Of a stretch of DNA of 64,000 bases, positions 1 to 64,000 are shown piece after piece. The translations under genes and the position numbers were made by a program. The stretch is from IMG/VR virus record IMGVR_UViG_3300012075_000001, positions 15,804-79,803 of that record. One strand, 5' to 3'. Below the pieces are notes generated by a model that saw only the letters and a list, made by a program, of their open reading frames with translations, was not told the origin of the DNA and did not search any database. The stretch comes from a virus. Lineage: Duplodnaviria > Heunggongvirae > Uroviricota > Caudoviricetes. How positions within the stretch are numbered: the first letter of the stretch is position 1; each line of letters opens with the position of its first letter.

Positions 1-1
1 C

Positions 2-128
2 TATGCGGCAAAACTTAGCGTACTTCGCGGTTCGATGAATAAAGGTATCGCTTTGGCTTATACCAACAAGCAATCTTCCCGTGATGTTGAGGTTGTTAAA
101 GGCATTGCGCAACGAGTGTTCGGGTAAA
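2..128 (+). CDS. 3' end of an upstream gene (partial), unknown function
   Basis: Open frame from the window edge to TAA at 126-128; precedes the SD and ATG of the next gene. Confidence 0.35.
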
Positions 129-157
129 TCCGAACACTTCTTTAGGGAGATAGCGGC

Positions 158-841
158 ATGGATAAATCAATTAACGAACTCTACAAAGAGCATGTTGGCT
201 TAATCAATAAAGTAACTAGCAATATCTTAAAACGTGTTGCCAATATGCAAAATGCAGGGATGCAAGTTCCGATCGACCTTCAAGATGGCGAAGACATTCA
301 CAACATTCTGTTTGAAGTATTTGTGAAGGCGATCAAAGGCTTTGATGAGAAGCAAAACTACCGCTTTTCAACCTATTTCGTGAAGGCGGCTTATAACCGC
401 ATCAATCGCATTATAGAAAATGCTGTTGGAGATCGGTCGATTAACACTGTCTCCTTCTTTGATCTTGCCAACAGTGATGAAGGCGAACCGGTAGACGCGG
501 ATGGCTTTTTAGATGTTGAGCAAGAGAACTCATTTGAGCAAGCGGATCTGTCAAACCTCCTCAGTTATGTGCAAACGCAACTGAGTCCTTTGGCCCTTGA
601 ATTGCTCAAGCAAGTAATACACCCACATCCTGAATTTGAGCGCGAATACGAGGCCCAATATGCCAAGCGTGAGTTTGCGCTTCAGTTTCATAGCTCCCAC
701 TACAAAGCGATGGTAAAGCCTCTAAATCTTGCGTTTATTGTGCGCTGTGTAAAGCGAACTGCAAAGACTAATCGAGAACAAGTCCTTGTCGATGAAGCTG
801 CAAAAGAGATCCGCAAATTGCTTAGCAATGAGCTTATGTGA
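158..841 (+). CDS. sigma-70 family-like transcription factor (phage sigma)
   Basis: SD GGGAGA before the ATG. Motif VFVKAIKGFDEKQNYRFSTYFVKAAYNRINR resembles sigma-70 regions 2.1-2.3 (RFSTYA..W.IR). Confidence 0.5.
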   Translation: MDKSINELYKEHVGLINKVTSNILKRVANMQNAGMQVPIDLQDGEDIHNILFEVFVKAIKGFDEKQNYRFSTYFVKAAYNRINRIIENAVGDRSINTVSFFDLANSDEGEPVDADGFLDVEQENSFEQADLSNLLSYVQTQLSPLALELLKQVIHPHPEFEREYEAQYAKREFALQFHSSHYKAMVKPLNLAFIVRCVKRTAKTNREQVLVDEAAKEIRKLLSNELM

Positions 842-915
842 CGTTTTAGACAAAAAGCTAACGAATATCAGTCTAACGGTTAAAAAGCGCTGTATGCGCA
901 AAAGAGAGCGAATTA

Positions 916-1605
916 ATGACACATGAAAATGAATCTAAGAAAGCTGCATTGAATGCGCCCGCTTGCTTTGGCGCAGTTTCCTGCTTTTCTAGCGACAGCG
1001 CAGTCTGTAAAGAATGTCCAGCGTTTGAGCAATGCATTCCAGCGGTTAGTGAGACGTTAAACCGCATCAAAGGCGTAATTAACGTTGAGGACTATTTAAA
1101 GAAACATGAAAAGGCTAAACGCGAAGTTAAAGAACGTATCGAAGCGCGAATGAAACAAGAGAAAATCGAAAAAGAGGCTGAGCGCAGAGAAATGCCAATG
1201 CCTGATATGAAGGTTGCTCGCAAAACTAAAGTTGAGAAAGTCGAATTTAAATTAAGCGACGATCAAAACACCTTGATTGCTGAACTGCCTGTTAAAGCTC
1301 AGTCATTCGCGGTACAGCTTTGTAAGACTGGTTTAGTCGACCGTATCAAGAAAGACCTTACAGCTGGCAACAATCCACTCGAAAAGACTGGCCCAAAGTG
1401 GCTCGCAATTCTAATTGAGCTATTGATCAAAGGCGGTGTAACTCGCGCAGAGTTGAAATCAGCTTATATGAACCGCCTAGAGTGGTCTGACGGCACAGCT
1501 GGCAGTCACACGTCTTTAGCTTTCAAAATTTTTCTAGCATTTGAGATTGCCATCGAGACTGAATCGAAACTCGTAGCTAATCCTAAGTTATTTGAATCTA
1601 ATTAA
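916..1605 (+). CDS. hypothetical protein, Cys-rich N-terminus plus K/E-rich helical region
   Basis: CFGAVSCF...CKECPAFEQC suggests a metal-binding cluster; charged coiled-coil-like middle. Confidence 0.4.
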   Translation: MTHENESKKAALNAPACFGAVSCFSSDSAVCKECPAFEQCIPAVSETLNRIKGVINVEDYLKKHEKAKREVKERIEARMKQEKIEKEAERREMPMPDMKVARKTKVEKVEFKLSDDQNTLIAELPVKAQSFAVQLCKTGLVDRIKKDLTAGNNPLEKTGPKWLAILIELLIKGGVTRAELKSAYMNRLEWSDGTAGSHTSLAFKIFLAFEIAIETESKLVANPKLFESN

Positions 1606-1636
1606 TTTTTACCTGTTAAACAGATAAAGGAACATA

Positions 1637-4600
1637 ATGAACATTAATCATGCCCTTTCCGTACAATCTGACTTCTCGATTGGTCAATCTATGCTTCAGG
1701 TTGACCATATTATTGAGAAAGCAAAGGAGCTGGGTTATCAATCGGTCGCTGTGGTTGATGACATGAGCGTTCATGCGCTTATTCAATTCACATACAAGGC
1801 TGAGAAAGAAGGTATCAAACCTATAACTGGCGTTCGTGTGCGAGTTTATGACGACCCTACCTATCGTCGACCTTCAAGAACATCACAAGAGATTCCTAAA
1901 GAAAACCCGTGGTTCATTTGTAAGGTTTTCGCGAAAACCGAGGTGGGATTCAAAGGGTTGCTTAGGCTATTAACCGAAGCGAATACTCCAGAGCGATTCT
2001 ATTACAATCCTCGTTCATGCCTTAAAGACCTTCTCGAGCTAGAGGATGTGATTGTTACGACGGGCGATATGTTCGGTATGTTTAGTCATCCGAACTACGA
2101 AAAGATTGCACGTCAATTAAAGTCTACCTTTGGCGATGATTTCTACGCAGAGCTGTGCCCTATAAACACACCATTGTTTGACAAGATGAATAAGCGTGCA
2201 ATTGAGCTTGTCAGCACAATGGGTTACAAACCTCTTGTCACCTACCCTTTTCGCTATTCAGATAACGCAGACGCGAATACGATGGATGTAATGAGTGCGA
2301 TTGCTACAAACACGCAATTAGATGCCTCTTTCCGTAGTCGTCAGTATGTTAAAGAATTTGCATTCGTTGGCCCAAATGTAATTATCGACCGCACAAAGGC
2401 AGCAATCGCACGCGGTGTTAAGTTCAATCGAACCATGTTAGATCCAAAAGCCGTAACAGCAATTTGGTCTACAGGTATCAAAAATTGCGATGAGATTGTT
2501 CAAAAGTGCCAGTACAAGTTTGAAAAACAATCAATTTCTCTTCCAAAATTAGCAGACGATGAGTTCAAGAAGTTATGCGATTTGTGTGTAGCGGGCTGGA
2601 AAAAACGATTTAGCAAACCCGTCTTAGGCTATTTGCCCACTAAACAGCAACTCGATACTGATTATAAAGATCGCTTAGGCTATGAGTTAAGAACGCTCAA
2701 AAATATGGGTTTTGAGTCCTACTTCTTAATGGTTGAGGATCTTGTAACGTGGGCCAAGAACAACGGTGTAATTGTAGGACCCGGTCGTGGTTCGGTTGGT
2801 GGTTCATTGGTTGCTTACCTTATTGGCATCACGGACGTAGACCCTATTCGCTTTGGTTTGATCTTCGAGCGTTTTATTAACCCTGAGCGACTAGATTTGC
2901 CCGATGCTGACCTTGACTTTGCCTCTTCGCGTCGTCACAAAGTTGTTGAATACCTCATTGATAAATACGGGAAAGAATACGTTGCGGGTATTTCCAACTA
3001 CTCAACATTAGCTTCGGCTTCAGCATTACGTGATGTCGGTCGTTTAAGCGGTTTAACACCTCTTGAATTAACGGCGTCTAAATTCGTGCTTAAAGATCAC
3101 GGTCAAACAATGTCGCTTGAAGAGTCAGCTAAAGCGGTTCCTGAATTAGACAAATTTAAAAAAGCGCATCCTGAAATTTGGAAGCATGCTGTTAAATTGG
3201 CGGGAACAATGAAGTCGTTCGGTCAACACGCTGCCGGTATTGTTGTAGCGGGTGAACCAATTGTGAACCGTGCTGTTTTGGAGCGTCGATCTGAAGGCAC
3301 GGTCGTAAACTGGGATAAGCGAGTGGTTGAAGACTGTGGCTTAGTAAAAATGGACTTACTGGGTTTGTCCACCTTAGACACGCTTAATATTGCCCGTGAC
3401 TACATCAAAGAACGTCATGGCATCTATCTAAACTACTTAGAAATTCCTTTAGATGATGCTAAGACCTTGCAAGCGTTTGCAAACGGTAATACTACAGGCG
3501 TTTTCCAGTTCGAATCAGGTGGTATGAAACAGCTGCTAAAAGATATCGCAAAGGGTGGCTCAATGACCTTTGATGATATTTCAGCTGCAACCGCTTTGTA
3601 TCGTCCGGGGCCTATGGATTCAGGACTTTTAGACGATTACGTTGCAACCCGTCAAGGTATGCGTTCAGTCAGCTACGATCATCCAAATATGATTGACGCA
3701 CTCAAAGACACTTTAGGCGTCATTATCTATCAAGAACAGGTAATGAAAGTCTCTGTGGACTTTGCAGGTTTTACAAACGCTGAAGCGGACAAACTCCGTA
3801 AAGCGATGGGTAAAAAGAACGTCGACGAAATGAACAAGATGCGTCAAAAGTTCATTGACGGCGCAGTTGCAAAATCAGGAGTAGAACCAGGAGAGGCTGG
3901 ACGAATTTTTGATAAGATCGAAGCCTTTGCTGGCTATGGTTTCAACAAATCTCACTCAGTTGAGTATTCAATCATTTCTGTATGGTGTGCTTATGTTCGC
4001 GTCCACTATCCAGCTGAATATTTTGCTGCATCTTTATCAATCGTAGATGAGGATAAATTGAAAGGTTTGGTGAAGGATGCTCGCGAATGCGGTATCGAAG
4101 TTTTACCGCCAGACATTAACCTTTCTTCTGACCGTTACACCATCTTAGACAATCACAATATTCTTGCACCGTTTAACGCTGTTAAGGGCGTATCAGAGAC
4201 GACGGCACGCGCTATCGTGAAGCTACGCGAAAAGAACCGCGATATGAAGATTGTTAAGTACAAACGCAATGAAGAGAAAACGCCTGTTTATGGTTATGAC
4301 GACGATGCGCCAATTAAAGGTCGCTTTGATAGCTTGTTCGAGTTCCAAGAAGCAGCAGCACAGCCTAAAACTAAGGTAAACTCAAAAGTCGTTGAGTCTC
4401 TTAATGCGATTGGCGCTTTAGCGAGCGTAGAGCCATCACAATTACCCGCTCGACACATCGACCGACGCAAAGCTCAAATGGACTTATTGCCCGGAATTGT
4501 CATCGATACGGTGAAGGCTGACCGAGTTGCTGATCTAAGCGAAAATCACTTAAAGAGTCGCATCATCATGGTGGCTCAGGAATACAAACAGTGTGATGGC

Positions 4601-5098
4601 TGCGATTTGAAAGGTAAAAAGCATCCAGTCATGCGTTGTGGTAACAAAGTTAAGTTTATGGTCGTCACAGATTGTCCAAATGTTGATGAGGACAAGCAAG
4701 ATAAGCTTATGGTAGGTGATGTCTCAACGTATTTGAAGCAAGCAATCAGAGACGCTGGACTAAATCCAAACGACGGTTACTACACTACGATGGTGAAGGC
4801 GCGTAAGTCAGATAAATTCCTTTCTAACTCACAAATTAATAATTGTAGTAAGTACTTGGAAGAAGAGATTAATCTTGTTAAGCCAAGCATTATTGTTGCG
4901 CTAGGCTCTAGTGTGGCCAAGAAGTTTTTGCCTAGTGTTAAGGGCGGCATTTCAGAGTTAAATGCGACCGCTGTTTATGACACTAACCTTGACGCAACTA
5001 TTGTCTGTGGCATTAGTCCTGCACAACTACCCTTTGACCCTTCAAAACTACCAGACCTTACTTTAGCCTTCGAAAAAGTAGCAGAAGTATTAAGTTGA
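1637..5098 (+). CDS. dnaE: DNA polymerase III alpha subunit (DnaE-like) with C-terminal degenerate family-4 UDG-like domain
   Basis: N-terminal PHP-like region and polymerase core (GPGRGS..G.LVAYL, MDLLGL, YRPGPMD, GYGFNKSH). The C-terminal ~170 aa align to family-4 UDG (KFMVVTDCPNVDEDKQ...VGD vs LMIVGEAPGEEEDKQ...VGRAG; LVKPSIIVALGS vs LVRPRVIVALGA). Confidence 0.85.
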   Translation: MNINHALSVQSDFSIGQSMLQVDHIIEKAKELGYQSVAVVDDMSVHALIQFTYKAEKEGIKPITGVRVRVYDDPTYRRPSRTSQEIPKENPWFICKVFAKTEVGFKGLLRLLTEANTPERFYYNPRSCLKDLLELEDVIVTTGDMFGMFSHPNYEKIARQLKSTFGDDFYAELCPINTPLFDKMNKRAIELVSTMGYKPLVTYPFRYSDNADANTMDVMSAIATNTQLDASFRSRQYVKEFAFVGPNVIIDRTKAAIARGVKFNRTMLDPKAVTAIWSTGIKNCDEIVQKCQYKFEKQSISLPKLADDEFKKLCDLCVAGWKKRFSKPVLGYLPTKQQLDTDYKDRLGYELRTLKNMGFESYFLMVEDLVTWAKNNGVIVGPGRGSVGGSLVAYLIGITDVDPIRFGLIFERFINPERLDLPDADLDFASSRRHKVVEYLIDKYGKEYVAGISNYSTLASASALRDVGRLSGLTPLELTASKFVLKDHGQTMSLEESAKAVPELDKFKKAHPEIWKHAVKLAGTMKSFGQHAAGIVVAGEPIVNRAVLERRSEGTVVNWDKRVVEDCGLVKMDLLGLSTLDTLNIARDYIKERHGIYLNYLEIPLDDAKTLQAFANGNTTGVFQFESGGMKQLLKDIAKGGSMTFDDISAATALYRPGPMDSGLLDDYVATRQGMRSVSYDHPNMIDALKDTLGVIIYQEQVMKVSVDFAGFTNAEADKLRKAMGKKNVDEMNKMRQKFIDGAVAKSGVEPGEAGRIFDKIEAFAGYGFNKSHSVEYSIISVWCAYVRVHYPAEYFAASLSIVDEDKLKGLVKDARECGIEVLPPDINLSSDRYTILDNHNILAPFNAVKGVSETTARAIVKLREKNRDMKIVKYKRNEEKTPVYGYDDDAPIKGRFDSLFEFQEAAAQPKTKVNSKVVESLNAIGALASVEPSQLPARHIDRRKAQMDLLPGIVIDTVKADRVADLSENHLKSRIIMVAQEYKQCDGCDLKGKKHPVMRCGNKVKFMVVTDCPNVDEDKQDKLMVGDVSTYLKQAIRDAGLNPNDGYYTTMVKARKSDKFLSNSQINNCSKYLEEEINLVKPSIIVALGSSVAKKFLPSVKGGISELNATAVYDTNLDATIVCGISPAQLPFDPSKLPDLTLAFEKVAEVLS

Positions 5099-5110
5099 TT
5101 TATTGGAGAA

Positions 5111-5130
5111 GTCAGTCATGACTGATTGAC
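5111..5130 (+). promoter_or_regulatory. variant palindromic motif (GTCAGTCATGACTGATTGAC)
   Basis: Related palindrome between dnaE and the next gene. Confidence 0.35.
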
Positions 5131-5182
5131 TTTTCTTTCAATGATTTTATAGTGACACCTTATTTTTAATGTAGAGGTAATT

Positions 5183-6280
5183 ATGACAACTCAAGTGCAA
5201 GATTTCACAAGCGAAGCAGATTTAGAAGAGCTATTTCAAGAATTAGACATGCTGGGCGAAAGCACTGCAAGCATAGCTGCTCAACCAACGCCAGCTCCCG
5301 CACCAGAGCCACAAGTTCAAGCGGTTCAACAACCTGTAGCTACCCCTACCCCTCAGCCGCAAGTAGTTACTGAAGCACCTGCGCAACCAACCGTCACTAC
5401 TCCACCGCCAGCTGAAGCGCAAACGCCTCATGCAATGTTTGCGAATATGAATGTTGGTGGAATGCTCAAACAAGCTGAAGGAAAAGTTGAGTTAGATCCA
5501 GAAACTCAAACCCCTCCACCACCTCAACAAACAAACCTACAACCACCAGTGCCGGAAAAGGTGGACAATGATCACGATCAAGAAGTTGTTGAGCAAATTT
5601 TTTCTTCGACCACTGCTACTGCATCCACCGCTCCTGCTAATCCTAGCGTCGTACCACCTGTCACAGCTGCTCCTAAAGCTCCTGAACCTACTACTTCGGT
5701 TCCTGCGCCAAAAACACCAACAGTGGGTCAACAAGCCTCAGCGTCGGGATACAGCGGAACGTTAGGCATCACTTTAGAGAATCTGAAGTATAAACCTGAT
5801 GTTCGTGCATTCCAGTTAGAAACAGCTATTTCTGACGCCACGATTGATCAGTGTATGACGAACCAACCTTCCTTAATGTCTTACTGGTCAGCGCAGCAGG
5901 CGTTGGCAGATCATCAACAGGCATTGGCTAAACGCCAGCTTGACCATGTTGAAGCTACGTTATTTCAGGTTTACCGCAAGGCACTTATTAAGAAAGGAGA
6001 GAAACCAACAGAGCGCCTTATTGATGCGTATATTCGCCGTGATGCAATGTGGGAATTGGCTTACGACGTACACGCTACAGCCTCTCAATATGCCAACATT
6101 TTGAAAGGTAATGTGTTTGCGCTTGTTCATCGTCGTGACATGTTAATTCAACGCGGCTCTAGTCTACGCGCAGAGTATCAAGGACAGGTTAGAACGCTTA
6201 GCGCGCAGAACCATGATGATCATTCAATGGCTGCGTTAGATAATGCTAACCGCGCATTAAATCGTACACATACCCAATAA
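5183..6280 (+). CDS. hypothetical protein: acidic N-terminal motif, P/T/Q-rich linker, conserved C-terminal domain
   Basis: Good SD (GAGGTAATT-ATG). The N-terminus is paralogous to that of 35103-36041. Confidence 0.5.
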   Translation: MTTQVQDFTSEADLEELFQELDMLGESTASIAAQPTPAPAPEPQVQAVQQPVATPTPQPQVVTEAPAQPTVTTPPPAEAQTPHAMFANMNVGGMLKQAEGKVELDPETQTPPPPQQTNLQPPVPEKVDNDHDQEVVEQIFSSTTATASTAPANPSVVPPVTAAPKAPEPTTSVPAPKTPTVGQQASASGYSGTLGITLENLKYKPDVRAFQLETAISDATIDQCMTNQPSLMSYWSAQQALADHQQALAKRQLDHVEATLFQVYRKALIKKGEKPTERLIDAYIRRDAMWELAYDVHATASQYANILKGNVFALVHRRDMLIQRGSSLRAEYQGQVRTLSAQNHDDHSMAALDNANRALNRTHTQ

Positions 6281-6295
6281 ATTCTATTGAAAAGA

Positions 6296-6316
6296 TCAGT
6301 CAGTACTGACTATACT
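6296..6316 (+). promoter_or_regulatory. palindrome AGTCAGTACTGACT + TATACT (promoter-like)
   Basis: Perfect 14-nt palindrome abutting a -10-like hexamer. Long inverted repeat (GTCAGAAC...GTTCTGAC) downstream. Confidence 0.5.
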
Positions 6317-6430
6317 ATTACCCGTCAGAACAAGCGAATCGCAGCACGTCGAAATGAAGCGATTCCCGAGTTCTGACAAGCAATCAAGCAACAAAGCAAT
6401 CAACGCAAAGCTACTCAAGGAAATTGTATC

Positions 6431-7321
6431 ATGACTCAATTCGTTTTAGACCCAGCAAAATTAATGGAAACCGCAGCAAATAAGCAAAATGCTATTCGCT
6501 CGCGTGAGAAAACTCTCAAACCTAAAGATGGGTCAAATCGTTTCGTGTTACTTCCGGGGTGGGGTTGGAAACAAGGTAAGCAAGATGTGTGGTTCCATGA
6601 CTTTGGTATGCACTTTATCAAAGATGCAAATGGTGACTTACAGTCTACTTATGTTTGTTTAGATAAAACTTATGGCAAGGACTGCCCGATCTGCGGAGCT
6701 TTAAAACAAGCTGCTAATATGGCTACAACAGAAGCTCAAGTTGAAGCGTTAAAAGAGTGTGGCTCACGTCAGACTTACTTAATGAACGTTTTGGCATTAG
6801 ATTCTGATCGACCTAACGACCCGCAAATCTTAGAAGTTCCTAAAACAGTGTTTAGCGCAATCTTCGATGTATTGGCTAAATGGGGTAGTCGTTTATTTGA
6901 TCCTAACGGTTCGCAAGTGATTGTAATTAACCGCAATGGTTCAGGTATGAATACCAAATACACTGTATTGCCAGATGCAGACACTAAACAAATCCAACCA
7001 CAGGTATATGAAAAACTTAACAACCTAGATGAATATGTACAGCAAGAAAATGATGAACGTTTACAACGCTCATTAGGTCATGTTCAGCAAGTTGTAGGTT
7101 TATTACCTCCATCTCAAAACAGCGATACGCCACGTACACCAGCAGCCGCTTTAGGTGTAGGCACTACCGCTCCGCAACAAACTTTCAGTCAAACTGCTGA
7201 AGAAATTTCGTATACCGAAGTTACTCAGCCTGCTCAACCTCAAGCAGCTCAACAGCCGCCGATTAACCTTAACACCGACCTCGACGCTTTATTAGACGGC
7301 GTTGATGACATTGTGGTTTAA
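6431..7321 (+). CDS. single-stranded DNA-binding protein, T4 gp32-like (Zn-binding)
   Basis: RFVLLPGW...H...C(X9)CPIC matches the gp32 RFLPS...H..C..C..C zinc subdomain pattern. Acidic C-terminal tail DLDALLDGVDDIVV. Confidence 0.55.
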   Translation: MTQFVLDPAKLMETAANKQNAIRSREKTLKPKDGSNRFVLLPGWGWKQGKQDVWFHDFGMHFIKDANGDLQSTYVCLDKTYGKDCPICGALKQAANMATTEAQVEALKECGSRQTYLMNVLALDSDRPNDPQILEVPKTVFSAIFDVLAKWGSRLFDPNGSQVIVINRNGSGMNTKYTVLPDADTKQIQPQVYEKLNNLDEYVQQENDERLQRSLGHVQQVVGLLPPSQNSDTPRTPAAALGVGTTAPQQTFSQTAEEISYTEVTQPAQPQAAQQPPINLNTDLDALLDGVDDIVV

Positions 7322-7334
7322 CCGTTAATCAACA

Positions 7335-7362
7335 AGAAAGCCGCCGCAAGGTGGCTTCTTTG
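7335..7362 (+). terminator. weak terminator-like hairpin after SSB gene
   Basis: GAAAGCC-GCCGCAAGGT-GGCTTCTTT. Confidence 0.4.
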
Positions 7363-7377
7363 TCAGAGGGTATCAAT

Positions 7378-8442
7378 ATGCCGCACTTAACTATTTTAAT
7401 TGATGGTAACTCTATTGGTTACGCAGCTCATCACGCAACAAAATTGTCTTCAGGTGGAATGCAAACTCAGGCGGTGTACGGTTTTTTGCGTACAGTGCGT
7501 GAATTGCGTATCCGTAACCCACTAGCAACGATTTATGTGCTTTGGGATGGAAAGGCTCAATTTCGTTATGACCTTTGCCCTGAATACAAAATTAAGCGTG
7601 TTGCAGATACACCCGAAAAGATAGCAGATAAAGAGGCTTACAAAGCTCAGATTCCGTTTATCAAAGCGGCCCTGTCTGCATTAGGCGTTGCTCAAATTCT
7701 TTCTTACATTCACGAAGCAGATGACTTAGCTGGGATTCTCACAAATCGCATTATGAGCGTGCCAGATCAAGAAATCTTACTTGCTTCAGGTGATGTCGAT
7801 TGGGTTCAACTCATACGTCGTGGTGTGCGCTGGCAAGACTTACGCGACAAAAACAATGAGAAGGTCATTACCTTTGAAAATTTTGTTGAAAAGACTGGCT
7901 ATAAAACACCGATTGCATTCTTAGAAGGCAAAGCGCTGCAAGGCGATTCTTCTGACTGTATTCCGGGTGTTGGTGGAATTGGTGAAGGCACAGCGCCATT
8001 ATTTCTTGCTGAACATGGTTCGGTTGGGAAATTCATTAAACGTTGCGACAGTGGCGAAATTAAGCCAGCCAATAAAGCTCAACGCTCATTGTGGAAAGGT
8101 ATGTCACCTTACACGAAAAATCAGTGGAAGGATTTGTTCCATTACGTTCATGACGATTCGCTAAGCGAAGAAGACAACGCGAAAGAATGCAAGAAACAAC
8201 TCAAAAAGCACATGGATGCTTATGAAGGTCAAGGTCGCAAACTCTTCGTCCGAAATATGCAAATCATGCAGCTAATCAAGCCACACCCCTTAGATAAGAA
8301 GCAACTCGAAGTCGACAAAGGCAACTTTGACTTAGATAAGTTTATTGATGTCTGCGCCGAGCTGAACTTCTCATCGATTCTGAACGTAATTGACAACTTT
8401 GTTCAACCGTTCAAACAAGCACTAACGAACCAAACTAATTGA
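7378..8442 (+). CDS. 5'-3' exonuclease / flap endonuclease (T4 RNase H / PolI 5'-exo family)
   Basis: HLTILIDGNSIGYAAHHA matches the LILIDGNSLAYRAFFA N-terminal FEN motif. Start moved to ATG 7378 (SD GAGGGT). Confidence 0.8.
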   Translation: MPHLTILIDGNSIGYAAHHATKLSSGGMQTQAVYGFLRTVRELRIRNPLATIYVLWDGKAQFRYDLCPEYKIKRVADTPEKIADKEAYKAQIPFIKAALSALGVAQILSYIHEADDLAGILTNRIMSVPDQEILLASGDVDWVQLIRRGVRWQDLRDKNNEKVITFENFVEKTGYKTPIAFLEGKALQGDSSDCIPGVGGIGEGTAPLFLAEHGSVGKFIKRCDSGEIKPANKAQRSLWKGMSPYTKNQWKDLFHYVHDDSLSEEDNAKECKKQLKKHMDAYEGQGRKLFVRNMQIMQLIKPHPLDKKQLEVDKGNFDLDKFIDVCAELNFSSILNVIDNFVQPFKQALTNQTN

Positions 8443-8452
8443 GACAAAAGAC

Positions 8453-9484
8453 ATGACAGCACAATCACAAATCGACGCTTTAAACGATGCATTATTCAAA
8501 ACAATTGGTGACAACCACACTGGACAAGCGGTTACTCAATGGATTGATACGGGTAACCCTGAACTAAACCGTATTATCTCAGGGCGGTATGATGGCGGTT
8601 TGCCATTTGGTCGAATGATTGAGGTGTTTGGTGAGCCTTCTACTGGTAAAACAGCTGACGCAACAGAATGGATGGTTCGAGCGCAGCAAATGGGCGGATG
8701 CGCAATCTTTATCGATTGGGAGCGCTCGTTTGATGTTGGTTTAGCTGAAGGGTTTGGCTTGACTACAGAACGTCCTTATTGGATCTACGCGAAGCCTAAA
8801 ACATGGGAAGAAGGCAACACGCTTGCTGCAAAAGCCTGTCAGTTAATTCGTGCGTCTAAAGCTATTCCAGACGACGCGCCAATTTTGGTTGTGTACGACT
8901 CAATTGCGGCTGCAATGCCTAAATCAGTTAATGAAAAAGGTATCGATGAATACACAATGAATGACACGACTGCTTTGGCTCGTGTTACATCGACAACTTT
9001 AAAAGCTATGGCCCAATACGCTGAAGACTTTAACGCAACGTTTGTTTACTTGAACCAAATGCGTTTAAAGCCGGGTGTTATGTTTGGTGACCCGCGTACT
9101 ACACCAGGCGGAAAAGCGATGGAGTTTTACGCTTCAGCTCGTTTAGCGCTTGGTCGTCAAAAGATTATGGACAAAGGTGAAACTGGCGATAAAGAGTTTG
9201 TGGGGCAAAACATTTCCGTCCAGTGTGTAAAAACAAAATTTACACGCCCGTTCCAAGAGTGCAACTTGCGCATGATGTACAACGAATTAGATGTAGCTTA
9301 TTTCGATCACGTTGCCTCTACCCTAGATTTGCTTATTAAACGTGGGTGGGTTGAATACAACAAGCCACGCGTAACTTGGACAGATGGCAAAAAATACTTT
9401 GTTAAAGATTTAGTTGCCAAATTAAACGCTGAACCTAATGGCATGGAGCAATTGAAAGCGCTCTTACCCAAGTCCAATAAATAA
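8453..9484 (+). CDS. RecA/UvsX-like recombinase
   Basis: GGLPFGRMIEVFGEPSTGKT resembles the RecA sequence [21 protein letters not shown] (Walker A). Confidence 0.7.
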   Translation: MTAQSQIDALNDALFKTIGDNHTGQAVTQWIDTGNPELNRIISGRYDGGLPFGRMIEVFGEPSTGKTADATEWMVRAQQMGGCAIFIDWERSFDVGLAEGFGLTTERPYWIYAKPKTWEEGNTLAAKACQLIRASKAIPDDAPILVVYDSIAAAMPKSVNEKGIDEYTMNDTTALARVTSTTLKAMAQYAEDFNATFVYLNQMRLKPGVMFGDPRTTPGGKAMEFYASARLALGRQKIMDKGETGDKEFVGQNISVQCVKTKFTRPFQECNLRMMYNELDVAYFDHVASTLDLLIKRGWVEYNKPRVTWTDGKKYFVKDLVAKLNAEPNGMEQLKALLPKSNK

Positions 9485-9556
9485 TTCTCAGGAGTATTAG
9501 ACGAACCGCCCTAAACTAAAAGTGTAAATAACATTTTTATTAGGGCGGTTTTGCTT

Positions 9557-9910
9557 ATGAAACATTACGTTTTGGATTTTGTACCACCACTTCAAGGCAT
9601 GGATGATCGCTTCAATACGATTCGATTGGGGATTACATGGTCAAAGAAACTTGCCATTGGTGATCGAGTGTATCTCCAAAATTCAAAAACTAAAATGGTC
9701 GAAGGTTTAGCGGTTGTTGATCGAGTAATTGTCGGGAAGCTTGGCGAACTATGCGCTTATTACGGTGCTGATAATCACACCGAAGTTGACAGTGACGACA
9801 AGTGTAGAAGCGCAGAGCGTCTATATAAATTGACGTTAAAGCTTTACGGGCCACACATCGCAAACGCAATGAAGAAATCAACAGTTATTTATTTAAGGCG
9901 GATAGAGTGA
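9557..9910 (+). CDS. hypothetical small protein (possibly PUA/ASCH-like beta-barrel)
   Basis: ORF with ATG at 9557; only a weak fold guess. Confidence 0.35.
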   Translation: MKHYVLDFVPPLQGMDDRFNTIRLGITWSKKLAIGDRVYLQNSKTKMVEGLAVVDRVIVGKLGELCAYYGADNHTEVDSDDKCRSAERLYKLTLKLYGPHIANAMKKSTVIYLRRIE

Positions 9911-10308
9911 GTATAGAATTTAACAAAGAATTTTCCGAAGGAAAGTATAAAGGCGAAACGCCAGCTAGTCTGATTCTCATGCTTCAGAATAATGCAAATT
10001 TTGAAGGTGTTGATTATTTACTTTGGCGAAGAAAGAGCTACGGCACCCAAAACCCAGCAGGCTTCAAGTTTTATTATGATGCCATTACTAATGCTTTGAT
10101 TGACTCAATTGTTTATGAAGTGCCAGCACTGAAGAACAAATACCCTGTAACTGTTTACGCCAAACAAGAAGCTGCCAGCATTATTGATGAATATCAAAAG
10201 AAGGTCGAGCAGGAAGAAAAAGAAAGAGTTTTAGAAGAAGAACGCAAAGAGCGTGCTAGACAAGAACATGCCGCACGTTACAAGGGCCAATGGGGGAGCT
10301 GGGCGTAA
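9907..10308 (+). CDS. hypothetical protein; first member of a coupled array, ending ...KGQWGSWA
   Basis: GTG start overlapping the upstream stop (GTGA). Its C-terminus encodes the RBS and start of the next gene. Confidence 0.45.
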   Translation: MSIEFNKEFSEGKYKGETPASLILMLQNNANFEGVDYLLWRRKSYGTQNPAGFKFYYDAITNALIDSIVYEVPALKNKYPVTVYAKQEAASIIDEYQKKVEQEEKERVLEEERKERARQEHAARYKGQWGSWA

Positions 10309-10745
10309 TGCTAGAAGAACAGTTGGAGCCAGACCTAAACATTGTTGAGCATCTTTTTCAGCAAGATGATTATGTTTACCGCTTAATGTTTTTGAGCAAT
10401 TCGAATGGTAGCAAAGTGGCTTTTTTGAAGGGTTTATATAATTGGCAAGATCCACATACGCACCCAATGGAAACAATCCTTTTAACATCTGAAAACACCG
10501 AAAGAGACGAGGTGTTTGCCAACGGAACGACGTTCATTGAAGAAATCAAAAGGGATTTGTATGGAAAGGCTGAATATAACTGGTGGACATCACCCGTTTA
10601 TTTTAACGATAACAGTGAGATGTGTACGTTAGAGGCAAAACTAACCAGAACAATCGGGTCTTATTTGAGAAGAGAGGTTTTGAAGTTCTTTAGAGATCAA
10701 CCAGTTCCGCAACGCAACAATCCAAATTGGGGAGCATGGTCATGA
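10308..10745 (+). CDS. NPNWGAWS-tail paralog 1
   Basis: TAATG overlap with upstream gene. Ends NNPNWGAWS. Shares the KVAFLKG / KMAFVKG block with the next gene. Confidence 0.5.
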   Translation: MLEEQLEPDLNIVEHLFQQDDYVYRLMFLSNSNGSKVAFLKGLYNWQDPHTHPMETILLTSENTERDEVFANGTTFIEEIKRDLYGKAEYNWWTSPVYFNDNSEMCTLEAKLTRTIGSYLRREVLKFFRDQPVPQRNNPNWGAWS

Positions 10746-11263
10746 AATACATCCCGAATCTGAATGCACAGCTTTGCGTCTTAGAGTACCGATTTAGAAA
10801 CGAGTATGAAAATAGCTGCCTAATGGTTATCTCGACCTTGGACAGAGCTAAAATGGCTTTCGTCAAAGGTCACACACGCAGAGATGTACCGGAATTAGGC
10901 CCTCAACAATGGGAAGTGAAACTAGCTAATGATAAAAATAATGAGCGCATCAGATCAGATAGCGAAAGACTGTTTTATCCAAATGTCGGAGAACTGCATA
11001 GCTACGCCCTTGATGAAATTCATACCTATATGCGCGAACATAATGGAGTCAAACACAAATGTGAGCGCGAAGAGTACACCGTCTTATTTGATAATAAAGA
11101 TCAAGCTGGAACGTTAATTGGGAAAATGGAAAAATTCGTTGGAGGTACGAAAACAAGAGATGTTCTTAGTTTTCTTGGTGCTTATGTTGGTGTGGTAGAA
11201 AAAGTTACTGTTCAGCCTGAAGCGCCAAAAAGAACAAACCCTAATTGGGGAGCTTGGTCATGA
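10742..11263 (+). CDS. NPNWGAWS-tail paralog 2
   Basis: ATGA stop/start overlap, SD GGAG 7 nt upstream. Ends TNPNWGAWS. Confidence 0.5.
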   Translation: MKYIPNLNAQLCVLEYRFRNEYENSCLMVISTLDRAKMAFVKGHTRRDVPELGPQQWEVKLANDKNNERIRSDSERLFYPNVGELHSYALDEIHTYMREHNGVKHKCEREEYTVLFDNKDQAGTLIGKMEKFVGGTKTRDVLSFLGAYVGVVEKVTVQPEAPKRTNPNWGAWS

Positions 11264-11730
11264 AAAAAGGAATTTTATCAAATGAAATCCAAATCAAAGC
11301 TAAAGAGATAGTGGGTTTGGAAGGTTATAGAATTCGACTGGTTCTTTTGTTTAACAATCAGACAAGCACATATCTGATTTTTAAACATGATAGCCGTTTC
11401 ACATACGAAGTAACTAAAAAGCTTATAAAAGAGGTCGGAACTGACTTTGAGGCAATTAGTAGAATATTTGATGTTGAAGTGTATAGAGCGCTTGAGCAGG
11501 CTAATGTAGGAAAAGATGATTATAAAATAGAAATCGCAGAGGGCAAACTTAGCCAAAATGAGTTTGTGTCCGACCCCTCGTTGCTTCAAGTGGTTATTGA
11601 CAGTCTAATCAATGAGGTTCAAACGCACTTCGGCAAACAAGAGGCTGACGAAGCCTTAGAATATATTGGAATTCGCCAAGTCGAAGTCATTGAGCGCAGA
11701 AATACTCCTAATTGGGGAGCATGGTCATGA
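11260..11730 (+). CDS. NPNWGAWS-tail paralog 3
   Basis: ATGA overlap. Ends NTPNWGAWS. Confidence 0.5.
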   Translation: MKKGILSNEIQIKAKEIVGLEGYRIRLVLLFNNQTSTYLIFKHDSRFTYEVTKKLIKEVGTDFEAISRIFDVEVYRALEQANVGKDDYKIEIAEGKLSQNEFVSDPSLLQVVIDSLINEVQTHFGKQEADEALEYIGIRQVEVIERRNTPNWGAWS

Positions 11731-12092
11731 GAAAACCGCACTCAATCAATGGCAAACAAGTCGGTATGGTTTATACCCAAAACGGCAAATCAATCTACTT
11801 GGCCATGCGATCTGGAGCTAAAAATCGCAACATCGATCTAAAGACCAACTCTTGGCTTTTTGAGCCCATCATTATTAGCCACTGTATTAATAATTCAATT
11901 GATGCAATTGGGGTAGTTCACCGTGTAAATAAGAAATGCACATACTACCTCACTCCATTAAGCCACTTTATTGAGAACTGCGAACCTCACAGCACATCGA
12001 AAGGCTTATTCAAAAGGTTAAATATGAATAAATTCTTAATCAATTCAAACCGTTTTCACGGCAATGTTGAAAAATCCCTCAAAATTAAGTAG
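11727..12092 (+). CDS. hypothetical protein, last gene of the coupled array
   Basis: ATGA overlap with the previous gene. No NPNWGAWS tail. Confidence 0.4.
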   Translation: MRKPHSINGKQVGMVYTQNGKSIYLAMRSGAKNRNIDLKTNSWLFEPIIISHCINNSIDAIGVVHRVNKKCTYYLTPLSHFIENCEPHSTSKGLFKRLNMNKFLINSNRFHGNVEKSLKIK

Positions 12093-12163
12093 CCTATTGT
12101 TCAGTCACCAATGACTTACTTTTAAAATGTTCATATCGAAAACAAACTAAAGAGTTTAATGAT

Positions 12164-12376
12164 ATGAACATTTCTAACAATCGCACGATTGACCGAACAG
12201 CTAAAGCCTTAATTAAGGAAGGTTGGACGTATCGCCAAAGCAAAGGCGGTCACGTTGTCTTGAAAGACCCTGCAACGGGCTTCTCTCTCCCCGCTCCTGT
12301 TTCTCCTTCTTGCCATAGAGCCGAGAAAAATTGGCTTTCAGCTGTGAAGAAAATACGACAAGGAGTTCGACCATAA
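12164..12376 (+). CDS. HicA/YcfA-like small protein
   Basis: AKALIKEGWTYRQSKGGHVVLKDP matches the HicA pattern (LEK.GW...R.kGSH...). Confidence 0.4.
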   Translation: MNISNNRTIDRTAKALIKEGWTYRQSKGGHVVLKDPATGFSLPAPVSPSCHRAEKNWLSAVKKIRQGVRP

Positions 12377-12774
12377 TGATTTTGACATCCGCGCTGACAT
12401 GCCTAGCTTTGAACATTTACCACGAAGCACGAGGTGAACCAAAGCTAGGCAAAGAGTTAGTTGCAATTACCACCCTTAACCGTGCTGAAGGCGACAATAA
12501 TAAAATTTGTCAGGAAGTCCTTAGAAAACATCAATTCTCGTGGACTACAAGTAAGGTAAGCGGTAGAACGCTCAACAGCAGCGGAAAGCCAAAAGAAAAA
12601 GAAGCTTGGGAAGATTCAAAACGAATTGCTGAACAAGCCTTGAATGGTCGATTTTCAGTTCCAGTCCGATACAGCGGTGTTACTCATTTTTGTTCACATC
12701 GTAAACGGGGTTGGGAAAAACAACTCAAATATGTTGGTCAAATAGGCAACCATCATTTTTATATGGCAAAATAA
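12376..12774 (+). CDS. cell-wall hydrolase, SleB/CwlJ (Hydrolase_2) family
   Basis: NIYHEARGE...VAITTLNRAEG...ICQEVLRKHQFSW matches the Hydrolase_2 motifs. TAATG-coupled to the HicA-like gene, SD AGGAG. Confidence 0.6.
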   Translation: MILTSALTCLALNIYHEARGEPKLGKELVAITTLNRAEGDNNKICQEVLRKHQFSWTTSKVSGRTLNSSGKPKEKEAWEDSKRIAEQALNGRFSVPVRYSGVTHFCSHRKRGWEKQLKYVGQIGNHHFYMAK

Positions 12775-12806
12775 TCAGTCAGTACTGACTTAATTATGTC
12801 TATAAT
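12775..12806 (+). promoter_or_regulatory. palindromic motif + TATAAT
   Basis: AGTCAGTACTGACT then TATAAT 11 nt downstream. Confidence 0.45.
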
Positions 12807-12835
12807 TATCTCACAATTTTGTGGAAACTATATCT

Positions 12836-13906
12836 ATGAAACCTTATGGCATTCAGTCAGATTCGCATCACCATAATTGGAGTGCGTTTTCTCACACCAC
12901 TTCAGACGGCATTAATAACCGTCTACAAGGGTGTTTAGACGAAGTTCGCCGTCTTGCAGCTGAAGTTAAAAGCGCAGGCGGCAACACTATTTATCACACA
13001 GGTGATTTATTTCATGTACGCGGGCAAATTCAACCCTCTGTACTAAACCCCACGCTTGACGTGTACCGCCGTTTAATCGAAGAAGGTTTTGTCATTCGAA
13101 TATTAGCTGGCAACCACGATCTTGAAGATCGTCATGTCACACGTACTGGCTCTGCAGTAACGGCATTAGAAGGTATCGGCTGTCAGATCGTCAATAAGCC
13201 AACCTTATTCGCAGATGACAAAGTGGTGATGATACCGTGGATTGAAAGCGTCAAAGGGCTAAAAGACGAAATCAAAGCCGCTACAGATCAATTGACTAAT
13301 TCGGGCGAAGACGTAAGTGACTGGACGCTCATGGTTCACGCACCAATTGACGGCGTAATTGTCGGTCTTCCTGATCATGGCTTAACGGCTACTGATCTTG
13401 AGGTGTACGGCTTTAAACATGTGTTTAGCGGTCATTACCATCATCACAAGCGACTAAGCGAAACCGTTTATTCGGTTGGCGCTCTGGCTCATTACACATG
13501 GTCGGATGTAGGTCACAAAGCAGGGTTCTTAGTTGTAGACGATATGGACGTTCGTTGGTTCAAATCGCATTTGCCTCAGTTTGTAGAAATAGATGGCTCA
13601 ATGGATGAATTAGATATTCATGCGGTTGTGCCTGGTAATTATGTTCGCGCAAAACTGAAGATCGTTAAACAGATCGAAATTGAGCAGTTCCGCAAGTACC
13701 TTACCGATCTTGGCGCTAAGGGCATCACAATCATTGCTTCAAAACCAGTTGCAGACGTTCAGCGTGCAAACGCAGCGGTTAAAGCGGGCGCTTCAATTGA
13801 AACGTCCGTCACTCAATTCATTTCAGGTTCACCGTTAAACAGCCCTCAACTCGATGCGCTGTGCCAATCAATTTTGACAGAAGCACGCATGGAGGTTGCT
13901 GAGTAA
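12836..13906 (+). CDS. Mre11/SbcD-family recombination nuclease (T4 gp47-like)
   Basis: Metallophosphatase motifs GDLFH, GNHD, GH.H. Confidence 0.75.
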   Translation: MKPYGIQSDSHHHNWSAFSHTTSDGINNRLQGCLDEVRRLAAEVKSAGGNTIYHTGDLFHVRGQIQPSVLNPTLDVYRRLIEEGFVIRILAGNHDLEDRHVTRTGSAVTALEGIGCQIVNKPTLFADDKVVMIPWIESVKGLKDEIKAATDQLTNSGEDVSDWTLMVHAPIDGVIVGLPDHGLTATDLEVYGFKHVFSGHYHHHKRLSETVYSVGALAHYTWSDVGHKAGFLVVDDMDVRWFKSHLPQFVEIDGSMDELDIHAVVPGNYVRAKLKIVKQIEIEQFRKYLTDLGAKGITIIASKPVADVQRANAAVKAGASIETSVTQFISGSPLNSPQLDALCQSILTEARMEVAE

Positions 13907-15858
13907 TGGAATTTTTAACACTCAAAATTAATAACTTCTTAACGATTGGCGAAGCTCGTCTTGATTTGGCTAATCGTGGTTTATTGTTGGTGCAAGGTGA
14001 AAACAAAGATAATACGTCCGCAGACTCTAACGGTTCCGGTAAGTCATCCATTGTTGACGCTTTATGCTGGTGTCTCTACGGAACTACAGCACGAGACGTT
14101 ACAGGCGATATGGTCATTAATAAGACGGCCAAAAAGGATTGTTCGGTCGAACTCACGATTCATGACAATGGACAGTGTTACAAAATCGCTCGTCACCGCA
14201 AACATGCGACACACAAAAACGCATTAATCGTTTTAAAGACAGATATTCACGGCAACGAGTTACCTAACGGCAATATCACAAAAGGCACCGACAAAGAGTC
14301 ACAAGAGTTGGTGATTGATATCGTCGGCTCTACTCTCGATGTATTTATGTCATCCGTATACGCTGGTCAGGAAATGATGCCTAACCTCCCTGCCCTTACG
14401 GATAAAAACTTAAAGGTGCTTATCGAAGAAGCTGCCGGTATTCAAGTTTTAGAACAAGCGCACACGGTCGCAAAACGTAAGTTGGCTGAAGTTAAAGGTA
14501 AGCTCTCTAATAAGCTCGCTATTCGCGATAACTTTGCGACGGTACTTGCGACCATGCAAGGGCAATTGGCAGACACTCAAGCGAAACTAGCGCAATTTGA
14601 CGCAACAAAAGAGTCACGCGCTAAAGTTGTTCTAGCTGAAGTGTTACCGCTGAGACAGGCGGTCGAAAATATCAAAGCGAATATTGGCAAGACCGACATT
14701 AATTCTCTTAATGCCGAGAAACAATCAATTGTAGCCGCGATTAATAAAATTGAAGCTATCTCGAATCAAGCTCAACAACTTGGGAAGATCCGCGATGACT
14801 TGGGTATGAAGTACCGCATCACTAATAATACTTATATCTCTTTAAATACTAATTTAAATAACTTAGTGACCAAAATTAAAGGCATCGACGGTTTAGTAGG
14901 TACGCCTTGTACACAGTGCGGTAAAGAGTATTGCAAGGATGATTTACAGCAAGCGCGAACGGCCCAAATCACACACGCTCAAACGGTCAAGCAAGACACG
15001 CTAAATGCCAAAAACGAAATGGAGCAAGCCAAAGAAGCGTTTGAACTGGCTGAAAAGAACCTTGCTGAGTTTGTTCGGAACAACCCACACGATGCCCGTA
15101 AGTTATATGCAGATTTAGCAGCTGTTGAAGGCGCAATTACCGCATTCAATTCCTCAAGCGAAGACATCAACCGCAAGATGACGGAAATCGAGCAAATCAA
15201 GATGCGTGCAAAAGGGGTTATGACAGAACAAAACCCTTTCAAGGTAATGGAAGCAGATCAACAAGCGAAGATTGCGGATTACGTTAATAAGAACTCTGCA
15301 ATCGACCAAGAAATTGCGGAGCTTCAAAAAACCGTCGAGCTACACGAACATGCGGTTCAGATCTATGGCCCTTCAGGAGTTCGGGCACACATTCTCGATA
15401 CTGTTACGCCGTTTTTGAATGAACGTACTGAAGACTATCTCGGCGCACTCACTGACGGCAACACTCATGCTGTTTGGTCAACCTTAACGCTAAACAGCAA
15501 AAAAGAACTCAAGGAAAAATTCACCATCGACGTTCGAGACAATACGGGCGGTGAATCATTCAAAGGTTTAAGCGGCGGTGAAAAACGCAAGGTTCGTTTA
15601 GCTACCGCTTTGGCCCTTCAAGATCTGGTTGCAAGTCGTGCCTCTAAGCCAATTAGCTTATTTATTGGTGATGAGATCGATGACGCCTTAGATAAATCAG
15701 GACTTGAGCGTCTTATGGGTGTGCTTGAGCGCAAAGCTCGAGAGCGAGGAACAGTCATCGTCGTTTCGCATTCTGAATTGCGAGATTGGATTGACGATGT
15801 TGTGGTGGTCACTAAAGAAAACGGTTATTCGACCGTAAGCGGTGCAAACCTCGTTTAA
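13906..15858 (+). CDS. Rad50/SbcC-family ATPase (T4 gp46-like)
   Basis: Walker A NGSGKSS, long coiled-coil middle, signature LSGGEKRKV, Walker B LFIGDEID. TAATG-coupled to the Mre11 gene. Confidence 0.8.
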   Translation: MEFLTLKINNFLTIGEARLDLANRGLLLVQGENKDNTSADSNGSGKSSIVDALCWCLYGTTARDVTGDMVINKTAKKDCSVELTIHDNGQCYKIARHRKHATHKNALIVLKTDIHGNELPNGNITKGTDKESQELVIDIVGSTLDVFMSSVYAGQEMMPNLPALTDKNLKVLIEEAAGIQVLEQAHTVAKRKLAEVKGKLSNKLAIRDNFATVLATMQGQLADTQAKLAQFDATKESRAKVVLAEVLPLRQAVENIKANIGKTDINSLNAEKQSIVAAINKIEAISNQAQQLGKIRDDLGMKYRITNNTYISLNTNLNNLVTKIKGIDGLVGTPCTQCGKEYCKDDLQQARTAQITHAQTVKQDTLNAKNEMEQAKEAFELAEKNLAEFVRNNPHDARKLYADLAAVEGAITAFNSSSEDINRKMTEIEQIKMRAKGVMTEQNPFKVMEADQQAKIADYVNKNSAIDQEIAELQKTVELHEHAVQIYGPSGVRAHILDTVTPFLNERTEDYLGALTDGNTHAVWSTLTLNSKKELKEKFTIDVRDNTGGESFKGLSGGEKRKVRLATALALQDLVASRASKPISLFIGDEIDDALDKSGLERLMGVLERKARERGTVIVVSHSELRDWIDDVVVVTKENGYSTVSGANLV

Positions 15859-15875
15859 TCACTTCAAAACATACC

Positions 15876-15911
15876 GCTAATACGCACTGATTGCGCGTAT
15901 TAGCGCGTTTT
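15876..15911 (+). terminator. rho-independent terminator after Rad50-like gene
   Basis: GCTAATACGC...GCGTATTAGC stem then GCGTTTTG. Confidence 0.55.
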
Positions 15912-15958
15912 GCGTTAAGGGCATACAAATTCACATATTAAATGCAAGGAGAGCAATT

Positions 15959-16588
15959 GTGAGTATCAGTGAAGATTTAGAGGAAATCGTCCTCGCACAG
16001 CTAGAGCAGGAGGACAAATTAGTTAAGCAGCACATGGAGGCATGCAAGTTAGAAGATTTAGAGCTTGTCGAAAAGGTCAAAGAAATCCTGACCGGAGTTG
16101 TAAATCAGATGAACGCTGAATTTGATATGAATCAAGAAGATCCTGAATCTTCTGTTTTGTCATTCGCCAATCAATTCATGTTGATTCAAGGTGGAAACAT
16201 TCAGGTTCGAAAAATTTTCAAGAGCGGTGCCGATTCATGGTCACAACGTGAGTTCTTAGGGGGTGAAACTTTTCTTTTGTATCAAGCTGGGATTAACGAA
16301 ACCCTTATAGAGCAAGCAAATCTTTGGACTCAAGAAGGCTTTTTCGACTTAATTCATCTTCGCTTCAAGCCGACATTTGCAGCTGACTTTACAGAAATCA
16401 TGGTTGATATCTGGCGCGGTCAAGAACTCTTTAACGGATTGAAAGAGACATTGACGGAAGTGTTTGACAGCTTCTCGTTTAGACCCGCGATCAAATCAAT
16501 CATGGAAGCAAAAACGGAAATTCTCAAGCTCCGCAATGCGCGTGAGCAAAAAATCCTAAGTTTAAGAAAGAACGTTACAGTGTGGTAA
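15959..16588 (+). CDS. hypothetical protein
   Basis: GTG start with SD AGGAGA. Confidence 0.4.
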   Translation: MSISEDLEEIVLAQLEQEDKLVKQHMEACKLEDLELVEKVKEILTGVVNQMNAEFDMNQEDPESSVLSFANQFMLIQGGNIQVRKIFKSGADSWSQREFLGGETFLLYQAGINETLIEQANLWTQEGFFDLIHLRFKPTFAADFTEIMVDIWRGQELFNGLKETLTEVFDSFSFRPAIKSIMEAKTEILKLRNAREQKILSLRKNVTVW

Positions 16589-16593
16589 AAAAT

Positions 16594-17241
16594 ATGAGTA
16601 ATACATTGAGAGTGGTTGGGATTGATCCAGCGCTGCAAAATATGGGAGTGGTATTTGCAGAAGTTGATTTAACCCAAGAGAACTACTCTTTCAAAGTTGT
16701 AGACATGCAGCTATTCCAAACTGAAGGTGAGAGAGTCACTAAAGTTGTGCTTGGTGCAGATGGCAAGAAACGCACTAAGAAAGTTAAACCGAAGACTTTG
16801 CGACAAAATTTGGATGATCTTCGCAGATCAAGAGAGTTAGCAGAAGGGCTTGCTGAAGCTTGCTCTAAAGCCGATATCGTTATAGCCGAGATACCCACTG
16901 GCTCGCAAGATGCAAGAGGGTGCGTATCATACGGAGTCTGCTTGGGGTTGCTTTCAACTTGTTCCGTTCCCTTTGTTGAAGTTATGCCGAGGGAAGTAAA
17001 ACTCTCAGGAACTGGCATTGATACAGCCAGTAAAGGCGAAATGATCGAAGCGGCAATAAAGGAGCATCCAGAAGCTGACAAATTCTGGCTTAGACGCAAG
17101 CTTAAAGGTGAAATGGTGCTTACTGAAAACAATGAACATTTGGCCGATGCGATTTTTGCCATTAAGGCTGGATTGGCAAAGGAACAGTTTAAAAAGCATG
17201 TTGAAACAATCAAGCAGTTAAAAAATACCCAAACGGTTTAA
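16594..17241 (+). CDS. RuvC-like Holliday junction resolvase
   Basis: VVGIDPALQNMGVVF resembles RuvC ILGIDPGSRVTGYGV. Also has the IVIAEIP acidic motif and a C-terminal LADAIFAIKAG helix. Confidence 0.5.
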   Translation: MSNTLRVVGIDPALQNMGVVFAEVDLTQENYSFKVVDMQLFQTEGERVTKVVLGADGKKRTKKVKPKTLRQNLDDLRRSRELAEGLAEACSKADIVIAEIPTGSQDARGCVSYGVCLGLLSTCSVPFVEVMPREVKLSGTGIDTASKGEMIEAAIKEHPEADKFWLRRKLKGEMVLTENNEHLADAIFAIKAGLAKEQFKKHVETIKQLKNTQTV

Positions 17242-17257
17242 AATTTTAGGCATTAGA

Positions 17258-17278
17258 TCAGTCAGTACTGACTATACT
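17258..17278 (+). promoter_or_regulatory. palindromic motif + TATACT
   Basis: Followed by the hairpin TTAAGGCGGCGA-TATG-TCGCCTTAA and a T-rich tract. Confidence 0.5.
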
Positions 17279-17338
17279 ATTAAGGCGGCGATATGTCGCC
17301 TTAATATTTTCTTTATTAAGTTTTTGGATCACTAACAG

Positions 17339-17929
17339 ATGAGCAATGATAACTTAAAGCACTTCATGGAGGGGAATGCCGCTCGCATTATCATTCGGTT
17401 GAATCCGTTTGAAAGAGATGCTCAAAGCGCATTTGAATTTAGCAAGAGAAAGGCTGAGCATCACGCGATAGATGATGGCTTTATTTCGGCAGAGTGTTTG
17501 AAGTGTCATTGTTTTAATGTGGAGCACGAAGTTGTTCGCAATCACATGCTTTGTGATGACGAAGTAAGAACGACATTTAGATGTAATTCCAGAACAATTT
17601 TTCGCCCGTCAATGTGCCCCGTTTTAGGTGTCCCAAGCGACCTAACGACAAGTATTGCAAATCTCACATCTCAAATAAGTTCGATGGGTCCATCGATCAA
17701 AGCAAGTGCGAGTGCAATAAGTTCGCTGTCTAGTCGAGTTAGTGACTTGTATGTAAGTGATAGAAAAGCCGAATCGTGGGATGGCTATTTTGAAGATTCA
17801 GGCATTATCTCTGAGCCAAAACCACCAAAGAAAACGCCAGAAGAGCTACAAAAAGAGCTAGAGGAAGGCTCAGATGAACTGGCGGGCATTACTAAAGATA
17901 TGCCTCGAAGTGGTGGGGTGGCGTGGTGA
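17339..17929 (+). CDS. hypothetical protein (Cys/His cluster)
   Basis: ORF follows a promoter-like motif and hairpin. Confidence 0.4.
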   Translation: MSNDNLKHFMEGNAARIIIRLNPFERDAQSAFEFSKRKAEHHAIDDGFISAECLKCHCFNVEHEVVRNHMLCDDEVRTTFRCNSRTIFRPSMCPVLGVPSDLTTSIANLTSQISSMGPSIKASASAISSLSSRVSDLYVSDRKAESWDGYFEDSGIISEPKPPKKTPEELQKELEEGSDELAGITKDMPRSGGVAW

Positions 17930-17934
17930 TAATA

Positions 17935-18246
17935 ATGCACAGACCTCGAAGCATGGGAAGATCAGCATTTCATAAAGAATTTATGGAACAACTTACAAAA
18001 GAAAAGTTAAGACAAGGTAAAGATGTTTGGATGACATCTACACCTTCCAAGCAATCACCAAAGGCGATTTACATGGATGAATGCGACTACCAAGATCACA
18101 TGCTAGATGCTTGGACAAAGGTGATGTTTGCAAACCTTGTCAAAGACGGAAAAGCAGTTGTGACAGTTGATTCCAACGAAGCGGAACCAGAAAAGGTTAT
18201 TCCGCTTAACTCAGATAAACCCCGAACAAAAGCAATTGTTTGGTAA
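17935..18246 (+). CDS. hypothetical protein
   Basis: ATG at 17935 within the ORF. Confidence 0.35.
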   Translation: MHRPRSMGRSAFHKEFMEQLTKEKLRQGKDVWMTSTPSKQSPKAIYMDECDYQDHMLDAWTKVMFANLVKDGKAVVTVDSNEAEPEKVIPLNSDKPRTKAIVW

Positions 18247-18291
18247 CTCTCGTGGCACAAGCCACACAACGTAACGCAACAAGGAAACAAA

Positions 18292-20682
18292 ATGACCAAC
18301 CGTGTAACCAAACGCAACGGCTCTACGGAGTCTTTTTCTCATGAAAAAATTGAGAAAGCGGTAATTTGGGCCACAAAAGATACGAATGTGCCACCTCAAT
18401 TAGTTATTGATAATGCGATTATGCTTATCTATGACGGCATCAAAACAAGCGACATACAAGAAGCGTTAATCAGCGCAGCGTCTAAGTTAACTTCTGCAAC
18501 CATGACAGATGCTTCATTTGTTGCGGCCCGCTTATTGTTGCTAGATTTGTACAAACATATTTGCGGGGAAAAGGGCAAGGTTGACGGTGGTGGTTTTCAA
18601 TACCCTCACATCAAAGATTACATTCAGGAAGGTGTAAATAACAAACTTCTTGACCCTGTATTGTTGCAGTCTTACGACTTAGAAAAAATCAACGCCGCAA
18701 TTAAACCTGAGCGTGATTTGCTGTTTGGTTATCTAGGCTTAGACACGCTGAAAGACCGTTACTTTATTCGCAAAAATCGCGATATCAAGTACGAGAAAGA
18801 CACGGGCAAACCTTCAGGTGAGATTATCGAATTGCCGCAGCATTTCTGGATGCGTGTTGCAATGGGCGTGGCTATCAAAGAAAAGCCTGAGAATCGTACA
18901 GCTCGCGCACTTGAGTACTATGAAATGTATTCGCCTTTAGACTACGTTTCATCAACACCAACATTATTCAATGCCGGAACGCTGCGCCCTCAACTGTCTA
19001 GCTGTTACTTAAACCAAGTGTCTGACACGATCACGGCAGAGCTTGGTGACAGCCGCTATGCATCAATTTTTGGCGCGATTGAAGAAACGGCCCTGCTTTC
19101 TAAATTTGCTGGTGGTATTGGTACAGACTGGACGCCTGTGCGTGGTGAAAATGAAATCATCATTGGAACCAATGGTATTTCAAGTGGTGTAGTTCCTTAC
19201 ATTAAGGTTCAGAACAACACTGCCGTTGCAGTTAACCAAGGTGGCAAACGCAAAGGATCTGTCGCGCCTTATCTTGAATCTTGGCATCCTGATTTCATGG
19301 CATTCTGTGAACTCAAGAAGGAAGCTGGCGATGACCGACTCCGCGCTCATGATACCTTCCCTGCTGCTTGGGTTCCTGATCTGCTTGTAAAACGCAAGGA
19401 AGACCCGGAAGCAATGTGGTCGTTCTTCTCTCCACATAAATTCCCTGAACTTCACGAATTGTACGGCGAAGCTTTTGAAACGCGCTATGAAGAACTTGAA
19501 GCGTTGAAAGAGTTTGAGTTCCAGTTGCCAGCGCTGAAAGTATGGCGTCATATTCTTTCTAACTTGTTTGAAACGGGCCACCCTTGGATTACATATAAAG
19601 ACGAAAGTAACCGCCGTAATCCTCAATCGCATGTTGGTGTAATTCATCACAGTAACTTGTGTACTGAAATTACGCTAAATAGCTCTAAAGAAGAAACTGC
19701 TGTTTGTAACTTAGGTTCTATTAACTTACCCAAAACAATGAGCGGCCCTAAACCTTTAGAAAAATTGCGTCAAATTGTACGCCTTGCTGTTCGCAATCTT
19801 GACTCGGTAATTGATGTCAATTACTACCCTTCAGAGCGTGCTAAGCGTTCTAACTTGCGTCATCGCCCGATTGGTTTAGGTGTGATGGGTTACTACGAGT
19901 GGCTTGTGAAGCAGGGCGTTGATTTTGAAAGTGACCAACACCTCGAACAAGCCGATGCTTTATTTGAAGCAATCTCTTATTTCGCAATTGAAGCCTCTGC
20001 GGACTTAGCTCAAGAGCTTGGCTCGTACCCATCGTTTGAAGGCTCTAAGTGGTCACAAGGTATCTTGCCAATTGATACCGCTAAAAAGATGGAAGATGGC
20101 AAGCCATTCTTTGACCGTCCACGCCGTTTTGATTGGGATGCTTTACGCGAAAAAGTCAAAAAAGGCATGCGTAACTCAAACATCATGGCAATTGCACCTA
20201 CTGCAACGATTTCGAACATTGCCGGCACAACCCAATGTACAGAAGTGCCGTTCTTGCTTCAGTACTACAAAACCAATTTAGGTGGCGTATACAAAATCGT
20301 TGACCCTTCTGTTCGCCATGTTGGTGACAACTTCCACCTTCTTAAAGAAGCGTTCTACGTTGATCAAATGTGGATTATCAAAAGCGCTGCTGTTCGTCAG
20401 AAGTGGATTTGCCAATCTCAGTCTACCAACCTGTTTGCAGCACAAGGCACAACTGGTAAAGACCTAGATGTGATGTATTCAAAAGCGTATGAATACGGCT
20501 TGAAAACCACCTATTACTTGCGTGGCCAATCAGCAACCAAGGGTTCAGCTTCAGCGAAAGCCGAAGTAATTGAGGCTTTAAAAGCTGCCGCTGCTCAGGT
20601 TAGTGTTTTGAGCGATGCGGAAGCCCAACAACAAGCTAAATTATGTTCGATTTTCGAGCCTGATTGCGAAAGCTGCCAATAA
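18292..20682 (+). CDS. nrdA: ribonucleotide reductase class Ia large subunit
   Basis: N-terminal ATP-cone (VTKRNGSTESFSHEKI), NLCTEI active-site motif, C-terminal Cys tail. Confidence 0.9.
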   Translation: MTNRVTKRNGSTESFSHEKIEKAVIWATKDTNVPPQLVIDNAIMLIYDGIKTSDIQEALISAASKLTSATMTDASFVAARLLLLDLYKHICGEKGKVDGGGFQYPHIKDYIQEGVNNKLLDPVLLQSYDLEKINAAIKPERDLLFGYLGLDTLKDRYFIRKNRDIKYEKDTGKPSGEIIELPQHFWMRVAMGVAIKEKPENRTARALEYYEMYSPLDYVSSTPTLFNAGTLRPQLSSCYLNQVSDTITAELGDSRYASIFGAIEETALLSKFAGGIGTDWTPVRGENEIIIGTNGISSGVVPYIKVQNNTAVAVNQGGKRKGSVAPYLESWHPDFMAFCELKKEAGDDRLRAHDTFPAAWVPDLLVKRKEDPEAMWSFFSPHKFPELHELYGEAFETRYEELEALKEFEFQLPALKVWRHILSNLFETGHPWITYKDESNRRNPQSHVGVIHHSNLCTEITLNSSKEETAVCNLGSINLPKTMSGPKPLEKLRQIVRLAVRNLDSVIDVNYYPSERAKRSNLRHRPIGLGVMGYYEWLVKQGVDFESDQHLEQADALFEAISYFAIEASADLAQELGSYPSFEGSKWSQGILPIDTAKKMEDGKPFFDRPRRFDWDALREKVKKGMRNSNIMAIAPTATISNIAGTTQCTEVPFLLQYYKTNLGGVYKIVDPSVRHVGDNFHLLKEAFYVDQMWIIKSAAVRQKWICQSQSTNLFAAQGTTGKDLDVMYSKAYEYGLKTTYYLRGQSATKGSASAKAEVIEALKAAAAQVSVLSDAEAQQQAKLCSIFEPDCESCQ

Positions 20683-20696
20683 TTTTAGGTTAATAT

Positions 20697-20720
20697 AGTC
20701 AGTCACTACTGACTTATAAT
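20697..20720 (+). promoter_or_regulatory. palindromic motif (AGTCACTACTGACT) + TATAAT
   Basis: Followed by hairpin AGGGGTGTT..AACACCCCT, then the nrdB start. Confidence 0.5.
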
Positions 20721-20760
20721 ACAGGGGTGTTTTAACACCCCTCTTTCATGGAATAAAGAA

Positions 20761-21753
20761 ATGACATACGCAAACCGAATTAATGATCGACGTTTAATTT
20801 TGGGTCCAAAGGATGACCTAATGGCGATCAGCCCGATGAAACACACGTGGGCCAGAGACATTCATCAACGCATGAAGGACAACAACTGGTTTCCTGAAGT
20901 GGTCGACTTGAGCAATGAAGGCATTTGCTATCGAGACAAGCTTACCGAAGCGGAACGTCGATTGTATGACAAGAGCCTTGCGTTTTTATCGAACCTTGAC
21001 GGTATCCAATTTCACAATATCAACCAAAATATTGCCAAGCATGTAACCTCTCCTGAAGTTGCTATTTGTTTATCCCGTCAAGCATGGGAAGAAGCAAACC
21101 ATGTGGAATCTTACGCTAAGCTCGTTGAAACCGTCTCTACAGATCCAATGAGTGTCTATATGACATTTGAGCGTGATGGTATTTTGGCGAAGAAAAACGA
21201 GTTTATTTTGCGTCAATCACGTATCTTGGGCGACCAATTTACAGCACGCGGTTTTGGGCTTTCATGTATTTCAAACGTCATGCTTGAGGGTGTTTACTTT
21301 TTCTCTGGGTTCTTAGGCTTCTACTTGCTTGCAGATAAAGGCAAAATGCTCGGTTCGGCAGATATGATTCGTTATATCCAGCGTGATGAAGAAGGTACAC
21401 ACCTTGATCTGTTCACCCACATGCTTGATACATTGCGCATCGAAAACTCAGAAATTTTCACAAATTCATTTTGGGACGATACGGCTGAATTAATCGACTC
21501 TTCAACCAAAATGGAGATTAGCTGGGGTCAATACGTTCATCAAGGCGTTACCAATCCCGAAGCAATCGAGTTGTATATCAAATCGTTAGCGAATAAGCGT
21601 GCCATTCAAATTAATGCACCGTTTGTGCCTTATCCTGGTGTGGTTAATCCGTTTCAGTGGGTAGAAGAATTTTCAAAGCCAAATACCGCCGAGAAGAACT
21701 TCTTTGAATCGCGGGTAACTGATTATAAGTCTGGTGGTGCATTAGCATGGTAA
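20761..21753 (+). CDS. nrdB: ribonucleotide reductase small subunit
   Basis: Di-iron ligand motifs (EEANHVESY, EGTH) and size. Confidence 0.85.
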   Translation: MTYANRINDRRLILGPKDDLMAISPMKHTWARDIHQRMKDNNWFPEVVDLSNEGICYRDKLTEAERRLYDKSLAFLSNLDGIQFHNINQNIAKHVTSPEVAICLSRQAWEEANHVESYAKLVETVSTDPMSVYMTFERDGILAKKNEFILRQSRILGDQFTARGFGLSCISNVMLEGVYFFSGFLGFYLLADKGKMLGSADMIRYIQRDEEGTHLDLFTHMLDTLRIENSEIFTNSFWDDTAELIDSSTKMEISWGQYVHQGVTNPEAIELYIKSLANKRAIQINAPFVPYPGVVNPFQWVEEFSKPNTAEKNFFESRVTDYKSGGALAW

Positions 21754-21783
21754 AAGAAAAGGCGCATTAAGCGCCTTTTTTAT
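21753..21783. terminator. bidirectional rho-independent terminator (nrdB / doc convergence)
   Basis: AAAAGGCGC-ATTAA-GCGCCTTTTTT. Confidence 0.75.
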
Positions 21784-22205
21784 AACTGATGAACATATTG
21801 ATAGAGGTAGTCGCCTAATGCCTCAGCAATTTCCTTGTGGCCACCGTCTTCGCATGATTGTGCGCTTTCAACAATGTCAACCATCATGTCATCCAGATCT
21901 TGATTAGGTTCAATGTAAACGCCTTGCATACGAAGGTAAGTCAACATTACGGTCAATCCTGTTCTTTTATTGCCATCTTTAAATGCGTGTTGCGTGGCAA
22001 TTGAAATACCATACCATGCCGCAATCACATAAATGTCATTCAAGCCTTCGTAGTAAACGTATTGTTGAACTCTTGCCAAAGCGCTTTCAAGTAGACCGTC
22101 ATTGGTTGGGCCTCTCAAGCCACCCTGTACGCTATCTAGAATTTCGTTATGAATCGCCTTTACAAGCGCTGCGTTAATTGTAGGTGCCGGATCAAAATCA
22201 TCCAT
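21780..22205 (-). CDS. doc: Doc (death-on-curing) / Fic-family toxin
   Basis: HAFKDGNKRTG matches the Doc/Fic motif H.F.(D/N)GNKR. Confidence 0.7.
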   Translation of the reverse strand: MDDFDPAPTINAALVKAIHNEILDSVQGGLRGPTNDGLLESALARVQQYVYYEGLNDIYVIAAWYGISIATQHAFKDGNKRTGLTVMLTYLRMQGVYIEPNQDLDDMMVDIVESAQSCEDGGHKEIAEALGDYLYQYVHQL

Positions 22206-22564
22206 TATTTATAAGCCAGACGTTCAAGTTCCTCGTGATGATCACGAATAACACTGCGGGCAACGCCACGAACCAAACGCTCAGAAGCAGGCGACTCAGT
22301 TAGCCCGATCATGACAGCCGCACGTTCTGAAGCAAGTTTGCGGGCACTCTCAAGAACTTTAGCGCTTTGAGAAGAATCAAGATACTTCATCATTTGCACA
22401 GCAGCACCAGTGCTTGCTTTGTCCAATAACAAATCTTCTAGCTGACGATTTTTCTCTTCTTCACTAAGTTGAGAAACTGATTCAAATGCTTTACGCATTT
22501 GCTCCATTCTGTCTTCGTACAGCTTGCTTTTACGCTCAGTTAAAAACTCGCTAAATCTTTTCAT
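22205..22564 (-). CDS. putative cognate antitoxin / partner of Doc (not Phd-like)
   Basis: Immediately upstream of doc on the same strand with a TAATG overlap. Helical and charged. -35 TTGACA upstream. Confidence 0.45.
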   Translation of the reverse strand: MKRFSEFLTERKSKLYEDRMEQMRKAFESVSQLSEEEKNRQLEDLLLDKASTGAAVQMMKYLDSSQSAKVLESARKLASERAAVMIGLTESPASERLVRGVARSVIRDHHEELERLAYK

Positions 22565-22708
22565 GTAATTAACCTCATTAACAAACGTCGATCATGTGTC
22601 AATTCACTACGGGTCGACCGTATGTCATGGTTCATTTTAACCGTTTATTCGCAAACATAAAACAACTGGCTAAAAATAAGCCTATTTATAGAAAATAATC
22701 TCCAAAAG

Positions 22709-22730
22709 ATCAGTCAGTACTGACTATACT
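22709..22730 (+). promoter_or_regulatory. palindromic motif + TATACT
   Basis: Followed by hairpin GGAGGTGAC-GCCAA-GTCACCTC then TTTTT (22750-22776). Confidence 0.5.
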
Positions 22731-22797
22731 TTAACGCTCAGAGAACGAGGGAGGTGACGCCAAGTCACCTCTTTTTAATAGTGAGTGTCAACCAACA

Positions 22798-23658
22798 ATG
22801 CAAGTCAAAATTATTGCGGATTCTTGTAGTCATGAAGGGAAACGTATTACGACCTTTCAACTGCGTTACCCGCGTTTTATTCACAGTGAAGTGATGACCC
22901 ACCGCGTATTTAGTCGCAATGCATCAAGCTCGCGTGCCATCCCTGTAATCAAAATGATCAATCAGGTTGAAGCAAATCCGGCGATGCCTGTTCATTGGGG
23001 CAAAAACCAAGCTGGTATGCAGGCTTGGGAAGAAGTGGATGAAGAAACAAAGGAACTTGCTCGTGAAGCTTGGCTAATCGCAGCTAAAAATGCGGTTGAA
23101 ACAGCGCGATTCATGGCTGTTGATCTCAATCTGCACAAACAAGTTGTTAATCGCATCTTAGAGCCATTCCAATTCATTGAAGTGGTTTTGACGGCGACCA
23201 GTTATGACAACTTCTTTGAGCTTCGCCATCACGAAGATGCCGACCCAACTATTTTTGCCTTAACTGCATTGATGAAGGCAGAAATTCAAAAATCAACACC
23301 AGTTCTTTTAGGGCCTAACGAATGGCACCTTCCATACATCACAGATAAAGAACGTGAACTTTATCCGATCGAAATTCTGTTGCAAGTATCGGCGGCTCGT
23401 TGTTGTCGCGTCTCCTACTTACTACATGACGGCCAAACGCCAAACATCGATAAAGATATTCGCCTTTGTGAAAAGTTAGTTGGTTCTGAACCACTTCACG
23501 CCTCTCCTTTTGAACATCAAGCAACACCGGATATTCGAAATCCGTGGTTAGTCAAATTGTTCTGCGGCGAATGGCAAAACAAACATCTGCATGGGAATTT
23601 CGATGGCTTTATACAGCATCGGAAATTAATCGAACTTCAATTTAAGGAAGCAGCATGA
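22798..23658 (+). CDS. thyX: flavin-dependent thymidylate synthase
   Basis: THRVFSRNASSSRAIP matches the ThyX RHR(X7)S motif. Confidence 0.8.
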   Translation: MQVKIIADSCSHEGKRITTFQLRYPRFIHSEVMTHRVFSRNASSSRAIPVIKMINQVEANPAMPVHWGKNQAGMQAWEEVDEETKELAREAWLIAAKNAVETARFMAVDLNLHKQVVNRILEPFQFIEVVLTATSYDNFFELRHHEDADPTIFALTALMKAEIQKSTPVLLGPNEWHLPYITDKERELYPIEILLQVSAARCCRVSYLLHDGQTPNIDKDIRLCEKLVGSEPLHASPFEHQATPDIRNPWLVKLFCGEWQNKHLHGNFDGFIQHRKLIELQFKEAA

Positions 23659-23951
23659 GCTTTTTGAAATGGTTATTCGGCTCAACTGAGCCAGTACAAC
23701 AACCACAGGAACAATCAGTCGACTTGATCATTGGAAATATTTCAAAGCAGGTCGAAGAGTTAAACGCTTTGCAAGAGGCGAAATTGCGTGAAGCCAATGG
23801 ACACGGTGAAGCTGCGGCAAAAATCTTATTCAAACAAGATCAAGCCCATGCTGAAGCTGAGCGCGCAAGTTTGGTAGGCAATGCTTTAAGCAGCCTTATT
23901 TCTGTTCCTCAAAATTTAACCATTGAAGATGTAAAGAAGGAAATTAACTAA
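23655..23951 (+). CDS. hypothetical protein
   Basis: ATGA-coupled to thyX. Confidence 0.4.
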   Translation: MSFLKWLFGSTEPVQQPQEQSVDLIIGNISKQVEELNALQEAKLREANGHGEAAAKILFKQDQAHAEAERASLVGNALSSLISVPQNLTIEDVKKEIN

Positions 23952-24412
23952 TGGTTCCAGTGGAAGTAAAAATCTTAGATGAGCGCTTGTTAAGTGAATT
24001 TGGCGCTCCAGTGTATGCCTCTGAAGGTGCCGCAGGTTTGGATCTTCGTGCGTGTATCGACAAGCCTGAAGTGACCATCATGCCAGGTGAGCAACTTATG
24101 GTTGGAACGGGTCTGGCCATCCACCTGAAAAACCCTAACCTTGCCGGACTTCTTATGCCCCGCTCTGGCCTTGGCACCAAGCACCGTATTGTACTTGCGA
24201 ATACCGTTGGTCTAATGGACTCAGACTATCAGGGTGAAGTTAAGGCTTGTTTAACCAATGAAGGTAGCCAGCCATTTGTTCTAAGAGCCGGTGAGCGTAT
24301 TGCTCAATATGTTGTTGTGCCTACCTTCCAACTTGCCATGACTGTCGTTGAAGAGTTTGGCGCTTCAACAGAACGCGGTGAAGGCGGCTTCGGAAGCACA
24401 GGTACAAAATAA
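23951..24412 (+). CDS. dut: dUTPase
   Basis: dUTPase motifs AGLDLRA, PRSGLG, DSDYQGEV and C-terminal motif V. Confidence 0.85.
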   Translation: MVPVEVKILDERLLSEFGAPVYASEGAAGLDLRACIDKPEVTIMPGEQLMVGTGLAIHLKNPNLAGLLMPRSGLGTKHRIVLANTVGLMDSDYQGEVKACLTNEGSQPFVLRAGERIAQYVVVPTFQLAMTVVEEFGASTERGEGGFGSTGTK

Positions 24413-25095
24413 TGTTTGGTCTTTGTGGAAGTCACCGTACTGGTAAGACAGCGCTTGCTCAAGCATACGCGGAAAAGCACGGTGCTATTTTTCTAAAAAG
24501 TGACATCACAGGATGGCAACGCGAGATTGGGTTTGATTCATCGAATCAGACCTACTCATTTGACGATCGAATGAAGATCCAAGAGCACATGATTACTCGT
24601 CTTGAAGACTTATTCGTTGAACACTTCATGGGCGAGAACAGACTCGAACCAGTCATTACAGATCGCACGCCTATTGACCTGATGATGTACACAATCGCTG
24701 CTGTTTCAGATGGTTTAAGCGATGAACAGTCTCAGCGCTTGGAAGCGTATTTAAACAAATGCTTTGAAGTTCAAAACAAATATTTCACGGGGGTAATGCT
24801 GGTCCAACCGGGTATTCCTTTGGTCGAAAAAGATGGTTCAGCCAAATGCTGTAAAGCTTTTATTGAAAAGCTGAACACGATTGTCTTGGGCCTATTCATG
24901 GACAGCCGTTTACGCGTACCTCATTGGTATCTCAAGCGCGATGTCCTTGACCTTAATAAACGTATTTCTCTTTGTCATTCATGCTGGCACAAAGCACGGA
25001 TTTCGCTAATTGCCAAATTGGAGACAAAGGAAACCGTTTCAAGCAAGCCTGATTCCATAAAAGGAATTGAGTTTGCCACTGAAACACGCCAGTAG
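24412..25095 (+). CDS. P-loop nucleotide kinase (dNMP kinase-like)
   Basis: N-terminal GSHRTGKT Walker A. Sits in the nucleotide-metabolism block. Confidence 0.45.
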   Translation: MFGLCGSHRTGKTALAQAYAEKHGAIFLKSDITGWQREIGFDSSNQTYSFDDRMKIQEHMITRLEDLFVEHFMGENRLEPVITDRTPIDLMMYTIAAVSDGLSDEQSQRLEAYLNKCFEVQNKYFTGVMLVQPGIPLVEKDGSAKCCKAFIEKLNTIVLGLFMDSRLRVPHWYLKRDVLDLNKRISLCHSCWHKARISLIAKLETKETVSSKPDSIKGIEFATETRQ

Positions 25096-25184
25096 GCGAA
25101 TCAACAGGAGGTCATTGAGACCCCTATTTAACAGCGCTTCAATAAAGAAGTTGAAGCGCAAACACTCAGAATCAAAAGGAGTTA

Positions 25185-25370
25185 ATGATGAGTGACGCAG
25201 CAATCCAACAATTACAAGCGCAAGTAAATGACCTTACAGCAAAAGTGACATCTCAAGGTCAAGAAATTGTGCAGCTTAAACAGTCTTTAAATAGCAATGC
25301 AGTAGCTATCAGCACTTTAAGCAGCACAGTTTTAAGTCTACAGAGCCGTGTAACACAGCTTGGCGGCTAA
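25185..25370 (+). CDS. small coiled-coil protein
   Basis: 61-aa ORF followed by a terminator. Confidence 0.35.
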   Translation: MMSDAAIQQLQAQVNDLTAKVTSQGQEIVQLKQSLNSNAVAISTLSSTVLSLQSRVTQLGG

Positions 25371-25391
25371 CAAGCGTAAGTAATAAGCAAA

Positions 25392-25418
25392 AGGTGGCAG
25401 CGTAAGCTGCCATTTTTA
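25392..25418 (+). terminator. rho-independent terminator
   Basis: GGTGGCAGC-GTAA-GCTGCCAT-TTTT. Confidence 0.7.
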
Positions 25419-25536
25419 TCAATGTATATAACGGGGTTTCTATGAACATTAATTCGCTCCCCTCTTTGTGGTTGGTCTGTTTGGCCGTTATTGGCGCGGT
25501 AATTATTTTAGCCGCTGTATTTATACGAGTTTTCGG

Positions 25537-25707
25537 ATGAGCAAGATGACTGGATTTTTATTGGGATTCATTGTCGCGTGGTTCATGTGTCACAACTACA
25601 CACATTCAATGATCGCCTCTGAGTGTGAACGTTTAGGTGGGTTCTTCGTGGGCAAGAAGGTTTTTAAGTGCATCGCGGTCGAGAGTCTTGAAGAGGAACA
25701 AAAATGA
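25537..25707 (+). CDS. small membrane protein
   Basis: One predicted TM helix (GFLLGFIVAWF). Confidence 0.3.
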   Translation: MSKMTGFLLGFIVAWFMCHNYTHSMIASECERLGGFFVGKKVFKCIAVESLEEEQK

Positions 25708-25892
25708 GCAAGCCTGATTTTAAAGCTCGGAAAGCTGAACGTACCGAACGTTACTTTAAATATGAGTTTCGAAACAAATTAGTGGAATGCACAGCTTGCA
25801 ACGGTTCGGGTTGGTATGACTCGTGCCGACCTAATGGTGACTCAATCCCTTGTGGTAATTGCGAAGGCACAGGCAAGGAGCGCGAAAGATAA
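25704..25892 (+). CDS. small zinc-ribbon protein
   Basis: C..C...C..C pattern. Confidence 0.35.
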   Translation: MSKPDFKARKAERTERYFKYEFRNKLVECTACNGSGWYDSCRPNGDSIPCGNCEGTGKERER

Positions 25893-26323
25893 TGGATTTT
25901 CAGCAAAGAGCCAACTTTCATATTTGCAAACATACTAACTTTTGTATCGATTTGAATTTGGTTATTGGGTTAACGGTCTGGAATGACGCAGGCAAACGAA
26001 AAGGCATAACTGCTCTATTAAAAGACGGTACGAAATTCTACAGCCAAGCAATATCTGAGGGGCTTCTAGCTAAAGCATTTGCAGAAATCGCGGAAGCTTT
26101 GAAGGGTTCGCAAGGCGAGAGTCGGTCAAAACCCGGTGAGCATCCAGCTTCAGTTTTGCAAAAGATAGGTAACGCGGAAAGTGTTTGGATTCACAAACCT
26201 ACAAAAACTTATTACGCAGCCAATGGTAACAGTTTGGATTATTGGTGTGGCGTACTAAATAAATGGGAAAGATCGGGTCACACCGCGTTTGGTTCATTTT
26301 TTCATGAGTTGGAGCAAATATGA
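25892..26323 (+). CDS. hypothetical protein
   Basis: TAATG-coupled. Confidence 0.4.
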   Translation: MDFQQRANFHICKHTNFCIDLNLVIGLTVWNDAGKRKGITALLKDGTKFYSQAISEGLLAKAFAEIAEALKGSQGESRSKPGEHPASVLQKIGNAESVWIHKPTKTYYAANGNSLDYWCGVLNKWERSGHTAFGSFFHELEQI

Positions 26324-26730
26324 GCGCAGTTCAATTTATTCAGGCTCATGGCCCTAAACACACGGCGGAGATTGTGAAGAATGCGCCATCAACAGCGACA
26401 CATTTCACTGAAGCTCTCGGCGGACACTATGCCAAAGAAGCGCTTCGCAATAATGAGCTTCAGTGGGCGTGGTTTAACACAATAGTTCAGGCGTGGTATT
26501 ACGATTTTGCATCAAAAGAACGTGTACAACTTTCTGAACTCAGAATCCTAGTGAAATCAGTAGAGCGAATTAACCGTTTTGAACATGGCATTCAACAAGC
26601 AAAAAACCACTTGAACTACTTAATTTCGTTTGGTTCCGAATTTGCTGGCGTTAGTAAAGAGGAAGTTAAAGAGCTTGCTGAAGATATTAACAATTACGAA
26701 TCAATATATGGAACAAAAAACCATGCTTAA
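26320..26730 (+). CDS. hypothetical protein
   Basis: ATGA-coupled. Confidence 0.4.
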   Translation: MSAVQFIQAHGPKHTAEIVKNAPSTATHFTEALGGHYAKEALRNNELQWAWFNTIVQAWYYDFASKERVQLSELRILVKSVERINRFEHGIQQAKNHLNYLISFGSEFAGVSKEEVKELAEDINNYESIYGTKNHA

Positions 26731-27520
26731 TAATTTTGAATCATGCCCTGTGTGCCAAGAGCAGACCGATCAATGTTTATCTTGCGCCTCTTATGTCGTG
26801 GATGGCGAACGCATTTATTACGAAAAGCTGAAAGATTTTGGCGCAACTCAAGATCATGAATTGCGCTTTATTCGACGTATTCAAAAGCACAGAACAACGG
26901 CGTTCTTCCATAAAGGGAAATTGTACATACCAAGTCGACAAGGCAGATCAGTTCCTTTGGCAATTGGTTTGCAATGGGAAGCTTGGGAAGAGCAACAAGA
27001 AAAAGTTAATGAACTAGAAAATCGTGTTAATGCGGCACTAGCAAGGGCAAACATGACTTGTCTCGGCGGCCCCATGTTCTTTAAGCAGTTTGACGACGTG
27101 CTTGCAATCTTGAGAGGCAAAGAGCCTTTAAACCACGAACAAGAGGAGACTTTCGCAGAGTTTCACCTTAGATGGTTCGCAATGACAAATGCCGACCTTT
27201 CGGAAGAGGAAGTTAAAAAATTGTATGACCGAGTTTACGGTCATTCGCGTATGCAGCCCGAACTTCATGATCACGAAGAGATCTGGAAGCTTCAGCAAAA
27301 GAATGTCGATTATTGGAAGAAAGCATACAAGAACCTAAAACTCCAACTTCAAAACAAGGAGATTGATGCGCAGGCAGACGCAAAGAAAATTGCTGAGCTG
27401 GAAAATCGGACAAATGCAGCATTGAAAATCATCGAGTCATTACTTGTTTGTGAAATGTACGCACATGATGCGCTGAAGTTAGAGCGAGCTTTAAGCGGTG
27501 AGTCCAATGGCCAAGTCTAA
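26723..27520 (+). CDS. hypothetical protein, N-terminal zinc ribbon plus coiled coil
   Basis: CPVC...CLSC then heptad-rich region. Confidence 0.4.
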   Translation: MLNNFESCPVCQEQTDQCLSCASYVVDGERIYYEKLKDFGATQDHELRFIRRIQKHRTTAFFHKGKLYIPSRQGRSVPLAIGLQWEAWEEQQEKVNELENRVNAALARANMTCLGGPMFFKQFDDVLAILRGKEPLNHEQEETFAEFHLRWFAMTNADLSEEEVKKLYDRVYGHSRMQPELHDHEEIWKLQQKNVDYWKKAYKNLKLQLQNKEIDAQADAKKIAELENRTNAALKIIESLLVCEMYAHDALKLERALSGESNGQV

Positions 27521-27752
27521 ATACAATTGGTCAAAAGTGCCTGAGTGGGTGAATTGGATTGCGACCAACGAAAGTGGTTTCGCATTTGGGCATGCTGAAA
27601 AACCAGTAAGCGGATGGCTTTTCGAAGGCTTTTGGTATCTAGGTGGCACGACAGTGTTTTTATTTTGGCCCAGAGAAAACCCTTGCAAAGACGATTGGAC
27701 AAATTCCCTAGAACAACGACCTGAAGGAGTCGCAGGTAATGACGAACGATAG
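27507..27752 (+). CDS. hypothetical protein (Trp-rich)
   Basis: ORF only. Confidence 0.3.
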   Translation: MAKSKYNWSKVPEWVNWIATNESGFAFGHAEKPVSGWLFEGFWYLGGTTVFLFWPRENPCKDDWTNSLEQRPEGVAGNDER

Positions 27753-27833
27753 TTGGTTTTGGCTTTTTCTGATTGTGGTTGCTATCTGTATTACCACGCT
27801 CAAATTGAACGGCATAGACGTAAAGGGGTTTTA

Positions 27834-28142
27834 ATGATTGTTTACATTGGTTCAAACGACAAAGATAAAGGCGATTGGTTATGCACTTCAAAAGATGATG
27901 AATTTGACATCAAATGCTTTGATTTTTACGTTCAAAACGGTGGTTGGGGCGGAACATTCTGCGATGGTCAAATTGAGATTCATCATGGTGGACGCATTGT
28001 CGATAACCTTTACGCAACAACCGAAGAGTCACAATTTCCAGAGTGGACCGAGATATATGTAAAGGAAATCAAAGAAAGGGAAAAACGCCGCGCTCTCCGT
28101 GATGAAAATCCTCTCGAACTATATGACGATACCCCATTTTGA
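27834..28142 (+). CDS. hypothetical protein
   Basis: SD AAAGGGG before the ATG. Confidence 0.4.
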   Translation: MIVYIGSNDKDKGDWLCTSKDDEFDIKCFDFYVQNGGWGGTFCDGQIEIHHGGRIVDNLYATTEESQFPEWTEIYVKEIKEREKRRALRDENPLELYDDTPF

Positions 28143-28158
28143 GATAAGGGACTTAAAA

Positions 28159-28536
28159 ATGAATGAAATTACTTTCATAAGAAGAAATTCTATTCAAAAG
28201 GCTCAAAAGCTAATTGAAAACGCCCCGCCAGAAGCCAATTACTACGGCCCGCATCATTACTTGCAATGGGATGGACGAGTATTAAATACATTAGTAGAAG
28301 GCGCTTGGCGCGCGACCGCAACTTATGGCGGGAATCAACGCTTTATTGACGATTGCAGTGTGAATCTAAAAGAGCTTGAAAAGGTTTTAGACTCACTTAA
28401 ACGAATCGAAGAGAATGGCGGCATTCAAAGTGCGAGAGATAGGTTGAAGATGAATGCTGTTTTACGCTGGATAAATCCTGAAATTGAACAGTTGAAGGAA
28501 GACGTGGACTATTGGGATGCAATACATGAAAAATGA
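28159..28536 (+). CDS. hypothetical protein
   Basis: SD AAGGGAC before the ATG. Confidence 0.4.
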   Translation: MNEITFIRRNSIQKAQKLIENAPPEANYYGPHHYLQWDGRVLNTLVEGAWRATATYGGNQRFIDDCSVNLKELEKVLDSLKRIEENGGIQSARDRLKMNAVLRWINPEIEQLKEDVDYWDAIHEK

Positions 28537-29386
28537 AAAGCCTCTACGACTGTCAATTAAAGATCGCCTGAAGCTTTTGCGAAGAGCGTTAATTGTCGTA
28601 TTTAAGCCTAATATCAGACAGGTCAATGTAATTTGGCAAGAAGAAGTTGGCGATATCAAACAGCATGCCTTCTTTGTAGATGGCATTAAACCGAGTGATA
28701 TGACGTTCTTGTACTTCTCTTATGTGGCGGGAAATAGCGATACTTTTGAAGACCTAATGAGAAGGACTAAGTTTTTACTAGACAAAATCGCCGTAGCTTA
28801 TGCGTTGTATAACAAAGTCTCTACAAAGTCGATTCAATATACACCTGAGCCGTTTAGACTGGTTAAAAAGCTTAACCTACATTTGCTTGAGCGTAACTTT
28901 GACCCTGATCTATACGAGAACATCGTTTTAAATCACGAAGAAAACGTCCTGACTGTGTTTTTGTACTCACTGAACGGTAAATTAGTTGGCTATCAACAGT
29001 ACCGACCAGATTGCAAAGACAAGCGAACGAATGACCCTAAAATGGCTCGTTACTTCACTTACAGGACTCCTGGTAATATTGCAGTTTGGGGTTTGGAAAA
29101 ACTAGATTACAGCCAAAAGCGTTTATATGTGGTTGAAGGTATTTTTAAAGCCTCAGCCCTTCACATGCTCGGACTTAATGCGGTGGCTCTTTTAACTGGC
29201 TCCCCTTCTACAGATATGCTGAATTGGCTTCAGTCAGTACCTTTCGAGCTTTATGCTATTGGTGATAATGACGATACAGGCAAACGCCTAGTTCGCGCGG
29301 TGGGAAATGGCACATGTTTTGAAAAAGACGTGGACGAATACTCATTAGAAGAGTTGGAATCGTTATTGGGGTCTTCTCAAATTTAA
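28517..29386 (+). CDS. Toprim-domain protein, probable DNA primase
   Basis: VVEGIFKA (Toprim Glu) and AIGDNDDTGK (DxD). Confidence 0.5.
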   Translation: MQYMKNEKPLRLSIKDRLKLLRRALIVVFKPNIRQVNVIWQEEVGDIKQHAFFVDGIKPSDMTFLYFSYVAGNSDTFEDLMRRTKFLLDKIAVAYALYNKVSTKSIQYTPEPFRLVKKLNLHLLERNFDPDLYENIVLNHEENVLTVFLYSLNGKLVGYQQYRPDCKDKRTNDPKMARYFTYRTPGNIAVWGLEKLDYSQKRLYVVEGIFKASALHMLGLNAVALLTGSPSTDMLNWLQSVPFELYAIGDNDDTGKRLVRAVGNGTCFEKDVDEYSLEELESLLGSSQI

Positions 29387-29414
29387 TATCATATTTTTTA
29401 ATTTGTGCTTATAA

Positions 29415-29456
29415 TCAGTCACTACTGACTTATTGAATCGGTAGTGACTTTTTTAT
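29415..29456 (+). promoter_or_regulatory. palindromic motif embedded in terminator-like hairpin
   Basis: AGTCACTAC...GTAGTGACT stem then TTTTTT. Confidence 0.45.
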
Positions 29457-29475
29457 TTAAGGAATATTTATAAAA

Positions 29476-29934
29476 ATGCTACATAAATGCCCTAACGCTG
29501 GTTGTTCTAAAACCTTCTTTTTTAAACGTAACATGACCTGCTCAAACTGCGACGGAAGTAAACGTACTCCGCGTGTGCATTCTACGCCCGTGGCAGCGTC
29601 GCGTTACTCAAGTAATGACTTAACTCCTGAAGCGTTGTATGCGCAACAGAACGCTATGCAGCTGAATAACACATTGTTGGCACTAGAAAGCTCTGACAGC
29701 TCAAAAGACTGCAAATCTAGCGATGACAGCCACATTCGCCGTAATCAATGTGAAGATACCCCTTCTCGTACAGAGCCGTCATATACGCATTCTCATAGTC
29801 ATAGCAGCCATGATCACAGTAGCTCTTCGACTTCTTCATCTAGCGACAGTTGGAGTTCTTCATCTTACAGCTCAGACAGTAGCTCATCGTATGACAGCGG
29901 AAGCAGTTCGTCTTCTTCTGACAGTAGTTGGTAG
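29476..29934 (+). CDS. zinc-finger protein with extreme Ser/His-rich C-terminal tail
   Basis: CPNAGC...CSNC N-terminus. About 60 C-terminal residues are almost entirely S/H/D/Y. Confidence 0.45.
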   Translation: MLHKCPNAGCSKTFFFKRNMTCSNCDGSKRTPRVHSTPVAASRYSSNDLTPEALYAQQNAMQLNNTLLALESSDSSKDCKSSDDSHIRRNQCEDTPSRTEPSYTHSHSHSSHDHSSSSTSSSSDSWSSSSYSSDSSSSYDSGSSSSSSDSSW

Positions 29935-29939
29935 ATAAC

Positions 29940-30278
29940 ATGCGCACTACAGCGATGAAACTTGATTGGCATTGGTCGAAACCAAAAGAAAAAATTAGCC
30001 GTTTGGTTGCAACTCAAGCCATTAAACACCTAACTGAACATGGCTTTAACAATGACGATGCAAAGTTTTACTTTCGCGAATGCCGCGATGGATTCTATTA
30101 CAACGCTGAATCAAATATTTGGATGCTTGAATTTGCAGATAAAGCAAAGTGTTTAATAGATGATGATTGGGTTTTTCTTTCATCTAACACTAATGTGATA
30201 CATGAAGACCCTGAAGTGCTTCCGCTAATAGAGGTTGAGCGTATCGCTTTACGGATGATAACGATCTCAAATGATTAA
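29940..30278 (+). CDS. hypothetical protein
   Basis: ORF only. Confidence 0.4.
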   Translation: MRTTAMKLDWHWSKPKEKISRLVATQAIKHLTEHGFNNDDAKFYFRECRDGFYYNAESNIWMLEFADKAKCLIDDDWVFLSSNTNVIHEDPEVLPLIEVERIALRMITISND

Positions 30279-30322
30279 ATAATGTTTGGTTAATTGTTTT
30301 TATGAAAAATAATTACCAATAA

Positions 30323-30344
30323 ATCAGTCAGTACTGACTATACT
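30323..30344 (+). promoter_or_regulatory. palindromic motif + TATACT
   Basis: Perfect AGTCAGTACTGACTATACT. Confidence 0.5.
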
Positions 30345-30429
30345 TTTCGCCATAGAAGCACGAAAGGGAACGCTAAGACGTTTAGCGGTGCTTTTATAAA
30401 GTTCAAAATTAATTTTAGGAATACAAAAG

Positions 30430-31179
30430 ATGTGCTTTCACTGTTTTGCAGAAGATATCAAAAAATCGGGTCTAGGCGAAGTTGTTGTTTTGGAAATGAC
30501 AAAAGATGGTTTGCGTCCAGTTAATCTCAAACCAACAGGTAACGAAACCGCCATTAGCAACTTGGTTGGCGAAACAATTAAAGCGGCTCAAGCGAGAGGA
30601 GAAGCGCTTCAGCATAACAATATCTCAAACCGTGGGGCCGCAGGTGTTGCGGGTGTAAGCATTACAGACAGTGGTGTAATTGCGGGTATGGGTCTTACTG
30701 GCAAAGCAACCAAAGCTGAAGGCAAAATCGGCACAGCGGGAACGAGCCACAGCATCTTGACTAAACCGCTACCAGAAAAAGCAAACTTCGTTGCTTTGGG
30801 CGGCAATACAATTAAAGCCACAAACATCAACACATTAGATCAAGCATATACAGCAAGCGAAAAAATGCATCGCTTTGTTGTTCCAAATCTTGATGAATTA
30901 TTGCTTCGCACTCAAGCAAGTGTAGGCGCGTTAAGTGGTTTAAGCGTTCACTTAAACAATGGCGATGAAGATAAGTACTCGGAGGAACAATACGTCAAAG
31001 AGCTTATTAAGTTGACCGCTTTGAACTTCATGTCACTTCAGGAACGCGGCGTTGCTTTAGAAGATGTTGTGAAAGCAGTTACCCAAACTTTTGAAGAAAT
31101 GGGTACTCAAACGCTCCGTAACGAAATGACCAACTTCCTTAAAGAACGTGGTTTTGCCACTGATGTGAAGGCGGGTTAA
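30430..31179 (+). CDS. hypothetical protein (Gly/Ala-rich middle)
   Basis: Follows a promoter-like motif. Confidence 0.4.
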   Translation: MCFHCFAEDIKKSGLGEVVVLEMTKDGLRPVNLKPTGNETAISNLVGETIKAAQARGEALQHNNISNRGAAGVAGVSITDSGVIAGMGLTGKATKAEGKIGTAGTSHSILTKPLPEKANFVALGGNTIKATNINTLDQAYTASEKMHRFVVPNLDELLLRTQASVGALSGLSVHLNNGDEDKYSEEQYVKELIKLTALNFMSLQERGVALEDVVKAVTQTFEEMGTQTLRNEMTNFLKERGFATDVKAG

Positions 31180-31181
31180 TC

Positions 31182-31415
31182 ATGCCACGCGTCATCGTAC
31201 ACCAAGCAACAGACGGCACACTTCACCGCACTTATGACGAATATGTAAAGCATGAAGAGGCGTGTCGAATTGATGATGAATATGACAAGTCCAGTCTTCC
31301 GGTTCATCTAGATCACGTGAATGTTAAGTCATTCATCATCGACAACAAGGATGTTATCGAACAGATCATCCTTAAATCCAAAGTTAAACGTAAGGCCCAG
31401 CCTAAGAAGAAATGA
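31182..31415 (+). CDS. hypothetical protein
   Basis: ORF only. Confidence 0.35.
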   Translation: MPRVIVHQATDGTLHRTYDEYVKHEEACRIDDEYDKSSLPVHLDHVNVKSFIIDNKDVIEQIILKSKVKRKAQPKKK

Positions 31416-31594
31416 TCTCGATTCTCTTCAAAACACTTTTAATCATCCTTGTCGTTGTTGCATTTGTAACAGCGGCATTTAACTCAAACATTCGCAAAAA
31501 AGCGCTTGGTCACATGAATAAATACAGATGGCAAATTTTAGTTGTCATCACTGTTCTTTTGGCTATTTACGTTTATGCGACTTTAGGAACTTAA
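31412..31594 (+). CDS. small two-TM membrane protein (holin-like size)
   Basis: Two hydrophobic helices in 60 aa. Confidence 0.4.
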   Translation: MISILFKTLLIILVVVAFVTAAFNSNIRKKALGHMNKYRWQILVVITVLLAIYVYATLGT

Positions 31595-31595
31595 C

Positions 31596-32417
31596 ATGAA
31601 AATTAAAAGCTCTCTCCTTTTAGCCATTGCAGTTGGGCTATCAGTGGCTTTTACAGGCTGTTCAAAAGTTGAAACAGGTCACGTAGGTGTTGAATCTGTT
31701 TTCGGCAAAATGAAAATGGACGAATTAACTCCGGGTGTGTATCAAAGCATCACTCGTGATCTAAAGGTGATCAGCGTCCGCGAGACAACTGTTCCTTTGG
31801 AAAACATTCACCCTAAGACGAAAGACAACGTATCGATGCAAGAAGTCGATATGGACATTCGTTATATGATTCAACCAAACAAAGTGGCTGACACGCTCTC
31901 TAAGCTTGCTGGTGACTTAGGCGCTAACAAAGATGGCGATATGGTGGTTGGCGAACGCTTTGTCAAACGTCATGCATTAGAAGCAGTTTTTAAAGCGACG
32001 GCGAAGTATGACTCAAGCGAAATTCACTTAAAACGTGAAGAAATTGCTGCCGATGTAGTTGCTACATTACAGAAGTCTTTAGACAAAGAAATGCCCAATA
32101 CATTTACAATCGCTGGCACTTCTGTTCGCGCCCTTGTTACTGATGAAAAGTTGGAACAAGCAATTACTCGTGCCGCTCAAATTGAATTTGATATTTCACG
32201 CAAAAAAGAAGAGCAACACCTTGCAGATGCTCAGGCCCAAGTTACTTTAACTAAGGCTCGCGCCGAAGCTGAAGCTAACCGAATTGTTGGTGCATCACTT
32301 ACACCAATGCTAATTAAGAAGATGGAAATTGAAGCACAGCAAGCCTTTGCTCAAGAAGGCACTCACACTGTTTTACTCCCTTCTAATAGCGCAACCCCTC
32401 TCGTAAACGTTAAGTAA
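31596..32417 (+). CDS. SPFH/band-7 family lipoprotein
   Basis: Lipobox AFTGC after a signal peptide. Prohibitin/HflC-like core. Confidence 0.5.
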   Translation: MKIKSSLLLAIAVGLSVAFTGCSKVETGHVGVESVFGKMKMDELTPGVYQSITRDLKVISVRETTVPLENIHPKTKDNVSMQEVDMDIRYMIQPNKVADTLSKLAGDLGANKDGDMVVGERFVKRHALEAVFKATAKYDSSEIHLKREEIAADVVATLQKSLDKEMPNTFTIAGTSVRALVTDEKLEQAITRAAQIEFDISRKKEEQHLADAQAQVTLTKARAEAEANRIVGASLTPMLIKKMEIEAQQAFAQEGTHTVLLPSNSATPLVNVK

Positions 32418-32457
32418 AAGCTGATAAGCCAATATTGATGTTTTACAATGCAGTTAG

Positions 32458-32490
32458 ATAGTCAGTCACTACTGACTGCATTAATAAACC
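32458..32490 (+). promoter_or_regulatory. palindromic motif (variant)
   Basis: AGTCAGTCACTACTGACT then TTAATAAA. Confidence 0.4.
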
Positions 32491-32512
32491 ATTAAGTCAA
32501 GGCGGTTATGCA

Positions 32513-32779
32513 ATGAGCAATATAGCAATTTCTGAAACCGAACTGCTCAAACAAACTGAAGAGTGGTTCGAGGACACATTAAAACGTTTAGGCGAAATCG
32601 TAAAAGATGAAGATGAGAAACAAATCATCCTCAACACGGGCGAAGAAAAAATCCTTTTGGATAATCCAAAAGATATTCGCATTGCTCGAAATACTCTTCG
32701 AGCTATTTTAAATACGCTCCAGTACACATTCCCTTATACGACTAAAAGCGTTATTGCACAGGAAGTAGTTGCAGAATGA
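32513..32779 (+). CDS. hypothetical protein
   Basis: ORF only. Confidence 0.4.
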   Translation: MSNIAISETELLKQTEEWFEDTLKRLGEIVKDEDEKQIILNTGEEKILLDNPKDIRIARNTLRAILNTLQYTFPYTTKSVIAQEVVAE

Positions 32780-33309
32780 TTATTCGTGGTTTTGATACAG
32801 AGACTACAGGTTTAGAACAAGCTGAAGGTCATCGCATCATTGAAGTTGCGATTTTGTCTTATGACTCCAATACCCGTCAGCTCGTTGATAAATATGTGCA
32901 GCGCATAGATCCAGAGCGCTCAATCGACCCTAAAGCACAAGCGGTACATGGCATTGATTATAGCCAGCTTATCGGTTGCCCTAAATGGGAACAGGTTGCG
33001 CCCCAAGTTCATCATTTGCTAAGTACTAGCGATTTAGTAATTGCGCATAACATTGCCTTCGATATGCCCTTTACACAGGCTGAACTTCAGCGCGTTGGAT
33101 TACGTTTACCTCCCGTACAGCAGCTTTGTACGATGGATAAAGGTCGTTGGGCTACCTTTGATGGAAAATCACCGAAATTGGGTGAATTATGCTTTGCGCT
33201 TGATGTGGATTATGACCCTAAAGCTGCCCATGCTGCGGACTATGACGTTGATGTCATGATGCAATGTTTCTTTGCAGGCGTTGATCGCGGTTTTTATAGC
33301 ATCGCTTAA
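32776..33309 (+). CDS. DnaQ-like 3'-5' proofreading exonuclease (epsilon-like)
   Basis: Exo I FDTETTG, Exo II VIAHNIAFDMPF, Exo III HAADYDVDVM. Confidence 0.8.
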   Translation: MIIRGFDTETTGLEQAEGHRIIEVAILSYDSNTRQLVDKYVQRIDPERSIDPKAQAVHGIDYSQLIGCPKWEQVAPQVHHLLSTSDLVIAHNIAFDMPFTQAELQRVGLRLPPVQQLCTMDKGRWATFDGKSPKLGELCFALDVDYDPKAAHAADYDVDVMMQCFFAGVDRGFYSIA

Positions 33310-33390
33310 TTATCGCCAATAGCCATAAGTTAAATTTCAAGTTATTTAGGATTCGTTGTAATATAAGTCCAAGTACTTGAAATTTAACAT

Positions 33391-33738
33391 GTGATTATGG
33401 CACTTAAAGATAATATTAGAAGCCTTGTAGGCGAACAGGAATTTAATAACGTTCTACTGGAAGTAGAAGAAAACTTAACGGTAGAAACTAAGAACTTCAA
33501 CAACACCAAGAAGATCTCAAATGTTTGTTTGGTCGCTGGGGTTATTTGTTTGTTTATTCCTGCGCTTTGGATTATTGCAGCAATCTTATTGGTAATTGGT
33601 TTGGCTACGCTTAAACTAAAAACAGATTCCAAGAAGAAGGTCGATATCTTCAGTGAAGTTAAATATTTTTTGACCGAAGATGTTGAAAGCACTGAGGAAA
33701 ATTCCGAACGTTACAAGTACTTAATTAACCAATTGTAA
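33391..33738 (+). CDS. membrane protein
   Basis: Central double-TM hydrophobic stretch. Confidence 0.4.
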   Translation: MIMALKDNIRSLVGEQEFNNVLLEVEENLTVETKNFNNTKKISNVCLVAGVICLFIPALWIIAAILLVIGLATLKLKTDSKKKVDIFSEVKYFLTEDVESTEENSERYKYLINQL

Positions 33739-33926
33739 CTTGACCATATAGGCCCATAAGGTTATATTTGCCCTATGAGTTGTGAAACTCGCATTATCTT
33801 GTTTGTTTGTTTCGAGCCTATCGAAAGATAGGAAAACAATGAGATAACTTAGTTAAGTTGGGAAAGGCAATTGGAGAAATCTAATTGCCTTTTTCTTTAG
33901 CGGCTAAGCAAATAATAGGACTAAAA

Positions 33927-34178
33927 ATGGATAATCATGATTCTGAATCCCTTCGCATGACGCCTGAAGAGCTAAAACAGGCGGGTGAAATACTCTATGG
34001 CGCTCAGTGGCAAACAGAATTGGCCCGAGCAATTGATGTGGATCCGTGCAGAGTTAGACAATGGTTAACTGGCGAGCGCCTTATTCCAACAAGTTTGCGC
34101 AGTGAAATGATTCTACTCCTGAAGGAAAAGAGTAGAAAATCGGTTGAATATGCAGATTATTTAGATCAGCAGTTTTGA
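33927..34178 (+). CDS. small HTH DNA-binding protein
   Basis: ELARAIDVDPCRVRQWLTGER resembles an HTH. Confidence 0.4.
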   Translation: MDNHDSESLRMTPEELKQAGEILYGAQWQTELARAIDVDPCRVRQWLTGERLIPTSLRSEMILLLKEKSRKSVEYADYLDQQF

Positions 34179-34266
34179 TGGTTCCAATCTGGCAAACAAC
34201 CCCCTCGCGTTTAATATCCAACAAAAAAAATATCTAATAGATTGAATTTGTTAAGTCTTAGAGAAA

Positions 34267-34980
34267 ATGAATATTTTTATTTTGAACGATCAAAGCGTGA
34301 AAGATGTAAAAAATACACATGTCGCGCTTAAAGGGAAAAAATTAATTGCACGTGGACAGTTTTCAGGTGTCTACGAAAGCGGTAATTCAGATACGGTTTT
34401 AAAATTAAGTATTGATGCTATGGGCTACGAGTCCATATTCGGTTCAAACGCTTTGTCGCGTGAAAGTAATCATTTTACACAGCCTATCCGGGACTTTGGA
34501 AAAGTGGGTGAATTTGTTGTCGGTAAGAACATTAGTCAGACCGCAATTACTCAACCAAAAATGATGCCGGTACCAATGTTTTTATATGAAGTTGAACGTC
34601 TCGAAAAATTGCCAGTTAAGGGCGCAAACCGTTCGTTGGTCAATAGAATTTGCAAAAAGCTACGTATCCTTAATGGGTGTAGCTTTATCGATGACCGTCA
34701 CGAGCGAAACGTAACTTGCTTGATGGATTTAGCCGTTGATGAAAATTTGAAAGACCACCCGTCACTCGGTCTGAGCTTTCTTCAAATGGCTAATTTTTTG
34801 AAAGCAAATGCCGACGCTTTTCCTGACTTACATACGGGCAACTTTATGCAGAGAAAAGACGGTACTTTAGTAATTTCAGATCCAGTCGGTTCAACGAGCA
34901 TTTTTGAGTGCTGTAATACCTTCAAGCCTATCTCTTATGATGCTCCCATCATCATAAATAAAGAGCTAAGTTGCGCATAA
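34267..34980 (+). CDS. protein-kinase-like / APH-family phosphotransferase fold protein
   Basis: FPDLHTGNFMQRKDGTLVISDPVG resembles the APH/ChoK catalytic loop HGDLHPGNVL...VIDW. Confidence 0.35.
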   Translation: MNIFILNDQSVKDVKNTHVALKGKKLIARGQFSGVYESGNSDTVLKLSIDAMGYESIFGSNALSRESNHFTQPIRDFGKVGEFVVGKNISQTAITQPKMMPVPMFLYEVERLEKLPVKGANRSLVNRICKKLRILNGCSFIDDRHERNVTCLMDLAVDENLKDHPSLGLSFLQMANFLKANADAFPDLHTGNFMQRKDGTLVISDPVGSTSIFECCNTFKPISYDAPIIINKELSCA

Positions 34981-35102
34981 ATAAATGATTATTTATTGCA
35001 CAAGGCAACCTTTGCAGCTCGCCATCAAAATCTATTCTTTGTCCAACGGCGGTTAGTCATAATTCACTCATCGAAACAAACAACGTAACGAATGAGGTAA
35101 TT

Positions 35103-36041
35103 ATGACAGCTCAAGCAAATATTCAAGATGAAGTGCTTTTAGAGCAACTTTTTGATGATAGCAGCGACTTAACCGACCTAATGAAAGAACTTGATGGTCA
35201 AGAGGCTGCCCCTTTAAACGCAAGTGAAGAAGATGCACTCTCGCTTGAAGATCTCGAATTAGATGCAGCTTTAGTTGAAGAAGTAGCAGCTCAAGCTGAG
35301 CCAGTAACCGAAGAAGTGAAAGCTGAATCGACCGACTTACTCGACGGTTTGATAGATGAGGCTGATATCGACGCGGCTGCATTAGACCTGTCTGCTGCGG
35401 TTGCAGAAGAAGCGCCAGCTGAAGAGGTTAAAGTCGAAAAGAAAGCTAAGTCCAAAAAGACTAGCGCCAAAGAAACAGAAGCAGCGAAAGCGCAAGAGAA
35501 GCAGCAAGATGCAGCGCCTTCAACTTATCGCACAACATATCAAAACAGCAAAGTATCTGCTGTGTTGTTGTCGCGACTAGGCGAGAACGCGCATGACCAC
35601 CTTTTGCTTGAAGTTGATGACGTTGATTTACTTGAAAAAGATCCAGAAGCTTTGAAAGCTAAACAACAAGAGTTGTTAAACATACTCAATGCACGTCCGG
35701 GTAGTGGTTCATCTGTCACAACACAAAAGAAAGTAGCTGAAAAAATAGTGCAGCTCTTCACATGGTTGAAGAATGGCGGTGAATTGAACGTTGTTATGCA
35801 TCGAACTTTTGGCGTTCTTTTGAAAGATGGTTACATCACAACGAAGAAAGCGGGCAACTTGTATTCGAACTTGCTTGCAAAGCCTTACTCTCCTGGTACA
35901 GCAAGTGCGCAAAGCGGGCAAATGATGCAAATGTTGCCTATGTTAAAAATTACCATGAAAGACGAACAGGGTCGCTTAGTGCCTAACCCGAACTCACTCA
36001 TTCTTATGAAGATCAAGAGTGAATTATTTCCAGAGCTTTAA
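35103..36041 (+). CDS. hypothetical protein, acidic N-terminal motif plus A/E-rich linker
   Basis: N-terminus and 5' nucleotide sequence paralogous to gene 5183-6280. Confidence 0.5.
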   Translation: MTAQANIQDEVLLEQLFDDSSDLTDLMKELDGQEAAPLNASEEDALSLEDLELDAALVEEVAAQAEPVTEEVKAESTDLLDGLIDEADIDAAALDLSAAVAEEAPAEEVKVEKKAKSKKTSAKETEAAKAQEKQQDAAPSTYRTTYQNSKVSAVLLSRLGENAHDHLLLEVDDVDLLEKDPEALKAKQQELLNILNARPGSGSSVTTQKKVAEKIVQLFTWLKNGGELNVVMHRTFGVLLKDGYITTKKAGNLYSNLLAKPYSPGTASAQSGQMMQMLPMLKITMKDEQGRLVPNPNSLILMKIKSELFPEL

Positions 36042-36089
36042 TCAGTAATGATTAGGAGGGTTCGCCCTCCTTAAACTAAGGTGCTAGTG

Positions 36090-36434
36090 ATGAATTTAGA
36101 CGTATTGAAAAAATTAACGAATGAGGCCCTTTTCAAGCTGCAAGAGGGTGTGAAAGAAGAATTAGAAAGCCGTATAGATTACAGTGTTGGGGTTGGTAAG
36201 TGCGGAACTTTTTATGATCGCCGACTCGGTGTTCAGCGCCGCGTTCGAATTACAAAGGTTAATTCCAAATCCGTAACCGCTGTTGAGACTGGCGATAGTT
36301 ATGCTCCGGGTGAAAACTGGCGTATAAGTGCAACTTTGCTAAAAATAGAAGGTGTTATAAGAAAAGAGCGCAAAATAAAGCCTCGCGAAGAAGGGCCTAA
36401 GAAAATGGTCACAAAGTCTGAAAACGTATGGTAA
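36090..36434 (+). CDS. hypothetical protein
   Basis: SD AAGGTG before the ATG. Terminator follows. Confidence 0.4.
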   Translation: MNLDVLKKLTNEALFKLQEGVKEELESRIDYSVGVGKCGTFYDRRLGVQRRVRITKVNSKSVTAVETGDSYAPGENWRISATLLKIEGVIRKERKIKPREEGPKKMVTKSENVW

Positions 36435-36457
36435 AGGGCGATTAATCGCCCTTTTTA
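36433..36457 (+). terminator. rho-independent terminator
   Basis: AAGGGCGATTAATCGCCCTTTTT. Confidence 0.7.
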
Positions 36458-36572
36458 ATGCGCGTAATTTCGCGTATTTCGCATTTGTTTAACTCGATTG
36501 ATAAATTACACATCTTTTCTATAAAAGCGCTTAAAAACGCAATTTTTTATAAATAATCACAATTCCAATTGA

Positions 36573-36597
36573 TCAGTCACTACTGACTGTTTATAAT
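36573..36597 (+). promoter_or_regulatory. palindromic motif + TATAAT
   Basis: AGTCACTACTGACTGTTTATAAT. Confidence 0.5.
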
Positions 36598-36645
36598 CCT
36601 CGCTGTTATTTATATATTTATCTCAAATTATTAAGAGATAAGCAC

Positions 36646-37053
36646 ATGAAAGCATGTATAGATCAGTCACTATTTAGTGATTTTAATAAACCTCATATTG
36701 TTTATATGTCGATGACTCCGCGTGAAGAGTTTCGCCTTAACGGGTGCTTATGCGTGCCTACTCAACAAAGACTTATTGATCGTATTGAGGATTTAGAAAC
36801 AGAAGCGGTCGACAAGAGCGCAATCAAAGCCTACCTGAGAGAAATCAAAGGAAATTTGATCGATTCTGATGATCTGAAATGTCTTTCGGAAGAGCTTTTT
36901 GCACTTCAAGGACATTTACGCGGTGAAAACCGTAAGCGCATGACAGAAGTTTTAGAAGCATTTACTCACTTACGCCATGCGGTTGAAGGACAAAGCGAAT
37001 ATGCATGCGAACAAATTAAACATGTGGTTGAGGAATTAAAGCTGGCGAAGTGA
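36646..37053 (+). CDS. hypothetical protein
   Basis: ORF only. Confidence 0.4.
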   Translation: MKACIDQSLFSDFNKPHIVYMSMTPREEFRLNGCLCVPTQQRLIDRIEDLETEAVDKSAIKAYLREIKGNLIDSDDLKCLSEELFALQGHLRGENRKRMTEVLEAFTHLRHAVEGQSEYACEQIKHVVEELKLAK

Positions 37054-37119
37054 GTTGCCAGCATTTAACCCCAAAATTTTTTATCTATCATACACTTAAC
37101 TTAACAGAGAGTCACAACC

Positions 37120-38322
37120 ATGACACAATATCTTCGCCACAACACTTCATACACTTTTGCACCAGACGTAAGCGGTGTTGCTCTTGATAAATTGCCTGCT
37201 GGTTTCTACCGCGTTTGTTGGAATGACATTGCTGGTTTTTACCTTGAAATAGCAGAGCCTTTGACTCTTATTGCTAAAGCGTATGGTAATGCATACCAAC
37301 ATCAAGACCGCATCATGAATACATTCAATGAGCGCGTTGGTTTGCCTACAACAGTGCTTTTAGAAGGTTACAAAGGCACAGGTAAAACATTGCTTGCGAA
37401 AAAGCTATGTGTTGACTTCGTAAATGCTGGCGGCATTTGTCTTCTTCAGGGCAAAGCTTATACAGGGGACGCGTACAAAGCATTCCTTCAAAAGATTGAA
37501 CAGCAAAAAATTGTTTTCATTGATGAGTTTGACAAAGTTTATAACGAGTCAGACAAAGTAAACGATATGCTTACGTTACTTGATGGTATGTACCCAATGC
37601 ATACCTTGTTTATCCTCACTATGAATGCTGATTCACGCGGTTCTCGCTATGAATACTTCAGCAACCGTCCGGGACGCGTTTATTACAACATACACTTTGG
37701 CAGCATTAGCGAATCAACTATTCGTGAATATGCAGCTGACAATCTGATAAACAAATCACGAATTGATGAAATCATCGAATACGTTGGTCGTTTCTCAATG
37801 TTCAACATGGACATGCTTACCGTGTTGGTCAAGGAAGTTAATAATAACGAAAACATTTCCGTGCGTGAGCTAGGTGTTTTCTTAAATATTAAGCCAACCA
37901 TTTCATACGATGACGTTCGTCTTGATATTACAGCGACTTATAAAGGCTACGATGTTTCAAATTCACTTAATCGTGATTACTTGTCCGCTGATTATTTTGA
38001 ACGAATGGTCACAACAAATGATTTTCGCTTCCTTCTTCAAGTGTATCCAAATACCACTCGCAAAACTGATGATGGCGAAGTCAAACTTAATCACTACGAC
38101 GAGCCAGTTCGCGTTATCGGCTACATGGATGAAGAAAGCGGTAAGTTTGTAGAGTTACCTAAATACGAACGTCGTGTGACGCCATGCGAAGTTGAATGCT
38201 CATTCGATCCTAAAGAACGCGTCATGACGATTCATGACAAAGAAAATGACCTCATCATTAAAGCTTGTGCAAAGCCTCGCTTCAGCTACTTAAATCGCGA
38301 TTCTCGTACTGTAGTTTTCTAA
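37120..38322 (+). CDS. AAA+ ATPase
   Basis: Walker A GYKGTGKT, Walker B IVFIDEFDK. Confidence 0.6.
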   Translation: MTQYLRHNTSYTFAPDVSGVALDKLPAGFYRVCWNDIAGFYLEIAEPLTLIAKAYGNAYQHQDRIMNTFNERVGLPTTVLLEGYKGTGKTLLAKKLCVDFVNAGGICLLQGKAYTGDAYKAFLQKIEQQKIVFIDEFDKVYNESDKVNDMLTLLDGMYPMHTLFILTMNADSRGSRYEYFSNRPGRVYYNIHFGSISESTIREYAADNLINKSRIDEIIEYVGRFSMFNMDMLTVLVKEVNNNENISVRELGVFLNIKPTISYDDVRLDITATYKGYDVSNSLNRDYLSADYFERMVTTNDFRFLLQVYPNTTRKTDDGEVKLNHYDEPVRVIGYMDEESGKFVELPKYERRVTPCEVECSFDPKERVMTIHDKENDLIIKACAKPRFSYLNRDSRTVVF

Positions 38323-38391
38323 TCCAAATCGAAACATACAGGCTGTGCTTAGGTACAGCCTGTCTCCCAACTTAACTATTGGATATCGAAA

Positions 38392-39501
38392 ATGACTGAT
38401 AATACCGAAAATACAATTGAACCAATCGCATTAAAACAAGCATCCGTCACTACCAGCGTTCGTGATCTTGGCGAATTTACTGTCAAATCTAACGCAATTC
38501 GTTTTTCTGACCCTTGTTACAACAATGACACATGGTGCAAAGGCTCAATGCCTGCGCTTAATGGTCAATGGCAAGCAAAATTAGGCTTCTTTCGTGATTC
38601 CTATGATGAGAAATCGCTAAAAGATGGCATTGCAATTCAAACTAAAGCGCACGAGATTGTAAAAGCGCTTACCTTTTCAGTGAAATCTGAATTAGAGATA
38701 TTAAAAAATACATTAAACGAATTTGTAAAAGAGCATAAGCCTAAACAAATTCCCTATCGCCAATTAAACCTGACCGACCTTACAAAGCCGATTGTTGACG
38801 ATATTGTCAAATTCTCACATGACAGCATTGAACCGCACAGTTGGCGAACCCCGTCTGAATCTGCTCTTTCCACCCTTCTTGACATTCTTGATCTTATTTT
38901 GGGTGTGTCGCATAGAATTCCTGATCGTTGGAGCTACCGCATCGCAATGGCAGAGTTTCAAGCGAACAAAGCTGAGAACAAAACAGACGAACAGCGCTAT
39001 GAAGATGCCAAGACTGTTTTGCTAGAAACACTAAATAGCGGTATCGAAAAAAGTCAAAAGGCTTTTGATGAAGGTTGTCCACGCCGTACCCAATTTTTGC
39101 ACATAAAGCATGAGTCTGTAGTGGATTTCACCCCATTAGACCAAGAAGTGTGGCTTGAAAATTCTGCGTTTGATGTAGGCGTTGATTCTGGTCAAGCTGG
39201 CTTCTTTGACGAGAATTGGTACGCAGAATATGGCAACGAGAAAGATGACAACAATCGCAGCGCCAAGTGGGAAGAGATTTACAGCAAGTTATGCGATCTA
39301 ACATTAGGTCAATACAGAATTGATCCAGAAACAGGTGAGCGCGCTGAATACAACTATGCAGGCACTTTCGAGTTTGGCTGCAACGGTCAGACAGCACACG
39401 GTGATGGCTCAGCCCCTCTCTACTACCGTACAGATGAAGATGGAAATGTAATCGAAGCGGTTTACCACTACGACATCGATTGGGAAGAGGAGGATGAATA
39501 A
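38392..39501 (+). CDS. hypothetical protein
   Basis: ORF only. Confidence 0.4.
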   Translation: MTDNTENTIEPIALKQASVTTSVRDLGEFTVKSNAIRFSDPCYNNDTWCKGSMPALNGQWQAKLGFFRDSYDEKSLKDGIAIQTKAHEIVKALTFSVKSELEILKNTLNEFVKEHKPKQIPYRQLNLTDLTKPIVDDIVKFSHDSIEPHSWRTPSESALSTLLDILDLILGVSHRIPDRWSYRIAMAEFQANKAENKTDEQRYEDAKTVLLETLNSGIEKSQKAFDEGCPRRTQFLHIKHESVVDFTPLDQEVWLENSAFDVGVDSGQAGFFDENWYAEYGNEKDDNNRSAKWEEIYSKLCDLTLGQYRIDPETGERAEYNYAGTFEFGCNGQTAHGDGSAPLYYRTDEDGNVIEAVYHYDIDWEEEDE

Positions 39502-40022
39502 TGGACAATTTTTTACTACTCGCCAATTTTGAAACAGCGGTTCGCATACACGAAATGAAAGGCAGTCAGCCTCCTGAAGATCATGAAGCAATCGAAGCTG
39601 AATTTGTCAAAGCGCAAAAAGCTCTAATAGAAGCGCTCACAAACCCGAAGCTCGCCAATGACTGCATGATTAATCAAGTGTGGTTTATGAAGGGTTCGCC
39701 CGTATCTGAGCTAATTAAGCACGCTGAAGGTGTTTATAAAGCTGAAGCGGTAGCGCAGAACTCAAAAATCGAATTTGGCACCGATGATAATGAAATTTGG
39801 TGGGCGCATGACGTTCCCTTTTTCGGTCGAGTTCAGCTGCAACGATTTGTAGAACACGGCATTGTCGAATGGGACATCCATTTTAATGAATGTTGGCAAG
39901 GTCCTTTTGAATCTAAAGCCAGAGCAATTCTACATCTTGAAGAATGCATCGCTGAAAAACGCGAAGAGGCTAAATCAAATACTGCATTGGATGATTCAAA
40001 TGCTAGTGACATTGATGACTGA
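39501..40022 (+). CDS. hypothetical protein
   Basis: TAATG-coupled. Confidence 0.4.
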   Translation: MDNFLLLANFETAVRIHEMKGSQPPEDHEAIEAEFVKAQKALIEALTNPKLANDCMINQVWFMKGSPVSELIKHAEGVYKAEAVAQNSKIEFGTDDNEIWWAHDVPFFGRVQLQRFVEHGIVEWDIHFNECWQGPFESKARAILHLEECIAEKREEAKSNTALDDSNASDIDD

Positions 40023-40482
40023 TGCAAGCCACTGCCCTGACACTGGCGCCGCTGGGTTTGGATTTTGGTGTGCGTCAGATAGAGGCAAACTTGCAGGCGG
40101 CTCAAAGTTTAGAGGTGTTTTGAAGGATAGCTATGAGGCTGAGTTTAAGGGCGTGGCTAACTCCTTAAAAGCATCAATGAACGCAGGGCTTATTTTGAGT
40201 GGAGATAAGGTGTTAGTGCAACTTGATTGCATTGGAGTGATTTTCTGCTTGGAAGGAAAAAGCAAGCCAAGATGTGATGTTGAAAAAGTACTTAAATACA
40301 TTCGCGACATCGTTAAACAGCACGGTTTAACACTCGAATGTCGTCACGTCAAAGGTCACACCAGAAGGTCGAAAGGCAATAGATTCGCAGCAAATAATCA
40401 TTGTGACAAAAGAGCTAAAACCGCAATGCGTGAAGCTCGAATGTCACTAGAGGCACAAACTTTGCAGCATGACAAGGATTAA
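40015..40482 (+). CDS. RNase H-like protein
   Basis: DTGAAGFGF...LVQLDC...HVKGHT...ANNHCDKRAK follows the RNase HI motif order (DGS..G, TDS, VKGH...NE.AD.LA). Confidence 0.5.
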   Translation: MTDASHCPDTGAAGFGFWCASDRGKLAGGSKFRGVLKDSYEAEFKGVANSLKASMNAGLILSGDKVLVQLDCIGVIFCLEGKSKPRCDVEKVLKYIRDIVKQHGLTLECRHVKGHTRRSKGNRFAANNHCDKRAKTAMREARMSLEAQTLQHDKD

Positions 40483-40578
40483 ACGAGCCATGAAACAGAT
40501 TAATGATTTAGGTGCAGAAACAAGCAACACAAATTTAGACGGGACGATAGATCCTGAAGCGATTGAGGTAGAGCAATC

Positions 40579-41064
40579 ATGAAAGCAAGCGAAGTAAATC
40601 TCGACTACCTTGTTCCCCACTTATCAAGAGTGGCTTTAAAGAACAAGTTGGCATTTGAAATATCAAGCGTTGACGTTTCAAGAGTTGGCGAAATGAAACA
40701 TTACTTCGTCACGTTTCTCAATTCGCATGATAACGAATTTTTGGCTCTTACTTACGATTTTAAAGGGCAAGTTATCAAGCATGCGGGAATTCCTCTCAAT
40801 TTAGGTGAAGATTGGAACATCATTGACATGGGCATGTATATCAAAATGCTTGATATATCAGAGCTTAAAACAGGCACAGTGGTACGCACACAATCCGGTC
40901 AAATTTATACCGTTGGTTTTGTTGAGCGTGTTAGCTGGGGAGGCAATTTTGAGTGGCTGGTCAAGCCGGAAGACCCTAGCTTCAGCATACTCCGATATAA
41001 AAGCAATGGTGTCTGCACTGGCACAGAATCTTTCAACATTATGGGCGTTAAGGTTGAGGACTAA
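40579..41064 (+). CDS. hypothetical protein
   Basis: ORF only. Confidence 0.4.
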   Translation: MKASEVNLDYLVPHLSRVALKNKLAFEISSVDVSRVGEMKHYFVTFLNSHDNEFLALTYDFKGQVIKHAGIPLNLGEDWNIIDMGMYIKMLDISELKTGTVVRTQSGQIYTVGFVERVSWGGNFEWLVKPEDPSFSILRYKSNGVCTGTESFNIMGVKVED

Positions 41065-41067
41065 CTG

Positions 41068-41256
41068 ATGGCATATTTAGTTAAGTGGAGCGAAAAAGGC
41101 ACCATACGTTGCGGCGAAAAGACCGTGAATACACTTCAGCAGGCCCGTGAGTATCTGGAAGATGAAAGCTACTCTGATGGACTTATTGAAATCGTTCTTG
41201 AAGAAGGTTTTTACTCAGGCACATACGATGAAGTAAGCATTGAGGAGGTTAAGTAA
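41068..41256 (+). CDS. hypothetical small protein
   Basis: ORF only. Confidence 0.3.
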   Translation: MAYLVKWSEKGTIRCGEKTVNTLQQAREYLEDESYSDGLIEIVLEEGFYSGTYDEVSIEEVK

Positions 41257-41258
41257 TC

Positions 41259-41687
41259 ATGAAACTTTGGCAGGCATTAAAACAAGCAGACTTTGGCGAA
41301 GTTGGTCGGGAGACTATTAAATGGGACAAAAGTTTGCTCGGCCCTGAAAGCAAGACTCCAATAATTATGCTCACTGACGAAGATGATTTTAACTGGGCGG
41401 AAGTTGATCAGTTTCAAGTTGTCGAACTCAATGAAAGTCGAACCATCATTAATTTTTTGGACAATTCAAATGCATCGCATGACATGGAATTGTTTTCCAA
41501 CAAGCCGGTTGCACTTGAAGAGCCTGTTGCCCCTTACTGGAATTTTAAAGTCTCTGGGGTGGTGCAGATCCGCGCAGAGACAGAACAGGAAGCGGTTGAG
41601 CAAGTCAATCAGTGGATCCTTCTTCAAGGTGAGCGACCCGAAGATATGACTTTAAGCGGCATTAAGCTCCATCGTCTCGAGCAATAA
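41259..41687 (+). CDS. hypothetical protein
   Basis: ORF only. Confidence 0.4.
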   Translation: MKLWQALKQADFGEVGRETIKWDKSLLGPESKTPIIMLTDEDDFNWAEVDQFQVVELNESRTIINFLDNSNASHDMELFSNKPVALEEPVAPYWNFKVSGVVQIRAETEQEAVEQVNQWILLQGERPEDMTLSGIKLHRLEQ

Positions 41688-41778
41688 CACATTGTGCATT
41701 GGCAACTTCAACCCCAATGCACAATATCCAAAAAACTTTCAATATCATTAATTTACGAAAGTTTAAACAGGTTCAACA

Positions 41779-42159
41779 ATGCAAGATAAAACATTCAACC
41801 GTGATGACTTCATGTCATTTTTTCGCGACGAAAACGCGCTTAATACGCTGTCAAATGATGATCGTATAGAAATATTCAAGAGTATCTTGGCAGGCTCTAG
41901 CGACTTAACCGTAACGCTTCTCGACGAATTGTTAAAAAATTACAACGCGTCAGAAATCATAGTTTTGGACGCGCCCAGCTTAGAAGCACAACCTATTCCA
42001 AGCTCAGCAATAACAGCGTTGGAAAAAGTTCGTAAATTTTGTCAAGACAACTATCAGGAAGAGCAAAGGCTATTTGAAGAAGATGGTGACTTTGAGCATT
42101 CATTCAGAACGGATGCTTTTGATGAAGTTCAAAATTTTGTAGAAGGTTTAATGCAATGA
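41779..42159 (+). CDS. hypothetical protein
   Basis: ORF only. Confidence 0.4.
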   Translation: MQDKTFNRDDFMSFFRDENALNTLSNDDRIEIFKSILAGSSDLTVTLLDELLKNYNASEIIVLDAPSLEAQPIPSSAITALEKVRKFCQDNYQEEQRLFEEDGDFEHSFRTDAFDEVQNFVEGLMQ

Positions 42160-42848
42160 AAGATTTTTTAGCGCCAGAAGAAGGTTATAAACACTACAAA
42201 GCAGACCTAAAGCTAAGTGAAAAATGGATCGAAGTTCCTAGCGATGCTGAAACCGTCACATACTCCAATGCTAAACATGGTGAGTGTGTTTTATTTTGGA
42301 AGAAAAGTCATGAAAAAAACTTAGGCAATCGAGAAGTCATTTTTGACCCAACGCGCGCAGACAAGGGCTGGTTTGTAGGTGGAAATGACCTTCAGGGACA
42401 TTTAGATTCCGATTCATATCAAGGGCGAATAATTTGGCGTTGGAATCAATCTCAAGCTAGGCGTCTTTTAAGCGGTGCGGAGGCTAAAATAGCTTGGGCC
42501 AACGGTAATCTAATTCAAACTTTAACGCGAAATGGCGACAATTCTTGGCACGATTTAATAAATAGCGAAGCAACATTAGACGTTTTTGAAAATCCTCTAT
42601 TTTTCAGACTAAAACCCAAAACAATAGTCGTAAATGGAATAGAAATACCGGCACCTGAGCAGCCAATAATGGGTGAGTGGTTTTACTATTTATCTACAGA
42701 GTTTAAAGAAGGTTATTCCAGTCGCCGCCTGCATGACGATACGCCTGAATATTTATATCAATATGGCGCTTGGCTGGATGAGCGCGATATGCAGGAGGTG
42801 GTTAAAGCTTATCGTTCTTTTGCTCGGGAGACTGGCAATGAAGGTTAG
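42156..42848 (+). CDS. hypothetical protein
   Basis: ORF only. Confidence 0.4.
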   Translation: MKDFLAPEEGYKHYKADLKLSEKWIEVPSDAETVTYSNAKHGECVLFWKKSHEKNLGNREVIFDPTRADKGWFVGGNDLQGHLDSDSYQGRIIWRWNQSQARRLLSGAEAKIAWANGNLIQTLTRNGDNSWHDLINSEATLDVFENPLFFRLKPKTIVVNGIEIPAPEQPIMGEWFYYLSTEFKEGYSSRRLHDDTPEYLYQYGAWLDERDMQEVVKAYRSFARETGNEG

Positions 42849-43314
42849 AGTTGAGTTTGAAATTCCTGAACTTGAATGGGTAAACGTGCCTACTAATTAC
42901 AATACGCCTATCGGTGAGTTTGCAGATATACACCATGTTAACGCCATTCAAGATCTGATTGAGTATCTTCAGCGCCTTAATGAGATTGAGTGGATTATTA
43001 ATGCAAACCATCAACACGTCCGCCATCCTTTCTGTCGTGAATTGGTTCGTGACCGCCTTCGCTTTGTGCCAGAGAGTCAAATTTGGTGGGTGGGTGAACA
43101 ATTAAGTCACTTCTTAATGAGTTTCAGAAAGTATTCAGGACTTAAATTTTCAGAATACAAATTTACCTATCAAGTCCTTTCGAACGGTAAAAAGGTTCAA
43201 ATTAAAGGCTATACCCAACTTTTTAACACTGAGGAAGAAGCAATACGTCATCGCGTTCACGTTTGTACATCTGGAAAAGACTTTGATTTTGAAATTTTGG
43301 AGAACGAAGCATGA
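42838..43314 (+). CDS. hypothetical protein
   Basis: SD GGGAGA before ATG 42838. Confidence 0.4.
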   Translation: MKVRVEFEIPELEWVNVPTNYNTPIGEFADIHHVNAIQDLIEYLQRLNEIEWIINANHQHVRHPFCRELVRDRLRFVPESQIWWVGEQLSHFLMSFRKYSGLKFSEYKFTYQVLSNGKKVQIKGYTQLFNTEEEAIRHRVHVCTSGKDFDFEILENEA

Positions 43315-43652
43315 GTATTGCAAAAGTTCGATATTGGACAACAAGCGAAATTAATAAGCTAATCGTCCTGCACTCAAAAGATACGCCAATTGCAGAAATT
43401 GCGAAGGAGTTAAACAGAACTGTAGGCACCATCAATGCATCAATTGCACGGCTGCGTAAGAGTGGCAAAATGCCTCCAGCAAAAACAGCACTGGAACATA
43501 TCGGTAGTGTAGATAAAGCCAAAAAGCTTATTGCTGAGGCTGAATCACGCGGATTTAAAACGATACCGATCAAAACGGACAATGGCTATTCACAAACGTA
43601 TATCCATCGTTTACGCACTTTGATTCAAAAAGCGGAGCAAAGAGCGGCATGA
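43311..43652 (+). CDS. HTH protein (sigma region-4-like)
   Basis: TPIAEIAKELNRTVGTINASIARLRK. Confidence 0.4.
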   Translation: MSIAKVRYWTTSEINKLIVLHSKDTPIAEIAKELNRTVGTINASIARLRKSGKMPPAKTALEHIGSVDKAKKLIAEAESRGFKTIPIKTDNGYSQTYIHRLRTLIQKAEQRAA

Positions 43653-43864
43653 GTGAGATTAACAAAGAAGCACGAGAGCTTTTTCATGAAGGCTTTGATT
43701 TGGGATTGATAAGCGAGTCCGAGCAGTTAAGAACCACGCTCCAAATGCGTCAAATCGCTGTCGATAATCACAAGAAGCATTTGGCAGAAATTGACTCTTG
43801 GATTAAAAATCAAAAGAATGGCTTAAAACGTCGTATCGCTCAGGTAAAAGGGGTGAAAGCATGA
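43649..43864 (+). CDS. hypothetical small protein
   Basis: ORF only. Confidence 0.3.
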   Translation: MSEINKEARELFHEGFDLGLISESEQLRTTLQMRQIAVDNHKKHLAEIDSWIKNQKNGLKRRIAQVKGVKA

Positions 43865-44079
43865 CTTGCAGAAGAATACCCGGCGGTTTCATGTGCCTGG
43901 TTCCAACTTTCAGATTGCGCTTACTCGATGGGCGATATGTTTACATGACGTGGAACAATTACTGTGGCCCGCTCTTTTCACATGATCGCGACGAAACACG
44001 TGTGATTGAAGATTGGCACAAGGACGAAATGTTGTGTAAGGCGGTTGATTGGTTTGTTAAAAGAGGCAAGAAGGCATGA
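43861..44079 (+). CDS. hypothetical small protein
   Basis: ORF only. Confidence 0.3.
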   Translation: MTCRRIPGGFMCLVPTFRLRLLDGRYVYMTWNNYCGPLFSHDRDETRVIEDWHKDEMLCKAVDWFVKRGKKA

Positions 44080-44232
44080 AGCCACTGTTAATAATCTTGG
44101 CTTGTGTTGCGTTACTTGGATGCACAGCCAGCTCAATCAGCACCAATGTAAATATCAGCGTTTGCATGCAATGCGTGCAATATGGCTAAAACACAAGGCA
44201 ACACTCGTTGCCTTTGCACCCCCTATTGCTAG

Positions 44233-44607
44233 TTGAGAAGATGCTTACATCAACAAAACAGGTTTAAAGTCATGCAAATAGAAGTATTTACAAATGAAGT
44301 TGAAGCAGCTGATTATGCTGAAAATATATCTAAACAATGTAGCGCTCTTCATGATGGAGATATGATGCTCCTATCGCAAGGAAAAGTGGTTCTTGAAGCC
44401 GTTGTTTGCGAAGTTGAAGAAGGTATCAAAGCGCTAATATACGAATTTCAAAGCGCTGATATTTGCAACCTTTCAGAGTTAGACGGTTACGATTATTTTG
44501 AATCTCAAGATTTTGTAAAATTGACTGTATTTGATAACGCGAAAGAAGCAAAAGAGTTCATGTTGGCTCGCGCAACTGAATCAATGATGCTAAACAGTCT
44601 CATATAA
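44233..44607 (+). CDS. hypothetical protein
   Basis: Terminator follows. Confidence 0.4.
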   Translation: MRRCLHQQNRFKVMQIEVFTNEVEAADYAENISKQCSALHDGDMMLLSQGKVVLEAVVCEVEEGIKALIYEFQSADICNLSELDGYDYFESQDFVKLTVFDNAKEAKEFMLARATESMMLNSLI

Positions 44608-44612
44608 AACCT

Positions 44613-44638
44613 CAAACCGTCTTGATGACGGTTTTTTA
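44613..44638 (+). terminator. rho-independent terminator
   Basis: AACCGTC-TTGATG-GACGGTTTTTT. Confidence 0.7.
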
Positions 44639-44644
44639 ATAATA

Positions 44645-44730
44645 ATAACAACTCCTAAGCCATTGATAGTAAGTCCAAAATATTATTGAGAAAATCTTTC
44701 TATCGAAACAAGCAACATAGAGTTATACAA
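44645..44730 (+). repeat. conserved ~70-nt leader element, copy A
   Basis: CCTAAGCCA...ATTGAGAAAAT..CT(C/T)TATCGAAACAAGCAACATAGAG immediately before the ATG. Confidence 0.5.
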
Positions 44731-45309
44731 ATGCAAGTTACATTACATCGCACAGCTAAATTCTCTACAGACGCAATTGTTACAGGATTTGAAAAACCGT
44801 TTATATTGTCTTTATACGCAGATCACTTGCGGTCCATGATGTCTCTGAATAGTGAGAGAAGCAGCGCTTTCATTCAAGAAAACGTAACGCCCAACTCAAA
44901 AGCTCCAGTTAGAGATGACGAACCTTTCCATTATTGTCACAAAGCTCGTGAGCTAACTGAAGAAGAAATAGAAGAGCTTTTCTCAAATCCTCGTGATTAT
45001 GAGTTCTATGATGACTCATATTCTTATTACAGCACTATAGACTTGTCGCATTTATCACATGAGCAGCACAAAACCATAAATTGTGCTATCTCAGCGATAA
45101 ATGATGCTACATGCGGATTTAATGACTATTACGATCGAGAAGAAAGCGAAGACAAAGATGGTTATATTCATGATTATGACAATGCAGAACGTTTAATTGT
45201 CGATCTTGATGCGTGTACAGTCCAATACATGAACGGTTATAAAACTAATTCTGATCATCATCCTGTAGTTTCGTATAAATACGCATTAATTCCATATACA
45301 ACAGAATAA
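44731..45309 (+). CDS. hypothetical protein, paralog of 48358-48849
   Basis: Shared block YYSTIDLSHL(S/T)HEQHK and M(Q/K)VT(L/A)HR start. Conserved leader upstream. Confidence 0.45.
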   Translation: MQVTLHRTAKFSTDAIVTGFEKPFILSLYADHLRSMMSLNSERSSAFIQENVTPNSKAPVRDDEPFHYCHKARELTEEEIEELFSNPRDYEFYDDSYSYYSTIDLSHLSHEQHKTINCAISAINDATCGFNDYYDREESEDKDGYIHDYDNAERLIVDLDACTVQYMNGYKTNSDHHPVVSYKYALIPYTTE

Positions 45310-45319
45310 AGAATTAATT

Positions 45320-45347
45320 CAACCGCTCCATTATGAGCGGTTTTTCT
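45320..45347 (+). terminator. rho-independent terminator
   Basis: ACCGCTC-CATTAT-GAGCGGTTTTT. Confidence 0.7.
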
Positions 45348-45354
45348 TTATAAA

Positions 45355-45437
45355 TAACAACGCCTAAGCCACAAATTGTTTGTCCAAATACCGATTGAGA
45401 AAATAACTCTATCGAAACAAACAAAGCGATTTTTAAA
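45355..45437 (+). repeat. conserved leader element, copy B (partial 3' half)
   Basis: ACGCCTAAGCCA...GATTGAGAAAATAACTCTATCGAAACAA. Confidence 0.45.
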
Positions 45438-45980
45438 ATGACTAACGAAACTAATGATCAAGTGACTATAGAGCAATTTTTAGCGAAGTTTTCAAACCCT
45501 GATAACAACAAACGTTTTCGCTTAGAAGGCTTCAGTTTTACGCATCAACACGGTTTTAACCTTTACTTTGACGAATACGACGACTTTAAAGACGAGTTAG
45601 GCGATGTAGAAATCGAGTTCTGGCAGCTGGAAGACACTTGGGCCAATGAAGAGATTAAAGTTTCATCTTTCAGCACTCTTGAAACGATAGTTGAGTTTTT
45701 AGTAAGCCTTAATCTTGATGAAGTTAAAGAAGTTGGCGTATACGCAGCTTTAGTCGAAGGTAACTATGCTGATTGGTCAAATGTAAAAGAGTGGCACGAA
45801 GAGCATTATGTTTGTGACTATGAAAACGACGATGACTTTGGACGCTACTTAATTGATGAATTATCCGCTTTAGATATACCTGAAGACATACAAGGCTATT
45901 TTGATTACGAACGCTACGGGCGCGATGCTCTATTAAGCGATTACTGCAAAGCTGAAGGAAAAGTTTACCGAAACTGCTAA
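45438..45980 (+). CDS. acidic hypothetical protein
   Basis: Partial copy of the conserved leader upstream. Terminator downstream. Confidence 0.45.
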   Translation: MTNETNDQVTIEQFLAKFSNPDNNKRFRLEGFSFTHQHGFNLYFDEYDDFKDELGDVEIEFWQLEDTWANEEIKVSSFSTLETIVEFLVSLNLDEVKEVGVYAALVEGNYADWSNVKEWHEEHYVCDYENDDDFGRYLIDELSALDIPEDIQGYFDYERYGRDALLSDYCKAEGKVYRNC

Positions 45981-45985
45981 ACAAC

Positions 45986-46016
45986 AAAGGCGCCGTAATA
46001 GCGCCTTTTCTTTTGT
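45986..46016 (+). terminator. rho-independent terminator
   Basis: AAGGCGC-CGTAATA-GCGCCTTTTCTTTT. Confidence 0.7.
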
Positions 46017-46283
46017 CTAATCACTTCATGGCTTTAAGCATCAAATAAATGAGCCCTACCGCTCCAAGAACAATAAATGCGGTCAACATGCGCCGTACTC
46101 AATTCATATCACATGCAATCATTATAACCATCGCAATAGGAAACACTATAGGCAACATAAGCGCCTCCACTTCTGTGTCCTACCCGGTATTTATACAATG
46201 CTCATATCAAGACAACGAAGCGCTGTAGTAATACAAATCGTGTGTATTGATAGATAAAAACGGTCTCACAAGCCACCTTTAAG

Positions 46284-46322
46284 CCAGCTCTATTCCCCCT
46301 ATTCGAGAGCTGGCTCTTTTTA
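46284..46322 (+). terminator. terminator-like hairpin inside noncoding region
   Basis: GCCAGCTCT-(13 nt)-AGAGCTGGC-TCTTTTTA. Confidence 0.45.
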
Positions 46323-47164
46323 TGCAAAATCAGCAAAAACAGGCAGTTAGAGCAATATTATTGTATATCATTGATTTATAGGAAATTTTACACAAATAAA
46401 CTGACTTGTAACTAACTCATAACTTACCCAACCGCCCTTATTATTGTCAGATAAGTAAACACACCCAATTTAACTCTTCATAATCACTCATAACAGCGCG
46501 CTAGAGACGCTTTAAACCTAAAGATGGTGAATCACTCATAACATACCTAAAACGCTCTCTAAAGCAATTCTATGCGCAATTACTAAATTAGGTTTTTGGC
46601 TATATCCGCGGCTAAACGTTATAACAAACAATCAGGCTTTCTTAAAGGCACAATTCATAATATCCGTATTATCGTAATATCATATTCCCATACGCCCATA
46701 CATACATACGGTAATATCGTAATACGCTAACAAACATATAGATCAAACAACGCATTTTTTAAAACGTATTCTAATAAAGAGAACTTACTATAAAACAATC
46801 TAACTACTCTACTGCTAACCCATAGAACAGCTAATCACATAACACACGCGCAATTTCATAACGCTATCTAAATAATCAAACTACCAATAAACCTTACTTC
46901 TCTATACGCTACTAAAACAAATCAATTAACACTGACAAAAACAATAACAATGACACGGACAATGATAAGTAAGCGCTGAACACTATATACACCAAGGATA
47001 GAGAGAATAACTCATATAACAATGATTCATCATACACGGATACATAGAGCCATAGGAAGTATGCATATAGGAGTTTATAAAGGAGTGATACATAGAGAGG
47101 GGAGTTGTGCAGTGTGCAGGAAGCGACCGAAGGGAGCGGTGGATTCAATCGATTAAAAAATTGT

Positions 47165-47245
47165 CTCCGCCAAGTTTCTTACACTTGCAAAGTCAGTAAC
47201 TACTGACTAAACTTTCGAACGAAAGTTTTCACCGCTTGGCGGTGG
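47165..47245 (+). promoter_or_regulatory. palindromic motif nested inside a long inverted repeat, no -10
   Basis: CCGCCAAG...AGTCAGTAACTACTGACT...AAACTTTCGAACGAAAGTTT...CTTGGCGG. Confidence 0.4.
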
Positions 47246-47751
47246 ACCCATTTTGCTTTTGATAGGGGTGCGTTTTACTTAGGGTCGACGTTTACCAACT
47301 ACGGAATGTTAGCATTTCGATGTGGCGTAGATTAAGTAATTGCCTTCTCCCTTCCTTCTCGTTTAATTGTCTTTTTAGGCTACGGGGGGGAAGGGGGGGC
47401 ATTTTCACTTCTTCTAACGTTTTCACATCGGAATGGTGTAATACTTTAAAAGCTTATAAGAACAATGAAAAATCCCAATGAAATTCCTGAACAAACTAAT
47501 TTTCCAAAAATCACATATACACACTGGCAAATGGCACAAAAATTTCGTCGCCGAGGCAAATCCACAAAGCCAACAATTCAATTATCCACGGCGCACCCAA
47601 GGCATGTTCCACGCAAAAGTTGGCGAATCCTTGGGTGAAACATGCGGCTAATCGGAAGAGGCGATTGATGAATATCACTACGCCATGCGGTGTATGTCCA
47701 GCTGCTAAATATCACAATGCACATATCGAAAACGTATAGAGAGAAACGGCA

Positions 47752-47973
47752 ATGAGTGAAGATGTTAAAAGTATAGATGTGGAGAACTTCCACGTTGAAA
47801 TCAATGCCAAGACTCAGCGCGGCTGGTTTGAGCATGACGAAGAAGAAATTGAAGGCGGTCTGTGGTTCCAAGACAATGTGCTTGTTGACTATGACGGCGT
47901 ATTTGAACTACCAGTGGCGGTGACACATGCCATTCACCAATTGGGCTTTCGTGTGGAGTGTGAAGATATATGA
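47752..47973 (+). CDS. hypothetical small protein
   Basis: ORF after the long noncoding region. Confidence 0.35.
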   Translation: MSEDVKSIDVENFHVEINAKTQRGWFEHDEEEIEGGLWFQDNVLVDYDGVFELPVAVTHAIHQLGFRVECEDI

Positions 47974-48140
47974 AGGAATATCAAATCAAGGTAATACGCA
48001 TGGAGGTTATAACTGTGCGGGCCATTAGCAAAGAAGCCGCATTTGACTACGCCGAAGATCCAAAGAATTTTCCACCAAACTCGGAGCTGTTCGACGCCCA
48101 CCTCATAAGTGAGGAAGAGATAAAGGATAAGCCGCTGTAA
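47970..48140 (+). CDS. hypothetical small protein (56 aa), not in supplied ORF track
   Basis: ATGA-coupled to the previous gene. Terminator follows. Confidence 0.3.
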   Translation: MKEYQIKVIRMEVITVRAISKEAAFDYAEDPKNFPPNSELFDAHLISEEEIKDKPL

Positions 48141-48283
48141 TAGGCGGTTTTCTTTTTGGCCACATTCTTGCCTAGGCCAATCCAATTTTCACTCAGGCAC
48201 AGGCCAAGGCATTTTTCATGAGGCTAATCCTCGGCACATCCACGGCGCGGCCAACACACAGGAGACATGCACACAACGCCTAA

Positions 48284-48357
48284 GCCACGTGTTACTTATC
48301 CACTAACGCATTGAGAAAATAGCTCTATCGAAACAAGCAACACATAGAGTTAAGCAA
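48284..48357 (+). repeat. conserved leader element, copy C
   Basis: ACGCCTAAGCCA...ATTGAGAAAATAGCTCTATCGAAACAAGCAACACATAGAG with CTCTAT/ATAGAG inverted repeat. Confidence 0.5.
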
Positions 48358-48849
48358 ATGAAAGTTACAGCACACCGTATAGCACCAATGGGTTATGATG
48401 CTTTGATCATAGGTTTTGATCGCCCTTGTATAATATCGCTTTGCAAAGACACCGTTTCGCCTCTGTGTGGTTCGAGCTTAAATAACGACAGAAGCGTGTT
48501 TCGATATAGCTCATTTACTGAAGAGGATGAGCAAAACCCTAACTTGAGCGCCAAAGACTATGCGTATGTTGATGGTTTAGGTTTTAGTGATTTTTACCGT
48601 TATTACAGCACTATAGACTTGTCACACTTGACGCATGAACAGCATAAAATCATGTATACAGCGGTTGCAGAAATTAACGATGTAACCGACTTCTGCAACT
48701 ACACTCCAATGCCAGAAGAGTGTGAGCAGGAGCGTGAAGATTGTCGCAAGCTCATGAAGCGCACAGACAACATGGTAATTAATTTGAAGAAGCTCCACAT
48801 AAAATATTCAGACGGTGAAAAAGCAACTTACGACGACTTACACAACTAA
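48358..48849 (+). CDS. hypothetical protein, paralog of 44731-45309
   Basis: Shared YYSTIDLSHLTHEQHK block. Conserved leader upstream. Confidence 0.45.
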   Translation: MKVTAHRIAPMGYDALIIGFDRPCIISLCKDTVSPLCGSSLNNDRSVFRYSSFTEEDEQNPNLSAKDYAYVDGLGFSDFYRYYSTIDLSHLTHEQHKIMYTAVAEINDVTDFCNYTPMPEECEQEREDCRKLMKRTDNMVINLKKLHIKYSDGEKATYDDLHN

Positions 48850-48944
48850 GCTGACACACTGATTAAGTGAATGCGGTTGAGCTTAATTGACCGCCTTCAT
48901 GCTGTGTAGAACAGTTCTGATGCTCACTCACTATGGACACGACT

Positions 48945-48974
48945 GCACCGCTCTAAGATGAGCGGTTTTTTATT
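48945..48974 (+). terminator. rho-independent terminator
   Basis: ACCGCTC-TAAGAT-GAGCGGTTTTTT. Confidence 0.7.
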
Positions 48975-49274
48975 ATCGTACGCAACGTGCCATGGACAAT
49001 CCAAAGCAGATCCACGCTGCATCCAAGAGTGAAAAACGGCGTTGCCTCGGCTGAACACTAGAATTTTCCTAAAACACCCGCACGCTCGCATAAGGAACTG
49101 CCGCTCTCCACAGTGCCGCCGTGGAAGAGCCACACGGCAATCCAATTTCCGACAGGATTTGCCTTGGCGTTAACCATCCAAAAACAGCGCCAACCCTTGT
49201 GCCATAAGGTTTTCATAGATTTTGAGTGAATTTTCGTTTTTAATTTTGAACAAGTGATTAATTAGCGCTCAAAA

Positions 49275-49308
49275 TTGACTTGCAACAAGTCAATTAAGGT
49301 GTAATTAT
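49275..49308 (+). promoter_or_regulatory. palindromic operator TTGACTTGCAACAAGTCAA overlapping sigma70-like promoter
   Basis: 19-nt perfect palindrome. Candidate -35 TTGCAA, 16 nt, -10 TAATTA. Confidence 0.45.
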
Positions 49309-49357
49309 TCGCTCAGTCGGTTAGCTCGAAACAAACCGACAAATACAACTTAACTAT

Positions 49358-49699
49358 ATGAAGGTTTTTATCATGACAACTCAAAACATGCGTAAATTAG
49401 CTATAACTAAACTTACTAATGAATTAAGCAACGATAGCGAATTGTTGAATACTGTATTAGAAGGTAAACATGCATACATGAAGTTAATACAACAACGTGC
49501 AGAAGTTCACGCACAACTATGCATAGAACGTCAAAATAAGCGTATCGAGTATCTAACAGCGATAACAAAGCACAAAAAGGTTTTAAAGCTGTCTAAAAGC
49601 ACATTTATGAATGATTTTATCAACAAATACATGTTTAACTTCATGCAGTACCGTAGCATTGCGTTAAACGTGCATAACATGCGGTTAACAGTGATATAA
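49358..49699 (+). CDS. hypothetical protein
   Basis: Downstream of the palindromic operator/promoter at 49275. Confidence 0.4.
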   Translation: MKVFIMTTQNMRKLAITKLTNELSNDSELLNTVLEGKHAYMKLIQQRAEVHAQLCIERQNKRIEYLTAITKHKKVLKLSKSTFMNDFINKYMFNFMQYRSIALNVHNMRLTVI

Positions 49700-49824
49700 G
49701 CACATAATGTAATACATCGTACCATTTTTAATAAAACGCTCTAAAAAGGGCGTTTTATTGCATTTAAAGCACATGTTTACTTATTTGATTATTTTTTACT
49801 CAAATAAACAAATTATTTAATAAA

Positions 49825-49857
49825 TTGACTTGTAACAAGTTAGTTTTGTGCTATTAT
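49825..49857 (+). promoter_or_regulatory. second copy of operator/promoter (TTGACTTGTAACAAGTTAG ... TATTAT)
   Basis: Same architecture; -10 TATTAT 16 nt after TTGTAA. Confidence 0.45.
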
Positions 49858-49933
49858 GAACTCATACCGAAACAACTTACTCGAAACAAGTTAAACGGTA
49901 TCTAAAACAACTTAACTAATGTGAGATTTTACT

Positions 49934-50635
49934 ATGAATACTAAAGCAAACCTTGACCTTTTAGCTGCTGACACAACTATAGAAAACGCTGCTACTGCTA
50001 AGAAAGAAGTTAAAACAAACTTCAAAGCACGCGCTAAGAACATACAAAAGACTATTCTTGCTAACCTTGATATACGCAAGGTGCATCAACCGCTATCACG
50101 TGACATTGTGAGCGAAATAAACTTTTTCTCTACTGATGCAGGTTTAGCAACTATAGAGCAGTGTTTAACTAAAGGTATCGAGCTAAAAGCATTCGCTGAT
50201 ATTATCGGTACGTACAGCGAAGACATAAAAGGTAAAGACGGTTACTTAGCAAGCAAAGCGATTGTTAAGTGTCGCAAGCTCATGCAAGCAATCGCACAAA
50301 ACAACTGCATGAAGATCGACCCGTACACACGTTCTATCTTGCGTAACTTAATCGAGTTCAAGCAATTAAGACACTTTGAATTAGAACGCTGCTTGTGTGC
50401 GACCATTGAGAATAAAGACGGGCTAGAGAACGTTAAGCGCGTTAGACAGTATCACAGTACGGGCATGAATACCGCACCGACTCAAACATGTTCAACTAAA
50501 GCAATGTTGCAAATGTTCAATATATGCGACCTTGTGAAAGGTGAGAAACACGGTTTAGTTAGCTTTACAAGTGAAGAAGTGACAGCGTTAATTGTTGAGA
50601 TGTTTAAGACATTCACTATCGAGCAAAAACGTTAA
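49934..50635 (+). CDS. hypothetical protein
   Basis: Downstream of the second operator/promoter copy at 49825. Confidence 0.45.
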   Translation: MNTKANLDLLAADTTIENAATAKKEVKTNFKARAKNIQKTILANLDIRKVHQPLSRDIVSEINFFSTDAGLATIEQCLTKGIELKAFADIIGTYSEDIKGKDGYLASKAIVKCRKLMQAIAQNNCMKIDPYTRSILRNLIEFKQLRHFELERCLCATIENKDGLENVKRVRQYHSTGMNTAPTQTCSTKAMLQMFNICDLVKGEKHGLVSFTSEEVTALIVEMFKTFTIEQKR

Positions 50636-50644
50636 TTTACTAAT

Positions 50645-50680
50645 TCAGTCACTACTGACTGTTTAACCGCGGTCAGTAGC
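50645..50680 (+). promoter_or_regulatory. palindromic motif whose right half is reused in a hairpin
   Basis: AGTCACTACTGAC tgtttaaccgcg GTCAGTAG. Confidence 0.4.
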
Positions 50681-50697
50681 TTGTAAGGTGCGATGCT

Positions 50698-50895
50698 ATG
50701 AAAACTTTAATAATAATTATCTTGAATGTGTTTGTTTTGATCATGCTAGTTGTAACCGTGTTCTATACGGTTAGCGGTGAAGTGACATTGAGTTTTGCAA
50801 AACTGTATATTGCTATGACGTTTATATTTTATGTGTGTCTTATGCTCTTATGCTCATACATTGAACATACAAACAAGCGCATAGTTTTGAACTAA
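50698..50895 (+). CDS. small two-TM membrane protein
   Basis: Highly hydrophobic 65 aa. Confidence 0.3.
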   Translation: MKTLIIIILNVFVLIMLVVTVFYTVSGEVTLSFAKLYIAMTFIFYVCLMLLCSYIEHTNKRIVLN

Positions 50896-51012
50896 CAAGT
50901 GAATAGCGAAGTCCTAGAGATTTCGCTAAACCCCGGATGCATAGCCTTCCTAAATCTCCAACCCCCTATAACGTCCTTATATTTTCAGGACTGGCTGTCG
51001 GAGAACGAGTCC

Positions 51013-51357
51013 TTATACTTCCGCATCCCTGTCGTACACTTTAATTCCCTCGTATTTAATATCGTTATTCTGCAACTTCAGCATGATGCCAAAATGCTGA
51101 TAACCATTGTTGTGACCCTCAAGGATACCCTCGTTTAAAAACCCCTTCAGGATAGAGGCGTTTTCAGCGTGATCACCAAAATATGGCATGTTGCTATTAA
51201 TAAAACTGTAAACAGCGCAGTATGCTCCACTCTCAACAAACTCAACATTGTCTTGAGCTAACTTGGCAAGCGCTTTTTCACTTTGATCTTCGAGCGCCAG
51301 TTCATATTCGTTTTCAGCGCTTTTACGTGCTTCAATTGTAGTGTTAATTACAAACAT
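51013..51357 (-). CDS. hypothetical protein
   Basis: Minus-strand island. Confidence 0.4.
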   Translation of the reverse strand: MFVINTTIEARKSAENEYELALEDQSEKALAKLAQDNVEFVESGAYCAVYSFINSNMPYFGDHAENASILKGFLNEGILEGHNNGYQHFGIMLKLQNNDIKYEGIKVYDRDAEV

Positions 51358-51376
51358 ATTTTTACCTTATAAAGTA

Positions 51377-51655
51377 TTAAGAATCTTCTGTTTTCTTTTT
51401 TGGCCGTCCGCCAGCTCTCGCATGAATTTTTGGTGGCTTAGCTTCAGCAAATTTTGAACAAGCCTCCTCAATGACGTAACTCATGCGATCATCTTCGAGA
51501 AAGTCAGCCAGAACCGACACAATATCACCTTGCGTAAGAGTAGGGTACTTTTCAGCAAAACGAGCAATAATCTCTGAGGCTTCCTGCGTCACTGTGAATG
51601 GCTTACGAATTAAACCCTTTTCATCATAGAACTTTTTTGAATCAAACGATGGCAT
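51377..51655 (-). CDS. hypothetical protein
   Basis: Downstream of the helicase on the minus strand. Confidence 0.4.
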   Translation of the reverse strand: MPSFDSKKFYDEKGLIRKPFTVTQEASEIIARFAEKYPTLTQGDIVSVLADFLEDDRMSYVIEEACSKFAEAKPPKIHARAGGRPKKKTEDS

Positions 51656-51747
51656 TACTTTCTCTAAAAACTGTCTTGTTGCAAGTTATTATATACATAA
51701 ACCTTTGTCACAAAAAGAATTGCCACTCGATAAAGTGGCAATCTGTC

Positions 51748-53463
51748 TTATGCTGCCTTCCTGGTGAATCCTAGATCTTCAAAATTGAACTCATTCACAA
51801 TGTTTTCGCCGAACCCCTTCGTATGCTCCACAATCTCACGACGCTGCATGGCATGATTCTTTGTATGTGAGTTCCAATGGTCTGTGAAGTCAACAATGAA
51901 CGCCACGTTTGGACCAGTCTTCTTCGCACGCAAACCACGACCGATCCGCTGACGAAGGGCAATTTCAGCTTTACCACCACCCCCAAGAATAATCATACCG
52001 ACCGCAGGGACGTCGACACCGACATCCAAAATGGTTGTACCGATCAACGCATCAATAGTACCGCTGGACAGCTTATTCAGCGCTAATTTGCGCTCTGCTT
52101 GATTGTTTTCACCTTTGATGAACTCAGCACGTAACCCGTATTGAGTCAAAAGCTCAGTTAAATGGTCGCCGTGTGATGTGTGCTGCACGAGAATCATCGA
52201 CGTCAAACCATACGCTTTTGCTCGAATGATCTCGCTCACAATCGCTAAGTTGCGCTCTTCATTGTCAGTCACACCAAGTCGATATGCTGATTGCCAACCA
52301 GTGCTGCGGAGTAAGTGCGTCGGCTTCTTGCGAAGTTCAATATATTTGAAATAAGGCTTCGCCAATACACCGCGTTGAATCAACATTTCCTCAGACACTT
52401 TAATTGCGATAGGGCCAGAACATGCCATTAGGCGCATGTTTGACTCTTCGCTCTCACGCATAAACGGTGTACCCGTTAATGCCAAGCGATAGTGAGCGTT
52501 TTTGCAGTGGCGCATGATTTCGTAGTAAGAATTGCCTGAAGCTTCGTGCGCCTCTTCAAGAATCACAAACTCAAACATAGAAAGAAGTTTGATTGTTTTT
52601 AGGCGCTCAATATTCTTTTCATCAAATTTGGCCTTCGCCTTATTTGTCATGTCTTGAGCGTTCGCTTTTAACCACACTTGCTGCTTGGTGATCAAATCAT
52701 TTGTGGCAGTTGTAATCTCAGCTGTGCTTTTTTTGTCTTTAGTTAGCTTTGTTTTTAAAGCCACAATTTCTTTTTTGAACTTCTCTTGAGCCGCTTCAAA
52801 TAAAACATTGAACTCTCCTTGAATCGTGGTGACTTCAAGCTTGCTAATAAACGTTTGCACTGTTCCGACTGACATCATTTTGATTGTCGTTTGCCCTTGT
52901 GCGTTGATGTGGCCAAAGTGACCGTCGCCAAAAACTGAACAGGGGATACCCATATCTTTTTCGAATGCATCTTTCATTTGATACATCAGGATTGAGCGGG
53001 TGGTAAGAAAAAGGGTAGGTCGATTAATGCGAGCGAAGCAAAGACGGGCAATACGAGACTTACCGCCACCTGTAGCAACTTGCGCAATAATTTGGCCATG
53101 TTTGACCAGTTTGTCCATTACCTCAGGCTGATAGTCATACTTAGGGTCATATCCAAAAGCATCGACCTGCGGACGCTCAGGGCCTAATGGAGCGGGGAAG
53201 GGCTTGCGAACGATATTAACTTGATAGCCTTCACGGCGAAGGTTAGCGGCAACAAAATGAAGGAAGCCCGCTGGAAAAGAGCAATTTTTATAAACAAAAA
53301 AAGATGAACGACCATCCCACTTATGTTGTTTAAACAAGGCCATCGTTTCAGCGCCGTCAACTTGGTACGATAGCGCCTTTTGGACAATTAATTTTACTTT
53401 GGTGCTGGGTTGATTCAGCACGGCATTTACCGCGTTGGCGGCAATCGTAACTACCTCTGACAT
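51748..53463 (-). CDS. SF2 DNA helicase (UvsW-like)
   Basis: Walker A VATGGGKS, DEAH-like LEEAH, helicase C motif QRIGRGLR. Confidence 0.7.
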   Translation of the reverse strand: MSEVVTIAANAVNAVLNQPSTKVKLIVQKALSYQVDGAETMALFKQHKWDGRSSFFVYKNCSFPAGFLHFVAANLRREGYQVNIVRKPFPAPLGPERPQVDAFGYDPKYDYQPEVMDKLVKHGQIIAQVATGGGKSRIARLCFARINRPTLFLTTRSILMYQMKDAFEKDMGIPCSVFGDGHFGHINAQGQTTIKMMSVGTVQTFISKLEVTTIQGEFNVLFEAAQEKFKKEIVALKTKLTKDKKSTAEITTATNDLITKQQVWLKANAQDMTNKAKAKFDEKNIERLKTIKLLSMFEFVILEEAHEASGNSYYEIMRHCKNAHYRLALTGTPFMRESEESNMRLMACSGPIAIKVSEEMLIQRGVLAKPYFKYIELRKKPTHLLRSTGWQSAYRLGVTDNEERNLAIVSEIIRAKAYGLTSMILVQHTSHGDHLTELLTQYGLRAEFIKGENNQAERKLALNKLSSGTIDALIGTTILDVGVDVPAVGMIILGGGGKAEIALRQRIGRGLRAKKTGPNVAFIVDFTDHWNSHTKNHAMQRREIVEHTKGFGENIVNEFNFEDLGFTRKAA

Positions 53464-53498
53464 ATTTATTCCTTTTGCAAAAGACTTATATTTATGGC

Positions 53499-53522
53499 AA
53501 AGTATAAGTCAGTACTGACTGA
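53499..53522. promoter_or_regulatory. palindromic motif in divergent region; TATACT lies on minus-strand side
   Basis: AGTATA-AGTCAGTACTGACT: the -10-like hexamer is oriented toward the minus-strand helicase gene. Confidence 0.45.
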
Positions 53523-53534
53523 TCTTCTAGTAAT

Positions 53535-54173
53535 ATGACACACGAACTTATATGGGTTGACCCTGCTCAATTGCAGCCTAACCCGTGGAACTCAAACATC
53601 GTGTCGCCAGAAAATGAAGCTAAGTTAAAGGCATCCATCGAACGTCGCGGAATGTTCAAGCCTATTGTCGTGCGTCAGCTCGACGATGGTTCATTCCAAA
53701 TTATCGGTGGGGAACATCGCTCTCTAGTCGCAAAACAAATGAAAATGGACAAAGTGCCCGCTTTCAATCTTGGAAAAATCAGCGACAAAGAAGCTAAAGA
53801 AATTGGACTGCTCGATAACGGGCGGTACGGTTCCGATGATGCACTCAAATTGGCTGAAATCTTTGCGGACATTGGAACGCCCGAAGACCTTGCCAACTTC
53901 ATGCCTTTCACTTCTTCAGACATCGACACGATTTTCACTAATTCAACTATAGCCCTAGATGCTCTAGCTGACCTCGATTTGCCAGACGAAAACGTTGAAT
54001 TGCCTTCAGGAAAAGCAGTTCAAACACATCAAATCATGCGATTCAAAGTCCCTGTAGAGCAAGTGGACAAAGTAGTTGAACGCATTCAGGCCGTTATTAA
54101 GTCACAAGGATATGACGATGACGACGCCATGATTAACGCCGGGGACGCTTTAGCCCACATTGTACTCAAGTAA
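53535..54173 (+). CDS. ParB/Srx-like nuclease-domain protein
   Basis: N-terminal ParB-like block (PIVVRQLDDGSFQIIGGEHR). Confidence 0.55.
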   Translation: MTHELIWVDPAQLQPNPWNSNIVSPENEAKLKASIERRGMFKPIVVRQLDDGSFQIIGGEHRSLVAKQMKMDKVPAFNLGKISDKEAKEIGLLDNGRYGSDDALKLAEIFADIGTPEDLANFMPFTSSDIDTIFTNSTIALDALADLDLPDENVELPSGKAVQTHQIMRFKVPVEQVDKVVERIQAVIKSQGYDDDDAMINAGDALAHIVLK

Positions 54174-54184
54174 GGATACTGAGA

Positions 54185-54706
54185 ATGACCGAACAGGAAG
54201 TTGAACAACGATTGCAGGAATTGCAACGCACAGCACCGCGCTTATCGCCAGAACTGATCGATGAAAAGATTGCACATAAAACGTTTTATGTTCATGGCGG
54301 CAAATTAACAGTTTGTATTTTGAAGCTTCAAAACGGTTTTGAAATCGTTGGAGAGTCTGCTTGTGCGCATCCAGATAACTTCGACCAAGAACTAGGCGAA
54401 AAGGCGGCATTTGAAAACGCTCGACGCCAAATCTGGAAGCTTGAAGGTTACTTGCTTTGCCAAAAGCTTTACGAACAGGCTTTAGAAGGCGGCAAAACCT
54501 TCCTCGACCGCCTCTTTGATGAGCATAAGCAACAAGTAGATCGCCGTGACAAACTTCACGCCTTCATGGTGAACGGCAAACCTGACCACGTATCAGATGT
54601 TGAATGGTTCCAGTTGGCAGATCAACTTGACGTATTAGTTGATTACGTTGACATCCTCGAAACACGTATCGCCATTCACACCAAATCTGAAGAAGAAGAG
54701 GAATAA
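54185..54706 (+). CDS. hypothetical protein
   Basis: ORF only. Confidence 0.4.
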   Translation: MTEQEVEQRLQELQRTAPRLSPELIDEKIAHKTFYVHGGKLTVCILKLQNGFEIVGESACAHPDNFDQELGEKAAFENARRQIWKLEGYLLCQKLYEQALEGGKTFLDRLFDEHKQQVDRRDKLHAFMVNGKPDHVSDVEWFQLADQLDVLVDYVDILETRIAIHTKSEEEEE

Positions 54707-54713
54707 GCACTCT

Positions 54714-55355
54714 ATGGAATTAATTATTCAACAATGGAATGTTGATGAAGTTAAGCCATACGAACTGAACGCAAAAATCCACGACAAAGCACAGGTTGAG
54801 CGTATCGCTCAGTCAATTAAAGAGTTTGGTTGGGATCAACCAATTGTCGTAGATAAGGACGGCGTAATTATCAAGGGGCATGGTCGTCGTGAGGCGGCTT
54901 TGCATCTTGGTTTAAAAGTCGTTCCCGTGTTAGTTCGCTCAGACCTTGACGATCATCAAGTCCGTGCAGCTCGACTTGCCGACAACCGTGTTGCAATCGG
55001 GGACATCGACACCGATTTGCTACAAAAAGAGCTTCAGACGCTTAACTTTGATCTTGAAGGCATCTTCGACAAGAAGGAACTCAATTTTGTTGCCGCTGAC
55101 CTATCAGGCATGAACCTAGATTCGATTGTTTTGGATCTGGACAGCGAAGTGGCCAAACAGACTGAAGAAACCATCAAAAAAATTGAAGAAACGGACGCCA
55201 GAGCTGTTCGTATCGACAAGGCTCTTGGGTTTAAAGAAATCAAGGGTAAGGATGAACGCTTTGTTGCTCAGTTCATGGCTGTAGCGGAAGGCGAAACAGG
55301 TCTTGAGGGCGCAGATGCCTTTATTGAGTACGTTAAAAAACAGGTGACGAAATGA
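54714..55355 (+). CDS. ParB/Srx-like nuclease-domain protein (second copy)
   Basis: PIVVDKDGVIIKGHGRREAA. Confidence 0.55.
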   Translation: MELIIQQWNVDEVKPYELNAKIHDKAQVERIAQSIKEFGWDQPIVVDKDGVIIKGHGRREAALHLGLKVVPVLVRSDLDDHQVRAARLADNRVAIGDIDTDLLQKELQTLNFDLEGIFDKKELNFVAADLSGMNLDSIVLDLDSEVAKQTEETIKKIEETDARAVRIDKALGFKEIKGKDERFVAQFMAVAEGETGLEGADAFIEYVKKQVTK

Positions 55356-56008
55356 CCGTATACCGAATTAACAAGAAATTTGACACGGAAGTAAATCGAA
55401 GTGACCGCGTGCTTGAAGTTGCTGAAGCGTTTGGCCTTGGACTTGATGATAAAACCTTTGTTGTTTTTGATGATTTGGATCTGCCAATCGATCAAGGGGA
55501 TATTGTTTACATTACAGGTCAATCCGGTAGTGGCAAGTCCACTGTTCTACGCGAACTATCAAAAGCTATGTCAGCTGACGGCCTTTCTGTGTCAGATATT
55601 AATGCTGTTGAGTTTGAAGATAAGCCTCTAATCGACCAGATCGGGAAAGATTTGAACGAGGCGTTAAATTTACTCTCTATTGCGGGCCTGAACGACGCAT
55701 ATCTATTCATCCGCAAGCCAAGTGAGCTTTCAGATGGGCAGCGTTACCGCTTTTGCTTAGCCAAGCTCATTGAATCAAAAGCACAAGTTTGGATTGCTGA
55801 CGAGTTCTTAGCGGTACTCGACCGAGCAACGGCCAAAGTTATCGCTTACAACATTCAAAAAATTGCTCGTAAAGCTGGGGCTACCGTCTTGGTGGCAACC
55901 ACGCATAACGACATGGTTGAGGATCTGGCCCCTAATATTACGGTTACCAAGAAATACCGTGAGAAAGTCGCCATTAGCCGCAACGAAGATTACAAGACAA
56001 CGATTTAA
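55352..56008 (+). CDS. ABC-type ATPase (soluble)
   Basis: Walker A GQSGSGKST, signature-like LSDGQRYR, Walker B VWIADEF. Confidence 0.55.
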   Translation: MTVYRINKKFDTEVNRSDRVLEVAEAFGLGLDDKTFVVFDDLDLPIDQGDIVYITGQSGSGKSTVLRELSKAMSADGLSVSDINAVEFEDKPLIDQIGKDLNEALNLLSIAGLNDAYLFIRKPSELSDGQRYRFCLAKLIESKAQVWIADEFLAVLDRATAKVIAYNIQKIARKAGATVLVATTHNDMVEDLAPNITVTKKYREKVAISRNEDYKTTI

Positions 56009-56018
56009 GGAGAAATCG

Positions 56019-56378
56019 ATGCCACCACGTACACTTAAAACAGCAACAGCCTCAGCAGTAGAAGTCGAGGCACAACCCGAAGTTCAGGAAACTGCCGAAA
56101 CTGCAGAACCAGCGGCACCAAAACGCTTCATCAAAATTTTTACAAGCCCTACATGTGGACCATGCAAACGCTATAAGCCACTTTTGCTTGAAGAAGCAGA
56201 GAAACGCGGCGTTGAAGTGATTCAAGTTGAATTGGCGGACGATACCCGTGAAGAGTTTGAAGCTCTAGGCATTCGCCAAGTTCCAGTGACCGTCGTTTTC
56301 GAGGGCGACAAAGAAGTGTCACGACTGATGGGGGCGCCAGCGAATATCGTTCCCCAAATGGACAATTGGGGCTTCTAA
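56019..56378 (+). CDS. thioredoxin/glutaredoxin-like protein
   Basis: CGPC active site. SD AAGGAG. Confidence 0.6.
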   Translation: MPPRTLKTATASAVEVEAQPEVQETAETAEPAAPKRFIKIFTSPTCGPCKRYKPLLLEEAEKRGVEVIQVELADDTREEFEALGIRQVPVTVVFEGDKEVSRLMGAPANIVPQMDNWGF

Positions 56379-56382
56379 AAAC

Positions 56383-56414
56383 GGTGGCCCTTAGTGGGCC
56401 ACTTTCTTTTCAGG
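56383..56414 (+). terminator. rho-independent terminator after thioredoxin gene
   Basis: GGTGGCCC-TTAGT-GGGCCACTTTCTTTT. Confidence 0.65.
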
Positions 56415-56422
56415 GATGAAAT

Positions 56423-57373
56423 ATGCGTGAAATTCTGACGGACAATCAGGATGCCTTAATTGTTCGAAAACCAACTCCTGCCAATCACCTTCTGTCTTTG
56501 CTGGACGATATCTATATTGAACCAGGCACTAAGGAAGATTGGGAATTGTTGCATGAGCTCCACTACAAAGCAGACACTTTAGGTATTGGCCCTCGCTATT
56601 GGCGCGTGATGTTACATGGCCAAACCATCGGCGTAGGGGTGATGACTGTGCCGAAGATGCTTTTGTCGGGCCGCAATGAACTTTTTGAACATCTGCGCCC
56701 CAATACAAACGGGAAAGACTCAAGATTAATCAACCGACATCGCGCCCTATGGTTGAATAACAACGCCTGCACGAACTCTCGACTGGTTTTAGACACGATG
56801 TATAGAGGCGCTGGGATTGCTTATCGTGCGCAAAATTTGATGATGCGTATGAGCGGTTGTTTGCTTATTGAGTTCCAAAGCTCGATGTCAAAATTCAACC
56901 CATTCGCAGCAAAAGCCGGTATTCAATTTGCTCCACCCAAACGGGCCACAAACTATGAACGCGGACTGCAATTTTTCCGTCGTTGGTTCGAATCAATTCC
57001 AACCGACTTTGTTGGGGTGATGAACGAAATTGAAAAAATGCCAAACCCGGTACGCGAAAAGTGCATAGCCGAGATGCGCAAGTTTTACTACTCCTTCAGT
57101 TCAATGGAGAAGTCGGGCGATAACCGCATGAACGGAACTAAGCGAGTAGATGCACTACCAATCGAAAAGCTCTTAAAAAATACACAACAGCTGGTGTTCG
57201 CTTCGCCTCTGTACGGCGTTTACGTAAACCCTGACGTGAAGGCAGCGAGAGAGGCGGGTGTTGAGCCAAAACTTCCAATCCGATTGCCATTGATGGCTTT
57301 TGAAAACCAACTACCAAACGAACCATTAAACTTAAATGCGATAAGCGAAAAGGATATTGCTTATGTCAGTTAA
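56423..57373 (+). CDS. hypothetical protein
   Basis: ORF only. Confidence 0.4.
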   Translation: MREILTDNQDALIVRKPTPANHLLSLLDDIYIEPGTKEDWELLHELHYKADTLGIGPRYWRVMLHGQTIGVGVMTVPKMLLSGRNELFEHLRPNTNGKDSRLINRHRALWLNNNACTNSRLVLDTMYRGAGIAYRAQNLMMRMSGCLLIEFQSSMSKFNPFAAKAGIQFAPPKRATNYERGLQFFRRWFESIPTDFVGVMNEIEKMPNPVREKCIAEMRKFYYSFSSMEKSGDNRMNGTKRVDALPIEKLLKNTQQLVFASPLYGVYVNPDVKAAREAGVEPKLPIRLPLMAFENQLPNEPLNLNAISEKDIAYVS

Positions 57374-57689
57374 TTTAACCCCGAAGCAAGTTGAAATTCT
57401 CTTGTTGGTGTTTAAAAAAAACACCGATGGAACACATTTCGATCTTGATCAATTACTTACCGAGTTGAGCTACAAGCCAACCAAACAGGCATTGCAGTTC
57501 TCGATACGATCACTGATCAAAACTCATAAGTACATTTCCAAAGGCAGTGAGAAACGCCGTGGCCGCAGACATGTGACTTACCTCGCAACACCAACAGGTG
57601 AATACGTGGCGCAGCAATATTTACCCAAGCCGGGTAGTTCATCTAACCTTAAAAACGCTTTGGTCGAAGATGAAACAACCGCGATTTAA
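57357..57689 (+). CDS. hypothetical protein (possible winged-helix)
   Basis: ORF only. Confidence 0.35.
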   Translation: MLMSVNLTPKQVEILLLVFKKNTDGTHFDLDQLLTELSYKPTKQALQFSIRSLIKTHKYISKGSEKRRGRRHVTYLATPTGEYVAQQYLPKPGSSSNLKNALVEDETTAI

Positions 57690-57727
57690 TTGGGTGACTT
57701 GGGTGTTCCTACGCTCATCATTATATT

Positions 57728-57768
57728 AATATACTCAGTCATTACTTAGTGACTAAGTAATATTTAAT
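57728..57768 (+). promoter_or_regulatory. variant palindromic motif (AGTCATTACTTAGTGACTAAGTAAT)
   Basis: Extended near-palindrome flanked by TATACT and TAATAT. Confidence 0.35.
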
Positions 57769-57791
57769 AGCGGTTACGATTAGGATTCCCA

Positions 57792-58187
57792 ATGACCCTA
57801 GATGAAAACGAAGCCCTCATCATCGGTTACGATTATGAGGCAGGAGCGGAAACAGATACGGATATCGATTCGCTCCTTGGACATGACACAATGCTTTTTG
57901 AAGGAAAGCCGATTCGATGCGATGACACTGGATGTTTTGAGGCCCCTAAATATTCTGAAGACATAGAATTAACAAAGCTTGAATTAGAAAAATTAGAATT
58001 AGACCCTCTTATTGTTCCTGTTGTTCCGTATAGCGCTAAAAAGACCCGTAAGCCTGCCAAAGATGTAGATCATAAGTTCGCTGCAATGTTTGAGTTTGGC
58101 GGTGAACAATGCATTACCAGACCGTGTGAAAGCGAAAATGAAGCCCTAGCTTGCGTCTTATGGTATGCACTTTCATATTTTTATTAA
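57792..58187 (+). CDS. hypothetical acidic protein
   Basis: ORF only. Confidence 0.4.
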   Translation: MTLDENEALIIGYDYEAGAETDTDIDSLLGHDTMLFEGKPIRCDDTGCFEAPKYSEDIELTKLELEKLELDPLIVPVVPYSAKKTRKPAKDVDHKFAAMFEFGGEQCITRPCESENEALACVLWYALSYFY

Positions 58188-58195
58188 CCAAAAGT

Positions 58196-58222
58196 TCAGT
58201 CAGTACTGATTGACATAGATTA
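58196..58222 (+). promoter_or_regulatory. palindromic motif variant (AGTCAGTACTGATTGAC)
   Basis: Upstream of the terminase small subunit candidate. Confidence 0.4.
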
Positions 58223-58305
58223 ATTTTAAAAGTATCCTCAGCCAAACGACGGGGTGTTTCAGACAGGAAGTAGGAGCCACCCCTTTTCAACTTCTTGGAA
58301 AGCGA

Positions 58306-58896
58306 ATGACTAACCAACGCAAGTCCGTCCCTTTGAAGAAGTGGGCGGAGGCAGAAGCCCTGTGGGCGAATGGTGATGCTACTCGCAAGGAAATTGCAAA
58401 GAAGTTGGGCGTATCGGAGTCTGCCGTTCAACAACACATGGCGAAAGCAGGCGTTAAGTATCGACAAAATGCAGATCAGCATAGGGCAAAGATTGCCGAT
58501 GCAGTTCAGCAAGCCGCAACGGAAGAGGCATCGATACACGCTCAGCGAATCCGTGAGACGAAGAACGAGCATTACGCAATATCTCAAAATATTGCAAAGC
58601 TGGTTTGGCAGGAAGTTCTTACAGCAAAGAAGAATGGACAGCCGCTTGCAACCGCAGCTCCAAACCTTAAAGCGTTAGATATTGCTATCTCAGCGCTTGC
58701 CAAAGCCCGCATGGAACGATGGGCTGTATTGGGTCTTGACCGACCGGATGCCGTAGATACTAACGAGCTTGCTACGTTAGAGATCAACGAGCTGACGGCT
58801 GGCGAAATTGAAGAGTTACGTGAACGTAATTTCAATGATTTCGAAATGGAAGAGACGGAACCAGTACAGGAGACAGTGGAAGTTAAAACAAGTTAG
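58306..58896 (+). CDS. terminase small subunit candidate (HTH)
   Basis: N-terminal HTH (TRKEIAKKLGVSESAVQQH). Sits immediately upstream of the large terminase. Confidence 0.45.
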   Translation: MTNQRKSVPLKKWAEAEALWANGDATRKEIAKKLGVSESAVQQHMAKAGVKYRQNADQHRAKIADAVQQAATEEASIHAQRIRETKNEHYAISQNIAKLVWQEVLTAKKNGQPLATAAPNLKALDIAISALAKARMERWAVLGLDRPDAVDTNELATLEINELTAGEIEELRERNFNDFEMEETEPVQETVEVKTS

Positions 58897-58898
58897 CG

Positions 58899-60143
58899 AT
58901 GGGAATCAAAGAAAAACTCAGCCTACATCCTAAACAGATGGAGGTTTACCAGTCTAAAGCGCGTTTCCGCGTGGTTGTTGCTGGGCGCCGTTGGGGTAAG
59001 AGTCAACTTTCTAAGATTTTGATGATTTCCAAAGCGCGCGTTCCAAAGCAAAAGGTATGGTACGTTGCACCAACGTACAAAATGGCTAAGCAGATCATGT
59101 GGAATGATTTGCTTGACGCTATACCTAAATCATGGATCGCCAAAGTCAACGAGTCAAACCTTTCAATTCGATTGGTAAATAAATCACGAATTGAACTGAA
59201 AGGTGCGGACAAGGCCGATTCCCTTCGTGGTGTCGGTATCAACTTTCTCGTTCTCGATGAGTTTCAGGACATGGACGAAGACACTTGGACTAAAGTGTTG
59301 CGTCCTACGCTGGCAGATACAGGTGGTCACGCCATCTTCATCGGTACGCCTAAAGCCTACAACTGTCTTTACACCGTTTATAAATTAGGGCAAGACCCTA
59401 AGAAAATTAAAACGGGCCAATGGCAGTCGTGGCAGTTTCCAACGATTACATCCCCATTCATCCCATTATCTGAATTAGCTGCCGCTAAAGCAGATATGGA
59501 TGAAAAATCCTTCAAACAGGAGTTTTTAGCGTCATTCGAAACCATGAGTGGTCGTGTCTACTATCCATTTGACCGAAATCTGCATGTGGGGAATTACGAA
59601 ATCAATCCTCACTTGCCAATTTGGGTAGGTATGGACTTCAACATTGACCCAATGAGCGCCGTTTTGTTTCAACCTCAAGAGAACGGCGAACTTTGGGCAG
59701 TTGATGAAGTTGTTCTGTTTGGCTCTAACACCGAAGAAATGTGTCAGGCGCTGGATGAAAAACTATGGAGACACAGATCGCAAATCGTTGTTTACCCCGA
59801 CCCAGCAGGCGGACAAAGGCAGCATGCGCGAGGCGAGACAGACTTGGACATCCTAAGAGAAATGGGTTTCAAGCACATCAAGTACCGCAAAAAGCATCCA
59901 ATGATTGCAGATAGGGTCAACTCGGTGAATCGATTACTAATGGCGGCAGATGGCTCAATTCGATTGAAAATCGATGAGAAGTGCAAACATCTTATCAACT
60001 CCTTCGAACAGACCATTTACAAGCCGGGTTCGCGCGATGTCGACAAGGCAGCTGGCGTTGAACATAGTGCCGATGCAGCAGGGTACGCAATCGAACTTGA
60101 GTTTCCATTACGCAAAATTGAGTTTGGCGGTATTTCAATTTAA
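58899..60143 (+). CDS. terminase large subunit candidate
   Basis: Walker A AGRRWGKS, Walker B LVLDEFQD, C-terminal acidic nuclease-like region. Confidence 0.5.
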   Translation: MGIKEKLSLHPKQMEVYQSKARFRVVVAGRRWGKSQLSKILMISKARVPKQKVWYVAPTYKMAKQIMWNDLLDAIPKSWIAKVNESNLSIRLVNKSRIELKGADKADSLRGVGINFLVLDEFQDMDEDTWTKVLRPTLADTGGHAIFIGTPKAYNCLYTVYKLGQDPKKIKTGQWQSWQFPTITSPFIPLSELAAAKADMDEKSFKQEFLASFETMSGRVYYPFDRNLHVGNYEINPHLPIWVGMDFNIDPMSAVLFQPQENGELWAVDEVVLFGSNTEEMCQALDEKLWRHRSQIVVYPDPAGGQRQHARGETDLDILREMGFKHIKYRKKHPMIADRVNSVNRLLMAADGSIRLKIDEKCKHLINSFEQTIYKPGSRDVDKAAGVEHSADAAGYAIELEFPLRKIEFGGISI

Positions 60144-60150
60144 GTTACAC

Positions 60151-60172
60151 ATCAGTCATTACTGACTGATAA
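60151..60172 (+). promoter_or_regulatory. palindromic motif variant (AGTCATTACTGACT)
   Basis: Between terminase and portal candidates, 15 nt before SD AGAGGAAAGG. Confidence 0.4.
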
Positions 60173-60182
60173 AGAGGAAAGG

Positions 60183-61886
60183 ATGAATCTTAAACACGGA
60201 GAAACGGCAGTAATTGATTTGCAGGCTCAGGAAGCCAAGCAAAGCACAGCTTCCGTTGCTGGTGACCAAGCGCGTTTTCGTACTTTGATCGAGAGACGGC
60301 ATCCTAAGTACAAAGCCTTATTGTGTCACTGGAACTTCATGGAGGAGACATATAACGGCGGTCGTAAGTGGTTTGATTCGAACATTTTCCGTTACATCAA
60401 AGAGGGTGACAAAGAGTTTAACAATCGCATTGCGCGAGCTTATCGCTTCAATCATACGCGTGAAGTTGTTGACTTGATCAACAAGTACCTGTTCAAACAG
60501 GCTATCACTCGCAATGAAGTCGATGCGCCTGCGTGTGTATTGGATTTCTGGAAGTCTGCAACCAAAGGCAACTTAACGATCAATGATTTTGTTCGTCAAG
60601 TAAGTAAAAAAACTTCTTTGTTTGGCCGAGTGGCCATTGTTGTTGATAAGACAGACGCCGAGAAAGAGATTGTGACACGTCAAGATGAGATTGAAGCCAA
60701 TCTTCATACTTACGGTTACATCGTCGAACCTCAGCGAATCCTAGACTACTCATACGATGAAAACGGTGAGTTAAATTGGATCTTAATTCATGAAATCGGG
60801 CGAGATGATGAAGACCCTTTCTTATCCTCTGGAAAACAAGTCAATCGATACAGACTGTGGACCAAGAACAATTGGCTACTGTTAGAGGTAAAAGAAGGCA
60901 AAGGCAAAAAGAATTACGAAGTTACTGAAGTTCAACGTGGTGAACACGCACTCGGAGAGGTTCCGGTAATCTTAGCGGACAACATTATTGGTGATGATCA
61001 ATATTCTGCGCCAGCACTTATTGATGACATCGCTTATCTTGACCGCGCAACTGCCAATTACCTTTCGAACTTGGATGCCATCATTCAAGACCAAACCTTC
61101 AGCCAATTGGCGATGCCAGCGCAAAACCTGATGCCTGGTGAAGAGCAATACGACAAGCTTTTGGAAATGGGCACCAAGCGGGTGTTCCTATATGACGGTG
61201 AGAATGGCACAAGCCCGTTCTACTTGTCACCAGACGTAAAGCAAGCCGATCTATTGATGACCACAATCAACAAGATCATTGGAGAGATTTACCACACTGT
61301 CGGTTTAGCAGGAGAGCGCACAAAACAGGACAATGCGGTAGGTATCGACAATAGCTCAGGCGTAGCAAAAGCCTATGACTTTGAGCGCGTAAATGCATTG
61401 CTTACAGCGAAAGCTGATTCACTAGAAACCATCGAAAATAAGATCGTTCGACTCGTTGCCAAATGGAATGGCGTCAAAATCGACGATAAAGATTCATACG
61501 TTTCTTACCCGGATAACTTTGATACACGCGGCTTGTATGACGAATTTGATATCTCTGCACGTCTCATGTTGATTGAAGCACCAGAAACGGTAAGACGTAC
61601 CCAAATGGAAGCTGTGATCAACAAACTATTCCCTCAGTTAGCCAAAGAGCTTCGCAAGAAGATGATTGATGAATTGAAGGACTGGCCAATTGACCCGCTT
61701 GAACTAGCGGCTCAAATCACAGACGGAAACAGCACAGGTCAACTCAAGAATCGCACAAGCATTAAAAAGAATGCTGACGACGCAAAAGACACGACCGAAG
61801 CTAAAGCAAAAAATCCTCAAGGAAACACAGCAGCCAAAGCGACCAAAAACAACCGCCAAGGCCAAGTGACCAAACAAACAAAGTAA
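60183..61886 (+). CDS. portal protein candidate
   Basis: Size and position after the terminase. Confidence 0.4.
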   Translation: MNLKHGETAVIDLQAQEAKQSTASVAGDQARFRTLIERRHPKYKALLCHWNFMEETYNGGRKWFDSNIFRYIKEGDKEFNNRIARAYRFNHTREVVDLINKYLFKQAITRNEVDAPACVLDFWKSATKGNLTINDFVRQVSKKTSLFGRVAIVVDKTDAEKEIVTRQDEIEANLHTYGYIVEPQRILDYSYDENGELNWILIHEIGRDDEDPFLSSGKQVNRYRLWTKNNWLLLEVKEGKGKKNYEVTEVQRGEHALGEVPVILADNIIGDDQYSAPALIDDIAYLDRATANYLSNLDAIIQDQTFSQLAMPAQNLMPGEEQYDKLLEMGTKRVFLYDGENGTSPFYLSPDVKQADLLMTTINKIIGEIYHTVGLAGERTKQDNAVGIDNSSGVAKAYDFERVNALLTAKADSLETIENKIVRLVAKWNGVKIDDKDSYVSYPDNFDTRGLYDEFDISARLMLIEAPETVRRTQMEAVINKLFPQLAKELRKKMIDELKDWPIDPLELAAQITDGNSTGQLKNRTSIKKNADDAKDTTEAKAKNPQGNTAAKATKNNRQGQVTKQTK

Positions 61887-61935
61887 CAGTCAAGGGAACG
61901 ACTGTAGCTAAGAGACTAGCACAAGGAAGATCGAT

Positions 61936-62790
61936 ATGCCTTTATGGATGCAACTTTTAATGAATGGCGGCTTACTTCAACAAGAAGCCGATGGTGAAGG
62001 TTCTGATTTAGGAGCTGGCGCGGGCGCAGAAGGTGGCGCAGCACAAGACCCTAAAGGCGAGCCAACTAAAGAAACTGACGAGCCAAAAAAAGAAGATGGC
62101 GACAACAAGCCAACTGATAAAGAAGCTGAATTACTTAAAGAAGTAATGAAGAAAAAAGCTGAAGCACAACGGGCGAAGCAGGAGCTTGAAGACCTAAAGG
62201 CTAAATATATCGACATCGATCCTGAAGCTGCTCGCAAGGCACTTGAAGAGAAGAAAGAACAGGAAACGAAACAGCTTGAAGCGAAGGGTGATTTTGAGCG
62301 CTTAAAAGCTCGCATGGCCGAAGAGCATGCGAAAGAAGTGACCGCTTTGAAAACACGCATTGCCGAGCTGGAAAGTGCCGACTCTAGTAAATCTCAAACG
62401 ATCAACGACCTAACGGTCGGAACACAGTTCACTCAGTCGCAATACATCAAAGAAGACCTACTTTATACGCCAACTAAGTTGCGTGCGTTATATGGCAGTC
62501 ACTTTGAAATTGAAGATGGCAAAGTTGTTGGTTACGACAAACCTCGCGGTTCGGCTGAGCGTACCAAAATTGTAGACAGCCAAGGTAACGCCGTTGGTTT
62601 TGATAAAGCGCTTGAAAAGATCATTTCGCTAGATCCAGATGCGAATTACATGATCAAAGCTAAGTCTAAACCCGGAGCTGGTTCACAGCCAAACCCTAAA
62701 CAGGGTGCCCAAAAGCCAAATGAGAAAGTAACTTCTCAAGCCAAAATCTCAAATGGTTTAACACAGTTGTTTGCTGGCCAAGGTCAGTAA
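61936..62790 (+). CDS. scaffold protein candidate
   Basis: E/K-rich coiled coil between portal and capsid candidates. Confidence 0.35.
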   Translation: MPLWMQLLMNGGLLQQEADGEGSDLGAGAGAEGGAAQDPKGEPTKETDEPKKEDGDNKPTDKEAELLKEVMKKKAEAQRAKQELEDLKAKYIDIDPEAARKALEEKKEQETKQLEAKGDFERLKARMAEEHAKEVTALKTRIAELESADSSKSQTINDLTVGTQFTQSQYIKEDLLYTPTKLRALYGSHFEIEDGKVVGYDKPRGSAERTKIVDSQGNAVGFDKALEKIISLDPDANYMIKAKSKPGAGSQPNPKQGAQKPNEKVTSQAKISNGLTQLFAGQGQ

Positions 62791-62841
62791 GTCCAAATAG
62801 CACGCTCGACCCCTTATAGTTCGGGCGTTTCAGTAAAAATA

Positions 62842-62862
62842 ATCAGTCATTACTGATTGATC
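62842..62862 (+). promoter_or_regulatory. palindromic motif variant (AGTCATTACTGATT)
   Basis: Between scaffold and capsid candidates. Confidence 0.4.
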
Positions 62863-62962
62863 TTTTGGATCCATTGTAGTAGGATTCTCGATCAATCGGT
62901 GGCTAGAGAGAGTTAGTAAATCCGACAATCTCAATGAGCAAATTAACTAATGGAGTAGTTAA

Positions 62963-63865
62963 ATGCCACTATTACGCGAAGAAGCTGCGAAGCTTAGTAA
63001 TAACGAACTCGTCTCAGGCGTGGTCGAAGAAATCATCGACAAGGATGAAATGTTTGCGTTTCTTCCATTTATCGGCGTAAAAGGGAAAGCTTACGTCTAT
63101 AACCGTGAAAAAACGTTAGCTGACGCTGATTTCTTGGATCCAAACGAAGAAATCAAAGAATCTGCATCAACGTTCGACGAAGTTACTGCCAAGTTACGTA
63201 TTTTGGCTGGTGACGTCGACATCGACAAATTCCTTGATTCAACAATGGATGACACTAATAACCAAATGGCGATCCAAGTGACGCAAAAGGCGAAAGGTGT
63301 TGGCCGTAAATTCCACAAAACTTTAGCAACTGGTGATGCCTCTGTTAACCCGAAAGAGTTTGACGGTATCGCAAAACTTGTAACTGAAGAGCAAACTATT
63401 GTCGCTGGTGACAATGGTAGTGGTATCACTTTAGCGTTGTTAGACGAATTACTTGATAAGGTTCCTCATGGTGCCGACTGTTTAGTGATGCGTCGTGGTA
63501 CGATTCGTGCGTACCGTAACTTGCTCCGTGTGACATCGGGCACTGACGCTGTAATGCAGATGATCGAAAACTTTGGTCGTCCAATGTTGACGCACAACGG
63601 TGTGCCAATTGTGATGAACGAATTTTTGCCAGCTGACGAAGTGGTGGGCACGAACCAAAAAACGTGTTCTATTTACGCAATCCGTGCAAACGAAGTAGAT
63701 GGCTTACATGGTATCTACGGCGGTGGCCCTGCTGGTATCGTTGTTGAAAACATCGGTACGGTACAAAATAAAGACGCAACACGCATCCGCTTAAAGTGGT
63801 ATGTTGGTTTAGTCTTGAAATCAACTAAGTCTTTGGCGCGTTTAAAAGGTATTACTAATACCTAA
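62963..63865 (+). CDS. major capsid protein candidate
   Basis: Gene order. Strong terminator follows. Confidence 0.35.
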   Translation: MPLLREEAAKLSNNELVSGVVEEIIDKDEMFAFLPFIGVKGKAYVYNREKTLADADFLDPNEEIKESASTFDEVTAKLRILAGDVDIDKFLDSTMDDTNNQMAIQVTQKAKGVGRKFHKTLATGDASVNPKEFDGIAKLVTEEQTIVAGDNGSGITLALLDELLDKVPHGADCLVMRRGTIRAYRNLLRVTSGTDAVMQMIENFGRPMLTHNGVPIVMNEFLPADEVVGTNQKTCSIYAIRANEVDGLHGIYGGGPAGIVVENIGTVQNKDATRIRLKWYVGLVLKSTKSLARLKGITNT

Positions 63866-63869
63866 TAAA

Positions 63870-63891
63870 TCAGTCACCACTGACTTACAAT
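63870..63891 (+). promoter_or_regulatory. palindromic motif variant (AGTCACCACTGACT) + TACAAT
   Basis: Just after the capsid-candidate stop, before a terminator. Confidence 0.4.
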
Positions 63892-63920
63892 AAAAGGGGC
63901 TTTTTAGTCCCTTTTTTGTT
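63892..63920 (+). terminator. rho-independent terminator after capsid candidate
   Basis: AAAAGGGGC-TTTTTAGT-CCCTTTTTTG. Confidence 0.55.
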
Positions 63921-64000
63921 GTGTTTCAATTGATGCTAGATCACCAATAACTTATCATTCAAAAATCTACAAAGACAAGGAAGTCAGATGAAATTACGAC

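Follow-up and report, generated by a model that had tools for sequence, protein, structure and literature searches.

Near one end of the 64,000-nucleotide stretch of viral DNA analyzed here (the window), a DNA polymerase gene terminates in a domain resembling uracil-DNA glycosylase (UDG). This raises two questions: whether the domain still excises uracil and, if not, what role it plays in the replicase.

Polymerase scaffold and its C-terminal UDG-like domain

The gene (1637..5098, + strand) encodes a DnaE-type (C-family) DNA polymerase of 1153 aa with the domain order PHP, Pol3 core, fingers, (HhH)2, linker and UDG-like domain. Its membership in the C family is evident from the PHP domain (aa 8–173; 1658..2155, + strand; PF02811, 66.7 bits), the Pol3 catalytic core and fingers (aa 312–576 and 579–746; 2570..3874, + strand; PF07733, 256.9 bits, and PF17657, 185.2 bits) and a (HhH)2/beta-binding-type domain (aa 819–931; 4091..4429, + strand; PF14579, 55.7 bits in two stretches) that carries a lineage-specific insertion at about aa 872–895; in a MAFFT alignment, LNAIGALASV of the window polymerase pairs with LIMSGAFDRL of E. 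coli. The protein also scores 724 bits against TIGR00594 (cutoff 434), matches phrog_405 across aa 3–1152, and retains an intact catalytic Asp triad: D423, D425 and D573 are the counterparts of D401, D403 and D555 in the E. coli enzyme and do not vary across 28 aligned sequences. It does not reach the cellular DnaE1 class (NF004226; 746.7 bits versus 1002), and its alignment to that DnaE equivalog model runs only to aa 868 (position 850 of the 1146 in the model). The UDG-like domain thus occupies the site of two parts of cellular DnaE, the OB fold and the tau-binding CTD (C-terminal domain), as also stated by Timinskas et al. 2014 (PMC3919608), who had already noted DnaE proteins with this replacement but did not address catalytic state or function.

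The architecture, PHP-Pol3-(HhH)2 and then a PF03167 domain, is therefore that of their "DnaEX" and of PHROG 405. In the DnaEX of Yersinia pestis pMT1-type and Salmonella pHCM2/SSU5-type phage-plasmids, both the domain order and the OB and CTD replacement are the same as in the window, although those carriers are enterobacterial while the window belongs to the Acinetobacter AB group. The architecture is common as well as on record, and near-identical proteins are present in RefSeq, so finding it here is in itself no discovery.

Sequence and fold evidence place a family-4-UDG-fold domain with a degenerate active site at aa 975–1153 (~180 aa; 4559..5095, + strand). The Pfam UDG model PF03167 scores 43.9 bits in the full protein (E 3e-11; gathering cutoff 24.3) and 48.4 bits in the isolated domain. 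The family-4 model TIGR00758 gives 61–66 bits (E 1e-16 to 4e-18), under its trusted cutoff of 125.3, and NF040953 gives 63–67 bits, below its cutoff of 250; the UdgX model TIGR03914 scores lower than the family-4 model (50.6–55.4 bits; cutoff 189.95), and phrog_17 matches weakly (E 2e-6). Among PDB sequences, phmmer recovered Thermotoga maritima TM0511 (5.8e-11), Thermus thermophilus UDGa (3.1e-10) and the S. tokodaii UDG (6.3e-10). Structure prediction, proposed by the initial annotation as a check on its assignment, returned a UDG fold: the AlphaFold2 model (pLDDT 87.3, pTM 0.88) was matched by Foldseek to family-4 UDGs in the PDB (1ui1/4zby/1l9g; E 3e-13, TM 0.80, rmsd 2.2–2.4 Å over ~186 columns) and to UdgX (6ajo, 6io9; E ~1e-12), with weaker matches to family 5 and TDG than to family 4. 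By a sequence score above cutoff and a predicted fold that superimposes on known structures, the domain is a member of the UDG superfamily.

These results from Pfam, phmmer, AlphaFold2 and Foldseek show a similarity well above what chance would give and bear out the initial annotation of a C-terminal family-4 UDG-like domain on DnaE. Translation also puts the peptides it quoted where it had placed them: KFMVVTDCPNVDEDKQDKLMVGD at aa 1006–1028, YYTTMVKARKSD at 1048–1059, LVKPSIIVALGS at 1080–1091 and GISPAQL at 1125–1131. The span it gave, 4590–5098, does correspond to aa 985–1153, but models and fold put the start of the domain slightly earlier, at about aa 965–975 (nt ~4559).

Active-site residues and the Fe-S cysteines

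Family-4 UDGs of known structure (T. thermophilus 1ui0/1ui1, T. maritima 1l9g/1vk2, S. tokodaii 4zbx/4zby) share the fold and the order of its elements with the window domain at 20–24% identity, and the CxxC, the fourth Cys and the equivalents of Y77, T79, K83 and P156 are all kept. However, these enzymes stand alone, whereas the window domain is fused to a polymerase and has both catalytic motifs, F54, N80, N89 and one Fe-S ligand replaced. Motif A, G-E-[AG]-P-G, is remodelled to TDCPN (aa 1011–1015; 4667..4681, + strand), in which the acid (as Asp) and the Pro alone are kept, and motif B, x-x-H-P-[AS], is remodelled to GISPA (5009..5023, + strand), with Ser1127 in place of the catalytic His. 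Translation and alignment therefore agree with the earlier reading of GEAPG replaced by TDCPN and HPS by GISPAQL. Mapped onto T. thermophilus UDGa, the changes are G40→T, E41→D, G42→C, G44→N, F54→M, N80→T, N89→D, H155→S and C84→A; T1051 is thus the equivalent of the uracil-recognizing N80, M1025 of the stacking F54 and D1059 of the water-positioning N89.

In T. thermophilus UDGa, k2/Km drops ~2,500-fold in H155S, ~900-fold in E41Q, ~90-fold in G42D, >40-fold in N80A and ~17-fold in F54A, and the activity of E41D is "substantially" reduced (PMC5387724). The window's replacement of H155 by Ser is the exact substitution behind the largest of these drops. Judged from this mutagenesis of another enzyme, the domain probably no longer excises uracil, in keeping with the non-catalytic state that the initial annotation considered probable.

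The same replacement pattern extends throughout ~110 clade members. Across the clade, motif A follows [TFSL]-D-[CAGS]-P-[NST], and the equivalents of N80, F54 and N89 are variable, as is position 1127, equivalent to H155 (N in 71 sequences, S in 23, T in 12). Pocket positions vary among small residues (1013, C/A/G/S; 1025, L/M/G/A/T; 1051, S/A/T/G; 1127, N/S/T), while Y1048, T1050, K1054, K1057, E1077, P1083, G1090 and P1128 are near-invariant scaffold residues, a combination that fits a kept fold rather than a kept pocket. Motif A is nevertheless remodelled rather than erased, since D1012 (104/112 sequences) and E1018, the counterpart of E47, are retained and could serve a changed chemistry. 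H996 is the sole His in aa 975–1153, leaving aa 997–1153 without any. The window domain shares with UdgX of M. smegmatis, an Fe-S cluster protein, its family-4-like fold, but the UdgX hallmarks that we checked (the GEQPG motif A, the motif-B His and the R-loop His nucleophile) are all missing.

The four-cysteine [4Fe-4S] set of family 4 is incomplete, with three of the four cysteines present in the window. By alignment to 1ui0, CDGC (C986 and C989; 4592..4603, + strand) holds the counterparts of C13 and C16, two of the Fe-S ligands in T. thermophilus UDGa, and C1070 (4844–4846, + strand) is that of the fourth ligand, C100, while A1055 (4799–4801, + strand) takes the place of the third, C84. 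C986, C989 and C1070 behave as an all-or-none set in the clade, with all three present in 49/107 sequences.

Linker, replication genes and relatives

Between the (HhH)2 and UDG-like domains lies a conserved linker motif, RRKAQMDLLPG (aa 943–953; 4463..4495, + strand; core QMDLL at nt 4475–4489). The clade consensus is strongly conserved as Q-x-[ED]-L-[ML]-P-G, and among 112 sequences (~10 of them with gaps) R943 is found in 99, Q947 in 92, L950 in 77, [ML]951 in 85 and P952 in 90. QMDLL (aa 947–951) resembles QADMF (920–924) of E. coli alpha, and both sit in the linker after (HhH)2; MAFFT places the two at comparable linker positions but out of register. Motif resemblance and linker position suggest that RRKAQMDLLPG is a candidate internal beta-clamp-binding motif, in which case the polymerase would probably still run on the host beta clamp via a Q-x-[DE]-L-[LM] motif upstream of the UDG-like domain.

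The element encodes its own DnaB-like helicase, primases, SSB and exonuclease. The DnaQ-like 3'-5' exonuclease that the initial annotation placed at 32776 is indeed there (32776..33309, + strand; PF00929, 83.7 bits; phrog_192 "DNA polymerase exonuclease subunit", E 5e-54) and is the probable proofreading partner of the polymerase. Clamp, clamp loader and standalone UDG are not annotated in a complete relative, whose tables are incomplete and were read up to its last 4.6 kb, and were not detected among the ~40 window ORFs scanned; the likewise incomplete annotation tables list no tau for the element, and the scanned window ORFs showed no base-modification genes. ThyX and dUTPase are both encoded in the window, so the input of dU should be low.

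The window is 83% identical at the nucleotide level to ~107-kb plasmids of A. baumannii, and its polymerase is 93.5% identical to the A. baumannii plasmid DnaE WP_001024529.1; the versions in SSU5, Klebsiella, E. coli and Yersinia align over their full length at 37–40% identity. The element is therefore a diverged member of the Acinetobacter AB phage-plasmid group, not of the enterobacterial group, and is not a T4-like phage. A survey of phage DnaE homologues for the same fusion, also suggested earlier, found it widely in both plasmids and phages: in 1,074 plasmid records, comprising SSU5/pMT1-like and Acinetobacter AB-group phage-plasmids, and, again with full-length alignments, in Nickievirus- and RHEph10-like phages. 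A DnaE-type replicase is hence not the unusual choice it was taken for, as this layout is typical of many phage-plasmids and ~110-kb siphophages. Compared with the A. baumannii plasmid orthologue, the UDG-like domain has a dN/dS of 0.029 (0.021 in its core) and the Pol3 core one of 0.029: the domain is under purifying selection as strong as that on the polymerase core and is not decaying.

The metagenomic DnaEs P0152, P0143 and P0136 carry C-terminal UDGs that score 73–82 bits and have near-canonical motifs (in P0152 AEAPG, YISN, KCRPPNN and HPA, together with four Cys). Because such fusions keep near-canonical motifs, the DnaE-UDG fusion was probably active at first and degenerated later, by analogy with PolA, where SPO1/SP15-like fusions differ in the same way from N4-like ones. 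In a sister lineage the polymerase is split, with the (HhH)2, linker and UDG-like portion forming a separate polypeptide of 421 aa beside a core of 785 aa. PGAP labels the C-terminal piece in split lineages "uracil-DNA glycosylase family protein," a name that probably credits it with more than it does.

Possible roles of the degenerate domain

We favor, at a probability of roughly 55%, a reading in which the family-4 UDG fold has been kept, without uracil excision, as a structural component of the replicase and most likely serves for contact with DNA or the template strand. The ancestor of the domain would have been an active glycosylase scanning template DNA in front of the polymerase, and the contact that the domain makes with DNA or the template strand would now stabilize the polymerase on DNA, with a docking surface for phage replisome partners as the less likely alternative. 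By comparison with vaccinia D4, UDG domains have been suggested to act as intrinsic processivity factors (PMC3201878), and SP15-/SPO1-like PolA fusions are active and read template dU ahead of the fork (bioRxiv 10.1101/2025.03.26.645540). Like the window polymerase, the SP15-/SPO1-like PolA-UDGs (phiLo 9qhs, YerA41) and poxvirus D4/E4 have a UDG fold integrated in a viral replicase; in the solved cases the UDG sits at template entry and contacts DNA, and D4 aids processivity. These UDGs are catalytically active, however, whereas the window domain is without the catalytic set, and D4 is a family-1 protein and a separate subunit while the window domain is fused. In the N4-like A-family polymerases a UDG-like domain is likewise permanently fused and, according to Czernecki et al. 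2023 as cited in bioRxiv 10.1101/2025.03.26.645540, the catalytic residues are lost. Both degenerate groups have active sister groups (SPO1/SP15-like for PolA, P0152-like for DnaE), but the N4-like fusion is N-terminal on an A-family enzyme and that of the window C-terminal on a C-family enzyme, and the two fusion events are independent. The domain as a whole is near neutral in charge (23 K+R versus 22 D+E, pI 7.7), which offers weak support at best for a non-specific grip on DNA.

It is somewhat unlikely, in our judgment, that the domain serves mainly as a protein-protein docking module, standing in for the tau-binding CTD and linking the polymerase to the element's helicase, primase, SSB or exonuclease. 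Its position where the OB fold and CTD would be, its near-neutral net charge and the presence of these partners in an element that has no annotated tau or clamp loader would all suit such a role, as would the split sister lineage, where the 421-aa piece must reassociate with the 785-aa core. Yet DNA contact is made by every characterized UDG-fold domain that a viral polymerase carries, and the conserved K1054, K1057, K1060, K1102 and R1095 would allow such contact here.

We consider it improbable that the domain remains a DNA glycosylase whose remodelled pocket acts on another substrate or by another mechanism, for example with Asp1012 as acid/base on a template lesion or modified base. The UDG superfamily includes active members with very different motifs, and the near-invariance of D1012, the retention of E1018, the strong selection on the domain, the template scanning by active UDGs on PolA and the existence of near-canonical DnaE-UDG fusions all lean this way. 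Against it, pocket positions that vary among small residues are unlike a specific active site, no other His is available beyond H996, and ThyX and dUTPase are encoded with no base-modification genes among the ORFs scanned; the domain has also lost both flanking Gly of motif A, the stacking Phe, the base-reading and water-positioning Asn and the leaving-group His, and T. thermophilus UDGa is crippled by any one of these losses (PMC5387724). A non-cleaving sensor of uracil or a modified base, which would stall the polymerase or modulate it in a manner analogous to read-ahead recognition, seems very unlikely. The fold and, in the predicted structure, the overall pocket-forming loops are kept, and UdgX illustrates that very tight binding to uracil-DNA is possible for family-4-like folds; but the UdgX-type His nucleophile is missing, the UdgX model scores below the family-4 model, and little uracil is expected where dUTPase and ThyX are encoded. 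The uracil-sensing role suggested by the initial annotation is thus unsupported: all three uracil-reading side chains (the N80, F54 and H155 equivalents) are gone, and their positions vary within the clade.

More broadly, and as a tentative proposal only, the clade may add a third replicase family, C-family DnaE, to the A-family phage polymerases and B-family poxvirus holoenzyme that bear a UDG fold, with a glycosylase turned into a selected, non-excising module: for example, an intrinsic grip on DNA or the template strand that replaces the OB and tau-binding domains, possibly with a retained three-cysteine metal site, on a polymerase held to the host beta clamp via QxDL[LM]. Among the phage-plasmids found in clinical Enterobacteriaceae and Acinetobacter the architecture is very widespread, and some of these elements spread resistance genes. 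With its graded series of near-canonical to degenerate UDGs on one polymerase scaffold, and a naturally split form whose (HhH)2-UDG-like piece is its own protein, the clade is a clean system for asking why UDG folds recur on viral replicases and what role an inactivated one plays. If the proposal is true, >1,000 sequenced clinical plasmids (from Klebsiella, E. coli, Acinetobacter, Yersinia pMT1 and Salmonella) would depend on a pseudo-glycosylase domain for their replication.

A UDG fold in place of the DnaE C-terminus

The DnaE-type polymerase gene (1637..5098, + strand, 1153 codons) encodes, according to Pfam, a PHP domain (aa 8-173), a Pol III alpha core (aa 312-576), fingers (aa 579-746), an (HhH)2 motif (aa 819-870), and a UDG-superfamily domain (aa 1004-1136; 43.9 bits versus a gathering cutoff of 24.3). 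The protein belongs to the DnaE superfamily (NCBIfam TIGR00594, 724 bits versus a cutoff of 434), and its polymerase Asp triad is intact (D423, D425, and D573). The cellular DnaE equivalog model (NCBIfam) stops aligning at aa 868 (model position 850 of 1146), so the protein lacks the OB fold and the tau-binding C-terminal domain; the UDG-like domain has replaced them, an architecture covered by PHROG 405. Compared with E. coli and most members of the clade formed by ~110 relatives of this domain, a lineage-specific insertion (KNRDMKIVKYKRNEEKTPVYGYDDDAPIKG; aa ~872-895, window ~4250-4320) interrupts the (HhH)2/beta-binding-type domain, with a 2-aa indel relative to the A. baumannii plasmid orthologue.

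The C-terminus of this polymerase is truly a UDG fold. The initial annotation had read positions 4590-5098 (aa 985-1153) as a degenerate family-4 UDG-like domain, and PDB sequence matches, an AlphaFold2 model, and Foldseek all agree; its quoted peptides were all found in the ORF, nucleotide coordinates of the motifs were checked by translation, and the fold starts slightly earlier, at ~nt 4559. The isolated region matched the solved family-4 enzymes T. maritima TM0511 (5.8e-11), T. thermophilus UDGa (3.1e-10), and S. tokodaii UDG (6.3e-10), with UdgX reaching only ~1e-4. An AlphaFold2 model built from 14 sequences (pLDDT 87.3, pTM 0.88) gave a UDG fold and not an unrelated one: family-4 UDGs were its top Foldseek matches in the PDB (E 3e-13, TM 0.80, rmsd 2.2-2.4 Å over ~186 columns), followed by UdgX and, at a wide margin, by family 5 and TDG.

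When 1.84 billion representatives were searched with a profile, 107 clusters matched at E <= 1e-30. Among 133 full-domain matches, the domain lay at the extreme C-terminus of proteins of at least 1000 aa in 46, at the C-terminus of 350-470-aa proteins (the split form) in 36, and at the N-terminus of a long protein in one. Across 112 clade sequences, motif A reads [TFSL]-D-[CAGS]-P-[NST], with Asp in 104; the positions of the catalytic-pocket Phe, Asn, and His hold L/M/G/A/T, S/A/T/G, and N/S/T, respectively, and the third Fe-S cysteine position is almost never Cys, while Y1048, T1050, K1054, K1057, E1077, P1083, G1090, and P1128 are near-invariant. Small, variable residues where the pocket used to be, on a scaffold that hardly varies, point to retention of the fold rather than of a specific pocket. 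The domain is clearly under constraint: Nei-Gojobori dN/dS against the orthologue on A. baumannii plasmid NZ_CP115646.1 was 0.029 for the domain and 0.021 for its core, versus 0.029, 0.015, and 0.105 for the Pol3 core, fingers, and linker, respectively, ratios that are approximate because dS is near saturation. A decaying relic or pseudogene is ruled out by dN/dS of ~0.03 and conservation in more than 100 clusters.

Active-site residues and cysteines

Residues were mapped by HMMER alignment to 1ui0, whose numbering is identical to that of the T. thermophilus UDGa mutational study (PMC5387724). In that enzyme the uracil pocket is formed by E41, G42, E47, F54, N80, and H155, and N89 positions the water (PMC5387724). 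UDGa residues G40, E41, G42, P43, and G44 correspond to T1011, D1012, C1013, P1014, and N1015 in the window protein; E47 is retained as E1018, and F54, N80, N89, and H155 are replaced by M1025, T1051, D1059, and S1127. In UDGa, H155S lowers k2/Km ~2,500-fold, E41Q ~900-fold, G42D ~90-fold, N80A >40-fold, and F54A ~17-fold, and E41D is reported to lower activity substantially (PMC5387724). The window domain also scores below every cutoff of the curated family-4 and UdgX models. The domain thus has family-4 fold and ancestry yet departs from family 4 on each catalytic criterion that can be tested. The mapping thus bears out the earlier proposal that the motifs are degenerate and the domain probably non-catalytic. 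A UdgX-like covalent DNA binder is ruled out by the lower model scores and by the lack of any His past aa 996: H996 is the sole His in aa 975-1153, which excludes a UdgX-type His nucleophile.

Three of the four UDGa Fe-S ligands (C13, C16, and C100) are conserved as C986 and C989 (nt 4592-4603) and C1070 (nt 4844-4846), with the fourth, C84, replaced by A1055. The three cysteines are kept or lost together, all being present in 49 of 107 clade members, and the putative metal site is dispensable across the clade as a whole; it probably persists in the window protein. C1013, within motif A, occurs in 28 of the 49 members with the other three cysteines versus 13 of the 58 without them (Fisher p = 3e-4, ignoring phylogeny). 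Its absence from the other 21 three-Cys members means that C1013 is not an obligate, relocated fourth ligand. Together, these patterns suggest a three-Cys metal site with a non-canonical fourth ligand in about half of the clade, the window protein included.

Relatives, precedents, and gene interruptions

Megablast of the DnaE gene against the phage collection gave no match, and there is no near-identical phage; relatives of the gene came only from protein searches and the plasmid collection. The first 25 kb of the window (1-25000) shares 83% nucleotide identity over 95% of its length with ~107-kb circular A. baumannii plasmids, this region has matches in 146 Acinetobacter plasmid records, and the UDG-like domain is ~95% identical in protein sequence to the A. 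baumannii plasmid versions. These plasmids belong to the "AB" phage-plasmid group of Pfeifer et al. 2021, to which Rhizobium phage RHEph10 is distantly related (PMC7969092). The source of the window is not a classical lytic phage: alongside this plasmid-like identity, ParB (53535..54173), a Doc/Fic toxin (21780..22205, minus strand), and ArdA (45438..45980) sit together with terminase, portal, and capsid genes (58899..63865). Full-length DnaE-UDG homologues at 37-43% identity, more distant than the plasmid versions, are carried by RHEph10-like Rhizobium phages, Nickievirus (Pseudomonas), Stenotrophomonas phages, and SSU5-like phage-plasmids, and the gene order flanking DnaE is common to the window and Nickievirus. 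With the UDG-like domain alone, tblastn matched 1,074 plasmid records (Klebsiella 308, Escherichia 218, Acinetobacter 154, Enterobacter 90, Yersinia 63, and Salmonella 49, among others) and 71 phage records, the weaker phage matches falling in A-family polymerases.

The window feature is a diverged member of a documented, widespread architecture. Timinskas et al. recorded it in a one-sentence note (PMC3919608), the only explicit description of a phage DnaE-UDG fusion found in a search mostly outside subscription journals, where earlier mentions may exist; in Kazlauskas and Venclovas 2011, no assignment was given for the C-terminus of viral C-family polymerases (PMC3201878). The A-family offers a parallel, and a viral fold search with the window domain recovered many PolA proteins, with the phiLo polymerase (9qhs) among its Foldseek PDB matches. 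SP15-like PolA has an active UDG that reads template dU ahead of the fork (Missoury et al. 2025, bioRxiv 10.1101/2025.03.26.645540), whereas N4-like PolA is described as having lost the UDG catalytic residues (Czernecki et al., as cited there). Three intein-containing metagenomic C-family polymerases with C-terminal UDG domains (73-82 bits), all retaining the four cysteines, show graded motif states that mirror this split. P0152 has motif A AEAPG, Leu at the Phe position, YISN, KCRPPNN, and motif B HPA; P0143 keeps GEAPG, Phe, and C84 with N80 replaced by Thr and His by Asn; P0136 has TDSPT, Ile at the Phe position, and Ser for N80, and keeps C84 and the motif B His (IHPA). Because this series mirrors the PolA split, it suggests that the fusion started with an active glycosylase whose chemistry was later lost in the lineage that includes the window.

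The DnaE-UDG gene is also a frequent target of selfish elements. In a sister A. baumannii phage-plasmid lineage (NZ_CP143347.1, 2354-6597, corresponding to window 1637-5098), a NUMOD4 homing-endonuclease gene splits the polymerase gene into a 785-aa dnaE and a 421-aa protein carrying (HhH)2, linker, and UDG-like regions. The latter belongs to PHROG 4335 ("unknown function"), and its PGAP name, "uracil-DNA glycosylase family protein," probably overstates its function. Several DnaE-UDG polymerases (the metagenomic P0143, P0136, and P0090; 1528-1840 aa) contain inteins within the Pol3 core or fingers, and some of these inteins have LAGLIDADG or Hint homing-endonuclease domains; in some Klebsiella phage matches the gene is interrupted by ~780 nt (two tblastn pieces).

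Replisome context and the role of the domain

The window encodes a T4-type SSB, FEN/RNase H, a UvsX-like recombinase, SbcCD, RNR, a primase, a DnaQ-like exonuclease (32776..33309, + strand), a DEAD-box helicase, ParB, a ThyX-type thymidylate synthase (22798-23658), and a dUTPase (23951-24412; PF00692, 105 bits); in a complete relative, PGAP adds RepB, ParA, a DnaB-like helicase, two toprim proteins, a ligase, and a thioredoxin-family protein. Directly 3' of dnaE, a 365-aa ORF (5183-6280; phrog_9245, E 1e-179; no Pfam match) is low-complexity and rich in Pro/Gln/Thr/Ala in its N-terminal half and conserved in its C-terminal half. A hypothetical gene occupies this position in A. baumannii plasmids and Nickievirus, and the product possibly has an accessory role in the replisome. 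Two genes upstream of dnaE, the ORF at 158-841 weakly matches a sigma factor (phrog_351, E 1e-6; no Pfam match) and has a sister-plasmid counterpart annotated as a sigma-70 family sigma factor; its location suggests that the element itself controls transcription of its replication module.

No clamp or clamp loader was found among the window ORFs scanned, and in 100 kb of the complete relative, whose gene table is incomplete, PGAP lists neither a sliding clamp nor a clamp loader nor a standalone UDG. The 369-aa ORF at 38392..39501, a beta clamp candidate by length, matched only DUF4241 and had no DnaN domains, and the adjoining AAA ATPase (37120..38322) is too weakly similar to a clamp loader (phrog_168, E 5.5e-6) to be called one; neither has an assignable replisome role. 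Between the (HhH)2 and UDG-like domains lies RRKAQMDLLPG (window 4463-4495, aa 943-953), with a strongly conserved clade consensus of R-x-x-[DA]-Q-x-[ED]-L-[ML]-P-G. It resembles QADMF, the internal clamp-binding motif in the equivalent linker of E. coli alpha; its distance from the homologous helix is 15 residues, against 28 in E. coli. We claim only positional similarity of QMDLL to QADMF, because the MAFFT alignment is out of register past the (HhH)2 domain. It is a reasonable inference from sequence that the polymerase uses the host beta clamp through this candidate motif.

We put the probability that the domain is a non-excising structural module at roughly 55%; uracil excision would no longer be performed by it. 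Within that reading we tentatively prefer a contact with DNA or the template strand that would stabilize the replicase, although the near-neutral charge of the domain (pI 7.7) counts against DNA contact. For the UDG-like domains of SPO1 and T5 PolA, a role as intrinsic processivity factors has been proposed, with vaccinia D4 as the analogue (PMC3201878). Alternatively, the domain could dock replisome partners, which we consider possible though a good deal less probable. An altered glycosylase is unlikely given the pocket replacements, with the invariant motif A Asp as the main caveat to reading the pocket as lost. Least probable is a non-cleaving uracil sensor: with ThyX, dUTPase, and RNR genes, the element would make dTTP and remove dUTP, so that nothing points to uracil-containing or hypermodified DNA for which a base sensor would be needed.

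The observation and main interpretation of the initial annotation were thus correct, and a non-excising structural module is the reading we favor. The feature overturns nothing; it flags likely over-annotation in the split lineages and provides a tractable model in which to ask why viral replicases repeatedly carry UDG folds.

Follow-up and report, generated by a model that had tools for sequence, protein, structure and literature searches.

A repeated palindrome as a predicted protein-binding box in the lytic-gene promoters of an Acinetobacter phage-plasmid

Investigation of a 64,000-nt stretch of DNA (hereafter the window) from an Acinetobacter phage-plasmid of the SSU5/nickie type revealed a repeated palindrome, AGTCAsTACTGACT, which is predicted from its sequence and surroundings to be a protein-binding box forming an integral part of the lytic-gene promoters and is most likely the switch by which a single phage regulator governs the entire virus. 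The palindrome is the predicted site of a phage-encoded dimeric helix-turn-helix protein and would constitute a genome-wide operator set, for which the likeliest binder appears to be an Xre-type repressor, a tentative reading to which we assign a probability of about 0.45.

The window contains 11 exact matches to AGTCASTACTGACT, six of them perfect palindromes, and 18 sites with up to two mismatches (shuffle expectation 0.00 and 0.42, respectively). All 18 copies are intergenic, intergenic DNA making up 13.8% of the window (P about 3e-16), and all are oriented in the same way as the genes downstream of them. An earlier, sequence-only reading had described about 18 intergenic copies of a phage-specific, genome-wide element linked to promoters. 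That description holds, and 17 of its 18 positions are real copies, while 57737 is merely a three-mismatch relic; three positions (20697, 32460 and 47191) had each been placed 4 nt too early and one (5111) 1 nt too late, and the copy at 12103 and the partial inverted copies at 29436 and 50671 had been overlooked. The conserved core spans 16 nt, TC-AGTCAsTACTGACT, and its almost invariant left-hand TC, set against a variable right-hand flank, makes the element directional. In the window's clade the C variant lies on the coding strand in every case, and the -10-fused copies of about 24 nt are almost identical to one another, with an invariant TATACT. Two clearly distinct classes of copy are present: in one, a perfect palindrome is fused to TATACT and the -35 is poor; in the other, a variant copy is placed over a good promoter.

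Regarding promoter context, a TAnnnT hexamer whose first base coincides with the final base of the palindrome, or directly follows it, is present on the downstream side of nine of the 18 copies and on the upstream side of none (P about 4e-10), in agreement with the earlier claim of an adjoining -10. TATACT is directly fused in four copies and stands one base further on in the copy at 53507, which, as had been proposed, faces the minus-strand helicase gene. In the nine copies with this hexamer the box lies within the spacer of a sigma-70-type promoter; in the remaining placements it overlaps a consensus -35 or a predicted start site. A canonical -35 had been reported as absent, and most fused copies do lack a good one, but -35-like hexamers at a spacing of 17-18 are present at 6298 (TTGAAA-18-TATACT), 36575 (TTGATC-17-TATAAT) and 47195 (TTGCAA-17-TAAACT). 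The 6298 layout, upstream of the gp32-type SSB gene, recurs in eight lineages, in six of which a -35-like hexamer is found 17-18 nt before the -10, a distance at which the palindrome fills a normal promoter spacer. The register between box and -10 is preserved from lineage to lineage, including those whose palindrome has a different sequence.

Relative to the best promoter-like elements, the box is found at -50..-37 (5110), -47..-34 (58198) and -44..-31 (L036 5740), at the spacer sites at -29..-16 (36575) and -25..-12 (6298 and others), and near the start at -5..+8 (29417), +8..+21 (32464) and +10..+23 (the CobT site); the boxes at 29417, 32464, 60154 and the CobT site are at or past the predicted start. 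Of 21 copies, 18 coincide at least partly with a promoter-like site, compared with 19% of random positions. Two copies overlap near-consensus promoters, TTGACT-16-TATAGT and TTGACA-17-TATCCT (the end of the 58198 box overlapping the TTGACA), which should require no activator. This variable geometry fits an operator set better than a MotA-type activator box, and the MotA-like arrangement suggested earlier does not hold for the boxes over the -35 (5110, 58198) and at or after the start. A promoter-then-terminator layout had also been proposed, which is real at 22712 and 30326, while at 17260, 20701 and 63872 the predicted start falls inside the 5' arm of the terminator, intrinsic in the case of 17260; at 29417 the left half of the box itself forms that arm. 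The genes that precede 22712 are encoded on the minus strand, so that a plus-strand transcript must begin at this site. At 60154 there is no space for a promoter downstream, and both Acinetobacter clades share this conserved site. SSU5 has a palindrome of its own at the matching terL|portal position (Table 1).

Table 1. Palindrome copies and associated features in the window (positions counted from its first letter).
Feature	Position	Strand	Details
Phage sigma-70-family protein	158..841	+	227 aa; seen only in lineages carrying the motif class
Degenerate copy AGTCAGTCATGACT	5110..5123	+	2 mismatches; directly precedes a sigma-70-like promoter (next row)
Promoter by 5110 copy	5126-5131, 5148-5153	+	TTGACT 5126-5131, N16, TATAGT 5148-5153
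gp32-type SSB promoter	6298..6316	+	Perfect palindrome 6298-6311; fused TATACT 6311-6316; -35 TTGAAA 6287-6292
Degenerate copy AGTCACCAATGACT	12103..12116	+	2 mismatches; conserved in related plasmid
Perfect palindrome	12777..12790	+	2 nt past upstream stop; SbcD-like gene 30 nt on
Box and terminator	17260..17306	+	Perfect palindrome 17260-17273; TATACT 17273-17278; intrinsic terminator 17278-17306
Box and terminator	20701..20742	+	C-variant 20701-20714; TATAAT 20715-20720; hairpin about 20723-20742 overlapping predicted start
thyX leader site	22712..22776	+	Perfect palindrome 22712-22725; TATACT 22725-22730; hairpin and T-run 22750-22776
C-variant and inverted partial copy	29417..29456	+	Palindrome 29417-29430; inverted partial copy 29436-29449; T-run
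Perfect palindrome fused to TATACT	30326..30344	+	-10 at 30339-30344; long hairpin with T-run follows in leader
C-variant palindrome	32464..32477	+	No adjoining -10; upstream promoter-like TACAAT places box at about +8 to +21
Spacer site	36569..36597	+	TTGATC (-35) 36569-36574; C-variant 36575-36588; gtt; TATAAT 36592-36597
AGTAACTACTGACT fused to TAAACT	47195..47213	+	1 mismatch; uncompensated arm change; TTGCAA 17 nt before hexamer
C-variant and inverted partial copy	50647..50679	+	C-variant 50647-50660; GGTCAGTAG 50671-50679
Perfect palindrome with TATACT	53501..53520	-	Palindrome 53507-53520; TATACT 53501-53506; faces helicase gene 51748-53463; 14 nt before ParB-like gene; arrangement shared by second clade
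Relic	57737..57750	+	3 mismatches; within 21-bp palindrome
Terminase/structural promoter	58198..58238	+	AGTCAGTACTGATT 58198-58211; TTGACA 58210-58215; N17; TATCCT 58233-58238
Symmetric copy, TC...GA flanks	60154..60167	+	10 nt past terL stop; 15 nt before portal ATG
Symmetric copy AGTCATTACTGATT	62845..62858	+	Major capsid gene 104 nt on
AGTCACCACTGACT	63872..63915	+	Box 63872-63885; TACAAT 63886-63891; terminator after capsid gene overlapping predicted start

Comparison with a related plasmid (NZ_CP031445.1, 83% identical) showed that the 16-mer is 95% identical against 80-81% for its flanks, and 28 copies of the palindrome occupy syntenic positions in the related plasmid. In a second clade the corresponding places are taken by about 30 copies of a different palindrome, AGTAAGCrCTTACT, fused to the -10 in the same manner. 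The arms are constant among the window and the uncultured relatives L043, L042, L046 and L044 and the central 4 bp vary (AGTCA-GTAC/GCGG/TTCC/GTGG/CAAC-TGACT, respectively), while in the second clade both arms are altered together (AGTAAG-CG-CTTACT). Constant arms, variable centres and the joint arm change point to a dimeric DNA-binding protein rather than an RNA hairpin, and a dimeric factor, already suggested by the sequence-only reading, is the best reading of the palindrome. The lytic relative nickie lacks the repressor, the sigma gene and the motif, which also favours the operator reading.

The gene encoding the Xre-type repressor (L036 5186-5653, minus strand) is located about 4.2 kb upstream of the window, beside integrase and ParA genes. 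A degenerate copy of the box separates this gene from the rightward early region and is oriented towards the former, and no copies are present before the rep, parA and integrase genes; both observations count for the operator reading. The recognition helix is (R/K)PN(V/I) in five lineages with AGTCA/TGACT and (S)QNM in two with AGTAA/TTACT, an apparent co-variation with the palindrome arms that is confounded by phylogeny. Pairing of Arg/Lys with G and of Gln with A is chemically plausible (cf. the 434 and lambda repressors). The sigma protein diverges in parallel with the helix, its 28% identity between clades being the lowest among shared genes.

The analysis established the motif, its direction and conservation, the -10 fusion, the inter-clade difference that affects both arms symmetrically, the variable promoter position and the sigma fold of ORF 158-841, while we infer which protein binds and that it represses. 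Almost all lytic operons appear to have a box within, or directly beside, their sigma-70-type promoters, where RNA polymerase would be blocked by a dimer occupying the spacer (-25 to -12), the -35 or the start, and the copies within operons (terL|portal and just before CobT) could serve as roadblocks. All operators jointly would silence roughly 100 kb of co-oriented lytic genes during plasmid life; loss of the repressor would free every promoter simultaneously, to be read by host sigma-70 or by the phage sigma factor. Several points count against repression: a poor -35, as in most fused copies, usually signals positive control, neither the fixed box/-10 register across lineages is required of a pure operator nor is the invariance of TATACT typical of ordinary sigma-70 promoters, and a single repressor over early and late operons would give no obvious temporal order. 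In addition, L042 has the sigma gene and the motif, and the ParA/integrase/HTH module is absent from its syntenic place (20 kb of 103 kb covered), although L042 could be a virulent derivative with operators retained, like D29 in the L5 group.

Activator- or sigma-dependent promoters are a serious rival, given that the sigma gene is found only in motif-carrying lineages. The palindrome would then be the site of a dimeric activator or sigma partner and would form, with the adjoining -10, a phage-specific promoter used after induction, of the kind seen in P1 late promoters (an Lpa box with a -10 and no -35), with the product of ORF 158-841, correctly recognised earlier as sigma-like and here assigned to the sigma-70 family, supplying -10 recognition. 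Sigma gene and motif class co-occur in all 11 lineages examined and are both missing from nickie; L042 retains the two with no lysogeny module at the usual place (in the 20 kb covered), the register is fixed in nine of 18 copies and across lineages, most fused copies have no good -35, their near-identity over about 24 nt with an invariant TATACT resembles promoters of a dedicated factor, and P1 late promoters share the logic (AAGTGACTT, 4 bp, TAnnnT). However, a two-fold symmetric site is unreadable by a sigma monomer, and a box at -25..-12 is too near the -10 for sigma domain 4 held by the beta-flap in the established geometry of RNA polymerase. Copies over a consensus -35, over starts or 15-20 nt before start codons cannot activate, neither an Lpa homologue nor a second conserved DNA-binding candidate among the clade-shared genes was found, and SSU5 has its own intergenic palindromes without a sigma gene; we consider positive control possible but less likely than repression.

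A dual-function regulator, the same dimer repressing over the -35 or start and activating (or being required) when filling the spacer, is improbable. Position-dependent activation or repression occurs in lambda CI and MerR-type proteins, and the two distinct copy classes agree with it, but the spacers are a normal 17-18 bp instead of the 19-20 bp typical of MerR-type promoters.

An RNA-level signal, in which the transcribed hairpin would process, stabilise or terminate the 3' end of the upstream gene, could explain why many copies begin 2-18 nt past a stop codon, why the C variant is always on the coding strand and why, at 29417 and 50647, one half of the box can pair with the partial copy that follows it, yet it is very unlikely, as the hairpin is just 5-6 bp in fused copies, constant arms with a variable loop are the reverse of structural RNA, the arm change at 47195 is uncompensated, the 22712 and 53507 copies follow opposite-strand genes and so have no upstream transcript, and no Rfam match was found; the RNase or terminator alternative raised earlier is disfavoured on the same grounds. 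Equally hard to sustain is a site without a role in transcription, either for packaging or replication or for ParB/parS-type loading of the two ParB-like proteins (53535-54173 and 54639-55355); the 53507 copy does lie 14 nt before a ParB-like gene, and KorB of RK2 binds 12 dispersed palindromes, but nickie has both ParB-like genes (39-41% identity) and no motif, the ParB-like proteins are 56-64% identical between two clades whose motifs differ, and the -10 fusion and gene-oriented direction indicate transcription.

The palindrome set is a newly recognised case, no description of AGTCAsTACTGACT having been found in the literature searched, of a system type known from P1 C1 operators, L5 stoperators and P1 Lpa promoters. 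As in T4 MotA promoters, a phage box in many copies replaces or accompanies the -35 and the sigma-70 -10 is kept, but MotA acts as a monomer together with AsiA on an asymmetric 9-mer fixed at -30, whereas the window box is symmetric, nearer the -10 and variable in position. P1 Lpa promoters, of which about 11 precede late operons, likewise have a short inverted repeat just before the -10 and lack a -35 (acAAGTGACTT-N4-TAnnnT); the P1 box, however, has 9 bp and is separated from the -10 by 4 bp, while the window box has 14-16 bp and overlaps the -10 by its last base, the window has no Lpa homologue, and many of its copies lie away from late genes or without a -10. The operators of 434 and lambda Cro/CI are also 14-bp palindromes whose outer bases are conserved and whose central 4 bp vary, bound by a dimeric HTH_3 protein (in the phage-plasmid, the candidate) encoded divergently from the early lytic operon, but classical phages have 3+3 operators at one switch and the phage-plasmid about 28, genome-wide. 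The stoperators of L5/Bxb1, about 25-35 copies in short intergenic gaps and in one orientation relative to transcription, lie either at promoters or within operons, where they block elongation (PMC9283540), and the virulent derivative D29 retains the sites without the repressor (PMC5712189); they differ in being 13-bp, asymmetric and read by a monomer, while the window site is two-fold symmetric and half of its copies are fused to a -10. P1 C1 is, similarly, the one immunity repressor of a phage-plasmid, with many operators scattered over the -35, -10 or start of separate sigma-70 promoters (Oref, Omat, Ossb, Oc4, OrepL and Olpa in the P1 record), although these operators are 17-bp and asymmetric, C1 is not Xre-type, and the P1 late operons are directly under Lpa rather than C1, whereas in the window a single palindrome is found at operons of every kind, early, replication, structural and lysis.

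Exact sites of the palindrome AGTCAsTACTGACT were found at 11 positions in the window, six of them perfect palindromes, against a shuffled-window expectation of 0.00, and with up to two mismatches the 64-kb window contains 18 sites compared with 0.42 in shuffles. A representative site of the window clade reads AGTCAGTACTGACT and its counterpart in a second clade of Acinetobacter baumannii plasmids (clade 2, pABTJ2 type) reads AGTAAGCGCTTACT. All 18 copies lie outside long ORFs, in 13.8% of the window (P ~3e-16). Alignment of the copies extends the motif to a 16-nt core, TC-AGTCAsTACTGACT, and since the left TC is nearly invariant and the upstream side A-rich while the right flank is variable, the motif is directional. 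The orientation of every copy matches the flanking genes, including the sole minus-oriented copy in the divergent region (53507), which is directed at the minus-strand helicase gene as the sequence-only reading had proposed. A TAnnnT hexamer that begins with the final base of the palindrome or with the next one is present on the downstream side of 9 of the 18 copies and on the upstream side of none (P ~4e-10). Of the 18 coordinates in that earlier reading 17 are real, three of them placed 4 nt early and one 1 nt late; the remaining one (57737) is only a relic with three mismatches, and the reading overlooked one copy (12103) along with two partial ones in inverted orientation (29436, 50671). 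The exact 21-mer searched has no match in GTDB species representatives, and its matches in IMG/VR are only in viral contigs with isolate-genome-type numbering, taken as Acinetobacter.

Coordinates of the motif copies and other features discussed here (window positions unless another genome is named)
Feature	Position	Strand	Observation
Sigma-70-family protein, 227 aa	158-841		
229-aa protein after the sigma gene	916-1605		Has a C-terminal stretch (phrog_3932) in common with the 312-aa protein; homologue in nickie
DNA polymerase III alpha subunit	1637-5098		PHP, pol3 alpha, finger and HhH, with C-terminal uracil-DNA-glycosylase-family domain
Motif copy	5110	+	TTGACT-16-TATAGT
Motif copy	12103	+	
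HicA-like toxin gene	12164-12376	+	Amid plus-strand genes
Motif copies	17260, 20701, 63872	+	Intrinsic terminator starts 0-2 nt past the −10 hexamer
doc/phd-type toxin-antitoxin pair	21780-22564	−	One of few minus-strand islands
Complete T-run hairpin	22750-22776		Predicted leader of thyX
Motif copy	29417	+	Left half of box is 5' arm of a terminator
Inverted partial copies	29436, 50671		
Complete T-run hairpin	30350-30400		Predicted leader of gene 30430-31179
Best-conserved small ORFs	33391-33738, 33885-34178		62-78% identity between clades with different motifs
312-aa protein	35103-36041		Homologue in nickie
Gene-poor region	46200-49400		Scattered short repeats, e.g. ATCCACGGCGCACCCAA four times (47584, 48227, 48238, 49010); several long-range inverted repeats; a 2.2-kb gap without annotated genes at the corresponding place of the related plasmid
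Motif copy	53507	−	Before the helicase gene
Relic copy	57737-57771		Within the 21-bp palindrome ATTACTTAGT-G-ACTAAGTAAT; arms like clade-2 and SSU5 sites (AGTAA/TTACT)
Motif copy	58198	+	TTGACA-17-TATCCT
Motif copy	60154	+	15 nt before the portal start codon
IS26-flanked msr(E)-mph(E) macrolide resistance module	NZ_CP031445.1, 10419-15604		Inserted in a toprim-domain gene
Palindromes	nickie, e.g. 52090-52115, 57395-57425, 71545-71570		GTGCGCTC-TTACAAT-GAGCGCAC; TCGAGCGCTA-TCAT-TAGCGCTCGA

The genes of the window are those of a large siphovirus that carries a replication set of its own, comprising DnaE fused to a UDG-family domain, a gp32-type SSB, a 5'-3' exonuclease, a RecA/UvsX-like recombinase, SbcCD and ribonucleotide reductase, with further genes encoding ThyX, a DEAD-box helicase and two ParB-like proteins, and virion genes for terminase, portal and an SU10/GP7-type capsid protein. 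The capsid and polymerase group it with Salmonella phage SSU5, Pseudomonas phage nickie and related phages, and its DNA is 83% identical to A. baumannii plasmids of 107-112 kb. Megablast and tblastn searches against cultured phages detected no close relative, the nearest capsid among them being that of Stenotrophomonas phages (62% identity). A 109.6-kb contig of the same genome supplies the region upstream of the window, with the gene order ligase, guanylate kinase, ParA, integrase, Xre-type HTH (minus strand), a 66-aa ORF, CobT, CobS and ORF 158-841. The polymerase/UDG gene is cut in two by a NUMOD4 (homing-endonuclease-like) gene in clade 2, and is interrupted at the same point by a 57-aa ORF in the relative L042 (MUNK22-1 scaffold_33).

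Regarding conservation, the plasmid NZ_CP031445.1 carries 28 copies along its full length, in replication, nucleotide-metabolism, structural, tail and lysis regions, at positions matching those of the window copies; the rep, parA and integrase genes are not preceded by any copy. Between the two genomes identity is 95% over the 16-mer and 80-81% over the 20-nt flanks on either side. Clade 2, which is syntenic at ~66% DNA identity to the window, has ~30 copies (0.7 expected) of another palindrome, (a)tATT-AGTAAGCrCTTACT followed by ATAAT or AATAT, which occupy the same kinds of place; the terL/portal copy is of the symmetric type, and the helicase/ParB copy directed at the helicase, in both clades. 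In nine more uncultured relatives, found via the sigma-like protein, a palindrome with a fused −10 precedes the SSB gene in every case, the boxes at this promoter including AGTCAGCGGTGAC followed by TATACT, and AGTCATTCCTGAC, AGTCAGTGGTGAGC, AGTAAGTACTTAC, AGATAAGTAGCGCCTTATC and ATCAGTCAGCGCTGATC, each followed by TATAAT. Comparison across lineages shows constant arms around four freely varying central bases, and where arms differ they change as a pair; the single arm change within the window, at 47195, is uncompensated. Counts of k-mers, palindromes and intergenic 8-mers detected no shared motif in nickie; many gaps between its genes carry a palindrome, each of another sequence and with a −10-like hexamer at its centre. 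SSU5 has two palindrome families, TA(A/G)GTA-nn-TACTTA at ~25 intergenic sites including terL/portal and helicase/ParB, and AAACAAnTTGTTT in 14 copies, most of them 10-15 nt downstream of a gATAAT hexamer and clustered in the 80-95 kb region. The SSU5 sequence TAAGT-N4-ACTTA was rejected as the same element, as its arm spacing differs and only two sites fit AGTmA-N4-TkACT, and the SSU5 palindromes are treated as an analogous set, not homologous to the window motif.

All start sites referred to here are predicted from promoter-like matches, not mapped. Matches of sigma-70 type are scarce (17 versus 34 expected in 19 kb), and the two best on the plus strand both involve motif copies. Promoter-like matches are overlapped by 18 of 21 copies, compared with 19% of random positions, and the position of the box relative to predicted starts spans −50 to +23. 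When SSB promoters are aligned on the −10, a −35-like hexamer (TTGAAA, TTGAAT, TTGCTA, TTGAAG, CTGAAA, TTGCAT) lies 17-18 nt upstream in six of eight lineages, and the palindrome at these promoters fills a spacer of normal length. Among fused or near-fused window copies a −35 score of at least 4/6 was obtained for four of nine, versus 16% of random TAnnnT sites. The boxes at 5110 and 58198 reach up to or into a near-consensus −35; for those at 29417, at 32464 and before CobT the best promoter-like match is upstream, which puts the box on the predicted start or on the initial 20 nt of the transcript, and at 60154 a downstream promoter has no room. Two other layouts were rejected: the right arm CTGACT as a −35, with no −10 hexamer 16-18 nt on in 12 copies inspected by eye and only faint A/T enrichment there in the column profile, and a MerR-type promoter, the spacers being 17-18 bp and not 19-20.

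The favoured reading, to which a probability of roughly 45% is given, is that the box constitutes a genome-wide operator set for an Xre-type immunity repressor, the binder being a candidate only. It is favoured because the box position is variable, two copies sit on promoters needing no help and copies occur inside operons; as for dispersed operators, many copies lie at or between lytic operons (18 in 64 kb, 28 in the complete relative), with variable overlap with promoter elements on predicted starts. The sole conserved candidate found for a protein reading the box is the Xre-type HTH protein beside the integrase, 155 aa long and encoded 4.2 kb upstream of the window. Members of this repressor family occur in the genome of the window and in the relatives p1, p2, L038, L039, L046, L048 and L049, and are absent from SSU5 and from nickie, which also lacks the sites; L042 has sites and no repressor at the syntenic place (20 of 103 kb covered). 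The HTH reads G(F/L)x(R/K)PN(V/I) where the arms are AGTCA/TGACT (five lineages) and GI(N/K)(S)QNM where they are AGTAA/TTACT (two lineages). From what is generally known of HTH-DNA contacts, Arg or Lys touching G and Gln touching A would fit the one differing base pair; this match of helix and arm is no more than suggestive, as the two groups have diverged in the sigma protein and in all else too. Facing the repressor gene, at a distance of 87 nt before it, is a degenerate copy whose right arm also serves as a −35 (CTGACT-18-TATTAT) for rightward transcription. As alternative binders, a 'cro-like' small ORF before CobT was rejected, being alignable in five lineages and not in L042 and having no HTH signature; the remaining conserved small ORFs lack a DNA-binding domain or are too conserved between clades with differing motifs.

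The main rival, possible but on balance doubtful, is that the copies are promoters coupled to an activator or to the sigma factor, as in P1 with Lpa, where an inverted repeat stands at a fixed distance from a −10 with no −35. In its favour, the box keeps one register to the −10 in half of its copies and between lineages, most fused copies have a poor −35, TATACT is invariant, and L042 has the sigma gene and the motif with no lysogeny module at the usual place. Nine of the 18 copies show the Lpa-like layout, several of them with a −35-like hexamer, and the other copies have another geometry. No Lpa homologue was detected by tblastn or phmmer in the window, p1, p2, SSU5 or nickie (best E-value 0.43). 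L042 could be a virulent derivative that retained its sites, as D29 does (PMC5712189).

ORF 158-841 does encode a sigma-70-family protein, as first suggested from sequence, in the gene order CobT, CobS, sigma, a ~225-aa protein and DnaE, which is always conserved. The gene is absent from SSU5 and nickie, and its product has no match whatever among cultured phages (megablast/tblastn). The motif class is present in every sigma-bearing lineage examined, and nickie is without both. The conserved block is two-fold symmetric, lies at −25 to −12 and varies in position among copies, unlike asymmetric sigma −10/−35 elements. The sigma protein would thus not itself read the box, since a sigma monomer cannot read a two-fold symmetric site and −25 to −12 is too near the −10 for a flap-held domain 4; boxes over start sites are not promoter elements, so the protein reading them would be another one, presumably a dimer. 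A promoter class requiring both the phage sigma factor and a spacer-bound dimeric protein is unlikely; if true, such two-part recognition has not been described for any phage sigma, and the lytic programme of the ~110-kb Acinetobacter phage-plasmids, some with resistance genes, would depend on one 14-mer. A dual-function regulator is less probable still.

Regarding hairpins, the closeness of the terminator to the −10 at 17260, 20701 and 63872 places the predicted start inside the terminator's 5' arm. Transcripts reading in from upstream would form the complete hairpin and terminate there, and locally started transcripts would be without most of the 5' arm. Most cases of the promoter-then-terminator layout of the sequence-only reading would thus be a compact overlap, at these copies and 29417, with full leader hairpins at 22712 and 30326. 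These two leader hairpins, downstream of a fused box and −10, are kept in the related plasmid with some stem changes and look like attenuators. That the palindrome itself is an RNA-level signal, raised earlier as the alternative of an RNase processing or termination site, is highly improbable: the box hairpin has only 5-6 bp in fused copies, an Rfam search of the window gave no match, and, unlike a structural RNA, the box has constant arms, variable loops and an uncompensated change at 47195. Constant arms, a free centre, paired arm changes and the uncompensated 47195 point to a dimeric protein reading double-stranded DNA, not a hairpin. A DNA site unrelated to transcription, such as a ParB/KorB-type parS, is hardly credible, as the ParB-like proteins neither co-occur nor co-vary with the sites, being 56-64% identical between clades with differing motifs and encoded in nickie, where sites are absent.

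The ~107-112-kb elements are widespread plasmids of clinical A. baumannii, some with resistance genes, such as the IS26-flanked msr(E) and mph(E) of NZ_CP031445.1, which gives practical relevance to a result otherwise of moderate relevance to phage and plasmid biology. A box marking nearly every lytic promoter provides a map of transcription units, and being recognisable it allows a direct test of prophage silencing and offers a route to induce or cure the element. The clade comparison provides matched pairs of site and candidate reading protein (AGTCA with the RPN helix, AGTAA with the QN helix), and the sigma proteins form an uncharacterised phage sigma family of ~100 clusters in public data.

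In the searchable literature neither the 14-mer nor an account of the regulation of ~107-112-kb phage-plasmids was found, and papers on pABTJ2, phage-plasmids and SSU5/Cyrano do not mention such a motif. Among known systems, the box belongs by its sequence to none of the P1 C1, L5 stoperator or P1 Lpa families. The fused copies resemble the P1 late promoters (acAAGTGACTT-N4-TAnnnT), with the difference that Lpa is absent and the candidate binder is an Xre-type dimer. In its way of working, a genome-wide operator set would be like the dispersed C1 operators of P1 (P1 record features) and the stoperators of L5-type mycobacteriophages (PMC9283540), from which it differs in that C1 and gp71 sites are asymmetric and the site here is symmetric.

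Follow-up and report, generated by a model that had tools for sequence, protein, structure and literature searches.

A C-terminal aromatic-Gly-x-Trp tail shared by exchangeable small genes of an Acinetobacter phage-plasmid as a candidate docking motif

The C-terminal tip of bacterial SSB ends in ...DDDIPF, and the acidic tails of T7 gp2.5 and gp4 end in Phe and bind the T7 polymerase. Motifs that bind the sliding clamp include the bacterial QL[S/D]LF and the C-terminal tails of T4 gp43, gp33 and gp55. McdB binds carboxysomes through an invariant C-terminal Trp, and its case shows that such an interaction can depend on a lone C-terminal Trp (PMC11321042). Here we describe a C-terminal tail on small coupled genes of an Acinetobacter phage-plasmid, for which we propose, at a probability of roughly 55%, a role in docking: an aromatic-Gly-x-Trp motif carried by accessory cassettes that can be swapped for one another.

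Like the SSB tip and the T7 tails, this tail is a short, predicted disordered C-terminus whose last or next-to-last residue is aromatic and whose carboxylate is free, on proteins of DNA metabolism that would share one site. Acidic residues precede the related tails of Stenotrophomonas phage BUCTxx99 and Pseudomonas phage nickie, and the BUCTxx99 tails (..PENYGDW) come closer to an SSB-Ct-like acidic tip than do those of the window, i.e. the whole 64-kb stretch of DNA that was analysed. Unlike those tails, the motif reads aromatic-Gly-x-Trp, in Acinetobacter follows basic residues and closes with Ser or Ala, and sits on small ORFans rather than on core replisome proteins; with K/R before the motif and Ser or Ala last, the window tails thus lack an SSB-Ct-like acidic tip. 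Clamp-binding motifs are similar in principle, since one hub serves many clients through a short, often C-terminal hydrophobic or aromatic peptide that phages use as well, yet our motif has no Gln and no Leu-x-Leu/Phe pattern, and its Gly and Trp are invariant. NPNWGAWS and KGQWGSWA do not contain the Gln-Leu...Leu-Phe of the beta-clamp consensus (Q-L-[S/D]-L-F or Q-x-x-L-x-x-F-like), and no gene for a clamp was detected in the element. The HbYX motif of proteasome activators and McdB likewise rely on a free C-terminus and an aromatic residue at its last or next-to-last position to plug a pocket in a large assembly, but systems and proteins are unrelated and the likeness is one of principle only. 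Finally, small, fast-evolving, coupled ORFan clusters whose content varies among close relatives recall the hyperplastic regions of T4-like and other large phages; here, by contrast, the element is not T4-like, and the cassettes carry a common C-terminal tag that doubles as a recombination junction, an arrangement that to our knowledge has not been reported for those regions. In literature searches, neither the motif nor any C-terminal Trp tag common to several phage proteins turned up, and the McdB analogy was the one relevant result.

The window derives from an Acinetobacter "AB-family" phage-plasmid, kin to Nickievirus and SSU5-like elements. Its nearest DNA matches are non-mobilizable A. 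baumannii plasmids of 105-114 kb with siphovirus-type structural genes, RepB and ParA/ParB. An earlier note had likened the setting to T4-like phages; the closest DNA is that of A. baumannii AB-family phage-plasmids, not of any Straboviridae genome, and searches of the INPHARED phage collection, by DNA or by the G3 protein, found neither a close nor a distant relative. The array is surrounded by DNA-metabolism genes (gp32-like SSB, 5'-3' exonuclease, RecA, SbcCD, RuvC-like) and comprises the following features:

9557..9910, plus strand: G0, phrog_3705; conserved, untagged gene at the upstream edge, its TGA overlapping the GTG start of G1
9907..10308, plus strand: G1, 133 aa, phrog_9337; charged helical C-terminal part followed by the tail RYKGQWGSWA
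10291..10305, plus strand: core codons of the G1 tail, WGSWA = TGG GGG AGC TGG GCG, in which GGGGGAG is the Shine-Dalgarno (SD) sequence for G2
10308..10745, plus strand: G2, 145 aa, phrog_5427; tail NNPNWGAWS
10713..10750, plus strand: junction repeat copy 1, with G2 NPNWGAWS, SD GGGGAG and the ATGA stop/start overlap with G3
10742..11263, plus strand: G3, 173 aa, phrog_5427, paralog of G2; tail TNPNWGAWS
11231..11268, plus strand: junction repeat copy 2, G3 tail and G4 start
11260..11730, plus strand: G4, 156 aa, ORFan cassette; tail NTPNWGAWS
11698..11735, plus strand: junction repeat copy 3, G4 tail and G5 start
11727..12092, plus strand: G5, 121 aa, phrog_9044; conserved, untagged gene at the downstream edge

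Translational coupling, which the earlier note had read from the sequence, holds throughout: six plus-strand genes between 9557 and 12092 overlap by 1-4 nt at their stops and starts (GTGA for G0/G1, TAATG for G1/G2, ATGA for G2/G3, G3/G4 and G4/G5), and the starts agree with those chosen by PGAP in a related plasmid. A search for internal promoters found no sigma-70-like site on the plus strand between 8300 and 13000. Homologs of G0 occur in nickie (38% identity) and in the SSU5-like plasmid pJN2-26; SbcD directly follows G0 in nickie, so that the array is an insertion relative to that phage. The PHROG matches of G0, G1, G2, G3 and G5 are full-length (E from 1e-44 to 1e-83) and all of "unknown function", with G2 and G3 matching the whole phrog_5427 profile at E=5.5e-54 and E=5.9e-61. 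G4 matches no PHROG, Pfam or NCBIfam family, neither does Gx, an additional tagged cassette present in relatives, match any family, and sequence searches of Pfam, NCBIfam and PDB with G0-G5 gave nothing significant. Word-indexed protein searches with G3, G4 and G1 stayed within the A. baumannii lineage, as did the G2/G3 profile when run with HMMER against 1.84 billion representatives, save for a match to P0011, a 2137-aa repeat protein, that we judged spurious; a scan of GTDB genomes with the G2/G3 alignment found none.

The tails themselves are as the earlier note described them, with (N/T)(N/T)PNWGAWS ending G2, G3 and G4 and KGQWGSWA ending G1. C-terminal WG[AS]W[SA] occurs on these four genes and at no other place in the window, and even the shorter WG[AS]W is found only at their C-termini among six-frame ORFs of at least 40 aa (4 occurrences against ~0.02 expected, Poisson P ~1e-8). 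Orthologs of G1, 74% identical overall, keep the tail. In an AF2 model of G3, which was built from a shallow alignment of 5 sequences and is the sole structural support for tail disorder, mean pLDDT is 78.6 and the core is confidently predicted, but pLDDT falls below 50, to around 40, over residues 153-173 that form linker and tail; the peptide reads ...QPEAPKRTNPNWGAWS-COOH, with W169, W172 and a free C-terminus. The linkers are poor in hydrophobic residues (0.07-0.27 vs 0.35-0.38 for the protein bodies). A short conserved peptide in a predicted disordered region, at a fixed position and on otherwise unrelated carriers, is what is expected of a short linear motif.

How far the carriers are related was also asked, as the array had been described as paralogous. 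This is correct for G2 and G3, which match over their full length (BLASTP E=5e-13; both phrog_5427), and wrong for G1 and G4. When the last 10 residues are trimmed, G2 and G3 give the only hhalign match (E=4.8e-6), while all pairs with G1, Gx, G4 or the tagged proteins H1 or H2 remain at E of at least 0.005 and a probability of at most 7%. For G1 and G4, hence, no similarity extends past the last 10 residues, the case in which only the junction encoding the ribosome-binding site was thought to be conserved; that conclusion is mistaken as well, for the peptide is conserved on uncoupled genes with other codons. The G3 model orders its elements as five strands, a helix, a strand, two helices, one short strand and the tail, and the poor G4 model (pLDDT 58.6) has a broadly similar order. 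A Pfam search of G1-G5 with the WGR domain (PF05406) gave no match, and a tagged protein encoded elsewhere in a related plasmid (NZ_CP026705, 98190-98705) scored 16.8 bits (E=0.0076) against a cutoff of 22 bits. Across phages, the carriers comprise BRCT domains (n=2, above the Pfam cutoff), a sub-threshold WGR-like protein, ORFans and a DnaD/O-like replisome organizer.

The 24-nt junction sequence CCAAATTGGGGAGCATGGTCATGA was confirmed at 10722, 11240 and 11707 with 0, 2 and 1 mismatches, respectively, and none of 100 shuffled sequences gave a match. Its mismatches are synonymous third positions (CCA/CCT, GCA/GCT), and near-identity at the junctions spans 24-38 nt. Dual coding was borne out too, as the W-G codons TGG-GGA-G place GGAG 7-9 nt upstream of each next ATG. 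The Gly codon is GGA or GGG in 5/5 coupled gene types, compared with 26% of Gly codons genome-wide (P ~0.001), and it is GGT in the uncoupled tagged genes (n=2). Seventeen other coupled pairs of the same genome embed their SD in different C-terminal peptides; the need for an SD thus does not dictate the peptide of the tail. RNA folding at the junctions revealed no shared or conserved structure (z-scores from -0.8 to +1.8).

Gain and loss of entire genes at the junction repeats, which the earlier note had suggested, is seen among relatives: the number of tagged genes is 3, 4, 4 and 5 in the four haplotypes compared, and the breakpoints of exchange lie at or adjoin junctions. In two haplotypes, L008 and L010, the flanks are 98-100% identical while Gx and G3 are only 75-82% identical, and G4 is present in L008 but missing from L010. 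The divergence begins ~60 nt past the G2/Gx junction and stops at the junction repeat between G4 and G5, and the boundary of G4 presence or absence falls exactly at junction copy 3 (11698..11735). G4 is found in none of the 27 related PLSDB plasmids. In one G3 variant, GCA-TGG is changed to TTA-TTT, so that A-W becomes L-F and an aromatic residue is retained.

Contrary to what the earlier note implied, the tail is not a property of the array or its junctions, as uncoupled genes encode it too, by other codons, and many unrelated proteins of other phages end in it. NZ_CP026705 carries two tagged genes, 98190-98705 (...KWGAWS) and 98732-99124 (...VWGSWS), that adjoin helicase and primase genes (DnaB, primase), lie 85 kb from the array, have no overlap with the gene that follows and encode the motif by different codons (GGT, GCG, AGT). 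The motif is observed 4 times in the related plasmid where 0.009 are expected. In nickie, [F/I/A/M]G[G/S/T]W[A/S] ends 8 genes and two more end in G-x-W (strict pattern 6 against 0.085 expected; loose pattern 10), and in BUCTxx99 YGxW ends 11 genes, 9 of them in tandem, against 0.10 expected; P values for the excess across window, related plasmid, nickie and BUCTxx99 range from 1e-8 to 4e-19. The codons for Gly and the aromatic residue vary freely in nickie and BUCTxx99. An A. baumannii prophage encodes a DnaD/O-like replisome organizer that ends in NYGDW and whose gene is coupled to one for a DnaB-type helicase. The SSU5-like control pJN2-26 has 0 occurrences, and matches to WGAWS followed by a stop in viral contigs outside the Acinetobacter lineage are scattered and single, lie mostly in high-GC contigs and look like chance. 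As judged from these sequences, selection acts on the tail peptide itself, independently of coupling. Since the residues before the motif are basic in Acinetobacter and acidic in BUCTxx99 and nickie, the tails may differ in the kind of site to which they bind.

Docking is not the only role such a peptide could have. Instability is a trait of phage initiators, lambda O for instance, and Lon favours exposed aromatic-rich segments; the tail could thus be a shared degradation tag by which a host protease (Lon, ClpXP/ClpAP or similar) keeps potentially toxic accessory proteins and initiators short-lived. The expected signature would be the same, namely a predicted disordered and exposed, strictly C-terminal tail on unrelated carriers that include a replisome organizer. 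We nevertheless regard this as unlikely, for known protease degrons are degenerate whereas Gly and Trp are near-invariant here within and across lineages, and the motif is missing from a related enterobacterial phage-plasmid to which the same proteases are available. Short terminal peptides common to unrelated cargo are also the hallmark of sorting systems, as in the cargo-loading peptides of encapsulins, the capsid-targeting sequence of T4 and the Dar proteins of P1, and HK97-type head genes are common to the phages concerned. That the tail sorts proteins into the procapsid, virion or another phage-built compartment for co-delivery with DNA is, however, the least probable of the explanations considered: tagged genes lie in replication/recombination and early-type small-gene regions outside the structural module, pJN2-26 has portal, capsid and head homologs (55-56% identity) yet no tags, and one carrier, a replisome organizer, works at the origin.

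Alternatively, the array could have arisen by duplication, with identity of tails and junctions kept mainly by nucleotide constraints (SD, spacer, ATGA restart) and by gene conversion among adjacent copies. G2 and G3 are indeed true paralogs, the near-identity of 24-38 nt at junctions is as this would predict, the GGA/GGG Gly codon is fixed in coupled genes only, and the final GCA or TCA (Ala/Ser) creates the ATGA, while the BUCTxx99 tails with TAATG overlaps end at Trp. Against it stand the lack of detectable homology of G1, G4 and Gx to G2/G3, the uncoupled tagged genes 85 kb away with other codons, the different peptides of the 17 other coupled pairs, the absence of a conserved junction RNA structure, and the motif in Pseudomonas and Stenotrophomonas phages with free codons and other types of overlap. 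We consider this explanation very improbable.

We thus return to the docking motif as the preferred reading. On this reading, the replication-recombination module of the AB-family phage-plasmid has in the array a hot spot where small accessory genes are swapped, each cassette encoding a small folded domain, a hydrophilic, predicted disordered linker of ~15-20 residues and a C-terminal short linear motif. Its general form is [N/D/polar]-aromatic-Gly-x-Trp with an optional single Ala or Ser and a free carboxylate, here (P)N-W-G-A/S-W-S/A, and many unrelated proteins may use this tag to plug one pocket on a receptor that they share. As the tag closes each gene, its codons have also been recruited to express and diversify the array: TGG-GGA-G serves as the SD of the next gene, the last codon (NCA) together with TGA forms the ATGA restart overlap, and the near-identical junctions of 24-38 nt act as homology patches for insertion, deletion and swapping of cassettes.

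That the motif binds a receptor, and what this receptor is, we infer from sequence; the candidate is most likely part of the phage or host replication/recombination machinery, with a DnaB-type helicase as a weak lead. A screen of three tagged genomes versus the untagged pJN2-26 gave no convincing receptor candidate, and pJN2-26 also has DnaB, primase, DnaE, RecA, SbcCD and CobS/T-like genes. Only four proteins fit the pattern of presence and absence, none with an informative annotation: one of 229 aa encoded upstream of DnaE (window 916-1605, phrog_3616), NrdB, and two that are structural. Mimicry of the tail by NrdB was considered and dropped; NrdB ends in ...GGALAW in the window and ...KGLEW in nickie, but that of BUCTxx99 (22% identical) has no Trp end. 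More tentatively, and with the odds against it, we envisage a hitherto unrecognised "plug-and-play" system of siphophages and phage-plasmids of ~105-115 kb and some temperate Acinetobacter phages, in which dozens of unrelated small proteins (BRCT, WGR-like, ORFans, replisome organizer) would share one tag and a single replication/recombination receptor, possibly a DnaB-type ring, with the DNA of the tag acting as restart site and recombination joint.

Should the tail prove to be a docking tag, a single peptide would open up a whole group of ORFans that otherwise resist characterisation, and clients would be predictable in new genomes. The same 24 nucleotides would then encode a protein motif, signal translation and serve as a recombination joint, which would explain how a cassette can be exchanged as a whole and still be expressed correctly. 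Members of the AB-family phage-plasmids carry IS26-borne resistance genes, and their host is A. baumannii, so that the function of these accessory genes is of practical interest.

A coupled row of small genes with a shared C-terminal tail and a repeated junction, as described in the earlier note, is confirmed by ORF listing, motif count and shuffling. Between 9600 and 12500, the window reads as six plus-strand genes, here G0 to G5, with zero intergenic space:
9557-9910, plus strand: G0, C-terminus ...IYLRRIE, no tail, GTGA junction with G1
9907-10308, plus strand: G1, C-terminus ...RYKGQWGSWA, TAATG junction with G2
10308-10745, plus strand: G2, C-terminus ...NNPNWGAWS, ATGA junction with G3
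10742-11263, plus strand: G3, C-terminus ...TNPNWGAWS, ATGA junction with G4
11260-11730, plus strand: G4, C-terminus ...NTPNWGAWS, ATGA junction with G5
11727-12092, plus strand: G5, C-terminus ...KSLKIK, no tail
A search of all six-frame ORFs of the window from 40 aa upwards finds WG[AS]W four times (about 0.02 expected, P about 1e-8), always as the C-terminus of one of G1-G4. The 24-nt junction gives three matches at up to 2 mismatches and none in 100 shuffles, and its repeats extend to 38 nt. Since no sigma-70-like promoter was found on the plus strand between 8300 and 13000, the row fits one long transcript.

Judging from peptides and codons, we take the tail to be a feature of the proteins and not a junction artefact. 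The related plasmid NZ_CP026705 carries two further tagged genes about 85 kb from the array, adjoining DnaB and primase:
98190-98705: tail ...YGSKWGAWS, 26-nt gap after, no overlap
98732-99124: tail ...SLVWGSWS, 82-nt gap after, no overlap
Their codons are TGG GGT GCG TGG TCA and TGG GGT AGT TGG AGT, against TGG GGA GCW TGG TCA in the array. RecA similarity and synteny make Pseudomonas phage nickie and Stenotrophomonas phage BUCTxx99 the closest cultured phages, and both bear tails too. Eight annotated nickie proteins have the C-terminus [F/I/A/M]-G-[G/S/T]-W-[A/S], two others finish in W-G-T-W and Y-G-I-W, and 11 BUCTxx99 proteins carry a terminal Y-G-x-W:
L129 16459-18029 and 32645-43513, and L129 49970 to L130 392 (record coordinates 66459-100392): nickie tagged genes
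L131 27312-30074, minus strand: BUCTxx99 run of 9 of the 11 tagged genes, consecutive, overlapping and small
Orthologs in a second nickie-like contig keep their tails with conservative changes. Across the related genomes surveyed, the excess over expectation reaches P=5e-10 to 4e-19, and the SSU5-like Klebsiella phage-plasmid pJN2-26 has no such tail, though it shares the replication, recombination and head genes; this survey covers four complete genomes and pattern scans (among the matches listed). Two of the eight nickie proteins lie just after SbcCD, and most nickie tagged genes overlap the next gene through GCA-TGA (ATGA). The BUCTxx99 run sits directly downstream of the genes for a classic AAA+ ATPase (30078-31523) and for a cell-wall hydrolase.

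Six more plus-strand genes of the window end in Trp and have no W-G-x-W core:
15959-16588: ...RKNVTVW
17339-17929: ...PRSGGVAW
17923-18246: ...PRTKAIVW
20761-21753: NrdB, ...YKSGGALAW
29476-29934: ...SSDSSW
36081-36434: ...KSENVW
Trp is among the last two residues of 10 of the 122 proteins encoded by the related plasmid (P=5.5e-4). These genes may carry a looser, second version of the tag, or have nothing to do with it; in NrdB, the Trp end presumably binds NrdA.

The proposed dual coding constraint on the tail codons stands in a narrower form. Gly is encoded by GGA or GGG in each of the five coupled gene types (17 sequences), so that GGAG or GGGAG precedes the next ATG by 7-9 nt, the common SD spacing in this genome. 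Genome-wide, just 26% of Gly codons are one of these two (P about 0.001 over five types taken as independent, a rough value given the limited independence of orthologous tails). The ATGA overlap comes from the final TCA or GCA codon, for Ser or Ala, and in BUCTxx99 tails with a TAATG overlap Trp is the last residue. Several neighbouring BUCTxx99 genes overlap by 11-14 nt, and from the coordinates the next gene appears in at least some cases to start within the codons of the tail (ATG is contained in TAT GGN). As the source of the peptide, the constraint fails on the uncoupled tagged genes with their other codons. Because the Gly-codon bias is restricted to coupled genes, with GGT in the two uncoupled ones, and the last-residue codon follows the overlap type, the peptide was probably primary and codon choices within it adapted to coupling.

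The row had also been called paralogous, which applies to two of its four tagged genes. G2 and G3 align over their full length (BLASTP E=5e-13) and each matches phrog_5427 end to end, whereas G4 aligns with either only at the C-terminal end and G1 shows no significant similarity to G2. When all pairs were compared by hhalign, using small ortholog alignments per gene with the last 10 residues removed, G2 and G3 were the sole surviving pair (E=4.8e-6); every pair involving G1, G4, the extra cassette Gx of relatives or the two distant tagged genes stayed at a probability of 7% or less. In HMMER, run in full over 1.84 billion representatives, the G2/G3 family is confined to this lineage, as an ORFan family; the fourth match was a spurious one to a repeat protein. 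No PHROG, Pfam or NCBIfam family was matched by G4 or Gx.

The AF2 model of G3, built on a shallow alignment of 5 sequences (mean pLDDT 78.6, pTM 0.75) and our one structural support, places a five-stranded sheet, a helix, a strand and two helices before a final 21 residues with pLDDT around 40. The G4 model is weak. In all four tagged window proteins, the 15 residues ahead of the motif are hydrophobic-poor. Where a carrier has a domain that can be recognised, it points to functions in DNA breaks, replication initiation or repair, to go by these matches: the first two genes of the BUCTxx99 run encode BRCT-domain proteins above the Pfam cutoff (Pfam 31 bits), and one of the distant tagged proteins gives a WGR match below the Pfam threshold. 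A scan of viral contigs for NYGDW-stop-ATG returned, among the matches listed, about 34 A. baumannii prophages (IMG/VR) in which the gene of a DnaD/O-like replisome organizer, with C-terminus ...NADLNYGDW, overlaps the beginning of a phage DnaB-type helicase gene, as in Acinetobacter phage 5W:
L169 10092-10985 and 10985-12310; L203 3001-5219: organizer and helicase locus
A related organizer with another C-terminal half ends in ...PINYLD, and its helicase is only 33% identical.

The layout had been compared with arrays in T4-like phages, but the element is not T4-like. Searches of the phage collection gave neither a DNA nor a protein match to the array region; at 86% identity, it matches 27 plasmids from Acinetobacter baumannii, 105-114 kb in size. 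One of these, NZ_CP026705, encodes terminase, portal, capsid and tail genes, RepB and ParA/ParB, together with DnaB, primase, ligase, a gp32-like SSB, RecA, SbcCD and RNR; the element is an 'AB family' phage-plasmid, a group described as distant relatives of the SSU5 superfamily. As the nickie G0 homolog is directly followed by SbcD, the array with the HicA-like and cell-wall-hydrolase genes behind it is an insertion relative to nickie. The HicA-like ORF (12164-12376; Pfam 20 bits, below the cutoff of 27) has no obvious HicB partner and is joined via TAATG to a SleB-type cell-wall hydrolase (12376-12774), an odd pairing for a recombination module; a cell-wall hydrolase also lies close to the tagged array of BUCTxx99. 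Within the nrdA region, NZ_CP026705 carries aph(3')-Ia, mph(E) and msr(E) on an island flanked by IS26 (L013 17544-24159), where the window has an uninterrupted 796-aa ORF (18292-20682). Its RecA-like gene is annotated at 498 aa (L007 1484-2980) versus 343 aa in the window (8453-9484) and in the related contigs L008 and L010, which suggests an insertion or extension in the plasmid's copy.

Cassette content differs among relatives:
G1-G2-G3: 3 tagged genes; 27 plasmids and six IMG/VR contigs
G1-G2-G3-G4: 4 tagged genes; window
G1-G2-Gx-G3: 4 tagged genes; L010
G1-G2-Gx-G3-G4: 5 tagged genes; L008, about two dozen contigs
None of the PLSDB plasmids has G4 or Gx. L008 and L010 are 98-100% identical in RecA, G0, G1, G2, G5, HicA, hydrolase and SbcD, but only 82% in Gx and 75% in G3, and G4 is present in one of them; mismatches begin about 60 nt past the G2/Gx junction and end at the G4/G5 junction repeat. 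The window G3 is nearest to that of L010 (89%), while its other genes are equidistant from both contigs. Such a pattern is that expected of recombination at or beside the junction repeats, and the gain and loss anticipated in the earlier note would fit it.

What we say of the tail's function we infer from sequence. An origin through coupling alone or gene conversion, which would make the shared end a by-product of the repeated junctions, is less likely: in the same genome, 17 other coupled pairs hold the SD inside the upstream gene's last codons, yet have quite different end peptides. The commonest G3 variant in public assemblies ends in ...NPNYSKRTNPNWGLFS, where A-W has become L-F through several base changes with the aromatic residue kept:
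L007 4235-4753 (NZ_CP026705 8276-8794): commonest G3 variant, duplicated linker, altered tail ...KRTNPNYSKRTNPNWGLFS
A frameshifted 113-aa form of the G3 variant (P0005) occurs in 27 contigs. Synonymous variation in the Gly, Phe and Tyr codons of the tails is free in nickie and BUCTxx99, and the junction RNAs showed no unusual or common structure. A packaging signal is also less likely. The main rival is a shared degron, which fits the sequence signature almost as well as docking does.

The simplest account would be a short linear docking motif read by one receptor, because the motif is strictly C-terminal, disordered, conserved at the peptide level and found on unrelated proteins, because it comes in genome-specific dialects (W-G-A-W-S, F-G-G-W-A, Y-G-x-W), and because tagged genes concentrate in DNA-metabolism regions. 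For the receptor, the organizer-helicase link is only a lead, and presence or absence of candidates across four genomes was uninformative. All three genomes with tags conserve a 229-aa protein (phrog_3616; window 916-1605) encoded immediately upstream of DnaE, and it was not detected in untagged pJN2-26; over four genomes, that makes it a weak receptor candidate. In principle the motif resembles the SSB C-terminal tip, the T7 gp2.5 and gp4 tails, clamp-binding motifs and HbYX motifs, but it lies outside their consensus patterns. The same holds for McdB, with its invariant C-terminal Trp (PMC11321042). Our literature search found no description of the motif. On the docking account, the array would be a hot spot at which accessory cassettes bearing the tag gather and are exchanged.
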